This document shows positions 1 through 32,378 of a DNA stretch of 32,378 nt, piece after piece. Within the stretch, counting starts at the first letter, position 1. Every line of letters starts with the position of its first letter. The DNA comes from Klebsormidium nitens. Its lineage: Eukaryota; Plantae; Klebsormidiophyceae. A program made the position numbers and the translations under genes. The stretch spans positions 14,637 to 47,014 of the forward strand of contig DF237661.1 of the NCBI GenBank assembly GCA_000708835.1, given 5' to 3'. The notes below the pieces were generated by a model. That model did not search any database and had not been told where the DNA came from. It saw only the letters and a program-made list of their open reading frames with translations.

Positions 1-3000
1 TTATCCACCAATCACCAGCGCTGGTCAGTTCCTGGTCAGTCACAGAGGAAAGCTGACAGCTACGACGAGATTGTGGAAGGTCGCCTTCACGTTCTGTGGA
101 TCTTTGGAAGAAACATAAAGGGACAGTCGGTTGCTGTCAAAGCTCCTTGTCCAGCATTTCTGTATGTTGATGCTCCAAAGAACTGGTCTCAGAAAGAGGA
201 GAAGATAGTGGGGCAAGAGCTGTACAGGTGTGTCGCACATGAGTACCCTGGCAGCCTCCTCAGCTGCACACACGTGAGACGCAAGCGGTTTTTTGGCTAC
301 CAAGGAGACCAGGACTTTGACTTCTACAAACTCACCTTTGTCTCGACTGACGCGTTGAGGATGTGCTCCAACGTGCTGAGGAAGCGCGCCCTCAACTTCA
401 AAACCAAGGGCATCACCCACACTTTCACGGTGTACGAGTCGAACGTGGACCCAATCATCCGGTTCCTCCACGAACACGGGCTCGAGTCGTCGGGATGGAT
501 GAGGGCTGTCGGTGTTGAACCTGTTGACAAGTCCAAGAAGGAGACCACGTGCGCCCTCGAGTACCATTGCAGCAGTGGCGACCAGATCACTCCACACTCT
601 ACCAATAACGTGGCCCCATTTGTTCAGGTGGGTACTGTTGGACTCTCAAATGATCNNNNNNNNNNNNNNNNNNNNNNNNNNNNNNNNNNNNNNNNNNNNN
701 NNNNNNNNNNNNNNNNNNNNNNNNNNNNNNNNNNNNNNNNNNNNNNNNNNNNNNNNNNNNNNNNNNNNNNNNNNNNNNNNNNNNNNNNNNNNNNNNNNNN
801 NNNNNNNNNNNNNNNNNNNNNNNNNNNNNNNNNNNNNNNNNNNNNNNNNNNNNNNNNNNNNNNNNNNNNNNNNNNNNNNNNNNNNNNNNNNNNNNNNNNN
901 NNNNNNNNNNNNNNNNNNNNNNNNNNNNNNNNNNNNNNNNNNNNNNNNNNNNNNNNNNNNNNNNNNNNNNNNNNNNNNNNNNNNNNNNNNNNNNNNNNNN
1001 NNNNNNNNNNNNNNNNNNNNNNNNNNNNNNNNNNNNNNNNNNNNNNNNNNNNNNNNNNNNNNNNNNNNNNNNNNNNNNNNNNNNNNNNNNNNNNNNNNNN
1101 NNNNNNNNNNNNNNNNNNNNNNNNNNNNNNNNNNNNNNNNNNNNNNNNNNNNNNNNNNNNNNNNNNNNNNNNNNNNNNNNNNNNNNNNNNNNNNNNNNNN
1201 NNNNNNNNNNNNNNNNNNNNNNNNNNNNNNNNNNNNNNNNNNNNNNNNNNNNNNNNNNNNNNNNNNNNNNNNNNNNNNNNNNNNNNNNNNNNNNNNNNNN
1301 NNNNNNNNNNNNNNNNNNNNNNNNNNNNNNNNGCTAACAAAATCTCTGCTACCACTAAGTAATGGTTGGGCCTCTGACCTCAATCCTAGACAGCCCCAAT
1401 GGCTGCTTCATCCGCTGGATGCTGACAGCCGCTTGCACGTTCATCACGTCCATCTTCATCTGGCTGTCTTACCGGGGCATGCAACAGATATCTGACAGGG
1501 GCGGCGTACGCCTGACCAGTACAGAAAAGTCAACAAGAAACTTCCTCTTCTTACTCTTGTTTGCTCTAGCCGCATACCTGTTCTTCTCGATGTACAAGGC
1601 TGTAGACTGCTACCTCTGATTGCAGGTCAGCTTCGACATCGAGTGCGCTTCGGCTGACGATGGCTTCCCGGACGCCCTCCGAGAAGGCTGCGAGGTCATC
1701 CAGATTGGATCTACCGTTCAGATCCTCGGCCAGCCCGAGCCCGTCCTCAAGCACATCGTCACTTTGAAGGAGTGTCGGCCGATCCTGGGCGTTGAGGTGG
1801 AGAGCTTTGACACGGAGCGGGAGGTCCTCGAAGCCTTCATCAGGCTCTTGCGCAGGGTAGACGCCGACATCCTGCTCGGCTGGAACACCTTCCAGTTCGA
1901 CATGGACTACATCTTCAAGCGGGCCGCGAGGTGCAAGATCAGGCCGTTGATACTTGGAAAGCTCGTGGCCGAGGAGAGTACCTCCAAAGAGATGACCCTC
2001 CAGTCTGCAGCATTTGGGAGCAACGCATACAACCTGGTGACGACGCCCGGGGTCCTCCACCTGGACATCATGGAGGCTGTCAAGCGCGAGCACAAGGTGA
2101 GCTACCATTCTGGACAATCCTTTGACCTTTGCCTGAGTGAAGAGGCAGGACACGAGGACAAAGAAGCCACATGACGTCACTTCTTCCATTGCAGCTTCCC
2201 AGCTACAGCCTGAAGGAGGTCTCCAAGACGATGCTGCCTGAGTCGGGCGCAAGCAACCAGAAGGTCGACCTACCCCCAAAGGAGATCTTCCGGCTCTTTC
2301 GGGAAGGCAGCTCTGCAGGCATCACTCAGATCGCAGAGTACTGCGTGCAAGACACCGCGCTACCCCTGAAGATTGCAAACAAGCTCTGCACGGTGGGGAA
2401 CGCCATCGAGATGGCCAAGTGCAGCTGCGTCCCGGTCGACTACCTGCTCAAACGGGGCATGCAGATCAAGGTCTTCTCCCTCATCCTAAAGTACACCATG
2501 GCGCTCGGCTACGTCATCCCTGTGATGCCACGAGAGAACGGTGCTAAGAGGTCAGCAGGTGACAAGAGCGACAAGTACGAGGGGGCCACCGTTTTGGACG
2601 CGAAGACCGACGTGTATATGCGGTGCATCGTCACGCTCGACTTTGCCTCCCTTTACCCCAGGTGAGAAATGCTGCAAAGCAACTGAAGGCTTGTTTGAGG
2701 CATCTGTTGGATCCATTCAAAAACCGCATGATACTGTAAACAACGGTGAGCTTCCGCATATACACGGATGGAGACGAACTTTGAAAAGTATTTCAAAATT
2801 CGGGACCCCTTCTTTTTTGCTATAGGAGGGGGGTATGAAACGCCTGCTCATCCGCGCATCTGCGCGAGCCTCAGGCCGTGTGTATTTCAGATACATGCAA
2901 CTTGCAATTACTCGTGCAGCATCATCCGCGCCCACAACATGTCGTACGACACCCTCGTCATGGACCCCCGGTACCTCAACATCCCAGGAGTGGAGTATGC

Positions 3001-5497
3001 CAAGTTCGAATGGCAGGAACCTTCGGGGCCGAAGACAGCGTACTTTGTGCAGAGCCGTGAGGGAGTGCTTTCAAAGCTCCTGAGCGACTTGGCCGTGTGG
3101 CGGAAGGACGCCAAAGGGGTCATGGCTGCCGCTGAAAGGCAGGGGGACAGGGCTCTCGAGGCGATCATGAACGGGTGAGTCCTTGCCAAAGTTGTTCAGA
3201 ATTACTGCGCTCTCCTCTGCCATATCTTGCAGCATGTTCCTGCATGGCAACGCGATGATCCAAACCACAAATTTCTTCTTTTGCTCAATGGCAGGAAACA
3301 GCTGGCCTACAAGATCATGATGAACTCGGTGTACGGGTTCTGTGGCGCGACGAGGGGCATGCTACCATGCGTAGAGATTGCTGCAGCCGTCACGTCCACG
3401 GGCCGGCACATGATCGATCACTCCAAGCAGATGGTGGAGACGCGCTACCCGGGCAGCCAGGTCGTCTACGGAGTGAGCGTAAAAGAGGCACCTCCGGGAA
3501 TGTTCAGCTGTCTGGGATCTTGAAGGTTGAGTATGTGACATCCTGTCAACTTGACGGTCTATCAGCTGACGTTCTGTCATTTGAGATTGTCAACTGACAA
3601 TATCTTCTGTTTCCAGGATACGGACTCCATCTTCGTGTCCTTCAAGGACGACCTGCGCGACATGCACGAGGCGTTCAGGCTGGGGAACGAGGCCTCGGAG
3701 CTCATCACGAAGACGTTCAAGCGGCCGAACAAGCTGGAATTCGAAAAGGTCTACTGCCCGCTGCTGCTGATTGGGAAGAAGAGGTACTCTCAATCACTTT
3801 CTCGTCTTCCGTGTCTTTGTGCTCGTTCTCTCCTTGCGAACGGACGACTTTCGGATGGCCTTCCCTTTATGCACGGCGCACTTGACGCTGCCTTCAATGG
3901 CCGTCAGCTTGCACCTCCTTGGTGGATCGGTGGCCTTGCTGCTGCTCACAAGGTGGTTGCACTGCCTTGGCATCTTCCGTGCAACCACCTTAGAAAGTTG
4001 CATCATGCTCTCGCACGAACAGGTACACGGGGCTCAAGTACGAGAAGGACCCGACCAAGCCCAAGGGAATCGACACAAAGGGCCTGCAGCTGGTGAGACG
4101 AGACAGCGTGCCCCTTGTCCGGGAGGTTTCGAACGCGATCCTCGACTCCATCCTGTACAAGTGGGACGTCATGGGCGCCCGCGTCCAGGCTCGCAAGGTG
4201 GTCAAGGACCTCCTCGAGGGCAGGATCCCGATCGAGAAGCTGACGCTGACGAAAGCGCTCAGGACTGGCTACAAGAACCTCGACCTACCCCACCTGGCGG
4301 TGGCGCGCAAGCTGGAGATGCGGGACCCTGGCTCCGGGCCAAAGCCTGGTGACAGAGTCCCGTACGTTCTGATCGACACGGGGAACTCTAAGGACAAGCA
4401 ATCTGAGAAGGCTGAAGACCCGGCCTACGCTGTCAGGATGGGGCTACCCTTGGACTTTGAATACTACATGGTAAGGGGTCAGGTTTACACTGCACTGATT
4501 ACGCTAGTTTCCACCTCAGCGCACCCCTTGTTCCCTTCTTTGTTGCATAGTGATGCTTCTCCCAGAACCGCCCGCCAGGGGACTGCCATCTAGCACCAGA
4601 AAACGCATAGGGATGCTGACCACGGACCGCGGTCAAGTAGTTGGGGAACTTTGCTGGCCGCTTGGGTCGCTTTTGGCCTTTAACCAGCTTCCAAACACCG
4701 GTCTTTGGGTTCTGTGCATAACGTCTCCCACCTGCACTAGTCCCAGCTGCTACGTTCAGACGTGCTAGAAGCTCTTGCTGTCTCTTGGATGGCACCCGTG
4801 CCTTTGCCGGTCGGCTCCTTGATGGTTCGCCAGAGGCCAGCCTCCACCTCAGCGCACCCTTTGCACCTGTTCTTGTTGGATAGTGATGCTTCTGGTATGC
4901 CCTGCCACCGGGCGACTGCCAAGTGGCTCCAGAGAACGCATAGGGATACTGTCCCCGAACCTGGGTCAAGTAGCCAGGGAACTTTGATGTTCTCTTGGTG
5001 GCAGTGCGTGCGGTGACAGGCACGACAATCGCGGGGGTGACATGGACCGCAGTGGGGACTCGGTTTGCAGAGCCGTGCTTGCCTGTCAAGTATATCGCCT
5101 CTGATGTGCGTTTCCACTTCAGACCACTCTTCCCTTTTACCGCAATCACGTAGAAAGGGTCACCGTGCTTGTCCGTTCCCCGACGCACCTCGTTGAAAAA
5201 CTGGGGACGTGGCAGAGTCATTGTTCCAGATAACCTAGACAAAGAAAGAAATCCCGGCACCCCTCGCAGGAGCACCAGTTGAAGACGCCCCTCGTGACCC
5301 TCCTGGGACTCTTTGTCAAGAGCGGCAACCCGGCCGAGCAGCTGTACGGGGACCTGATGCGGGCCTTCAAGAATGGGAAGAAGAAGCAGAGGATGATCGA
5401 TTCAATGTTTAAAAAGCAGGCGCCTGCCCCGAACGCGGCCTCCAAGTGGAAGGAGATGCTACAGGCCAACAATGAGCACCTAGGTAGAGGAACATAG
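1..5497 (+). CDS. polB: Family B DNA polymerase, 8 exons, 5' end uncertain or outside window
   Basis: Exons <=73-627, 1626-2096, 2195-2661, 2920-3174, 3295-3472, 3617-3783, 4023-4470, 5270-5497. Splicing restores VAPFVQ|VSFDIEC (ExoI), REHK|LPSYSL, DFASLYPS|IIRAHN (region II), NG|KQLAYKIMMNSVYG (region III), YG|DTDS (region I), KKR|YTGLKY..KGLQLVRRD and EYYM|EHQLKTPL. About 920 aa counting from position 73. Confidence 0.96.
628..1625 (+). other. polB intron 1 (GT-AG, phase 0); contains an N gap and a nested sense ORF
   Basis: cag|GTGGGT ... ctgatTGCAG|gtc; the join gives APFVQVSFDIEC. Confidence 0.88.
1362..1619 (+). CDS. 85-aa two-TM membrane protein nested in polB intron 1
   Basis: ATG-initiated ORF with two hydrophobic helices (WMLTAACTFITSIFIWLSY; FLFLLLFALAAYLFFSMY). 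The stop lies 6 nt before the acceptor. Confidence 0.65.
   Translation: MVGPLTSILDSPNGCFIRWMLTAACTFITSIFIWLSYRGMQQISDRGGVRLTSTEKSTRNFLFLLLFALAAYLFFSMYKAVDCYL
2097..2194 (+). other. polB intron 2 (98 nt, phase 0)
   Basis: aag|GTGAGC ... cttccattGCAG|ctt; restores EHKLPSYSL. Confidence 0.92.
2662..2919 (+). other. polB intron 3 (258 nt, phase 2)
   Basis: cccag|GTGAGA ... cgtGCAG|c; restores SLYPSIIRAHN. Confidence 0.93.
3175..3294 (+). other. polB intron 4 (120 nt, phase 2)
   Basis: aacgg|GTGAGT ... tttcttcttttgctcaatgGCAG|g; restores NGKQLAYK. Confidence 0.9.
3473..3616 (+). other. polB intron 5 (144 nt, phase 0), splits the catalytic YGDTDS motif
   Basis: gga|GTGAGC ... ctgac..tcttctgtttcCAG|gat. 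Confidence 0.95.
3784..4022 (+). other. polB intron 6 (239 nt, phase 2) with nested antisense ORF
   Basis: aagag|GTACTC ... gaaCAG|gtac; restores KKRYTGLKYEKDP. Confidence 0.92.
3794..4006 (-). CDS. 70-aa basic C3H zinc-finger-like microprotein nested antisense in polB intron 6
   Basis: QC-x15-C-x9-C-x2-H (QCNHLVSSSKATDPPRRCKLTAIEGSVKCAVH) followed by a K/R-rich tail. The ORF fills 213 of 239 intron nt. Confidence 0.55.
   Translation of the reverse strand: MMQLSKVVARKMPRQCNHLVSSSKATDPPRRCKLTAIEGSVKCAVHKGKAIRKSSVRKERTSTKTRKTRK
4471..5269 (+). other. polB intron 7 (799 nt, phase 0) with nested antisense gene
   Basis: atg|GTAAGG ... ccctcGCAG|gag; restores FEYYMEHQLKTPL. Confidence 0.92.
4499..5221 (-). 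CDS. 240-aa basic, internally repeated protein nested antisense in polB intron 7
   Basis: Starts MTLPRPQ. Two ~50-aa repeats (KFPxYLTxVRGQxPYAFSGAxWQSPGGR...GALRWxLA) with much third-position divergence. TGTAA lies 9 nt after the stop. Confidence 0.85.
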   Translation of the reverse strand: MTLPRPQFFNEVRRGTDKHGDPFYVIAVKGKSGLKWKRTSEAIYLTGKHGSANRVPTAVHVTPAIVVPVTARTATKRTSKFPGYLTQVRGQYPYAFSGATWQSPGGRAYQKHHYPTRTGAKGALRWRLASGEPSRSRPAKARVPSKRQQELLARLNVAAGTSAGGRRYAQNPKTGVWKLVKGQKRPKRPAKFPNYLTAVRGQHPYAFSGARWQSPGGRFWEKHHYATKKGTRGALRWKLA

Positions 5498-5511
5498 GAG
5501 GGTGGGTGCAC

Positions 5512-6420
5512 CTAAGCAACACGCCATGTACAGGCTTTTGGATCTAGCTTGAAGTTCACCACACCTGATACTGGCCGTTTCTTATTGTCGAGCCACGTCG
5601 TCCTGCAGCTTGTGGCTCCCTGGGCCACTGTATTCGCTGCAACCGCAGTCTTGTACTTTTTCTGAACCATGCCGAGAACAGTAGGCGCGCTGCAATCGAC
5701 CGCCGATAGTGTGCATGCATTGGGAGTTGGTGCAACGGGCGCCCGGGGNNNNNNNNNNNNNNNNNNNNNNNNNNNNNNNNNNNNNNNNNNNNNNNNNNNN
5801 NNNNNNNNNNNNNNNNNNNNNNNNNNNNNNNNNNNNNNNNNNNNNNNNNNNNNNNNNNNNNNNNNNNNNNNNNNNNNNNNNNNNNNNNNNNNNNNNNNNN
5901 NNNNNNNNNNNNNNNNNNNNNNNNNNNNNNNNNNNNNNNNNNNNNNNNNNNNNNNNNNNNNNNNNNNNNNNNNNNNNNNNNNNNNNNNNNNNNNNNNNNN
6001 NNNNNNNNNNNNNNNNGGCGGCTTGGGCGCCTTGGGTGGAGCCGGCGGCTTGGGCGCCTTGGGGGGCTTTGGCGCCTTGGGCGCCTTTGGCGCCTTGGGA
6101 GGAGCGGGCGGTTTGGGCGCTTTGGGAGGCTTTGGCGCCTTGGGGGGCTTTGGCGCCTTGGGGGGCTTAGGGGATTTGGGCGCTTTTGGTGGTTTGGGAG
6201 CTTTTGGGGGCTTGGGTTCGCTACTGGCCTTCTTAACACACGCCTTGTACTTGAACGGGTTTTTTAAGCATGTCACTCGGGCCATCATGCCCTTGAAGAA
6301 CTTCTTTATGCGTGCCCAAAACCACCAAAGCAGAACGACAATCAGCACAACTGGTATGACGATGGGAAGGAAGGGTGCAACAAAGGAGAATAGCATGGAT
6401 ATCATGTAGAACACAATCAT
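5512..6420 (-). CDS. Membrane-anchored Pro/Lys/Ala-repeat protein (putative virion or surface protein); spans a gap
   Basis: N-terminal hydrophobic helix, long PKAPKP repeats and a Cys-containing C-terminal domain. Pro-Ala-Pro-Lys-type repeats are typical of chlorovirus surface proteins. Confidence 0.75.
   Translation of the reverse strand: MIVFYMISMLFSFVAPFLPIVIPVVLIVVLLWWFWARIKKFFKGMMARVTCLKNPFKYKACVKKASSEPKPPKAPKPPKAPKSPKPPKAPKPPKAPKPPKAPKPPAPPKAPKAPKAPKPPKAPKPPAPPKAPKPXXXXXXXXXXXXXXXXXXXXXXXXXXXXXXXXXXXXXXXXXXXXXXXXXXXXXXXXXXXXXXXXXXXXXXXXXXXXXXXXXXXXXXXXXXPRAPVAPTPNACTLSAVDCSAPTVLGMVQKKYKTAVAANTVAQGATSCRTTWLDNKKRPVSGVVNFKLDPKACTWRVA
6017..6216 (-). repeat. 9/18-bp coding tandem repeat (PKA/PKP)
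   Basis: Repeated ggcgccttgg/ggggcttt units that run into the N gap. Confidence 0.9.
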
Positions 6421-6452
6421 TGCTCTCTAGTATCTCACTGAAAATACATACA

Positions 6453-6458
6453 CTTAGG
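6453..6458 (+). promoter_or_regulatory. CTTAGG candidate promoter motif
   Basis: 32 nt before ATG 6491; also centred between the divergent starts at 6420 and 6491. Confidence 0.55.
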
Positions 6459-6490
6459 GCTCTCTGGCAGCCTTCCAAGCTTTCATCATA

Positions 6491-6847
6491 ATGGACCGCA
6501 CCCGAGCTGCTGAGTGCCTCATGTCGATCGTCATGCTGTGTGCTGCACTGAACGCGCTTGGCGATGTTACTAAAGAGTCCAACGAGCGTATGCTAGCACT
6601 CTTGTCGGCGCAGGCCGGCACCCTGGTACTCCTGACCTTTGCCTTTGGTGCTGGCCACAACCGAGGCGGTGCAAGGAGCCCGTGGGCTTTTGTCGTCCTC
6701 CTCGCATCGATGGCGATCATGCAACTCCGTCTAGCGCTCACTACAGGGCATGCTGCATCCGTGCACTTTGCTTTCTACTACTCTTGGGCCTTTCTTGCAG
6801 CCAGGCTCTTGTTGATGACGATCGACGTGCATGTCCGCCAGGCTTAG
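6491..6847 (+). CDS. 118-aa multi-pass membrane protein
   Basis: About four hydrophobic segments; CTTAGG motif upstream. Confidence 0.7.
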   Translation: MDRTRAAECLMSIVMLCAALNALGDVTKESNERMLALLSAQAGTLVLLTFAFGAGHNRGGARSPWAFVVLLASMAIMQLRLALTTGHAASVHFAFYYSWAFLAARLLLMTIDVHVRQA

Positions 6848-6848
6848 G
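6843..6848 (+). promoter_or_regulatory. CTTAGG candidate promoter motif
   Basis: 43 nt before ATG 6892; overlaps the TAG stop of the previous gene. Confidence 0.45.
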
Positions 6849-6891
6849 GCCAACGCGTGCAGTGAGTTGACAACAATTCTCGGTCCCAAGT

Positions 6892-7908
6892 ATGGCTGCC
6901 GCCCACTCCACCGCCGAACCATGCATCCCAATGAAGCCCGTGGCTTCCCTCGACCGTCGCGAGACCCTGAAACTGCAAGCAATGGAGGGCGTTGTCCGAA
7001 AGTGTCACTGCTTTGATGGGGCCTTTGTCTTTGGTGGGTTCGTCAGGGACTACATCGTCAACCAAGTCCTCCCAAATGACGTTGACCTGAGCTTTAAGAA
7101 CGTCGGGGACATCACGACCTTTCTCCGAATCCTCAGCGAGCTTTACGAGATTGATCAGGTCGAGAAGCACGCCGGGTACGGATGGGGGATGCGGCGCTTC
7201 GAGACTTGGAAGGCCCGTGTGGGAGCTTATGGGGCAGACGGGGGCGTTGTTTACTTCACGGTTGACCTGGTGTCTGGCGCGAAGGAGGATATGGCGTCTA
7301 GCTTGTGCGACTTCACGTGCAACATGCTCTCCCTGTCCCGTACCGGCATCGAGCTCGTATCCGTCCCCCCCAGCCTGCACCTCCGCTCCTCCCCGATACA
7401 AGACGTGCTCTCTGGCATAAACGCCCGGGAATTCTCGGTGGTGGAAGGCAAGGTGACGCTGCTCCAGTCAGAGGTTGGGCCTTACGCTGCAAAAGTTTGC
7501 AGACGCGCCAGCGTGATGGTCCGCAGGGGCTGGCATATGACGAGAGGGAAGACTTTTCAAGCTTTCCTTGTCGAGGGTCCTGAGGCCCGCGCAGAGTGCT
7601 CGATCTGCACCTCTGAGTTTGAGAGTGGTGAGGTTGCAATCCAGACCATATGCCACCACCATTTCCATGCAACGTGCATCTCAAAGTGGTTGCTCGAGGG
7701 CCGCAGCACCGTCACCTGCCCGGTGTGCCGAGAGGAGCACTTTATGATGCCAGCCGCATCCATCGCTTTGACCAAGCCAGCCAAGCCCGCAGAGGCAGAC
7801 GAGGCTGACACGGACGAGGACGAGGACGACTCAGATTACGACCCCGAGGATGACGAGAACAACGTGTCTGTGCTGACCATCGAAGTTCCTAGACCCCGAC
7901 GTCGGTAG
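6892..7908 (+). CDS. Class II nucleotidyltransferase-like domain fused to a RING-H2 finger and acidic tail
   Basis: FVFGGFVRDY..PNDVDL and DFTCN (CCA/poly(A) polymerase head motifs); CSIC..CHHHFHATCISKW..CPVCR (RING-H2). Confidence 0.8.
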   Translation: MAAAHSTAEPCIPMKPVASLDRRETLKLQAMEGVVRKCHCFDGAFVFGGFVRDYIVNQVLPNDVDLSFKNVGDITTFLRILSELYEIDQVEKHAGYGWGMRRFETWKARVGAYGADGGVVYFTVDLVSGAKEDMASSLCDFTCNMLSLSRTGIELVSVPPSLHLRSSPIQDVLSGINAREFSVVEGKVTLLQSEVGPYAAKVCRRASVMVRRGWHMTRGKTFQAFLVEGPEARAECSICTSEFESGEVAIQTICHHHFHATCISKWLLEGRSTVTCPVCREEHFMMPAASIALTKPAKPAEADEADTDEDEDDSDYDPEDDENNVSVLTIEVPRPRRR

Positions 7909-7938
7909 TGATGCGTCCTTCTTGTACAGCACTTTTCT

Positions 7939-8346
7939 ATGCTTGTTGTAACTAACATGGATTATCGTACGATCCTAATTCAGCTTGCAGCTTTGGTCCT
8001 GCTTTACGTGCTCTTGCACAAGGACAACATGGACATCCTACACGCGTGCATGGCCAGGAAGGAGAATGATGCACATGACCATGCACACACAAGTAACGAT
8101 GATATGACAGAAGAAGACAGGGTGATAGCAGATGCCATATTTGGATCTATCGCGGCACCACTGTTCAGCGCAAAGGTCGGTGGCCAGCAATTTAAACCCC
8201 AAAAGTCTGCCCGTGTCGAAGAGGTTCCAGAGCAGCCAGCCGAGCAAAAGCCCTCAGTGGCAGACAGCCCAGTTGCATCCCAGACGAGCACTGTCCGACG
8301 CCGTACTCCCAAGAAGGCAGTCACCGCCGACGTCCCTGATACGTGA
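7939..8346 (+). CDS. Hypothetical protein with N-terminal hydrophobic anchor
   Basis: 135-aa ORF that fills the space between neighbouring genes. Confidence 0.65.
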   Translation: MLVVTNMDYRTILIQLAALVLLYVLLHKDNMDILHACMARKENDAHDHAHTSNDDMTEEDRVIADAIFGSIAAPLFSAKVGGQQFKPQKSARVEEVPEQPAEQKPSVADSPVASQTSTVRRRTPKKAVTADVPDT

Positions 8347-8380
8347 GCAAATAGCTCGCATCCTACTAAGTAAACTGGGG

Positions 8381-8842
8381 ATGAGCCTGATGCGTGACCT
8401 CAGATTGATCCACGAACGACAAAAGAAACGGCTCCGTATTCTCTACGACTCCATTCTAAGGGACTGCACTACAAAGATACGGCATGCTGCGGAGTTGAAA
8501 AAGCTGAAGATCCTGTACGAGCTCCCCCTGATCCAGGAGGGTCTGCCCCTCTATGATGTGGCATCCTGCAAGCGCTACCTGGTGAAGGCGCTGGCGGCCC
8601 AAGGGTTTGACTGCTCGGACGCTGGCGGGACGAGATTCATCACGATCAGCTGGAAGAATGCTATAACACAGAAGCAAAAGGTCAGCCACGTCGAGAGGGG
8701 CCAACAGGCCGCAGATCCAGGGAAAGCAAAGGTGCAGAAAGAGGAGGCCCCGCCTCTTCCCCCGATCCTCGGGAAGGACGACCTGTTCGCCCTGCCATCA
8801 ATCAAGGGCCTGCAGGCAACCGCAAAGATGCTACGAAAGTGA
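8381..8842 (+). CDS. Conserved NCLDV protein (DUF5759-like)
   Basis: LYDSILRDCTTKIR..YELPLIQEGLPLYD..C.RYL..L..QGF....FITISW pattern, recalled from memory. Start taken at MSLMRDL. Confidence 0.7.
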   Translation: MSLMRDLRLIHERQKKRLRILYDSILRDCTTKIRHAAELKKLKILYELPLIQEGLPLYDVASCKRYLVKALAAQGFDCSDAGGTRFITISWKNAITQKQKVSHVERGQQAADPGKAKVQKEEAPPLPPILGKDDLFALPSIKGLQATAKMLRK

Positions 8843-8894
8843 TCACGTGCGTCCGACCCATCCGCACCCCTTTCCGTGCTTATGCCAGAAGATC

Positions 8895-10076
8895 ATGGAG
8901 CAGGCACCGTCCTTACCACACCTTCACACAGGGTCAGTCCGGTTCATGAAGGGGCCCGACGGAAAGCATGCACACGTCCAGCGGATCGATGCAAAGGATC
9001 TCGACCTGAACCTCCTCGTCATGGCCCGGCAGGAGTACACGACCTTCCTTCACCACATCCTCAGGGACAAGGTCAAAGCGGGCCTGCTGACTCAGTACAA
9101 TACCGCTGTTGAAGAGTCACCTTCACCAATCCTGGTCATCAAGACATACCAGAAAATCCTCAAGGAGACCCCCCTTTGGAACCAGAACATTGTCCGACGA
9201 GAAACGGAGCGAGTTTTGGGCGAATACCGGCCCATGTTCCCGAACCTCATCGCGCTCATATATGTTGCAAAGGTCAAGATCATGGCGTCAGTACGAGTGA
9301 CAAAGGGAACCTCGTACGTTGCTCTCTCAATCCCCTCTCCAGAGGCCTTTGTGCACCAAGTATACATAGAGTGTGCACACATCCTGTACGAAAACCCAAC
9401 CCTCTGCCATCTCCCCTCAAATGACGTCCGTCTGCACTTTGAGCGCAACGACGTGCTGCAGGACGTGGTAAGGCGGGGCACTGAAGAAGCCCTCTCAATA
9501 ATGCTTCCCGTCAAAGACATCTTGAGCGAGTATCTAAACAACTCAATGCTTGAGAACTCTGTCTTCTCAATGGGCGATGAGGAAGAAGATACTCGTAGGG
9601 AAGACAGAACAAGCGAGAGTGAATCTTCCGAGTCAGACGATGACAAGGGAGATCGCAAGTACGTCCCGCCGGTTGGGGATGACTTCCTTAAGCAAGCACT
9701 CGTGCAACCCGAGCCCGGCGAAGCCCGTGAAGAGACCCGGGTTGTCCATACGAGAGATCCATTGACCCTGACCGGTGTGGCAAGAAGCAATGGGGGTGAG
9801 ACTGGCCACACACAAGAGAGCCAGCCCGTTCCAAGGCACGAGAGCGGTCCAACAGGCCCACCTCACGATAGGGGTCCGCTACACGAGAGCGGCCCTCCAC
9901 GCGAGAGCGGCCCTCCATGCGAGAGCGGCCCTCCACACGAGAGCGGCCCTCCACGCGAGAGCGGGAGCGGCCACCAACACCACCGGCAGCTGTCTGATGG
10001 TGAGCGTCTTGAGGCAGGGACACCCTTCTTCGAGGATGAGTCTGATGATGAGCAGACAGTGCACGACTACGCATGA
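8895..10076 (+). CDS. Conserved NCLDV protein (DUF5764-like) with acidic, repeat-containing C-terminus
   Basis: EYT..L..IL, KTYQKILKETPLWNQNIV.RET.R and IPSPEAFVHQVYIECA pattern, recalled from memory. Confidence 0.75.
   Translation: MEQAPSLPHLHTGSVRFMKGPDGKHAHVQRIDAKDLDLNLLVMARQEYTTFLHHILRDKVKAGLLTQYNTAVEESPSPILVIKTYQKILKETPLWNQNIVRRETERVLGEYRPMFPNLIALIYVAKVKIMASVRVTKGTSYVALSIPSPEAFVHQVYIECAHILYENPTLCHLPSNDVRLHFERNDVLQDVVRRGTEEALSIMLPVKDILSEYLNNSMLENSVFSMGDEEEDTRREDRTSESESSESDDDKGDRKYVPPVGDDFLKQALVQPEPGEAREETRVVHTRDPLTLTGVARSNGGETGHTQESQPVPRHESGPTGPPHDRGPLHESGPPRESGPPCESGPPHESGPPRESGSGHQHHRQLSDGERLEAGTPFFEDESDDEQTVHDYA
9885..9964 (+). repeat. 18-bp coding tandem repeat (xESGPP), 4 full copies plus a partial
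   Basis: gagagcggccctcca(c/t)(a/g)c units. Confidence 0.92.
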
Positions 10077-10126
10077 GCTTCGCGGCCGTACACACTTTTT
10101 TATGTTGGTCACTCATCAACGAAAGC

Positions 10127-10444
10127 ATGGTCCCCGACTTTCTCCAGAGCCCCATTGGCGCTGCACTCATTGGCGGGATCCTGTTGCTCGGGGGTCTGTA
10201 CTACATGTATGGAACCGAAGGCAGATACCAAAAAATGGACAAACAAGAGATCTGCAGGATCTTCTTCCTACCACCAGCAATCCTAGCGGCAAGCATCTAC
10301 TGGTTTGTGTCGTCAAGGGTGGCCCCTCCCTCAGCTGCAAGGGTGCCCCCTCCCCCCCCTGTCGAGATCCCTCAGGCCCCTGAGTTCGAGCAGGTGCCTG
10401 CGCCAAGTACGCCTATCTTGACGGAGCCTTTTGCAGATGAGTAG
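10127..10444 (+). CDS. Small two-TM protein with Pro-rich tail
   Basis: Starts MVPDFL; two hydrophobic helices; ends ILTEPFADE. Confidence 0.7.
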   Translation: MVPDFLQSPIGAALIGGILLLGGLYYMYGTEGRYQKMDKQEICRIFFLPPAILAASIYWFVSSRVAPPSAARVPPPPPVEIPQAPEFEQVPAPSTPILTEPFADE

Positions 10445-10486
10445 GCGCGTCAGGATGGGAGCAAATCTTGTCTGTGCTCCAATCAA

Positions 10487-10909
10487 ATGTCGACCCGCAA
10501 GGAGAAAAGCAGCCAACAGCACGAGGCACACTCGAAGCGGCCCCCAAAGCCCGTGGAAGATGTCATCAGCGATTCAGAAGAGGAGTTCGAACAGGGAGAC
10601 GATCCTCTCATTGGTGCACTATTTACAAGAGAGGGATTACCTGTCGCCGAAGCCATCGTGTACATCGCTACAGCCATCTCCAACCTATCCAGCAACCTCC
10701 AATCCTACTCCGAAAAGAGCCTGCGCCTCCAAAAGTTTGTCGCCAAGCAGCTCCAAGCAATCTCAGAGTCCATCGCACCCATCGACGACGAAGCACAGGG
10801 GGAGGAGGAGCGGCCCGATGATGAAGCCAACTCGACTGCAGCCCAGGTGCAAGGAGAGACAAAGCCCGATGTAGAGGAGCCTGCCGCGTCTTCTACCCCT
10901 GCTTCTTGA
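10487..10909 (+). CDS. Acidic hypothetical protein resembling a conserved phycodnavirus family
   Basis: Acidic ends flank a helical core (LFTREGLPVAEAIVYIATAISNL). Confidence 0.7.
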   Translation: MSTRKEKSSQQHEAHSKRPPKPVEDVISDSEEEFEQGDDPLIGALFTREGLPVAEAIVYIATAISNLSSNLQSYSEKSLRLQKFVAKQLQAISESIAPIDDEAQGEEERPDDEANSTAAQVQGETKPDVEEPAASSTPAS

Positions 10910-11417
10910 GCAGGTAACGCCTGAGGAGGAAGAACGTTGAAGCCACGAGAGAGCCTTGCATCAGTGCCCTCGGCCATGTGGTGGCCTCTGCAGGGGGCAC
11001 GAGCCACTGTGGAAGGAACTCCCTCAGACGCCCTTGAACGTACGGAGAGCCCACAGCAATCGAGAGGGCCATGACCAGAAGGGCAGTCCGCTGCTCGTCC
11101 GTCAGAACGGGCTCCTTGTTTGAATGAGCCTCCCATAGAGCCTGCTGCATAACAGGGTGTATGGGGAGATCTCTGTAAGTGCTCGGTATTTGCGCGGCTG
11201 GCACATGTGCCGCCCGAGGGTCCTCACTCCTGTACAGCTGGTCCAACTCGGTGCCCCCACCGATGGGGAACTCGACTTCATCCGGAGCGCACGCGGCGTT
11301 GTTCATCGGGACCGGACCTCCCTGAGGCGCCGCTTGTGGGGCACCTGGTGGTGCGGCAGGTGCGCCGTTCAAGTTCATACCCAGCTCCTGCTTGACAAGC
11401 GACTGATAGTCCGTCAT
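10893..11417 (-). CDS. Conserved phycodnavirus-type membrane protein
   Basis: LTDEQRTALLVMALSIAVGSPYVQGRL..LPQW and a C-terminal TM helix. Confidence 0.7.
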   Translation of the reverse strand: MTDYQSLVKQELGMNLNGAPAAPPGAPQAAPQGGPVPMNNAACAPDEVEFPIGGGTELDQLYRSEDPRAAHVPAAQIPSTYRDLPIHPVMQQALWEAHSNKEPVLTDEQRTALLVMALSIAVGSPYVQGRLREFLPQWLVPPAEATTWPRALMQGSLVASTFFLLRRYLLKKQG

Positions 11418-11486
11418 GTGGGGCCTTTCCTTTTGTGCAGGAAACTTACCACTGACTCACACGCACCACGTTTGCAAGCAGTCATG

Positions 11487-12059
11487 TCAAGTGAAGGGAG
11501 TCCCCTTTGACTTGCGAGCCCCCACCTCGCCGAAACAAAACTCTCCAAAAGCTCGTTGGTCGTTGCAGGCGGTGGTGACGGGAGTCCTATAAAACTGCCT
11601 CTGCGAGTTGGCGTTCTCGTAGATGTCCGTCTGGTCACGGTACAGCCCCTGATAGAACTGCGCGTCTATCTCATCCTTCACGTGCTCCGGATCGCAACCG
11701 GGTGGCCGGTCGGGTCTCTCCTCGTACTCGTTGATCAGGAAGTTTCCCATGGGGTTCTCCATGGTCGGACGCTGGCATACCGGGGCAATCGTCACGGAGG
11801 GCTCCCCCTCTTCTGAAAGGCCATGAGGCACCGTCTGTTGATGCCGCACGTACAGGTACACCCCTGCACATGCCACCAACCCAAGCAGGAATGGATCGAT
11901 CGCATATGCGAGCACGCACGTGATCACGTAGACCATGAACCTGGCCGACGAGTTGATCTGTGCGGCATAGCTGCCCCCCGAGAACGGGGCAATGTCGAAC
12001 GCTCTGCTGCCACGGAAGAGGACCCCCGGGTCCTGAAAGAAAACGGGTTCAGAAGCCAT
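11487..12059 (-). CDS. Conserved NCLDV membrane (probably structural) protein
   Basis: N-terminal FFQDP..LF, two TM segments, CQRPTMENPMGN and SQRQFYRTPVTT..NDQ.AF motifs. Start taken at MASEPV. Confidence 0.8.
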   Translation of the reverse strand: MASEPVFFQDPGVLFRGSRAFDIAPFSGGSYAAQINSSARFMVYVITCVLAYAIDPFLLGLVACAGVYLYVRHQQTVPHGLSEEGEPSVTIAPVCQRPTMENPMGNFLINEYEERPDRPPGCDPEHVKDEIDAQFYQGLYRDQTDIYENANSQRQFYRTPVTTACNDQRAFGEFCFGEVGARKSKGTPFT

Positions 12060-12102
12060 GCGCCTCCTTGTATTACTTGTGCTGCATTTTTTTAGCCCCA
12101 TA

Positions 12103-13275
12103 TCAACTTGCCAGCCGGGACGCTGTCAGCCTAGGCTTCCGTGGCCTTCTACGCTGCCCTCGAATCAGCCCAGGCACAGCGGTCATGTCGATGCTCCCGT
12201 CCCGGTTGATCATGGACGGCAACCGGCTCACAAGGTCAGGCGTAACACTGGTGCTCAAGAGACTCGAAAGCACATTGCCCCCACCTGCGCCGGTGCCCCC
12301 TACGACCCTCTGCATCACGCTTGGGTCCACGAGCTGAGCTGCATCTTGCACGAGAGCCTGCAGTGCTGGCACGTTGGCCGTCCTAGTGAGCATGGAGACC
12401 CCTCTCAGCATCCTCGGGTCCTCTTGTAGGGCATTTACGGACGCTATCAGCGCCGGTATGCTGCTAACGTCCAGGCTTTCAACCGCATCGGAGAGCAGAC
12501 GGACGAGCATCCCTGAATCGACGCACCGGAAGGCCCTCCTGAACACTCTGACCACCCCTTTCATCGATTCGGACCTCAGAAACCCACGAGCCGTCTCAAG
12601 GGCTTCTCGTTCGGTCGCCGACCGGAGGCTCCTGAGATGCGGCAGGAGGTCCTTGAGCAGACTCCCGTCGATCGATCTGTCCCTGTGTTCCGGATCATTT
12701 TCGGGGCGAAGCCCCGAAAAACGAGGTAGCACCGCGCTCAGGTCAACGCCATCGAGGAGGCCGTCGAGGTCGGCGCTGAGCTCGTCTTGCGTCTGGCCCT
12801 CCAGAAACTGCACAAGGAGAGCCAGGATGCCACTGACCTTCTCCCGCAAGCAGGCCGGCAGCAAGACGTGTTGCGAGATAATCTCGCTTACCAGCTCCGA
12901 CCAGCCGCTCTCATCTGCCACGCCTCCGGCCACCAGGACATCATCAGCCGAAGTGGACTCGACCAGGGCTTGAACAGCTGCCCACAGCCTCTCAACCTCT
13001 CCTGGAGACAGGAGTCTTCCCTGCAAAAAGAGACCGGGGACCGGTGATAACTGTGCATCATGCTCTGCAAAGAATGCCATGTCATGGTCGTTGATTGCGT
13101 CCATCACACCCTCTGCCAGCAGAGCTTCTCGGAAGCGGTTGAACATGAGGCCCGGTGACTTTCGCGATGCACTCTTGACCAGCATCCGGAGCTTCTTCAG
13201 CTGTGCGCAAGCCGGGTGCTGCCTGTAGAACCGCTCTACGAGCTGCCTCAGTTGCTGATCAAACTCCTTTGACAT
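12103..13275 (-). CDS. Hypothetical helical protein
   Basis: 390-aa ORF with coding-like composition that fits the gene tiling. Confidence 0.75.
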   Translation of the reverse strand: MSKEFDQQLRQLVERFYRQHPACAQLKKLRMLVKSASRKSPGLMFNRFREALLAEGVMDAINDHDMAFFAEHDAQLSPVPGLFLQGRLLSPGEVERLWAAVQALVESTSADDVLVAGGVADESGWSELVSEIISQHVLLPACLREKVSGILALLVQFLEGQTQDELSADLDGLLDGVDLSAVLPRFSGLRPENDPEHRDRSIDGSLLKDLLPHLRSLRSATEREALETARGFLRSESMKGVVRVFRRAFRCVDSGMLVRLLSDAVESLDVSSIPALIASVNALQEDPRMLRGVSMLTRTANVPALQALVQDAAQLVDPSVMQRVVGGTGAGGGNVLSSLLSTSVTPDLVSRLPSMINRDGSIDMTAVPGLIRGQRRRPRKPRLTASRLAS

Positions 13276-13322
13276 GAAGCCTAGGCTCTACGAAGAAAGA
13301 TTGGGGCACACCCGTAACGAGA

Positions 13323-14312
13323 CTAAAAGTAGCCCGCAAAGTTGGGGGACCCAAGAGACCGGGAAACACACCTGAAGTGCAGCTTGATGGTGTTGTCCAG
13401 GTTCTGAAAGTCTGCCGGTGACCCGTCCTGCCTCAACCACCGGAGGTGGAGGCTGTCGAGGCGCGCGATTGGGGGCCTGAACTCCTTGAAGATGAGATAA
13501 CCAGAGACGCCGCCGCTGTAAGTGACCAAGGACCCTGCATCGCCCACGAGTGCAATCCGCCCAAAGCAGTTTGGGGGAGCGGCCGAGACAAGGCCCTCAC
13601 CGCTCGGAGAGTAGGACACCTCATGCATGCTTGTGTCCAGCTCCGGGCTCGACAGCAGCACGTGGTGATCCCCGGTCGTATCTACGTACCCACTCGAGAC
13701 CAAGGCCCCCGAGTACACAGGGTCGTCCGAGACCATTGTGTCGTTGTAGGGCGTATCTTGTGCGTCGAACCCGAGCATGCTGCTGCACGTGCTCTCTCCA
13801 AACAGTATCCTGAAACGGGTCACGTCGTGGGAGGCTTTGAACGAAACCTTGTTCTGCCTGCTGAGGCTATCTACGACATAGGGACTGGCTGTGGAGGAGC
13901 TGTGAAGGTTCAGGAGGCGCGTAAGCTCCTCGCTCAGGTCCGTTATGTCATAGTGGCCCTCCCGAAGGCTGAAACGGATGACACGGGGGGCGCTGTTCCC
14001 AACAATCTCCTCGAGAGCAAACAGACTGTTTGTGCTGTCCACGTTGAAAGATACGTTTGGAACCTGGGCAAAAGCCAGGTCCACTCGAACGATGTTGGTC
14101 AGCGGATTCCGAAAGTAGATCCTGAAGTCATTGCTGCTTGAGAACCTGACGCGATCCCTCTGGGAAGAATCGACTTCGATCACGTGCGTCGAATACTCGA
14201 CCTGCGACTGCCGCGCGTGCTCGAGCTGCTGTTTCTCATACAGCTGGTCCGGCAGCGAACCAATCGGAAGCCCCCTGCTTCCCTCGAACCGGTGGAAAGG
14301 AGAGATCTCCAT
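13323..14312 (-). CDS. Conserved NCLDV beta-rich protein (DSxxRD family; possibly a minor capsid or penton-like protein)
   Basis: IEVDSSQRDRVRF...NIVRVDL.FAQVPN..FNVD..NSLF motif. The structural role is inference. Confidence 0.65.
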   Translation of the reverse strand: MEISPFHRFEGSRGLPIGSLPDQLYEKQQLEHARQSQVEYSTHVIEVDSSQRDRVRFSSSNDFRIYFRNPLTNIVRVDLAFAQVPNVSFNVDSTNSLFALEEIVGNSAPRVIRFSLREGHYDITDLSEELTRLLNLHSSSTASPYVVDSLSRQNKVSFKASHDVTRFRILFGESTCSSMLGFDAQDTPYNDTMVSDDPVYSGALVSSGYVDTTGDHHVLLSSPELDTSMHEVSYSPSGEGLVSAAPPNCFGRIALVGDAGSLVTYSGGVSGYLIFKEFRPPIARLDSLHLRWLRQDGSPADFQNLDNTIKLHFRCVSRSLGSPNFAGYF

Positions 14313-14534
14313 CCTATAAGATTACCTTTTTATGATGAACGAGAGCCGCACAATGGTTTCCTTGACTGGGGGTCTGCCATCAGCTGCCACTCGTTCCAAA
14401 GACGCCCTCTGTCCACGCGGTGTATGTATGCAAGCCTGCAATGCAACTTCCTGGGGAAACTTTAGATAGTGCGCTCAGGGCAAAGGAGCCCGAAGAGCTG
14501 CACATGAAAACGTTTTCTAGACGAATCCAATAGG

Positions 14535-15800
14535 ATGGACGGCCCGTTGATGCGGGGGACGACCCTCAATATTGAGTACCTCCTGCCTTGCTCTGGCTTT
14601 GAGTACAGCTTCAATATTTATCCTTGGAATAATAATCTCAGCAGCGGCAACTGTTACAGCTACACTTTGGGAAACGCCCACGTTCAGGGGCAAAAGGCCC
14701 AGCCAGGGGACATTGCAATGCTTTTTCGGGACCTTGTAGAAAAGTACAATCTAGGCGAGCCGGGCGTGGATCTGACATGCGGCTGCGCTGACGTGGTTAA
14801 CTCTGTGCTAGCGGACGGGGTCGCATGCGCACGCCTGCAGGACCTCGCGCTCGATGGGACCTACAACAAGCAGCGCACTACCATCAAGCCCATCGGGCTG
14901 ACCGCCAGGCCGGAGACCGGCTGGTACAAGATAGTGTGCGTGATGGGAACCGAGGCAAACGGCGACGCAGACTTCCACTTTGTCAGGCAGGACATCATGG
15001 ACATGTACGATCTGTACTCCATCACTTTGCATGGCTATCATGACTTTAACAGGCCCCAATCTTGCTTCTGGTTCGGCACGCCGCTCTGGCAGGGGGGCAA
15101 GGGCGGCTTCTTCACAACCACCCCCAGCCCCTATGACGTGCTCGGCATCCACCCGTTCACCGGGAGCCGTTACGTTGAGTCGATCTTCACAGACACGTCC
15201 CGTGACCCAAGCGCGTACGGCCTGAAAGGCAATCTAAGGGCTGCCCACTCCTACATCTCCGGAGCGAAACCGATCGATCAGAACGACCCGAATCTCAATC
15301 GGCCGCGCACGAATATCGACCTGCACGTTTCGAGGATCCCCGAGTATATTCTAAGCGGCAAGAACTTCATCCCCTCGCCTTTCTGGCTCGTTTCTGTGGA
15401 CCCGTTCGTCGAGGACTGTGCAAACAAGGTGCGCAGGCGCCAGCAGGAACTGTCGCGGATCTACGAGGGCCGCCCGGGCTACGAGCTGCACAAGAAGACG
15501 GTCGATGACGCGGCCAAGGACTGCATCGATATCTGCAACAAGCGCCGAGGCATGCCGCCCGTCCACAGCCTGATTGGCACCTTCAGCGAGAAGCTGGGGT
15601 TTGGCACGGGCGCCCTGAACACCGATGGCGCATTCAAGCTCAACTTTGACCCCTCCAAGGCCTGCCGTTACAGGGGAGGCGTTCATTACCAGAGCGTCTG
15701 CACAGCTTTCAGCGTCTTGCACAATCATGGCGTAACGGCCATCTCGGCGTTCGATCGGCCGAGCGGCCGCAAGACAAAGAATGCTACAAGACAGGTGTGA
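14535..15800 (+). CDS. Conserved phycodnavirus-type protein, possible Cys-His hydrolase
   Basis: GNCYSY, QPGD, YKIV, DFHFVRQD and FSEKLG motifs. Confidence 0.7.
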   Translation: MDGPLMRGTTLNIEYLLPCSGFEYSFNIYPWNNNLSSGNCYSYTLGNAHVQGQKAQPGDIAMLFRDLVEKYNLGEPGVDLTCGCADVVNSVLADGVACARLQDLALDGTYNKQRTTIKPIGLTARPETGWYKIVCVMGTEANGDADFHFVRQDIMDMYDLYSITLHGYHDFNRPQSCFWFGTPLWQGGKGGFFTTTPSPYDVLGIHPFTGSRYVESIFTDTSRDPSAYGLKGNLRAAHSYISGAKPIDQNDPNLNRPRTNIDLHVSRIPEYILSGKNFIPSPFWLVSVDPFVEDCANKVRRRQQELSRIYEGRPGYELHKKTVDDAAKDCIDICNKRRGMPPVHSLIGTFSEKLGFGTGALNTDGAFKLNFDPSKACRYRGGVHYQSVCTAFSVLHNHGVTAISAFDRPSGRKTKNATRQV

Positions 15801-18306
15801 TCGTGTCCAGCAGCCTCAGGGGGAGGAGCTCCGTTCCGGTTAGGCACAGAAAGTAAAAGATGGCGGTCTTTGAGAGAAGGTGGGATGTCTCCCGGACGCA
15901 CGAATTGCCTTGGCCTGTGAGTTGCAGCACACCGTAGACGGTTTGGAAATGCAGGACCTGGCCGTTGTTGGTGACAGTGGCCCGCCTCATTGGGACGGGG
16001 ACGAGCCCGGTCGCACTCTGGACCACCTCTAGGAGTGGGAACTCATCAAAGATGCGACGAGCCTCTCTTGAGAGCAGCTCACGCAATCGCATGATGTTGC
16101 TCATCAAGGCACCCTCCATCGCCGACGCACGGCCCCCATCGACAGCTCGCAGGTCCTGTGGGATCTTGTTAGAGAGCTCCGCGGATGACTGAATGTACCT
16201 CTGTGAAGCCGCTCCGGACAATGGCAGCGAGTGCCCGGGACCCTTCCAACGCCTGTAAAACATCACCATGAAGAAGATAAATTTGAACATCTGCATCAGT
16301 ACCAGGCGATCCTGCCGGTGGGCCTCCAAAAAGTGTGGCAGATGCAGGAGCTCCAACAAGCCTCCCTTTGCCTGCAAGTACTCTGGTGTTGCCAGCTTGT
16401 CCAAGATACCACTCACCCGGCGCGTACCCAGATTTGCCAGGTTCTCAAAGTCCGCGATGTTTGGCTGGGGGCGCCCTGCATCATACAAGATGCCAGCCGC
16501 CCAAGACCTGAAGGACTTTGCGACACGCTGGTCTCCTGCAGCAAAGGTGAGCGCGTCGTCGTCCGCAAGGGGTTCCAAGGTGTTGTAGTTCATCGGCCGT
16601 GCAACTCCCGGCACCACGCCAAGGATCCACATGCCTGACGGATGCGCCAGCGATGCGACATCACGGACGTCCGGCATCCGCGTGCTCTTCTCGTCCTTGG
16701 AAAGAAGGAGCTCCGGGATGTTGATCTCCAGGTGAAGCCATGTCTGGAATCGAGGCGGGCTCGCACGCCCTCTCGGGGCTGGAGCAGCCACAGCGTTCCG
16801 ACCGGCCGCAGGCCCCAAGCTGCTAGCAAGCAGGGCGCAAGCCACATACTTTCTGATAGTCCGCACTGTGTGCGCGTAGAGCGGTGGCAGCCGCAGGGCT
16901 TCGCGCATGAGAGCGATCATGTAGGTGATGATTGCAGGACCACAGGAGGTGGAGTCGGTCTGTCCGGGAACATCGGTGCCATTAACGTGCTGCACAGGCC
17001 CTTGGATCACGTTCGCGTCCCTTAGAATCCGTTCCACGTTGGAGAGCTCATCGGGCATAGAATTCATCAGTGGGTCATAGCCAATCAGGCGTGCATTGTG
17101 AGCATCGTACACAACCAGCGTCCAGTGGTAATTTGCGACATTTATGGGCATAAACGCGTACCGCATGCCTTGTGGTGCCCTTCGTGCGTTGAAGGCCTCT
17201 GCAATGTTTTGGAACAGATAAGGTGCCAGCTTTGTGGCCATCGTTCTAGGGCTGTTGTTCAATCTCCACACATGCTCATTGTTTACATTCAACAGCGGAC
17301 CGAGTTGCCCATGGGTCGCCATTGTGTACACTGTGCTGGGATATGCGGAGCAATCACCTCGATCGCTGATGAGCTTGCACATACCGTCCACAATGCCGTC
17401 ACTTATGTTCTCATCCTTGTGCAGCGTGTGCAGATCTCCTCTAAGAACCGTGACCTGATCGGGGGCTGCCCCGACAGTGACGTGAGCGCCGATGTCATGG
17501 AGTTCATCTCGCGTCTCTACAAGTGTTTGAGCCTGCTCGTAGACCCTGTTGTTAAAGCCTGACAGAGTGAATGGAAGTGGTCTTTGCGGGTCCGCCGTCC
17601 CCCGCGTCCGCAGCCGTGCACGGCTCTTGGTCCCGGGAGCCCTCTTGAAAGCGTACATCTGCACCGGGGAGCTGATTGGCTGCCTTTTTCGAGTTCGCGT
17701 TGCGATCGGTGCCGACGGAGTTGTCACAGAAGACTTTCTGGGATGAGTTGGTGGTGTCTTTTGGGCAGCTTGCGTTGGGGACTTGTGAGGGATTTGTCTA
17801 GGGCTCGGCGTTAGTGTCCGCCTGGGGCTCGGCGTTGGTGTCCTTCTCGGACTTGGGGTTGGCGTCCGCCGGGGACTTGGAGTGGGCGTCCTCCTTGGAC
17901 TTGACGTTGGTGTCCTTCTAGGGCTTGGTGCAGGCCTCCTGGGGCGCGATCTCCGAGGAGTTTTCTTTGTATGACTTGTTGTTCTCTGGGGCACCCGTGC
18001 CGGTGCTGCCTGCCTCCCCTGCGTCCGTTGGGGTGCACCTTGACGTGCCAGCACACGGTCACACAAGCTCTGCCTGCTTCTCCCAAAGAGTGGACGCCTC
18101 TCTGCTTTCAGCTGCCTGTACATGGCTGCCCTGCCTTGAATCGACCGCGGGAGAGCAGCGTTGCCTGATGCGTACACCATGAATTCGATCCATCCGTTTG
18201 GCCTCTGACACATTGGGCGACCCTGTGAGTTGACCTTGAAGCAGTTCTCCCCAGCATCCCGGCAGTGCGGGCCTCCTCGGCTTATCGTTGCTGGAACGCG
18301 TGGCAT
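15784..18306 (-). CDS. Multidomain protein with Ulp1/SENP (C48) peptidase domain
   Basis: FMPINVANYHWTLVVYD..YDPL..Q.DS.SCG gives the His/Asp/Gln/Cys catalytic set. Basic SPRR repeats lie N-terminal and a YRRWKGPG motif C-terminal. Confidence 0.85.
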   Translation of the reverse strand: MPRVPATISRGGPHCRDAGENCFKVNSQGRPMCQRPNGWIEFMVYASGNAALPRSIQGRAAMYRQLKAERRPLFGRSRQSLCDRVLARQGAPQRTQGRQAAPARVPQRTTSHTKKTPRRSRPRRPAPSPRRTPTSSPRRTPTPSPRRTPTPSPRRTPTPSPRRTLTPSPRQIPHKSPTQAAQKTPPTHPRKSSVTTPSAPIATRTRKRQPISSPVQMYAFKRAPGTKSRARLRTRGTADPQRPLPFTLSGFNNRVYEQAQTLVETRDELHDIGAHVTVGAAPDQVTVLRGDLHTLHKDENISDGIVDGMCKLISDRGDCSAYPSTVYTMATHGQLGPLLNVNNEHVWRLNNSPRTMATKLAPYLFQNIAEAFNARRAPQGMRYAFMPINVANYHWTLVVYDAHNARLIGYDPLMNSMPDELSNVERILRDANVIQGPVQHVNGTDVPGQTDSTSCGPAIITYMIALMREALRLPPLYAHTVRTIRKYVACALLASSLGPAAGRNAVAAPAPRGRASPPRFQTWLHLEINIPELLLSKDEKSTRMPDVRDVASLAHPSGMWILGVVPGVARPMNYNTLEPLADDDALTFAAGDQRVAKSFRSWAAGILYDAGRPQPNIADFENLANLGTRRVSGILDKLATPEYLQAKGGLLELLHLPHFLEAHRQDRLVLMQMFKFIFFMVMFYRRWKGPGHSLPLSGAASQRYIQSSAELSNKIPQDLRAVDGGRASAMEGALMSNIMRLRELLSREARRIFDEFPLLEVVQSATGLVPVPMRRATVTNNGQVLHFQTVYGVLQLTGQGNSCVRETSHLLSKTAIFYFLCLTGTELLPLRLLDTITPVL
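17795..17930 (-). repeat. 24-bp coding tandem repeat (SPRRTPTP), about 6 copies
   Basis: Visible in both DNA and translation. Confidence 0.9.
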
Positions 18307-18347
18307 CTTTACCTCTCATTGCACAAAATAAGTTACAAATGGAGCAA

Positions 18348-18992
18348 TCAACGGAAGGACATAGTTATCGGTCGGTTCCTGCAGCGGGCCACGCGACCTC
18401 TAAGCGCTTCCTGTGGCTCCTGTGCGTCGCTCTTTGCACGCGCCTGACGGTCCCTCTCCTTTGCGCTGCGGATCATGTCTGACTCGATCTCGTCCCTATG
18501 AGCCATTGCAAATCCGAGAATGTCATTTGAGATGGCCCATCGGAAGAAGTTTAGCTGACCAACAGTTGTGACAAGCTCGTGCACCCTGTCCGCATCTTCC
18601 GCCCGCACATGCTTAAGATGCGCTTCTTCGGGCATGGACACATCTTGCGGTGGCATCCTGCTCGCTGGAGCGGAAACCTCTGCTCGAGGATCGATGATAG
18701 GGAACAGGATGCGCTCCCGCCGGCAGAACGGATCGAACCGTCTCTTTGAGTACGCCCGCAGTTGCAGGCGGTAATTTGTGGATATTGACATCTGCCTGCG
18801 GTTGCCTTTGGCATCGGTCGCCGAATGGAACACCATCTTCGTCCTGCTGAAGTTTGTTATGAGCCAATCGAGGATCCGAAGAGACGGCAGACCCTTCTTC
18901 TGCTGTAGGACGTCGAGCAATATGGCCGCGTTACTCTCAATGTCATAGAAGCTCCTCAAGGATACGAGCAGGAGGTCCTCTCGTCCTTGCAT
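18348..18992 (-). CDS. Late transcription factor VLTF2-like (poxvirus A1 family)
   Basis: SLRILDWLITNFS, YRLQLRAYSKRRFDPFCRRERI and TTVGQLNFFRWAI. Start placed at MQGREDLLL. Confidence 0.92.
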   Translation of the reverse strand: MQGREDLLLVSLRSFYDIESNAAILLDVLQQKKGLPSLRILDWLITNFSRTKMVFHSATDAKGNRRQMSISTNYRLQLRAYSKRRFDPFCRRERILFPIIDPRAEVSAPASRMPPQDVSMPEEAHLKHVRAEDADRVHELVTTVGQLNFFRWAISNDILGFAMAHRDEIESDMIRSAKERDRQARAKSDAQEPQEALRGRVARCRNRPITMSFR

Positions 18993-19025
18993 GTTGCTAC
19001 CTGCCTTTCTCAACATTTGCATCCT

Positions 19026-19031
19026 CCTAAG
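19026..19031 (-). promoter_or_regulatory. CTTAGG candidate promoter motif
   Basis: 33 nt before ATG 18992. Confidence 0.55.
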
Positions 19032-19110
19032 TACGCAAGAGGGAAGCATGCTTTGGCCTATGGTCTTTAGCTCATGATGCGCTGTACAGACGTTGCTTTA
19101 TTGACACGGT

Positions 19111-19452
19111 ATGCCAATGGCCTTGGACCGAATCAGAAAGGATGCTTGGTGGGTTGAGAGCTCTCCTATGCTCCTTGCACACTTGCAGTCTATTTCAAGA
19201 GACTGGTCATTAACCGGTGATATCTGCTGCATCTTTCCAGAATGTGGCAGTGCTTATCATGAATGGAATATCGTCATGACACTGGAGAACAACGGGGTGT
19301 CAATCAAACAGATAGTGCTTATGGATGCTTTCATCCATCCAGAGTGGTGTGACGCAAATGCAATGAATGCACCAGTAAATTTTGTTGGATTTTCCATGCT
19401 TCAGCCAGCTCATTGTGCGACTTGGTCTGAACTTGCAAAGAAAGTATGCTGA
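19111..19452 (+). CDS. Hypothetical protein, possibly a fragment
   Basis: 113-aa ATG ORF in a stretch that looks less GC-rich; no recognisable motif. Confidence 0.4.
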   Translation: MPMALDRIRKDAWWVESSPMLLAHLQSISRDWSLTGDICCIFPECGSAYHEWNIVMTLENNGVSIKQIVLMDAFIHPEWCDANAMNAPVNFVGFSMLQPAHCATWSELAKKVC

Positions 19453-19496
19453 CTGCCAAAAGCATACATTGGCCTGGAGCGTTTATCTAGGCAACA

Positions 19497-20822
19497 TTAG
19501 ACCACATGCTTCCATGCTCGGCCCCTCTCAATCCTCGTAAGGAGCTGTCTACTAACACTGTACTTCTCCGCGCGCTTCTTCTGAGAAAGTCCGTCGGTTC
19601 CACGCGTGAGGCGGATCTCCCTGACTTCATCTTCTGTTAGCTTCAGTGGCCTGCCTCGGTGTCTCACAGTGTCGATGTTGTTCTCACTGTTTGTACCTGG
19701 CACTAGATGATCTGGGGCGCAACATGCCCTATTGTCGCAAAGATGGCGCACGATCTGATCCTTCTTCAGAGGTTCCCCGAGCTTGATCTCGCAAGCGAGG
19801 ATGTGGGAAAGCATCTTCTTGCCGTGTATGGACATCTGGCCGTATCCACAGAGTAATGATCCAGTCCAGAACTGGCACGGAGTGTCCACGAAAGGACTAG
19901 CCGCTGGTGTCACTGTCAGCTTCTTCTTGAGGCGTCGGAGCGCTTCCTCGTACATCCCACTCGTCCAAGTGCGCTCATTCGCTCGAACCCTTCTCAAGCG
20001 CTCCATCTCGCGCTTTCCCTCTCTACTATCCCCAGATAGGTGAGCCCATGCGTGGCCTTTGTCGATACTTTGGACAATATGCAGCGATACTCCAAGCCGT
20101 TCGGCTCTCTGCTTCTGTGTCTCGTGCCCAACCTGCCCATATCTGGTGTTGGTCGGTTTTGAAGTCTTAATCTTCCGAGCGAGGTCCTCTGTGATCTTTG
20201 TGAAGTTACTAGCCGCACCTCTTCGCAGGGTACCGTTGGCAATCTTGTCTTGAAAATTATTCTCGGACTGTGTGCCATACGCCAAGTGGGTCGGCTCGAA
20301 ACAGCGCGGCTCGTTGCACAAGTGCCTGATGACCATCCTGACGCCGTTTGCGTTCTTCTCCGCAGGAGGCTCGCTCAGGTTGTGATGAAGCATGTATGCA
20401 GCCCGATGTATGCCCAGAGTGAGGTCTCCGAGCACTACTTTCTTGTAATCAGTATCGGCAAGCAGGCAGCCGTTCTCTTGGCGAGATCCAAATTTTTGAA
20501 GTCGGGCCCATGCGCGAGCAACGTCCAGGCCCTTCTTTCTTGGTACTTTCTGGAAGTGCTCGACATTCATGCATAATTTGTTGCCACAGGTACGCAAACA
20601 CTCATGCGTAACATCAAGGGGGTCATTGGGATAATGTAGATCCCAAAGAAAGCGGTGTGAGGCTAAATTCCTGCGTTCTTTGTTAAAAGTGACACAAACT
20701 CTGGGTGATCCGCCTTCACTCTGGCTCCTTACTTGACCTGTCCATAGTTGACAACCACGTGCGTCAGCTGGCGCTGTCTTTGCCCTGATTGCGAGCAGCA
20801 CAGCAGCATTCCAGTCGGCCAT
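19497..20822 (-). CDS. Free-standing HNH (His-Me finger, Zn-binding) homing endonuclease-like protein with three HNH modules and two HTH modules
   Basis: RHLCNEPRCFEPTHL..GTQSEN, RHLCDNRACCAPDHL..GTNSEN and a degenerate RTCGNKLCMNVEHF. Two KxTED..R.I...A...VS....I..G.AW.H HTH repeats. Start MADWN. Confidence 0.88.
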   Translation of the reverse strand: MADWNAAVLLAIRAKTAPADARGCQLWTGQVRSQSEGGSPRVCVTFNKERRNLASHRFLWDLHYPNDPLDVTHECLRTCGNKLCMNVEHFQKVPRKKGLDVARAWARLQKFGSRQENGCLLADTDYKKVVLGDLTLGIHRAAYMLHHNLSEPPAEKNANGVRMVIRHLCNEPRCFEPTHLAYGTQSENNFQDKIANGTLRRGAASNFTKITEDLARKIKTSKPTNTRYGQVGHETQKQRAERLGVSLHIVQSIDKGHAWAHLSGDSREGKREMERLRRVRANERTWTSGMYEEALRRLKKKLTVTPAASPFVDTPCQFWTGSLLCGYGQMSIHGKKMLSHILACEIKLGEPLKKDQIVRHLCDNRACCAPDHLVPGTNSENNIDTVRHRGRPLKLTEDEVREIRLTRGTDGLSQKKRAEKYSVSRQLLTRIERGRAWKHVV

Positions 20823-20856
20823 TGATACTATTGATGTTCTAAGCACAAAGTTTGTC

Positions 20857-20878
20857 CCTAAGTGGTGACGCACCTAAG
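20857..20878 (-). promoter_or_regulatory. Tandem CTTAGG motifs upstream of the HNH gene
   Basis: Copies at 20857-20862 (34 nt before ATG 20822) and 20873-20878. Confidence 0.55.
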
Positions 20879-20913
20879 CACGAGCACCTTCTGTCCCTAC
20901 CCCCTTCCACAAT

Positions 20914-23120
20914 CTACGGACCATGTGGGAAGCATCTTGCGTACTCCTGTGCAACTACCTCGTACAGCTCTGGTGGCAGGCCTTCTTGAGGTGCCTCTTG
21001 CCCCTCATCCTCGCCAAGCAAGTCTACGCCGAAAATCCAGCAGCGCTTCTTGAGCCGCAGCCCGCTGTCACGGGGGTATGGCGGATCAATGGCCTCTCTG
21101 CCTGCTCTGAAGAACAGCAGGAGCCCCATCTCAGCCCAAATGCCGTTTTGCGCCAGNNNNNNNNNNNNNNNNNNNNNNNNNNNNNNNNNNNNNNNNNNNN
21201 NNNNNNNNNNNNNNNNNNNNNNNNNNNNNNNNNNNNNNNNNNNNNNNNNNNNNNNNNNNNNNNNNNNNNNNNNNNNNNNNNNNNNNNNNNNNNNNNNNNN
21301 NNNNNNNNNNNNNNNNNNNNNNNNNNNNNNNNNNNNNNNNNNNNNNNNNNNNNNNNNNNNNNNNNNNNNNNNNNNNNNNNNNNNNNNNNNNNNNNNNNNN
21401 NNNNNNNNNNNNNNNNNNNNNNNNNNNNNNNNNNNNNNNNNNNNNNNTGCAGCCCGTCCAGCTCGCCGACGCTGTACAGCATGCGCCCGATGAAGGCATA
21501 CAGCCAGCGGCAAGCCTCCTCCGGGAGCCGCTGAGCCTCCAAAATCTGCTGCAGGTTCGGGGTCGGCAGCTGGTACCAGTCCAGGTCGCCATCCACGACG
21601 CGAAGCCGCGCAGCTTCGTCGAACGGGAGGTCAAAGTACTTGCTCGCGCACACCTCCGGCTTCAGGAGCTGGTCGACCCTGCCTCCCGCATACGGTATGA
21701 ACAGGTCCCTCACGTCCTCGCCCACCAGCAGGCCGCTGCCCGGCTTCAGGATGGAGTCCCTCAGCCAGGCAACGTACACCCCGTTCTTGAAGGCGAACAC
21801 GTGGCGGTCCTTGTGGATGACAGGGAAGCGCGGGTCGTTCCTGTTTGCAGCGATGTGGGCGGGGATGTCCGTCTGGAAGCTCCCGTTGGAGGTTAAGAGG
21901 CTGTACAGGCGCTCATCGGCATACACGTTGCAGGTGTCGAAGAGGGCCTGCTGGATGGTCGTCTCCACCTTGAAGGCGCGCGTGTTGTAGCCGTCGCTCT
22001 TGATCGCCGAGTAGCAGAGATCTTCGCAGCCCTTGACCTCCAGAGCGCGCAGGCCGTACCGCGCCGCCCTGTCATACCACGCGCTGATGAGCTCTGTCCT
22101 CGCGCAATCAGCCTCCTTTGGCTGGGTGGTTGGCGCCTCCGGGCCAGGCGGCGCAAACTGCAGCAGCCCGGCCTTGCCACGGCTGATTGCCGACCTCACC
22201 GCCTCCAGCCGCCTGACGACGTTGTCATGGTCTGTGGGTGGGAGATGTCCGTCCTTGAAGGCTCCGTTCAGGCCCTGTGCGATGCTCGCAAACTCTGCCC
22301 AACACCGGCGCGAGGCTGCCTCGATGCGGGTGGCGTCAAAGTCGGTCTCCGCATCAAAGTAGCTGCACATGCTCGAGAGGGCAGCAGCCGGAGACACGGG
22401 CCTGCCGACGTTCCATTTCCTCTCGAGTGCCTCCAGAGCTTCCAGCAGAGAGGCCGAGCCCTGCGCTGGGCCATGTGATTGGCTGTGCACCAGGCTGCGC
22501 TCCGGGCTGCGCTCCCCGCTGCTCTCTGGGCCCCCAGGGCTGGAGGGAAACGTCCGGGGTGGGGTGCCGTAGACATCTTCTGCGTCCTCCGCAAAAAGCC
22601 GTCTCCTCACACCAACCCGATCCGACTCAGAGTCAGACTCCTGAAGACCGAAAGAAAGTGTCAGAGATCCTCTGGAATGTCCGCTGCAGCAAGCCTTCCT
22701 TCAGGTCCACCACAACAAGAGACGCATGCGGTGGGTCTATCCAAAGAGGCACTCCAGAGAGCGCCATGCTGAAAAGGCAGGCAGAGTGACATGCTGGCGT
22801 CATAGCTAATGAAAGACAACCAAAACTTTGCTCACAATGATGCGCCTGCCCCGCTTCCTGCGAAGCAGCGCTGGTAGCATGGGCCCATCGTCGTCCTCCT
22901 CCACCGAGCGCTCCCTGTCAAAGGCAGCGTACATGGCCATCCCATCTTCTGGCGTCCCTTCACCCTCCGAAATGAAGCCATCCAAGGAGCCCGGGGTGTC
23001 GCTGCCGTCATCAGACCTGGGCCCGTACAGCTCTCCCTCAATGTCCTCGCCATTGCGCTCTTCCAGCTGCTCGTTTTGAATCTCAGCCTGGTCAAAGAGA
23101 TGCGCCTCTGAGTCCTCCAT
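20914..23120 (-). CDS. D5-like primase-helicase; at least 2 exons; the helicase core is in or lost at the gap
   Basis: Exon 23120-22836 (acidic) splices to 22640 onward (RRII|ESDSESDRVGVRRR). D5_N motif RHVFAFKNGVY; WLYAFIGRMLYSVGELDG; C-terminal YPRDSG..WIFGVDL after the gap. Confidence 0.82.
22641..22835 (-). other. D5 gene intron (195 nt, phase 0)
   Basis: att|GTGAGC ... CTGACactttctttcggtcttCAG|gag; branch point, pyrimidine tract and frame all fit. Confidence 0.85.
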
Positions 23121-23335
23121 GGTGCAAGGGAAGAACTTTCAAATGCCAAGGAAGGCTGATAAGCATCCCTCTTATACCTGCCAATTGAGTGCTGGCAACC
23201 CCTGGCACGGCATGACATGCTTGGCGTGGCTTGCTGGCAACAATTGGCAGCAGGCGGGACAACCTGGCATGTAGCCTTGAGTTACAGCCGCTTGCGCAAA
23301 GCTTCATTCTTCCAGAAGCTCGTCTGCATGTTGCC

Positions 23336-25515
23336 ATGGACACCGTCAAGAGATGGGCGTACAAGAAGGGGTTCATGCTGAAAAAGGGCTCAACTGGAGA
23401 GACGCACCTTCTGTTCAACAAGGGTCGCCTGCAGATCCTCAGGGACGCAGAAGCAGCCTTCCTGGAGACCTATGCCAAGTGGATTGAGGATGGGCGGGAC
23501 CTGTTTGTGATTGAGCAGAGGACCTCCCCAACCTTTCGCATGTTTGTGGACTTGGACTATGAGACAAAGAAAGAGGTGTCAAAAGATGAGCTGAAGACCG
23601 TCTGCCAGTGTATCCAGCGCACGGTGCTTGAGCAGGTTGGAGAACATGCTGCCAGGTGTGTAGTGAGCTGCGCAGACAAACCAAAGGCCACAAAGGACGG
23701 GCTTCTCAAGACCGGAGTGCATCTGGTGTGGCCAGACATCCAAGTTGACTCTGAAAACGCCCTCCGGCTGCGCACCTGGGTCCTGGCAGGCCTGCATGAG
23801 ACCTTTGGTCAGAATGACTGGCCCAAGATGGTGGACATCTCTGTCTACACCAGGGCCGGCCTGCGCCTCAATGGCTCAATCAAGCGGGCTGAGTGCACAT
23901 GCAGAGGGCGGGATGATGCTTGCAACAGGTGCCAGGGGAAAGGAGAGGTCTTTGACAGGAGAAAGTATGCCCCGCTGGTGTGCTATGCCGGACCAAGCGA
24001 GAGCCCTGAGCTGCTGGAGCTGTGCATGTCATCCATCAGCGCCCGGGTACGACCCTTACTGCACCTGGGTTAACAAAAGATCAGCGGGGAGCCGTTTCTC
24101 GGTCAAGCTTTCCCATCTCTTCTTCCTATTGTTCACCTCCAAGCCTTCTTTCTCGCTACAATGTCACTCCAGTCAGGGTAGCCTTCTTCAACTGTGATCA
24201 AAAGATGGGGAAGGGTCTCATCAGAGGGGTAAAGCTTGATATCCACGCGCCTCTCTACAAACCTGTAGAATACTCGCGCCTCGTCATATGTGCCCTTGAC
24301 TCTTCTCTGCAGAGTCGGGAAGTGCTGTAGAAAGTCTTGCACCTCCAACGCAATCCAGTGTCTGCTGATCCGCTCGCCTGACTTTGCTGTGTACTGAAAC
24401 CCACTGTTGACCAATTTGAGCCACAGCCAGGTTGCATCATAATCCTCTATCCTCATTACAGTGGCCCTGTAAGGGCTGGACAGGTGCTCATACCTAAAGT
24501 ATCTCTTGGAGCTGACTTTCAGCATGTCTTTCAGGGTGAAATTTTCCCCTTGCCATGTATTAGTGTTCAGGAAGGCCCCTATCACCCCATCCAGGATTTT
24601 GAAAAGCTCAAGTCGAGCGAGCCTGTCCTCAACCCCGTGCTTTATGTTGTCTGTTAGCGCATCACGAGTACAGCTGTCCATCTTTGGCTGGCTTCTTGCA
24701 AGGGAAATAGAAAAAGCTGAACCAATCGACAGAGTGGAAGATATGTCGTTCGTAGCTTGTTGAGCTGGACAATTGCTTCGAGCTTTCAATAATCCAAGCA
24801 AGAGCTGCGGTCCTGAACACACACTTCTTCTGCAGGTGAGGTTGACGTCCATTAGGGTCCCCTTTGGCGAGGAGCGCGAATCAACCCACATACCACAATG
24901 CGAAAGCATGCTCGAGCTTGAGCCTGAGCTTCAGGAGAGGTGTCACCAGGGGAAGGGGTCCCGCCTGGAGGCCGACAACACTCTGATGGGGCTGCTGACA
25001 AGGGAGCTCGGAGAAGCCTTCCCAAGCTGCTTCAAGGATGGCGAGGAGCTCTCTGACATTGTTCAGATGTCCGGCGACGATGGCAACCCCTACTTCCTGG
25101 TTCACACCAATTCCTGCTTCTGCCACAACCTGGGGCGATGCCACAACTCCAACCGCGTGTACTTTTACATTGACTCACAAAGGCTCCTCCAAAAGTGCTT
25201 CTGCACGTGCAACACGACCGAGGGCAGGAAGATGGGCTTGTGCTCTCAGTACAGCAGCGCACCTCATCCGGTCAGCACGGAGCTGAGGCGAGCCCTGTAT
25301 CCCGGCATTGACGACCTACTCATCGACCTGGACAGATTGACACGGAGCTGCAGCCTCGCGTGCAGCACATCTTGCAGAACACAAGCACCCTGGAGTCGCT
25401 GGACCAGCTCAAGGCCAGTGACCCATTGGAGTCACTCGCAACCGAGGCTCTGCTGGCGAGCGTGGGCTGGCAGAGGTGTGCAAATTCGTTTTGGTTGGTT
25501 ATTGCAAGGGCATGA
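23336..25515 (+). CDS. Archaeo-eukaryotic primase (PBCV-1 A468R-like) with C-terminal Zn-binding domain; one intron and an apparent frameshift
   Basis: FRMFVDLDY, KTGVHLVWP, D.SVY..GLRLNGS and FCHNLGRCHNSNRVYF..QKCFC. Exons 23336-24046 and 24836 onward; frame change near 25335. Confidence 0.85.
24047..24835 (+). other. Primase intron (789 nt, phase 0) with nested antisense gene
   Basis: cgg|GTACGA ... cttcttctGCAG|gtg; joins SSISAR|VRLTSIR. Confidence 0.8.
24133..24681 (-). CDS. 182-aa unknown protein nested antisense in the primase intron
   Basis: MDSCTRDAL...ARKKAWR; globular-looking composition; lies wholly inside the intron. Confidence 0.75.
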   Translation of the reverse strand: MDSCTRDALTDNIKHGVEDRLARLELFKILDGVIGAFLNTNTWQGENFTLKDMLKVSSKRYFRYEHLSSPYRATVMRIEDYDATWLWLKLVNSGFQYTAKSGERISRHWIALEVQDFLQHFPTLQRRVKGTYDEARVFYRFVERRVDIKLYPSDETLPHLLITVEEGYPDWSDIVARKKAWR

Positions 25516-26019
25516 ATGCAGAATCACTACCTCCTCTCCTTCATCCTGCATGTTGCACTCGTGCTCGGCTTCCTTGTGGCCTTCCGGAAGCTGGCCCCTC
25601 ACATCAACAACTCCTTGCAGGCCCGCACCGAAGGCACCAGCCGCGAGGCCATCAAAGCGACGCAGGCGCGCCCACCGTTAGCCCAGCGAGCATGCCATCC
25701 GGTTGCATTTGACAAGGCGGCCGATGCCATCCGAAAGTTTGAGCTGTGCGAGAGCAGCTTCTTGGAGGACAAAAGGCACAGGTCAAGGACATATCTGAAT
25801 GCTGTAGAACAGTCGAGCCGTTGCATGAAGCATCTGTACCGATTGAAACGAGCCATGCCAAACGATATGGCTGCAGAGAACAGGCTGGATTACTTTGTGG
25901 ACTACATTGAATCTACCATGACAGACAGCCTCCGTGCAATGGCGAGGCAGTCAAAGAGAGGAAAGGCACTCCATCACATGCCTCCCACCTTCCCACTTGC
26001 ATCAAATGTTCGCCAATGA
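25516..26019 (+). CDS. Hypothetical protein with N-terminal TM anchor
   Basis: 167 aa; its ATG directly follows the frame-corrected primase stop. Confidence 0.75.
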   Translation: MQNHYLLSFILHVALVLGFLVAFRKLAPHINNSLQARTEGTSREAIKATQARPPLAQRACHPVAFDKAADAIRKFELCESSFLEDKRHRSRTYLNAVEQSSRCMKHLYRLKRAMPNDMAAENRLDYFVDYIESTMTDSLRAMARQSKRGKALHHMPPTFPLASNVRQ

Positions 26020-26032
26020 TAAACCTTCTGCC

Positions 26033-26251
26033 ATGGGAAACACAAAGTCTCGCACAGTCACTACCGTACGCCTTGACAACATTGAAAGGGGCTCATCCCA
26101 GAGGAAGCGCACTCGCGAAGAGCTCGAGTTTCTGAGGTTGAAGGTCATGCATGCTGAGAGCGAGGCAGAGCGGCTTGCACTTGAACGGGAGATTGAAAAG
26201 GTTAAGCGCGAACAGGCAACAAGCACAAAGGCGCAATCGATGATGCAATGA
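26033..26251 (+). CDS. 72-aa coiled-coil protein with possible N-myristoylation signal
   Basis: MGNTKS fits MGxxxS; E/R/L-rich helical core. Confidence 0.55.
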   Translation: MGNTKSRTVTTVRLDNIERGSSQRKRTREELEFLRLKVMHAESEAERLALEREIEKVKREQATSTKAQSMMQ

Positions 26252-26306
26252 AGATGGGTATAGCCTTGGGCATTGCAATCCTGATGCTCATCCTGGTGTC
26301 GTCGCT
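26248..26306 (+). CDS. 5' fragment of a small hydrophobic protein, cut by a gap
   Basis: ATGA overlap with the previous stop; MKMGIALGIAILMLILVSS before the Ns. Confidence 0.35.
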
Positions 26307-26369
26307 NNNNNNNNNNNNNNNNNNNNCATAAACTCCCTCTGTCTCTTTGTGGTATGGTCCGGAACATCG

Positions 26370-27275
26370 TTACACTCTCGGGAATATATCCTCGAGCCTG
26401 ACATCTTCTTCCAGGTTTTTGATTGTTGCTCTCAATGTCATGATGCTGTTTGGCTGAGCCTTGTCCCGCCTTGCCTTGCGCGGCTGCCAGGTGTTGCTCC
26501 TCGGATCCCAAGCACACTCGTAGATCGGACGCTTCCCCTGCTGTATGTCCATGTCCACGATCATTTTGATGATGCTTCCCTCGGCGAGACACGTCTCCGC
26601 CACCGCAACTTCACGGCCCCTGTCCACGAGAGACAGTGTATAGTGGCTGCCATTATGATCGATCAGAAAGTCGACCGTGTTTGCTTCCAAAACCTTCCAT
26701 TTAAACAGCGTGGGGCAGGTGCCGTAACGGATCGGCTCGTCCACTGGCGTGAAGACAAGACCATCCGAATGATACGGCAGTGCAGGGGCCACTGTCTGGG
26801 AGTACGCGTACCCCTCTTGAAACGGAACCAGCCCCTTCCGCTGCACAGGCACCTTCCGGTGGTTTGGGAGCACCAGCGTCCAGCCCTGCTGCGCCTTGTC
26901 GAAGAAATCTTGCGTCAGTGCCTCCAAGCGCCCCCGCAGGGTGAGAGACGCTACCTGCCCCCGGCTGGTTCTCAAGGCGTCGTAAACTACAAAGAGCCTG
27001 CTGGTAGGGTCCCTCTTCATGCTGACCAGCTCTCCATCCAGCAGGAGGTCACCTTCGAGCTTGCCCCCTGCCAGGCTGACACCTATAGTTGCCATGTTCC
27101 TCCCAACAAGTGCTGCAGAGCCGCCGACGACTGCTAGAAGGTACCGAACGCCGTCAGTCTTCTCGGCTACCATGTACGGGACCCTCTGCAGCCGCTGCAG
27201 ATCCTTGCGCTCGACCGCCGATGGGAAGCTGAAGCAGTTGGAAGAGAAGCCCAGGGCCTCAAGGATGGACGCCAT
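26370..27275 (-). CDS. mRNA capping enzyme, stand-alone guanylyltransferase (chlorovirus type)
   Basis: Motif I AEKTDG, III LLDGELV, IIIa FVVYDAL, IV DGLVFTP, V LFKWK..NTVDF, and a C-terminal OB fold (WQPRKARRDKAQPN). Confidence 0.95.
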   Translation of the reverse strand: MASILEALGFSSNCFSFPSAVERKDLQRLQRVPYMVAEKTDGVRYLLAVVGGSAALVGRNMATIGVSLAGGKLEGDLLLDGELVSMKRDPTSRLFVVYDALRTSRGQVASLTLRGRLEALTQDFFDKAQQGWTLVLPNHRKVPVQRKGLVPFQEGYAYSQTVAPALPYHSDGLVFTPVDEPIRYGTCPTLFKWKVLEANTVDFLIDHNGSHYTLSLVDRGREVAVAETCLAEGSIIKMIVDMDIQQGKRPIYECAWDPRSNTWQPRKARRDKAQPNSIMTLRATIKNLEEDVRLEDIFPRV

Positions 27276-27309
27276 CGCTGAAAATGCTCAGATCGCTCGT
27301 CCGGTTGTC

Positions 27310-27315
27310 CCTAAG
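27310..27315 (-). promoter_or_regulatory. CTTAGG candidate promoter motif
   Basis: 34 nt before ATG 27275; overlaps the RFC stop. Confidence 0.55.
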
Positions 27316-29184
27316 TGTCGCTGGCCCGTCTCAGAAGGCCCTTGTCTCGGGCCCTCAACTGGCCAAAGCCGACGGTTCTCAGTATGCCTTCCGCGGTCAC
27401 AATGCTCAATCCTGAATGTCGCAAGAAGGTTGCAAGGCCGGCCTCTTCCTGCCGGTCTAAGAACCTTCTCAAGCAGTGCTCCAGGAACGCCAGCCGTTCC
27501 AAGCTGGCATCGCCGTGTCCTTCCAGCAGCAGCTGCGGCCTCAGGGAGGACTCTTGCTTCTGTTTCACGCTTATGAATGCTGCTTTATTTCGTGTAGACC
27601 CGCGGCCCAGACTGCGCGTGCCCGTGTCTTCGGACCGCTTACCAAGCCTCCTTGGCAAGGGCCTCTGGCTGATCACGGGCCTCGACAACGCCGAGGCGCA
27701 GCCTATGAGCCCCACGTAAGGCAGCAGGTCCCAATCCTGCCTCTGGAAAAGCCGTGCTTCGACCATGTCCGCAGCAGACAGAAGCTGTGCACCGTCAGGA
27801 GCTAGCTCCGGGGTGTCCAGGTAGTTTTCAAAGTAGGCAGATGTCGTTCCAAGGACGTCCTCGGAGGTCGCCTTAAAGAGCACGCCCGTGGAAACCGGCT
27901 TGTCAGGGTAGAGCAGGTGGCAGGCGCTCTCCAGCATAGACTCTGCCTTGTCCGTAGAGCCCTTCAGCCCGCTCTGCAGGACGTTCAGCATGGACCTGGC
28001 GTCTCCCTCCGCCGCACGGCAGGCCTCATCCACCTCTCTGTCCGATGCTACCAGGCCCTCCTGCGAGAGCACGTGCCTGGCCAGGAGCACTAGCTTGTCG
28101 TGGGGCAGCCTGCCAAAGCAGATCACCTCGCTGTCCCCTTCCAGATCGGCCATACGGCCCTTTGGCGTGTCGTTGGTTGTCNNNNNNNNNNNNNNNNNNN
28201 NNNNNNNNNNNNNNNNNNNNNNNNNNNNNNNNNNNNNNNNNNNNNNNNNNNNNNNNNNNNNNNNNNNNNNNNNNNNNNNNNNNNNNNNNNNNNNNNNNNN
28301 NNNNNNNNNNNNNNNNNNNNNNNNNNNNNNNNNNNNNNNNNNNNNNNNNNNNNNNNNNNNNNNNNNNNNNNNNNNNNNNNNNNNNNNNNNNNNNNNNNNN
28401 NNNNNNNNNNNNNNNNNNNNNNNNNNNNNNNNNNNNNNNNNNNNNNNNNNNNNNNNNNNNNNNNNNNNNNNNNNNNNNNNNNNNNNNNNNNNNNNNNNNN
28501 NNNNNNNNNNNNNNNNNNNNNNNNNNNNNNNNNNNNNNNNNNNNNNNNNNNNNNNNNNNNNNNNNNNNNNNNNNNNNNNNNNNNNNNNNNNNNNNNNNNN
28601 NNNNNNNNNNNNNNNNNNNNNNNNNNNNNNNNNNNNNNNNNNNNNNNNNNNNNNNNNNNNNNNNNNNNNNNNNNNNNNNNNNNNNNNNNNNNNNNNNNNN
28701 NNNNNNNNNNNNNNNNNNNNNNNNNNNNNNNNNNNNNNNNNNNNNNNNNNNNNNNNNNNNNNNNNNNNNNNNNNNNNNNNNNNNNNNNNNNNNNNNNNNN
28801 NNNNNNNNNNNNNNNNNNNNNNNNNNNNNNNNNNNNNNNNNNNNNNNNNNNNNNNNNNNNNNNNNNNNNNNNNNNNNNNNNNNNNNNNNNNNNNNNNNNN
28901 NNNNNNNNNNNNNNNNNNNNNNNNNNNNNNNNNNNNNNNNNNNNNNNNNNNNNNNNNNNNNNNNNNNNNNNNNNNGCGTTCTGCTCGACGACCTGACAAT
29001 CTGCTTCTCTAAGAGCCTGGTACGCTGCACACGTCTTCCCGGTCCCAGCAGGGCCTATGAGTAGGGCGGCCCGCTTCGTGCCGGGCTTGCGGTCCAGAAA
29101 ATCTCGCAGCCATTGCCTCAGGCGCTCGCGAGCCCCTTCGTTGCCGACAAGAAAGCTGCTGTACTTGGTTGACCACAAGGCCAT
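27311..29184 (-). CDS. Replication factor C large subunit; spans a gap
   Basis: LWSTKY, Walker A GPAGTGKT, VVEQN and AAEGDARSMLN. Confidence 0.88.
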
Positions 29185-29213
29185 GGAGCTGTTGTTGAAA
29201 AACGATGCAAGGG

Positions 29214-29219
29214 CCTAAG
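29214..29219 (-). promoter_or_regulatory. CTTAGG candidate promoter motif (second copy at 29242-29247)
   Basis: 29 nt before ATG 29184. Confidence 0.55.
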
Positions 29220-29263
29220 TCCATGCGTTCCTCAAAGATCTCCTAAGCTATGGGTAGACAGGC

Positions 29264-29497
29264 ATGCTGCAGTCGTTCATAAGGGAGCTCCTGGACATAT
29301 TCGCAAAGGAGCTGGCAGTTGAGGAGAACAAGCGAAAGCTCAGGGCCACCTTGGCGGCTCCACTCGTGCAGGAGATTGTTCCTTACATACACATCAGTCT
29401 CTCGATCCTGCTTGTAGTTGGCATCCTCACGTTCCTCAACCTTGGACTCACCACGTACATGATCAGACACTTTGAGAGCTTGCCTAAGACTGCGTAG
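29264..29497 (+). CDS. Small conserved NCLDV-type C-terminally anchored membrane protein
   Basis: 77 aa: a helical N-terminus, then LAAPLVQEIVPYIHISLSILLVVGIL. Confidence 0.75.
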   Translation: MLQSFIRELLDIFAKELAVEENKRKLRATLAAPLVQEIVPYIHISLSILLVVGILTFLNLGLTTYMIRHFESLPKTA

Positions 29498-29502
29498 CAA
29501 GG

Positions 29503-30598
29503 CTATGAAGCCCCTGCAATCAATCTCCTGGGGCGAACGACAATCATGCACGACTCCTGCTCCTTGACAACAGTCTTGCAGGGCTCCGGTGCTTGCTTCC
29601 TGGGGCGGACAACAATCATGCACGGCTCCCTGCTCCCGAACAACGGGCTCAGGTGCTTGCTTCCCGGGGCGGGGGACGATCATGCACTGCTCGGACGTCT
29701 CCACGGTGGGCTTCCTAGGATGGACCACGATCATGCAGGGCTCCCTTGGCTGTTCCAAAGTGCCTGCAATGCGCTTCTTGGGTGGCACGACAATCATGCA
29801 AGGCTCCTCCGCTTGCTCACGTGCCGCTGCGGTCCGCTGCCTGGGGTGGACGGTGATCATGCACGCCTCCGGTTCCGGCTTTGCTGCTGGCTCGTCGTCA
29901 AGCACTGCAACACGCAGGGTTGCAGCTCGTGGCACCCGGGGGCGCTTCCTCGACTCGATGCGGGCGAGCACCTCAGCGACCCCGTGCTCGCGGCAGTGGA
30001 GAACCTCCTTCCAGAAGGCGTCAAACTGCGGCAGGGCCTTTGCGAACCACTCGCGGTCTCGGGGGACCTCGATGCAGCTGAAAACCTCGTCGTCGATCAG
30101 CGATTCCGGCTTGAACTGCACGAACCAGCAGCTGTCGACATCGCAGATCTCAAGGCATAACTGAATTTGTGGGTAATAGTATGAAGGAACCTCGTCCTTG
30201 ATCTCCCTGCGAAGCGGGCACTTGATCTCCAGGAGCGCGCACCGCGACCCGTCTTCGGTAGAGAGCAGCCCGTCGGGCGAGCCCCCAAGGAATGGTATCG
30301 TCGGGTGCAGCAGGAGGCCGGCGTCGTACGCCTTGAAGCCGTGCCGCTCACAAAAGAGGTCTGATGCGAATGTCTCCCACTTTTGGCCATGGCGTGTGGC
30401 CTCATTCCCCATGAACTTTGGTCCATATCCACACTTTTTGAGAATGAGTTGATCCTTTGTCTCATACGGATTCAGCCCGAGTGCAGTTGCGGCATCGGAA
30501 GCCGTGAGCCTTTGGTGGCGTGCTGCGTACCATTCTTCGGACCGTTGCGCGGGCTGAGGGAGCGACAGCAGATGAGCGATCTTGGGATGGATTGCCAT
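29503..30598 (-). CDS. YqaJ/lambda-exonuclease-type viral recombinase with repeated C-terminal tail; apparent +1 frameshift at ~29629
   Basis: RLTASD, GGSPDGL, LLEIKCP and YYPQIQ motifs. The repeat continues in another frame to a TAG at 29503-29505. Confidence 0.88.
29525..29880 (-). repeat. Dispersed coding repeat EPCMIVVxPRK, 6 copies plus 1 degenerate
   Basis: tgcatgat(c/t)gt cores recur about every 50-70 nt. Confidence 0.88.
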
Positions 30599-30632
30599 GG
30601 CAAAATTGACTTGTTGTGCTAGTTATCTTGGC

Positions 30633-30638
30633 CCTAAG
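30633..30638 (-). promoter_or_regulatory. CTTAGG candidate promoter motif
   Basis: 34 nt before ATG 30598; overlaps the stop of the PARG-like gene. Confidence 0.55.
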
Positions 30639-31449
30639 TGCTTGCTGAAAAGGTGTCTCTGAAGATCAGGTAATTGTTACCGTCAAACTCTGTTACGGAG
30701 AGGATTGCAAAGACAATCGCCTTGAAAACTCCCTTGTGTTCCGAGAGAACTTTTCGAAACACTGCAGCAACGTCAGCGGGTGGGTTGTGCCAGGCACCGC
30801 ACCCCAGTGCACCCAGGACCAGGGAGTCGTGCCCCTTGTCTGCTCCCACCTGGAGTATTAGACGTACCTTATTCTCAAGGATCCTTCTGTCGGCCTCGGA
30901 CAGATGACCGCTGTCTCTACCGTCTCCTGACGCAAACTCGAGTTGCGGGTACTTGAGGCCGGGGCAAGCAATGAAGTCCAGCTTGAACGGTCGCGCGAGA
31001 AATTTGTACTCCGCTTCTTCACTTGCCCGGAACACGGTGACGTCCGGAGAGTAGATTGCCTCGTTTGCAGCTATTGGGTAAAGACGTTCTCGCGTTGGAT
31101 CGTTGTGCAGGCTCATGCAATAGTTTGTCCTCCGAAACAGCGACTCTTCCTGAGCGGACGCCCCTATGTCAACACAGCCTCCTGCAAAACAGTCATCTGC
31201 GAGGTTCAGGACCATAGGTCTGAAGCCTTCCTGCTGCAACTGGCGCGCAGCCATTATAGTGTCCTCTTTTTTCACTCGGATCTCTGTGTCTTTGTACCTC
31301 TGCGGCAGTGCCTGGTCCGGGCGTAGGATGTGCTTTTCGCATTTTGGCGGACGTGCCAGCCTTCCTGAGATGCCTTTGGTCTCTTCCCAAACCTTGATAC
31401 GCACGTCTTTGATGTGAGGTTTCTGGTCTCTCTTCTGCTCCATGAACAT
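30634..31449 (-). CDS. Microbial-type poly(ADP-ribose) glycohydrolase macrodomain (TIGR02452/DUF2263 family)
   Basis: VLNLAD..FAGG..IGASAQEESLFRRT and LVLGALGCGAWHNPP..VA.VF. Confidence 0.88.
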   Translation of the reverse strand: MFMEQKRDQKPHIKDVRIKVWEETKGISGRLARPPKCEKHILRPDQALPQRYKDTEIRVKKEDTIMAARQLQQEGFRPMVLNLADDCFAGGCVDIGASAQEESLFRRTNYCMSLHNDPTRERLYPIAANEAIYSPDVTVFRASEEAEYKFLARPFKLDFIACPGLKYPQLEFASGDGRDSGHLSEADRRILENKVRLILQVGADKGHDSLVLGALGCGAWHNPPADVAAVFRKVLSEHKGVFKAIVFAILSVTEFDGNNYLIFRDTFSAST

Positions 31450-31527
31450 TCTACAGGCTATTTTTGAGTCGACGTTACTTTTTCAGAAGTTGAACGCATC
31501 GCACATTAGAGGAACATGTGCTTCCGA

Positions 31528-32157
31528 TCAAGTCCGCCTCCTCCAAGCTATTGGGATGTCATTGTTGGTGTTGCTGTTTGAAGGCCTCCTTCTGCGTCTG
31601 TTCGTAAGAGACCTTTGCATGGCCAGATCGAGTTGCTCTTGCTCTGCCAAGTAGAGTGCCATATTCCTGTTGGTGTGCAAAGTCTCGTTGTGGTTTGCGA
31701 GAGACGCGGCGATGGCTCTGTCCAGATCCTCATCTGACCAATTGCGGTTGGTTGCAGTGGCTTCATTCTGTGGCTGTGGCTGTGGCTGTGTAGAAGGACT
31801 CGCTCAGTTCCTCCTTGCTGTTATGTTCCTGAGCATCTGAGCCCTGACATCAGCAGGCAGAGGAACCACCTCACTCCGAGTCACCCGTCTGCCTCTGTTG
31901 ATCGGGTGGGTGCCCCTTCTCTGGATCCACTCCTCGAGAGCATTCTGTGTGAACACGTGAGAAGCTGGTAGGCGGCCCCTAAAGCGCCGCAAGTTGGACC
32001 TGAGCACTGCCAGTTGCTCCTCATTCGACCTAACCAGATCACCAAACCGTTCTCTGGAGAAGATTTCTTCATCTGCGTCAGTCACGTCAACCGAAATTTG
32101 GGGAGTCTTTTGCCCCCAGAGCTGCCACCAAGGCATCTTTTGTACACATATACTCAC
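31528..32157 (-). pseudogene. U-box-like domain plus two UIMs, interrupted by one in-frame TGA (31804-31806)
   Basis: HVFTQNALEEWIQRRGTHPINR..VVPLP, then TGA, then in the same frame PQPQPQ, DEDLDRAIAASL and EQEQLDLAMQRSL, up to a TGA at 31528. Confidence 0.6.
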
Positions 32158-32378
32158 AGATAATATGGAGGGGACTCACGACACCCGACAGAACCCAACC
32201 ATTCTGCCTGTCAGCATGACACAGAGTCAATGTGCGTTTTCGACCGGAGAATCCTTTTGTAGTGATTCAGTGTACTAAAGAGCAGGAGACGAATGCTAGA
32301 AGGATTCGAGTGGAGATATCGTACTTGAGCACCATGCAGGACAATCGTGTTTGCCCTGTGTGGAACCTGTGAGGGTTT

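Follow-up and report, generated by a model that had tools for sequence, protein, structure and literature searches.

The polymerase gene and its viral setting

The window, by which we mean the whole stretch of DNA analysed (32,378 nucleotides), opens within a gene for a family-B DNA polymerase (polB), and the last of its predicted introns encloses a second gene on the opposite strand. The polymerase features are as follows.

1..5488, forward strand: family-B DNA polymerase gene, 8 visible exons, 5' end beyond the window edge
1-627, 1626-2096, 2195-2661 and 2920-3174, forward strand: polB exons 1-4
3295-3472, 3617-3783, 4023-4470 and 5270-5488, forward strand: polB exons 5-8
4023..4470, forward strand: polB exon 7, covering positions 283-439 of 453 of Pfam DNA_pol_B
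4471..5269, forward strand: intron 7, predicted spliceosomal, 799 nt, phase 0, GTAAGG...CGCAG
5270..5488, forward strand: polB exon 8 (last), frame continued after intron removal

Removal of seven GT-AG introns leaves a polB frame of 943 codons without a stop; as the visible gene is 5'-incomplete, the numbering of intron 7 starts at the window edge. Exons 2, 3, 6 and 7 match Pfam DNA_pol_B_exo1 or DNA_pol_B. Exon 7 closes on a conserved D..YY motif and can be aligned to Pol delta through its final residue; exon 8, queried alone, matched nothing in any library. The polB frame meets seven stops across intron 7 and is restored when the intron is taken out at its GT-AG ends, so that splicing is predicted from sequence. 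An Rfam search of positions 1-6000 returned no match at E <= 1, and intron 7 has no group I or group II signature. Introners, which are intron-generating transposons, are recognized by terminal inverted repeats or target-site duplications and by several similar copies; we rejected this origin, as intron 7 has no terminal inverted repeat, a junction repeat of one base on each side and no second copy within the window.

Judged by its genes, the window is nucleocytovirus DNA that carries chlorovirus-like genes. This affinity (Algavirales) rests on best matches and on the nucleocytovirus DUF families among the window's Pfam matches: the stand-alone capping enzyme has 1CKM as its best match (E 6e-18) and the P9 minor capsid protein has 6NCL (E 3e-20), both of which we take to be entries from the chlorovirus PBCV-1. 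The source was a giant virus, likely one with a green alga as host. Chloroviruses lack an RNA polymerase and have a spliceosomal intron in polB (PMC7019647). The window contains five N gaps, and the same DNA is present in two studies under one organism label. Run X5 appears bisulfite-converted, with C>T or G>A at 267 of 273 changed places; CpG makes up 6 of the 18 listed fully converted sites, a small and biased sample with no sign of CpG protection.

The nested gene and selection on its repeats

The following features lie on the reverse strand of intron 7.

4499..5221, reverse strand: nested gene for a basic protein, P0001, 240 aa, filling 90% of the intron
4835..4984, reverse strand: repeat 1 (residues 80-129), predicted three-stranded beta sheet
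4502..4651, reverse strand: repeat 2 (residues 191-240), in register with repeat 1
5084..5185, reverse strand: N-terminal segment (about residues 13-46), predicted beta strands, low-confidence model
4485..4489, reverse strand: candidate poly(A) signal TGTAA, within the intron and 9 nt beyond the stop codon
5222..5269, reverse strand: leader of 48 nt from intron end to start codon, candidate promoter or 5' UTR

An earlier note on this DNA had described a basic 240-aa ORF antisense within the intron, containing two repeats of about 50 aa and showing selection on the antisense frame. The ORF is confirmed (pI 11.6; 48 K+R against 7 D+E), as is the open seven-intron polB frame around it, and its length was reached by none of 2,000 shuffles and none of 1,000 Markov nulls. 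Codon usage is neutral and does not single out the ORF's own frame. Both repeats are present as well, although the coordinates given for them (4839-4985 and 4506-4650) had to be corrected to the register listed above.

At the nucleotide level the two repeats are 75% identical, they share 37 of 50 residues, and their differences are distributed 8/9/20 over the three codon positions. Counting in the minus frame gave pS 0.54 against pN 0.16 (dN/dS ~0.19; P = 3e-5 by Fisher's test), which upholds the claim of selection, and none of 20,000 neutral simulations reached 37 identities (mean 27, maximum 36). Of the other five frames, four have no synonymous excess; the exception is the plus frame whose third positions coincide with those of the ORF (pS 0.49, pN 0.19), but it contains five stop codons.

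The N-terminal segment, a candidate third and divergent copy by its look in the note, was compared with the repeat profile; 13 of 500 shuffles scored as high, and an unrelated linker segment did nearly as well (21 of 500). For the N-terminus of the homologue P0002 the count was 98 of 500, and the score for P0005 was left out because the segment overlaps its first repeat. Within the N-terminal segment, positions 5110-5127 bear an 18-nt likeness to the repeat ends.

The TGTAA motif reported 9 nt beyond the stop was found where expected, at 4489-4485 of the minus strand. It is a plausible poly(A) signal for the nested gene by analogy with PBCV-1, in which TGTAA lies 16-24 nt ahead of cleavage (PMC3946568); this spacing would place cleavage at 4465-4473, on the intron 7 donor. 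TGTAA occurs downstream of only 4 of the 29 ORFs tested in the window. As the genes of PBCV-1 for which such a site was mapped are, in the accessible part of the same report, all early (PMC3946568), a late core protein fits poorly with this signal. The 48-nt leader is T-rich and has CTAG 17 nt ahead of the ATG.

Homologues, related contigs and other intronic reading frames

Four homologues of P0001 were found (P0002-P0005), which form two clusters and all keep the doubled motif. P0002-P0004 make up one cluster, with 38% identity to P0001 over 68% of the query, and each of the four proteins has two repeats, a pI of 11.0-11.5 and no Cys. Eight repeats from four proteins have 17 invariant columns, among them no acidic residue and no Cys; the His-His-Tyr of the KHHY motif is present in all eight. 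Repeat identity within a protein (71-96%) is mostly above that between lineages (45-57% for P0001), a pattern that we would regard as usual for structural repeat proteins.

A profile HMM search over 1.84 billion representatives gave three matches, P0005-P0007; of these, P0006 and P0007, which lack the motif and are translations of a long tandem-repeat type, were rejected as homologues. The JGI label of P0005, 'anti-sigma factor RsiW', has no Pfam support. We found no homologues of P0002 of 350-2000 aa, no DNA loci of the homologues in viral_contigs or metagenome_contigs, and in the ESM Atlas no usable match for P0001 and a single one, at 0.78, for P0002. P0001 and its homologues have no Pfam family beyond DUF7741 at E 0.098 and no nuclease match in Pfam, PHROGs or PDB sequences; HNH, GIY-YIG, VSR and PD-(D/E)XK gave no sequence match in Pfam or PHROGs, while the same Pfam scan readily detected an HNH gene at 19497-20822. 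Structure models were weak, with a mean pLDDT of 46 at full length and 66 for a single repeat (strands only). The Foldseek comparison that the note had proposed gave no meaningful match with these low-confidence models, and fold searches returned nothing significant. Their weak rows, with SH3, chromo and KOW-like barrels and Pur-alpha repeats among them, reached a Z of at most 3.4 or had an E above 0.1, and they speak for neither a new fold nor a shared one. From its charge and repeat layout, P0001 is likely a basic nucleic-acid-binding protein of a small unnamed family, and perhaps a virion core protein.

Related DNA is found in runs X8 and X9, which belong to one study with another organism label, and there the ORF region is kept at about 85-95% identity. 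One of their contigs spans 4644-5422 and is shorter there by a net 27 bases, a number divisible by three; others bridge both splice junctions of intron 7, and no joint skipping the intron (an intron-less allele) was found in either run. Codon changes were counted for 40 of 152 differences, and in this sample none of the 33 affected codons becomes a stop, 19 alter the residue and 14 are synonymous (P = 0.02 against 25%); inside the repeats, 7 of 10 changed codons alter the residue. Run X9 also contains a more distant polB whose match stops at 4476, after six bases of the intron, and which continues with about 500 unlike bases; another distant contig keeps the AG acceptor and the first exon 8 codons (loose ends at 5294). 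A long intron at this site thus apparently predates the present sequence. In viral_contigs there were no close polB relatives, and three loci from a junction-pattern search proved unrelated. Two runs that we guess to be RNA, and that are possibly DNA, contain strandless contigs of 226 nt over 4311-4536 and of 200 nt over 5425-5624. The repeat test, the homologues and the related DNA from another study support the conclusion that a selected antisense protein-coding gene sits in the polB intron.

Three further introns of the window hold ORFs.

3794..4006, reverse strand: 70-aa basic ORF (30% K+R), filling 89% of polB intron 6 (3784-4022)
1362..1619, forward strand: 85-aa hydrophobic ORF at the 3' end of polB intron 1 (628-1625, mostly N gap)
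24133..24681, reverse strand: 182-aa ORF in a 789-nt GT-AG intron (~24047-24835) of the primase (AEP) gene

Nulls as long numbered 17 per 1,000 for the intron 6 ORF, 10 per 1,000 for that of intron 1 and 5 per 1,000 for that of the primase intron. Codon usage in intron 6 is best in the ORF frame, and neither this ORF nor that of intron 1 has a Pfam match. The exons flanking the primase intron match AEP_C962R and Herpes_UL52; downstream, the primase gene has an apparent frame change near 25350-25380 with no evident intron. A 59-aa ORF in intron 3 was set aside because chance can produce its length, which 173 of 1,000 nulls reached. Searching the window with P0001 by tblastn returned its own repeats only, the other nested ORFs being unrelated. 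As three other introns hold ORFs, the virus appears to place extra genes in replication-gene introns.

Interpretation and known systems

We think it probable, with some reserve, that the predicted polB intron carries a selected passenger gene on the opposite strand, whose product is likely nucleic-acid-binding rather than a homing enzyme. The 799-nt intron would be removed by the host spliceosome, which would leave polB unharmed. Transcription of the nested gene by host RNA polymerase II may start in the 48-nt leader or shortly before it and would end at TGTAA; the transcription unit would therefore roughly coincide with the intron. The protein, modelled as two small beta-sheet domains joined by basic linkers, may use its paired domains and Lys/Arg linkers to grip DNA or RNA and would not act as a catalyst. 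Its simplest role, to which we give a little less than an even chance, would be that of a genome-packing core protein, or else it may be some other nucleic-acid-binding helper. A more distant relative apparently keeps an intron at this site, which fits an intron-specific role too.

An intron-specific role is what MING-1 of mirusviruses would suggest, in that the protein would aid the splicing or spread of its own intron by way of the intron RNA or target site, as a long-lived resident. The position of the intron in a conserved polymerase motif, the apparent age of a long intron at this polB site and a predicted transcription unit nearly equal to the intron all agree with this, and MING-1 genes are themselves non-nuclease and site-fixed (PMC12768974). 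The other nested ORFs, however, are unrelated to P0001, and one is hydrophobic and on the same strand, which has the look of varied cargo; the identity pattern of the repeats would also be usual for structural proteins. We regard such a factor as unlikely, and a shintron with an unrecognised nuclease as very unlikely. Pseudo-dimeric homing enzymes have a two-repeat layout, of which P0001 is reminiscent, the intron lies within a conserved motif of a core gene, and the invariant His-His-Tyr could give metal ligands or a tyrosine nucleophile; against this, none of the four nuclease motifs matched while the window's HNH gene was easily found, the seven acidic residues include no invariant one, Cys is absent, and runs X8 and X9 yielded no intron-less allele.

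The gene may instead have come first, as a viral gene inserted in polB and tolerated through gained splice sites, or it may now be a silent relic. Introns of endogenous nucleocytoviruses have been interpreted as decay (PMC12768974), and the frame change in the primase gene and the recurrence of the same DNA under one organism label would agree; but the ORF is under selection and kept in relatives from another organism label, and punuivirus, an active endogenous virus, has introns (bioRxiv 10.64898/2026.10.09.758095). We consider this account quite improbable, and it departs from the favoured one mainly in present-day expression of the integrated copy. A chance ORF or an assembly artefact in a long intron, in favour of which the N gaps and neutral codon usage could be cited, is hardly credible given the null lengths and synonymous bias, and is already refuted by the homologues and by independent contigs across both junctions.

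A selected gene of an unnamed family in a nucleocytovirus polB intron, with three further candidate nested genes within 32 kb, argues that algal giant viruses have functional gene space in their long introns, which would then not be signs of decay. It also argues that some viral genes are missed by pipelines in which ORFs overlapping a spliced gene are discarded. In the hybrid annotation of PMC9693826, Prodigal genes overlapping spliced models are dropped, so that nested genes would be lost. Should the element sit in a cultured alga, as run labels suggest, then splicing, antisense transcription and poly(A) use would be directly testable. A bolder proposal, which we put forward as a long shot, is that a lineage of algal nucleocytoviruses that use the host nucleus routinely gains genes by making whole cassettes (leader, ORF and poly(A) signal) into spliceosomal introns of replication genes, and that the KHHY-repeat protein, there no known nuclease, has a new nucleic-acid-binding fold and maintains or spreads the intron around it at a conserved polB site, as a nucleocytovirus counterpart of MING-1 open to tests in a cultured host.

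Among known systems, ascovirus P64 offers a model for the action of P0001, as the P64 proteins are basic DNA-condensing virion proteins, highly basic and made up of small repeated domains joined by basic linkers (PMC6163548). The pI of P0001 (11.6) and those of its homologues (11.0-11.5) exceed the P64 limit of 9; membership was rejected, as P0001 lacks the two-cysteine adaptor motif (it has no Cys) and the Ser/Arg tandem repeats of that family (PMC6163548), and no sequence likeness was found. Cellular nested opposite-strand genes share the architecture, whereas here the genome is a compact viral one, with 90% of the intron taken up by the nested unit. Host-type introns are likewise found in chlorovirus genes (polB a185r and cv-pdg; PMC7019647, PMC3946568) and in those of algal endogenous giant viruses such as punuivirus (bioRxiv 10.64898/2026.10.09.758095, PMC9693826). 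Those introns are short (81-98 nt in cv-pdg, a mean of 176 nt in punuivirus, against 799 nt for intron 7) and have no inner gene in the accessible accounts, whereas the present polB is interrupted by at least seven introns, of which three hold ORFs; in the available text of the punuivirus preprint, 'nested' and 'antisense' occur 0 times (bioRxiv 10.64898/2026.10.09.758095). In the literature searched, which included few subscription papers and no supplements, we found no report of genes inside nucleocytovirus spliceosomal introns.

The closest likeness is to Mirusviricota, as described in the accessible text of PMC12768974. Shintrons are spliceosomal homing introns that occupy a conserved position in an essential gene and carry a nested gene (PMC12768974); P0001 differs in having no HNH, GIY-YIG, VSR or PD-(D/E)XK motif, and no empty allele was found in X8 or X9. 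MING-1 comes nearer still, as a gene that has no nuclease signature and lies in a long GT-AG intron, within a core gene of the virus and at an intron site common to relatives (PMC12768974). The P0001 gene and site are kept at 85-95% identity, and the site apparently in one more distant relative. The host gene of MING-1 is a mirusvirus terminase (PMC12768974), whereas here it is a nucleocytovirus polB, and P0001 belongs to a basic two-repeat family with four homologues. That text reports no MING-1 homologues outside mirusviruses, and its authors saw no equivalent of the homing introns in other viruses (PMC12768974). As far as these sources extend, viral spliceosomal-intron genes are in print chiefly for uncultured mirusviruses; in the present case the intron is that of a nucleocytovirus polB.

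The gene inside polB intron 7

Once seven predicted GT-AG introns are taken out, polB comprises 943 codons without a stop. Intron 7 is in phase 0 and carries seven stops in the polymerase frame. Exon 7 corresponds to positions 283-439 of the 453 of Pfam DNA_pol_B, and the Pol delta alignment reaches the exon's last residue; thus, the polymerase domain is incomplete at the intron 7 donor. Its frame is carried on by exon 8, which by itself had no match in the libraries searched. Rfam gave no match within window positions 1-6000, and intron 7 has neither a terminal inverted repeat nor a target duplication.

Predicted GT-AG introns of polB, and the nested open reading frame (ORF)
628-1625, intron 1
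2097-2194, intron 2
2662-2919, intron 3
3175-3294, intron 4
3473-3616, intron 5
3784-4022, intron 6
4471-5269, intron 7
4499-5221, minus strand, ORF of 240 aa (P0001) within intron 7

Introns 3-6 (from 2662, 3175, 3473 and 3784) break the most conserved polymerase motifs, the third following DFASLYP, the fourth preceding KQLAYK, and the fifth and sixth lying inside YGDTDS and KKRY.

The nested ORF fills 90% of intron 7 and encodes a protein of pI 11.6; its length was reached by none of 2,000 and none of 1,000 randomised sequences. Residues 80-129 and 191-240 form two repeats, with 37 differences over 150 bases, of which 20 are at third positions. The earlier note had claimed that this divergence favours synonymous sites of the minus frame, and it does (pS = 0.54, pN = 0.16, dN/dS ~0.19; P = 3e-5 by Fisher's exact test); 37 of 50 residues are kept, a number matched by none of 20,000 neutral simulations. 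We conclude that the gene inside polB intron 7 is real. Codon usage did not prefer the P0001 frame over two other frames. A third, N-terminal repeat copy, also proposed in that note, is not established by the sequence comparison (13 of 500 shuffles, versus 21 of 500 for a linker segment).

Relatives and variants of the nested gene

Sequence searches and an HMM scan identified four true relatives of P0001: P0002-P0004, which form one cluster (Logan, ENA), and P0005 (JGI). Each of the four contains two repeats, has a high pI and lacks cysteine. Over eight repeats of four proteins (P0004, nearly identical to P0002, is omitted from this count), 17 columns are invariant, including PY, SGA, GR, KHHY and G.LR..L, and none is acidic. 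The P0001 repeats are 71% alike mutually and 45-57% alike with those of the other proteins, which suggests that the copies were either duplicated separately or homogenised. No genomic loci around P0002-P0005 were found in the viral and metagenome contig sets searched, and Pfam, PHROGs, PDB sequences and the ESM Atlas gave no meaningful match for the nested protein, which belongs to an unnamed family. The full-length model (pLDDT 46) combines one helix with three small beta sheets, and that of a single repeat (pLDDT 66) is a three-stranded sheet; fold searches with these models of poor confidence gave no meaningful match.

The ORF region is also present, as at least two variants, in X8 and X9, runs of one study with another organism label. 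One contig covers 4644-5422 with 68 differences and net 27 bases fewer, and another covers 4750-5081 gaplessly with 51 differences; further contigs bridge the intron 7 donor (4450-4627) and acceptor (5156-5334), and no joint omitting intron 7 was found among the X8/X9 contigs. Of 152 differences 40 were displayed, 39 of them inside the ORF; these affect 33 codons, 14 synonymously (P = 0.02 against 25%) and 19 non-synonymously, with no stops. Within the repeats, seven of ten displayed codon changes alter the residue, none (by inspection) at an invariant column. In a polB of greater divergence, the match covers 4405-4476 and gives way to ~500 unlike bases, and a further contig has AG directly ahead of exon 8; from these sequences, the presence of an intron at polB site 4471 appears to predate the sequence of intron 7.

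Viral setting and other intron ORFs

The window is gene-dense, with ~57% G+C and five N gaps. Its genes are of nucleocytovirus type by Pfam: polB, DUF5759, DUF5764, DUF5901, DUF7197, P9_TM and YqaJ, together with an HNH gene, an AEP primase and an mRNA guanylyltransferase that stands alone. Among solved structures, 1CKM is the best relative of this capping enzyme and 6NCL the match of the P9 protein, both being entries from chlorovirus PBCV-1; these best matches suggest an Algavirales-like virus. As 94-100% of sampled words of the window are present in four runs of one sample, and 30 of 30 bins are covered by a second study that shares the sample's organism label, one host probably carries the viral DNA, either integrated or otherwise persistent; we infer this host to be a green alga.

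Other features of the window
End of polB intron 1 (628-1625), same strand as polB, 85-aa hydrophobic ORF; 10 of 1,000 randomised sequences as long
polB intron 6 (3784-4022), minus strand, 70-aa basic antisense ORF, filling 89%; 17 of 1,000 as long
24133-24681, minus strand, 182-aa ORF in a 789-nt GT-AG primase intron (24047-24835); 5 of 1,000 as long
5512-6420, minus strand, gene with a hydrophobic segment at the N-terminus and numerous Pro-Lys-Ala repeats, spanning an N gap and converging on the polB 3' end
6892-7908, nucleotidyltransferase-like domain fused to a RING finger
15784-18306, Ulp1-type protease, 840 aa, with basic Ser/Pro/Arg repeats
30634-31449, microbial-type PARG

Genes within introns may be a habit of this virus: the first three ORFs listed are candidate nested genes, unrelated to the intron 7 gene and with support below it. 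The intron 6 ORF has three Cys and two His; the primase-intron ORF had no match in Pfam or PHROG, and the primase frame picks up correctly beyond that intron. Intron 6 also has a 6-base direct repeat at its flanks and a perfect 13-base inverted repeat inside (3950-3991). The intron 1 ORF stops 6 nt ahead of the acceptor, and 677 of that intron's 998 nt are an N gap, which could hide another gene. The primase gene shows an apparent frame change close to its end (25350-25380) without an evident intron, and a probable short intron (22640-22835, minus strand) connects 22806-23120 with the helicase-like frame below.

The HNH gene (19497-20822) is free-standing and encodes 441 aa, with two HNH-type domains and helix-turn-helix at its ends; its G+C is below that of its neighbours. 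It is likely a homing endonuclease, and no intron was recognised around it. In X5, a run with the window's own organism label, differences from window 1340-5740 are nearly all C>T or G>A, the pattern that a bisulfite library would give; the full data could reveal the methylation state of the viral DNA.

Expression, function and known systems

TGTAA, described earlier as a polyadenylation signal, indeed lies 9 nt beyond the stop (minus strand, 4489-4485). In PBCV-1, PMC3946568 places TGTAA 16-24 nt ahead of the cut in 26 of 36 mapped 3' ends, all of early genes; such spacing would put cleavage of the nested transcript at 4465-4473, on the intron 7 donor. TGTAA follows the stop within ~100 nt in 4 of 29 window ORFs, the nested gene among them (0.9 expected; P = 0.01), which lends modest support to a candidate poly(A) signal. 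The word CTTAGG precedes five of 29 starts (0.3 expected; uncorrected P = 1e-5), with ACTTAGG, a candidate viral promoter element, 34-39 nt upstream of those at 6491, 20822, 27275, 29184 and 30598; the genes include four nucleic-acid enzymes (capping enzyme, RFC-like, YqaJ and HNH). As CTTAGG is missing ahead of the nested gene, we would guess that this gene falls in another expression class than the replication genes. A pyrimidine run ending in AG (5238-5255, minus strand) lies just ahead of its start and resembles a splice acceptor, and an exon further upstream might belong to the transcript.

Intron 7 would most likely be excised by the host spliceosome, and the nested gene transcribed by host polymerase II, as expected of a virus that resembles chloroviruses and has no RNA polymerase of its own. 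Chloroviruses lack one, according to PMC7019647; the window, at 32 kb, is too short to judge such absence in this virus. The nested protein would likely bind nucleic acid without catalysis, acting like the basic, repeat-built proteins by which viral DNA is packed, such as ascovirus P64 (PMC6163548); the proposed likeness is in manner of working, and the nested protein lies outside the P64 family. Mirusvirus introns contain more than 2,000 genes, including 334 nucleases and 271 of MING-1, a non-nuclease family (PMC12768974). A less likely possibility is that the nested protein serves its own intron, as proposed for MING-1, and it is unlikely to be a homing nuclease.

Our literature search gave no case of a gene inside a nucleocytovirus spliceosomal intron. 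The introns of chloroviruses (PMC7019647, PMC3946568) and of punuivirus (bioRxiv 10.64898/2026.10.09.758095) differ from intron 7 in being short, with no nested gene mentioned in the available parts of these sources. The gene-in-intron layout is already known in kind, and the variant found here is new.

Follow-up and report, generated by a model that had tools for sequence, protein, structure and literature searches.

ACTTAGG, a candidate promoter element of an apparent phycodnavirus-like insert in Klebsormidium nitens

Mimiviridae, CroV and ChlorV encode their own RNA polymerase. As described, their promoter words, AAAATTGA for early genes in Mimiviridae and TCTA for late genes in CroV and ChlorV, are short, near-invariant, conserved in position and found at a subset of genes (PMC13196603). 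Chloroviruses are phycodnavirus-type viruses that depend on a host polymerase; the putative promoter motifs described for them include AATGACA, at −60 to −90, ARNTTAANA, at −15 to −45, and GTNGATAYR (PMC5294985, PMC3946568, PMC7019647). Medusavirus has a palindromic immediate-early motif at −40 to −70 (PMC8557863), TetV-1 has ATCCGGA (PMC12126595) and punuivirus has AAANAACATAAG (bioRxiv 2026.10.09.758095). As reported, these last three are lineage-specific, partly GC-containing motifs of nucleus-using or algal giant viruses, one of them endogenous, and their temporal class comes from RNA-seq.

The motif analysed here, ACTTAGG, was identified in the DNA sequence. Like the Mimiviridae, CroV and ChlorV words it is short and almost invariant and keeps its position upstream of some genes only, although its sequence is unrelated to theirs. 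It shares with the described chlorovirus motifs a phycodnavirus-type setting and a preferred distance to the ATG, lying in the same zone as ARNTTAANA; it differs in sequence, in not being AT-rich (>70% A+T in PBCV-1) and in its much tighter spacing, a 6-nt span. The last 50 nt before the ATG have a GC content of 0.40–0.58 here. Unlike the Medusavirus palindrome as described, ACTTAGG is non-palindromic and strand-specific, and its sequence is also different from those of TetV-1 and punuivirus. The earlier note had set the motif apart from the chlorovirus and mimivirus words, and this holds: AATGACA, ARNTTAANA and AAAATTGA are absent from the top upstream k-mers and the consensus differs. No published report of an ACTTAGG promoter motif was found in a literature search that covered subscription journals thinly.

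The insert and its motif-bearing genes

The window, by which we mean the whole 32,378-nt stretch of DNA analysed, appears to be a phycodnavirus-like insert, apparently lodged in the genome of the land-plant-related alga Klebsormidium nitens. Pfam matches to PolB, AEP primase, capping enzyme, RFC, YqaJ, DUF5759/5764/5901, P9_TM and DUF7197 place it in the Nucleocytoviricota, and homologues of its genes were found on giant-virus contigs. The capping enzyme shares 98% identity with a K. nitens protein, and PolB carries a GT-AG intron at 4471–5269. Five copies of DNA polymerase and six of the capsid gene are reported from K. nitens (PMC5294986). The genes at and next to the motif are as follows.

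6491–6847, + strand: motif-bearing hydrophobic ORF of 118 aa; no match in Pfam
6892–7908, + strand: RING-finger protein, 338 aa (Pfam zf-RING_2, E 2.8e-12)
18348–18992, − strand: conserved NCLDV protein DUF7197 (PF23827, E 4.6e-27); start 18992 conserved in homologue N-termini
19497–20822, − strand: HNH endonuclease, 441 aa (PF13392, PF05551)
26370–27275, − strand: stand-alone mRNA guanylyltransferase (capping enzyme), 301 aa (PF01331/PF03919); start confirmed by homologues
27311–29184, − strand: replication factor C (RFC) large-subunit-like gene (AAA_16; NF003229 below cut-off; homologues), broken by a run of N at 28182–28975
29243–30598, − strand: YqaJ/lambda-exonuclease gene (PF09588; TIGR03033)
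30634–31449, − strand: PARG gene

The repeat tail of the YqaJ gene is probably frameshifted, so its true end is likely to lie near 29500. The gene at 18992 had been named VLTF2, with the motif picking its start. Homologue N-termini confirm the start, but not the name: Pfam gives only DUF7197, and NCBIfam and PDB sequences give no match. DUF7197 was also searched for in a phage collection, where nothing matched.

Positions of the motif and their enrichment

CTTAGG occurs 12 times in the window.

6452–6458, + strand: ACTTAGG(G), ending 32 nt from ATG 6491
6842–6848, + strand: GCTTAGG(G), weaker copy, 43 nt from ATG 6892; its TAG is the stop of 6491–6847
19026–19032, − strand: ACTTAGG, ending 33 nt from ATG 18992 (DUF7197); no stop codon
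20857–20863, − strand: ACTTAGG(G), ending 34 nt from ATG 20822 (HNH); no stop codon
20873–20879, − strand: GCTTAGG, second HNH copy, 50 nt from ATG 20822
27310–27316, − strand: ACTTAGG(G), ending 34 nt from ATG 27275 (capping enzyme); overlaps RFC last codon and TAG stop
29214–29220, − strand: ACTTAGG, ending 29 nt from ATG 29184 (RFC)
29242–29248, − strand: GCTTAGG, second RFC copy, 57 nt from ATG 29184
30633–30639, − strand: ACTTAGG(G), ending 34 nt from ATG 30598 (YqaJ); overlaps PARG last codon and TAG stop
5511–5516, − strand: exception, CTTAGG at the TAG stop of ORF 6420–5512; no gene start 25–45 nt downstream
6166–6171, + strand: exception, CTTAGG antisense within a Pro/Lys/Ala repeat ORF
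29483–29488, − strand: exception, T-CTTAGG, antisense to the end of ORF 29264–29497

The consensus is (C)ACTTAGG(G), its sharp class being ACTTAGG, and four of the six ACTTAGG sites extend to CACTTAGGG. All seven distances previously recorded (32, 33, 34, 34, 29 and 34 nt for the ATGs at 6491, 18992, 20822, 27275, 29184 and 30598, and 43 nt for 6892) were reproduced, as was the doubling before HNH and RFC. The purine said always to precede CTTAGG is present in 11 of the 12 copies, the exception being the T at 29483. The three copies described as lacking a downstream ATG need a similar correction: an ATG follows 15 nt downstream of 5511 and 22 nt downstream of 29483, although neither starts a gene. 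A further CTTAG lies 16 nt before the HNH ATG at 20822.

The number of copies is at chance level (12 vs 9.33 ± 3.0 expected; 27 of 100 shuffles reach 12); their placement is not. With 31 curated starts, nine of the 12 end no more than 60 nt upstream of a start, which ranks CTTAGG first among all 6-mers (Bonferroni 1.9e-8), and every ACTTAGG (6/6) ends 29–34 nt before a curated gene start, on the coding strand. When starts were defined mechanically, as the first ATG of each ORF ≥100 aa (n = 68), six of 12 CTTAGG (expected 0.28) and five of six ACTTAGG (expected 0.14) fell 25–45 nt upstream, an interval picked once the distances were known; the two words again ranked first (Bonferroni 5e-4 and 6.5e-4). 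One 7-mer is common to 6/30 upstream regions within a 6-nt span, against a maximum of three over 1000 shuffles. Positional enrichment is thus seen within the 32-kb window, specific to strand and distance. That the pattern is a chance one, chosen after the fact, would fit the chance-level total and the mere six core sites; we consider it extremely improbable, because the signal survives all-k-mer correction under two start definitions as well as 1000 shuffles, and because the motif predicts residues in relatives (see below).

The motif gene set comprises seven of the 31 genes in the window, and a PWM scan upstream of the others detected no additional sites. The block 7939–18306, of structural type (DUF5759, DUF5764, P9_TM, DUF5901, Ulp1), contains no copy.

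Among the six ACTTAGG sites, the frequent overlap with TAG stops noted earlier holds at 27311 and 30634 only, the other four not being stops; the supposed stop at 29243 comes from YqaJ reading through its repeat tail, probably frameshifted, over a + strand ORF. We nevertheless considered whether the motif belongs to the upstream gene, as a signal for termination or polyadenylation or as a favoured stop-codon context, its distance to the ATG reflecting tight packing. The CT-TAG-G context is found in 5/12 listed TAG stops, as compared with 2/353 in AT-richer distant loci, and 5511 is a stop with no gene downstream. However, the four non-stop core sites are significant by themselves (p ~1e-8), and two core sites, 6453 and 19026, lie between divergent genes, as does a third, in the gap 29184/29264. 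In relatives of RFC, moreover, translation continues through the site, with L-R codons. The non-stop sites largely refute this explanation, to which we assign a very low probability.

The divergent arrangement also provides an observation that counts against a promoter. The site at 6452–6458 lies midway in the 70 nt between two divergent genes, and its reverse complement likewise ends 32 nt before the − strand ATG at 6420, so that it is equidistant from both starts.

Conservation in relatives

Relatives appear to keep the motif, judging from one DNA alignment and from protein tails. At the DNA level the evidence is a contig of run X7, a single record (depth 2.4) of a close (~90%) relative with a different organism label and from a different study. 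Aligned at 18985–19042, it carries the DUF7197 motif intact; the only two differences spare the motif, and the similarity breaks off 10 nt 5′ of it. The paralogous contig in X1 has nine differences near its ends, some of which may fall in the motif. In a comparison of X5–X8 over 18300–32378, a contig in X7/X8 runs across the PARG–YqaJ junction; among its listed differences are an insertion of 6 nt immediately 5′ of the motif and, on the 3′ side, a −1/+1 pair.

More distant conservation was deduced from the proteins of homologues of ~50–60% identity. In the DUF7197 homologue P0032 (55–60% identity) the open frame extends upstream, and codons −14 to −11 of the extension read H-L-G-T. Two sites of the window give these residues in the same frame, and the match puts the end of the motif at exactly 34 nt from the conserved Met; the probability by chance is 2.2% for any compatible register and 1.5e-5 for HLGT. 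The other DUF7197 cluster with a sufficiently long extension, P0031/P0159, has no compatible residues and has Val at the Met position, giving a match in one of two clusters. Among RFC homologues, three of five clusters (those three at 48–54% identity) read through as TLRE, TLRE and ALRS at the position of T-stop in the window. The window site in that frame is TLRD, and TLR[DE] has a chance of 4e-5 per position; the remaining two clusters end in Ala, compatible with GCT-TAG-G. P0149 and P0150 are related to each other, and constraint on the tail at the protein level may alternatively account for the kept residues. Two of the three PARG clusters nearest to the window are compatible (P0165 ends in T, P0163 in A; the tail of P0164 is unrelated), and the upstream-extended PARG homologue P0313 has no motif residues, where the window PARG also has none.

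Locus searches with the capping enzyme in viral and metagenome contigs returned nothing and those with DUF7197 only 29–41% relatives; DNA of mid-distance relatives was not found by them. Related metagenomic contigs are those behind P0004/P0155 (78 kb), P0161 (93 kb) and P0031 (36 kb). In the 207 loci of the distant DUF7197 relatives (2.8 Mb), 8 of 307 CTTAGG lie 25–45 nt before an ORF, as compared with 3.6 expected, with at most one per locus; distant NCLDVs therefore do not share the motif.

How the motif might act

The strand- and distance-specific enrichment, together with this indirect conservation, favours the earlier proposal of a viral promoter. On the basis of 32 kb and six core sites, ACTTAGG 29–34 nt before six genes is probably a lineage-specific viral promoter element with a very short 5′ UTR, at which a viral or virion factor would recruit host RNA polymerase II. 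The factor that binds the motif would be sequence-specific and most likely encoded by the virus or delivered in the virion; it would recruit the polymerase in the nucleus, in a chlorovirus-like manner, and transcription would start about 10–30 nt downstream of the motif. The start site probably lies downstream of the motif, because an out-of-frame ATG, 40 nt before the RFC start, stands immediately 5′ of the site at 29214–29220, and because most homologues, which start 33 nt down, pass over two in-frame ATGs that follow the DUF7197 site at 3 and 9 nt. Use of host polymerase II is suggested by the stand-alone guanylyltransferase, the PolB GT-AG intron and the precedent of PBCV-1 (PMC3946568). 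Compact packing would allow upstream genes to end on the motif or to read through it.

The same observations bear on whether the motif works in RNA instead, as a translation element of the 5′ leader or as a 3′ splice or trans-splice acceptor (YAG/G) leaving a leader of ~30 nt. Strand specificity suits an RNA element equally well, CTTAG/G fits the acceptor consensus and GT-AG introns are present in the element. The flanks, however, are A/C-rich with no pyrimidine tract before the sites, and an acceptor would need no set distance to the ATG; at the DUF7197 site it would make the ATGs 3 and 9 nt on the starts, contrary to the homologues, and the ATG abutting the RFC site also argues against an RNA element. 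We regard such a role as unlikely.

The motif-bearing genes under a promoter reading would form a class of mRNA-processing and replication-accessory, not structural, functions. Their description as typically early is only partly supported, because in PBCV-1 RFC (A417L) is Late; the exonuclease (A166R) is Early-Late and the capping enzyme (A103R) Early. The starts of the primase (23336) and of PARG lack the motif.

Resemblance to telomeric and telo-box sequence had also been pointed out. The plant telo-box as described (AAACCCTA, TRB-bound) similarly has a TTAGG(G) core in a single promoter-proximal copy, and TTAGGG is present in four of the six core sites and at 6843; canonical AAACCCT, like CRACCTA, is present in none of the seven sites. 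A host TRB or TRFL Myb protein might bind the motif as a telo-box mimic and activate viral genes or, after integration, silence them, which would be a special case of a promoter. The K. nitens telomere is given as TTTTAGGG (PMC3622300), and the alga is described as having one TRB, with one telo-box as the minimal binding site (bioRxiv 2022.11.23.517682). AtTRB3 is reported to bind single CRACCTA oligos containing CCTAAG, and RMCCTA to be enriched in TRB1 peaks, although the same report describes TRB1 as failing to bind single boxes in vitro (PMC13132431). The looser RMCCTA fits three of the seven sites, but TTTTAGGG is absent from the window and TTTAGGG occurs in it once. The invariant bases, moreover, are the non-telomeric AC, which replaces the telomeric T run, whereas the third G varies (2/6), and strand and spacing are strict. 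A fixed strand and a spacing of ±3 nt are a better match to a core-promoter element than to a telo-box. We therefore regard a telo-box mimic as unlikely. It is likewise improbable that telomere-like sequence was the raw material from which a giant virus infecting streptophyte algae made its promoters, with the single host TRB positioning polymerase II and the same word perhaps routing the integrated copy to Polycomb-type silencing; only if a host telomere-binding factor does read the motif would there be a real surprise.

As a promoter, ACTTAGG would be a non-AT-rich, tightly spaced addition to the few NCLDV promoters on record, a viral switch of a type already known. Klebsormidium is among the close algal relatives of land plants, and the motif would offer a first entry into how an uncultivated lineage of giant viruses associated with this alga regulates its genes. 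It can also serve as a practical marker that defines a co-regulated gene set, flags contigs of the lineage and fixes start codons; this last use corrects GAQ91010.1, a K. nitens model in which RFC and the capping enzyme are fused.

Positional enrichment of the motif

CTTAGG is present in the window at chance level (12 copies versus 9.3 expected). Nine of these copies end 60 nt or less from one of 31 curated starts, which ranks it first of all 6-mers (Bonferroni 1.9e-8), and all six copies of ACTTAGG end 29–34 nt before such a start. Because the curated list was drawn up by the report's author with prior knowledge of the finding, the test was repeated with 68 mechanical ORF starts in the window and a zone 25–45 nt upstream. 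This zone held 6/12 CTTAGG (rank 1, Bonferroni 5e-4) and 5/6 ACTTAGG (rank 1, Bonferroni 6.5e-4). With either start set CTTAGG is the top 6-mer upstream of window starts. The earlier note had named RCTTAGG as a candidate viral promoter; its coordinates and distances were all correct on recheck. One 7-mer within a 6-nt span was common to six of 30 upstream regions, against a maximum of three in 1000 shuffles.

The core is ACTTAGG, with a longer form, CACTTAGGG, at 4/6 sites; copies preceded by G are secondary. The claim that A or G always precedes CTTAGG fails at the 29483 copy, which follows T. Two of the three copies said to lack a downstream ATG do have nearby ATGs, but these are not gene starts. 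The motif is strand-specific, with a 6-nt spacing range, and lies before a defined subset of genes (7/31); a PWM scan gave no additional sites before other window genes.

Stop codons and relatives

The motif had been described as often doubling as the upstream gene's TAG stop. A CT-TAG-G context is found at 5/12 listed window TAG stops, as compared with 2/353 in distant, AT-richer loci, but four of the six core sites are not stops and two lie between divergent genes, which speaks against a stop-codon artefact. The most plausible view of the overlap is that upstream genes are packed tightly onto a promoter. At site 6453 the two divergent starts lie equally far away.

A search for DNA of mid-distance relatives found none, and 207 distant loci gave no clear motif pattern (8/307 versus 3.6 expected, maximum one per locus). 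A depth-2.4 contig from sequencing run X7, a run from a different study and under a different organism label, aligns to 18985–19042 with two differences, both outside the motif; 10 nt upstream of the motif it diverges from the window. A paralogous contig from run X1 spans the DUF7197 site with 25 differences, nine of them unlisted.

Proteins provide an indirect test, since any frame crossing the motif must spell fixed residues: T-stop or A-stop, x-L-R, or [HYND]-L-G. The DUF7197 homologue P0032 reads H-L-G-T at codons −14 to −11, which would put the end of the motif 34 nt ahead of the conserved Met. In P0031/P0159, the other DUF7197 cluster with a long extension, matching residues are absent. 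Among five clusters of RFC homologues, three run on as TLRE, TLRE and ALRS at the window's T-stop and two end in Ala, while the window site itself reads T-stop in the gene frame and TLRD in another. Given the composition of the window, a compatible register of any kind would arise by chance with probability 2.2%, HLGT with 1.5e-5 and TLR[DE] with 4e-5 per position; these values are not independent because the clusters are related. Among the three nearest PARG homologues, two have T or A as their last residue and one has an unrelated tail; the P0313 extension upstream of PARG shows no motif residues, and the window PARG lacks the motif as well. Homologue N-termini confirm the start at 18992, which the motif had been said to pick, the one at 27275 and, to within two codons, the one at 29184. 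The name VLTF2 for that gene finds no support, DUF7197 being its sole profile match.

Candidate factor, polymerase and timing

The known motifs compared, as given in the accessible parts of their sources, are AATGACA, ARNTTAANA and GTNGATAYR of chloroviruses (PMC5294985; PMC7019647), AAAAATTGA and TCTA (PMC13196603), ATCCGGA of TetV-1 (PMC12126595), the punuivirus AAANAACATAAG and a medusavirus palindrome (PMC8557863). None resembles ACTTAGG, in keeping with the earlier distinction from mimivirus and chlorovirus words. The corresponding parts of PMC8400408, PMC11244446 and PMC11502894 contain no matching motif, and a search for the word among open-access papers, bioRxiv supplements excluded, returned nothing relevant. 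In the features examined the motif behaves like an NCLDV promoter motif, which is its putative function; it is real, probably functional, and of an already known type.

Recognition as a telo-box-like word by a host telomere-binding factor (TRB) would be clearly the more interesting result. The K. nitens telomere repeat is reported as TTTTAGGG (PMC3622300), one TRB is described in the species (bioRxiv 2022.11.23.517682), and Arabidopsis TRB3 is reported to bind single CRACCTA oligos containing CCTAAG (PMC13132431). However, no motif site contains AAACCCT or CRACCTA, RMCCTA fits 3/7 sites, the invariant bases (AC) are not telomeric ones, and the third G is variable; we consider such recognition improbable. 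A viral factor binding the motif is favoured, because the word is lineage-specific, like other NCLDV motifs.

The motif would act as DNA, upstream of where transcription starts. An out-of-frame ATG adjoins the RFC site, and in-frame ATGs that are not the conserved start lie 3 and 9 nt downstream of the DUF7197 site, so transcripts likely start 10–30 nt 3′ of the motif and would have very short leaders. Host Pol II may transcribe these genes, as suggested by the stand-alone guanylyltransferase, the GT–AG intron in PolB and the PBCV-1 precedent (PMC3946568, in part); viral polymerase genes are possible outside the 32 kb. The proposed link to early functions would fit the motif-less structural-type block, but the primase start also lacks the motif, and supplementary table rows for PBCV-1 class capping enzyme as Early, exonuclease as Early-Late and RFC as Late (PMC3946568). 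TTAT is enriched 0–30 nt upstream of the 24 motif-less starts (7/62 copies, Bonferroni 1.2e-3), and in the divergent pair 14312/14535 each gene is preceded by ATAGG-ATG; a second (late) class of promoter may be involved.

The gene block

The window (∼56% GC, five N runs) is a block of giant-virus genes, with a family B polymerase split by introns, RING protein, DUF5759, DUF5764, P9_TM, DUF5901, Ulp1 protease, DUF7197, HNH, AEP primase, mRNA guanylyltransferase, RFC-like AAA protein, YqaJ exonuclease and PARG. DUF7197 has two further paralogues in K. nitens. The strain of the K. flaccidum assembly now goes under the name K. nitens. Several phycodnavirus-like inserts have been reported in that assembly and argued to be endogenous (PMC5294986, in part). 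Further features are:

4471–5269 (+): last apparent PolB intron, GT...AG, 799 nt
4499–5221 (−): whole 240-aa Lys/Arg-rich ORF with internal repeat, opposite strand within that intron; no match in a Pfam search
1362–1625 (+): 85-aa hydrophobic ORF ending a few bases 5′ of an acceptor-like TTGCAG where PolB resumes, and therefore seemingly also nested in a PolB intron
26370–28153: GAQ91010.1 (P0001, 515 aa), an NCBI model that merges the C-terminal part of RFC with the capping enzyme
29243–29720: YqaJ tail, made up of a tandem peptide repeat, apparently frameshifted and overlapping a 77-aa ORF (29264–29497, +)
20822–20879: HNH gene, CTTAG three times, at 50, 34 and 16 nt

The K. nitens protein GAQ91010.1 is 98% identical to the window capping enzyme; contrary to its fusion, homologues show RFC and the capping enzyme to be two distinct genes, and the motif lies between the two. 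The HNH endonuclease, whose gene is probably mobile, gives weak HTH-like matches. Run X6 covers all of 18300–32378 with differences that are almost all C>T (397 places) and G>A (485 places), a pattern resembling a bisulfite-type library, from which insert methylation could be read.

Follow-up and report, generated by a model that had tools for sequence, protein, structure and literature searches.

An antisense gene of an undescribed family inside a predicted spliceosomal intron of a nucleocytovirus primase in the Klebsormidium nitens assembly, probably a late passenger

The window, by which we mean the whole 32,378-nt stretch of DNA analysed here (Klebsormidium nitens assembly GCA_000708835.1, contig DF237661.1, positions 14,637 to 47,014), carries Pfam-recognised genes for PolB, an AEP primase, an mRNA capping enzyme, an RFC-like protein, a YqaJ nuclease, a P9 minor capsid protein, a DUF7197 protein and an HNH endonuclease, and is a nucleocytovirus region of this assembly. 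The region is likely an insert in the algal genome, and we grade it as endogenous no more firmly than that because no host-virus junction is visible within the window. In the available portions of two earlier studies, five or six diverged Phycodnaviridae-like core-gene sets are described from the Klebsormidium flaccidum/nitens assembly, with inserts favoured over contamination (PMC5294986), and giant-virus endogenisation in Klebsormidium is mentioned (PMC11244446). Five stretches of the window are runs of N. The RFC-like gene is broken by an N stretch of 794 nt (28182-28975), near in size to the primase intron. A 441-aa double HNH/His-Me endonuclease is encoded on the minus strand at 19497-20822, downstream of an ORF (21024-22370) that looks D5-like by eye, is partly N and has no Pfam match, and whose helicase end seems to be missing from the visible sequence.

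The primase gene is read from the plus strand. Its first exon (23336-24046, 237 codons) encodes an A468R/C962R-type AEP catalytic domain (Pfam AEP_C962R, E 7.6e-20) and is 100% identical to the first 237 aa of the public K. nitens gene model KFL_007120130. A predicted phase-0 GT-AG spliceosomal intron of 789 nt follows on the same strand (24047-24835). The second exon (24836-25303, plus strand) encodes a linker and a UL52-type zinc domain, which matches Pfam Herpes_UL52 below the curated cut-off (E 0.0037); this exon matches a profile of intact primases at E 8e-24 and is 49-55% identical to the relatives P0168 and P0169. The presence of an N-terminal AEP domain and a UL52-type zinc domain in one protein identifies an A468R/C962R-type AEP primase, where C962R is the name of the Pfam match and A468R that used in the original prediction. 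The C-terminal part of the gene (25304-25515, plus strand) is recognised by the C-termini of P0168 and P0169, which match another frame (E 4e-9 and 7e-4); the frame is broken between about 25303 and 25348, either by decay or by an assembly error. The public model departs from the primase at 25270 and joins the next ORF, 25516-26019 (window 25271-25521), a fusion that is probably an annotation error.

We then examined the limits of the intron. The donor (CGG/GTACGA, at 24047) is the sole phase-0 GT within 23990-24075. There are 11 in-frame AGs in 24764-24960, and the acceptor at 24835 (TTCTTCTGCAG/GTG) was chosen among them because homology picks it. The GT donor, the pyrimidine tract and the AG acceptor restore the host frame, as expected of U2-type signals, and the same two bases, 24046 and 24836, are joined in KFL_007120130. 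P0168 and P0169 (58% identical to exon 1), which are known as uninterrupted proteins and may stand for intronless genes or spliced models, align over this junction without a gap (SISAR/VRLTSIR here, TRVQ/IELTSIR and TFQQ/LLLTSIR in the relatives). Among the best 80 of 510 distant primase loci, both halves lie in one ORF at all 78 loci that have both, the other two having exon 1 only. This comparison with uninterrupted primases points away from separately transcribed halves and from a different junction, and coordinates, phase and homology agree with the original prediction that the primase is split by an intron at 24047-24835 with a 182-aa antisense ORF (24133-24681) inside. An Rfam scan of the intron found no group I/II core and only two chance-level matches to other families (E ≤ 5). 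Among 24 runs listed, there was no RNA run with this stretch, which counts neither for nor against splicing. Three nearer primases, P0007, P0008 and P0012 (66-68% identical), lose the match at the same residue and continue with Q-V-R or Q-V-S; since this is the reading of a CAG/GTRAG donor, we infer that they have an intron at the same site. A Q stands directly before the junction site in all five relatives, and in the window G/GT flanks both intron ends. In summary, the primase is, as judged from its sequence, split by a predicted phase-0 intron of the host type, which would be removed in the nucleus by the host spliceosome.

The polB gene of the window (1-5497) has seven GT-AG introns of 98-998 nt, and all eight exons are in frame after their removal; therefore, this virus uses host-type introns, and the splice signals of the primase intron resemble those of the seven in polB. 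Five of the polB introns are short, with no long ORF (98-258 nt). Intron 1 is largely N and has G/GT at both ends, as in the primase intron. Intron 7 (4471-5269) holds a basic antisense ORF of 240 aa with an internal repeat (4499-5221, minus strand), which almost fills it. This ORF has no significant Pfam or PHROG match and is unrelated to the nested primase gene. Nesting does reach beyond polB, as had been claimed, in that the primase intron and polB intron 7 each hold an antisense ORF. The further claim of a same architecture applies to the antisense ORF within an intron, but not to the margins, which are 86 and 154 nt in the primase intron versus 28 and 48 nt in polB intron 7. The primase intron is also less GC-rich than its exons (0.49 versus 0.57 and 0.58), as predicted. 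From this a separate origin had been proposed, which for the ORF is borne out by homology, but not by composition: GC by itself is not proof of a separate origin because the five short cargo-free polB introns are equally low (0.46-0.55), and the GC3 of the nested ORF (0.61) lies inside the range of 13 other ORFs (0.575-0.845).

The nested gene, P0001 (24133-24681, minus strand, 182 aa), was recognised as an ORF with profile homology to an undescribed family and lies wholly within the intron. Its frame is also open from an ATG at 24909 (258 aa); the start at 24681 is preferred because the relatives start at this Met, which is present in 93% of the rows having a residue there. A T-rich leader of about 40 nt, which the closest paralogues also have, lies upstream of the nested ATG (24682-24725, minus strand, limits approximate). 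The peptides upstream of P0003 and P0011 match the window solely in the stretch directly ahead of the ATG (in each case, 0 of 100 shuffles scored as high), and since the match ends there, the shared unit would consist of the ORF and the T-rich leader. By eye, the leader is also resembled by the loose end of the paralogue contig described below. The leader is thus likely the upstream edge of an inserted cassette. Without the cassette, about 195 nt of intron remain, which is within the range of the empty polB introns; no terminal repeats or target-site duplication were found at the cassette.

A BLAST search yielded five close relatives of P0001 (54-86% identity), and a profile search gathered 194 clusters at E ≤ 0.001 (111 at 1e-10, best 1e-62), so that the ORF is real far beyond chance. 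The exact sequence is absent from the protein collection searched, and P0001 therefore appears to be unannotated. The family, which occurs in giant viruses and algae, consists mostly of proteins of 150-260 aa that stand alone, and the named members among 29 proteins looked up are pmac_cds_108 of Pandoravirus macleodensis and GLI66397.1 of Volvox africanus. Two proteins without a Pfam match, P0063 and P0124, are fused family members; by eye, one follows a D5-type helicase-like end and the other a giant-virus-type N-terminal domain.

A cryptic PD-(D/E)xK or GIY-YIG fold had been suspected, and neither was found with structure prediction, Foldseek and VIA. The model of P0001 (pLDDT 91.9, pTM 0.84, from 122 sequences) has a long helix and two three-strand runs with short helices between them. 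Its only significant Foldseek matches are two uncharacterised P. macleodensis proteins, pmac_cds_108 (YP_009480792.1, A0A2U7UED2; E 3e-14, TM 0.77, 31% identity to P0001) and A0A2U7UGF9 (E 7e-8, TM 0.60). Among solved structures there was none at E ≤ 0.001 with Foldseek or at Z ≥ 5 with VIA, where the best scores were Z 3.9 (rmsd 7.3, 76 aligned) and Z 4.2 (rmsd 9.0, 116 aligned); for a predicted model, this does not prove a new fold. Nucleotidyltransferase-like rows recurred at Z ≤ 3.9 and were taken as a common arrangement, and the idea of a resemblance to T5orf172/GIY-YIG found no support. No GIY-YIG, PD-(D/E)xK, HNH or LAGLIDADG motif or Pfam family was found in 60 members (E ≤ 0.1), no PHROG match in eight of eight members, no PDB sequence match for P0001 (best E 0.4) and no usable match to it in the ESM Atlas. 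The conserved columns include D31, F37, T40, N41, H66, P70, Y71, K89, N92, G94, F95, R107, H108, W109, Y139, R145, D147, E165, G167 and P169, and the alignment suggests that H66, K89, N92, R107, H108, R145, D147 and E165 may form a site for ligand binding or catalysis that has nothing to do with intron mobility.

We next looked for a tie between this family and introns. The context was readable at three family loci, all of distant relatives, and none of the three gave a sign of nesting. At one (L119), the member stands free in a row of genes on one strand, with gaps of about 26 and 33 nt to either neighbour. At the second (L227), it stands free among viral genes, with no interrupted host gene; one neighbour was recognised by eye as ribonucleotide-reductase-like. 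At the third (L103, P. macleodensis), the member, pmac_cds_108, is itself interrupted by two introns and is flanked by two ORFs on the opposite strand, each with its own start and stop, so that nesting is not apparent there, though not strictly excluded. No locus of a close relative of either the nested gene or the primase was found in the viral, metagenome or genome contigs searched. Motif scans gave no family member among 22 loci in viral contigs and at least two true members among the 120 matches listed in genome contigs; L212, L220, L228, L104 and L105 were rejected as family loci, being motif-only or weak matches. No family match was found in the three virus records searched whole, nor in phage records. 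Two contigs in bacterial genome bins (L229, G004:C71; L230, G005:C544) look like eukaryotic-virus DNA and are probably mis-binned.

The nearest kin of the nested gene (three proteins) are 78-89% identical to it, versus 66-68% for the nearest primases found. In three of the four runs of one organism (organism A; X1, X4 and X8, from three studies and guessed to be RNA), contigs of 1,957-3,074 nt at a depth of 130-257 match the nested ORF only, at about 86% identity in two main pieces; run X6 had no match. The X4 contig extends about 1,060 nt before and 1,420 nt after the ORF with no match on the primase exons at 80% likeness, a threshold below which more diverged exons would escape. For polB, four runs gave only 20-30-nt pieces of another polymerase in three and none in X1. 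The paralogue in these contigs carries F95L at a conserved column, and may represent a viral gene that organism A has domesticated or that is still expressed there.

The copy in the window departs from its family. Of the 122 alignment rows, 10 lacked R107 or W109; among the other 112, P0001 is the only one with a single residue between these columns, where 98 have five, four residues being missing between R107/H108 and W109. Its N-terminus is 11 residues shorter than those of P0005, P0006 and P0010. In a quick tree of 61 rows chosen from the best matches, its end branch is 0.13 versus 0.017 for its sister, P0002. The frame is open, and 27 of the 30 columns conserved at ≥70% are kept. Compared with the paralogue, 14 of 25 differences fall at third positions and 8 of 19 codons differ synonymously versus 21% expected (P ~0.03; the test used 25 of the 40 differences). 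Differences leaning to the synonymous imply that selection acted on the P0001 lineage until recently, and the copy itself is likely decaying, which we attribute to a presumed relaxation of selection.

The closest known counterparts are, by analogy, the intron-harboured genes of mirusviruses, MING-1 in particular. In the accessible part of the source, more than 2,000 genes are reported inside mirusvirus spliceosomal introns, and MING-1 is described as a gene of about 190 aa that lacks a nuclease motif and occupies a long GT-AG intron within a core viral gene, being confined to the terminase (nuclease region) and without homologues outside Mirusviricota (PMC12768974). P0001 is likewise of similar size, lacks a nuclease motif and sits in a GT-AG intron of a core gene, and one MING-1 row in a table of that part is also on the opposite strand. 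However, its host is a nucleocytovirus AEP primase, not a mirusvirus terminase, and its family extends to Pandoravirus and Volvox and includes copies that stand free; P0001 is therefore not MING-1 as described, being set apart by host gene and distribution. As with shintrons, the GT-AG intron of a viral gene here carries another gene and lacks group I/II signatures, but no endonuclease family or fold was found for P0001, and by sequence this is not a shintron, allowing for a possible unlisted nuclease family. By layout, the polB intron-7 ORF is a better shintron-like candidate than P0001. The Phycodnaviridae-like inserts of Klebsormidium are similar in that the primase of the window is annotated in that assembly, on a contig dense in virus genes, whereas the portion of the report at hand mentions neither introns in these genes nor nested genes (PMC5294986). 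Punuivirus, a giant endogenous virus of Chlamydomonas, is also an endogenous algal nucleocytovirus with host-type GT-AG introns, of 176 bp on average according to part of the preprint (bioRxiv 10.64898/2026.10.09.758095), but no nested gene is mentioned in the 12 of 18 intron passages covered. The pair pmac_cds_108 and A0A2U7UGF9 shares the family and predicted fold of P0001, but pmac_cds_108 is uncharacterised, has its own two introns and gives no sign of nesting. The literature searches brought up no account of genes nested within the spliceosomal introns of nucleocytoviruses.

Taken together, we consider it reasonably probable that an accessory-gene cassette was copied into a pre-existing primase intron, is spliced out with it and is now decaying. 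An intron would have been gained at the CAG/GT site in the ancestor of this primase clade, and a small accessory virus gene with its own leader of about 40 bases would later have been copied into it in antisense, possibly through recombination between related viruses or between viral inserts that share one host genome. Splicing would conceal the insertion from the primase message, and selection on the copy could then relax, leading to decay. This order, intron first and cassette later, is suggested by the common break point of P0007, P0008 and P0012 and by the ordinary intron left without the cassette. A later arrival is also indicated by the closer kinship of the cargo (78-89% versus at most 68% for the primase), by the upstream likeness to P0003 and P0011 that is limited to the leader and by the paralogue contigs without a primase match; the family is not bound to introns at the readable loci, and the unique deletion between R107 and W109, the long end branch and the frame break in the host primase agree with decay. 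Against the passenger reading, a cargo closer than its host gene would also be an outcome of homing, the readable loci are distant ones only, the frame is open with its conserved columns, and neither target-site duplication nor terminal repeat marks the insertion.

Homing is rather unlikely, although it comes next. Here, as for MING-1, intron and gene would move or persist together at the CAG/GT site of the primase, P0001 being a nuclease or targeting factor of an undescribed fold. A core gene whose long GT-AG intron holds an antisense gene recalls mirusviruses, three relatives share the intron site whereas two lack it (or are known from models that splice it out), kinship is closer for the cargo than for the host gene, and H, R, D, E and N residues are conserved. 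The introns of P0007, P0008 and P0012 may carry the same gene as the primase intron here: a read-through of P0012 gave its best match at the expected place, a weak hint short of significance (22 of 200 shuffles did as well), and P0008 gave nothing (173 of 200). However, P0001 does not behave like the gene of a homing intron. None of the three readable relatives shows nesting, nothing on the paralogue contig before or after the ORF matches the primase, the gene does not fill its intron, and the 60 members lack any of the nuclease motifs or Pfam families looked for.

An insertion that itself made the intron is unlikely, too. In that case, an antisense cassette would have entered CAG/GT in the ancestor of the primase clade, been rescued by splicing and since been kept, replaced or lost, which would fit the Q before the site in all five relatives, the G/GT at both ends and a polB intron 7 that is almost wholly one antisense ORF. 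The cargo is, however, younger than the primase split would imply (89% versus 68%), some 195 nt of ordinary intron surround it, and this virus has at least five short introns without cargo. Less probable still is an arrival after integration, the cassette being copied from a transcribed paralogue of the host genome into an inert viral relic. Several diverged viral inserts are reported for the assembly in the portion cited (PMC5294986), the paralogue reaches its high depth in presumed RNA runs without a viral polB match, and the broken primase frame is consistent with a relic; yet elsewhere the family occurs in viral surroundings, a search for signs of a retrocopy or transposon found none, and the paralogue contig, at about 86% identity, is therefore not the direct donor. 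That there is no intron, the primase halves being separate genes with an unrelated gene between them, is barely credible: exon 2 has an in-frame ATG at 24908 and no spliced read was found, but all 78 relatives that have both halves encode them in a single ORF, the conserved LTSIR precedes that ATG, beginning two codons past the AG, and the frame is preserved over seven polB introns whose signals are the same.

If the passenger reading holds, accessory genes can land safely in long viral introns, and such a landing would be a plausible first step towards homing introns. It is quite doubtful that P0001 represents a new class of intron-mobility protein, folded unlike any solved structure and coming from a clade of the family that introns of Klebsormidium viruses recruited to home into core genes; if true, gene-carrying mobile spliceosomal introns would reach the Nucleocytoviricota, in a culturable streptophyte host. 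The locus has also brought to light a protein family of 194 clusters whose structure is predicted with confidence and for which no solved relative was found. The alga behind this assembly can be cultured, which puts splicing and expression within direct experimental reach.
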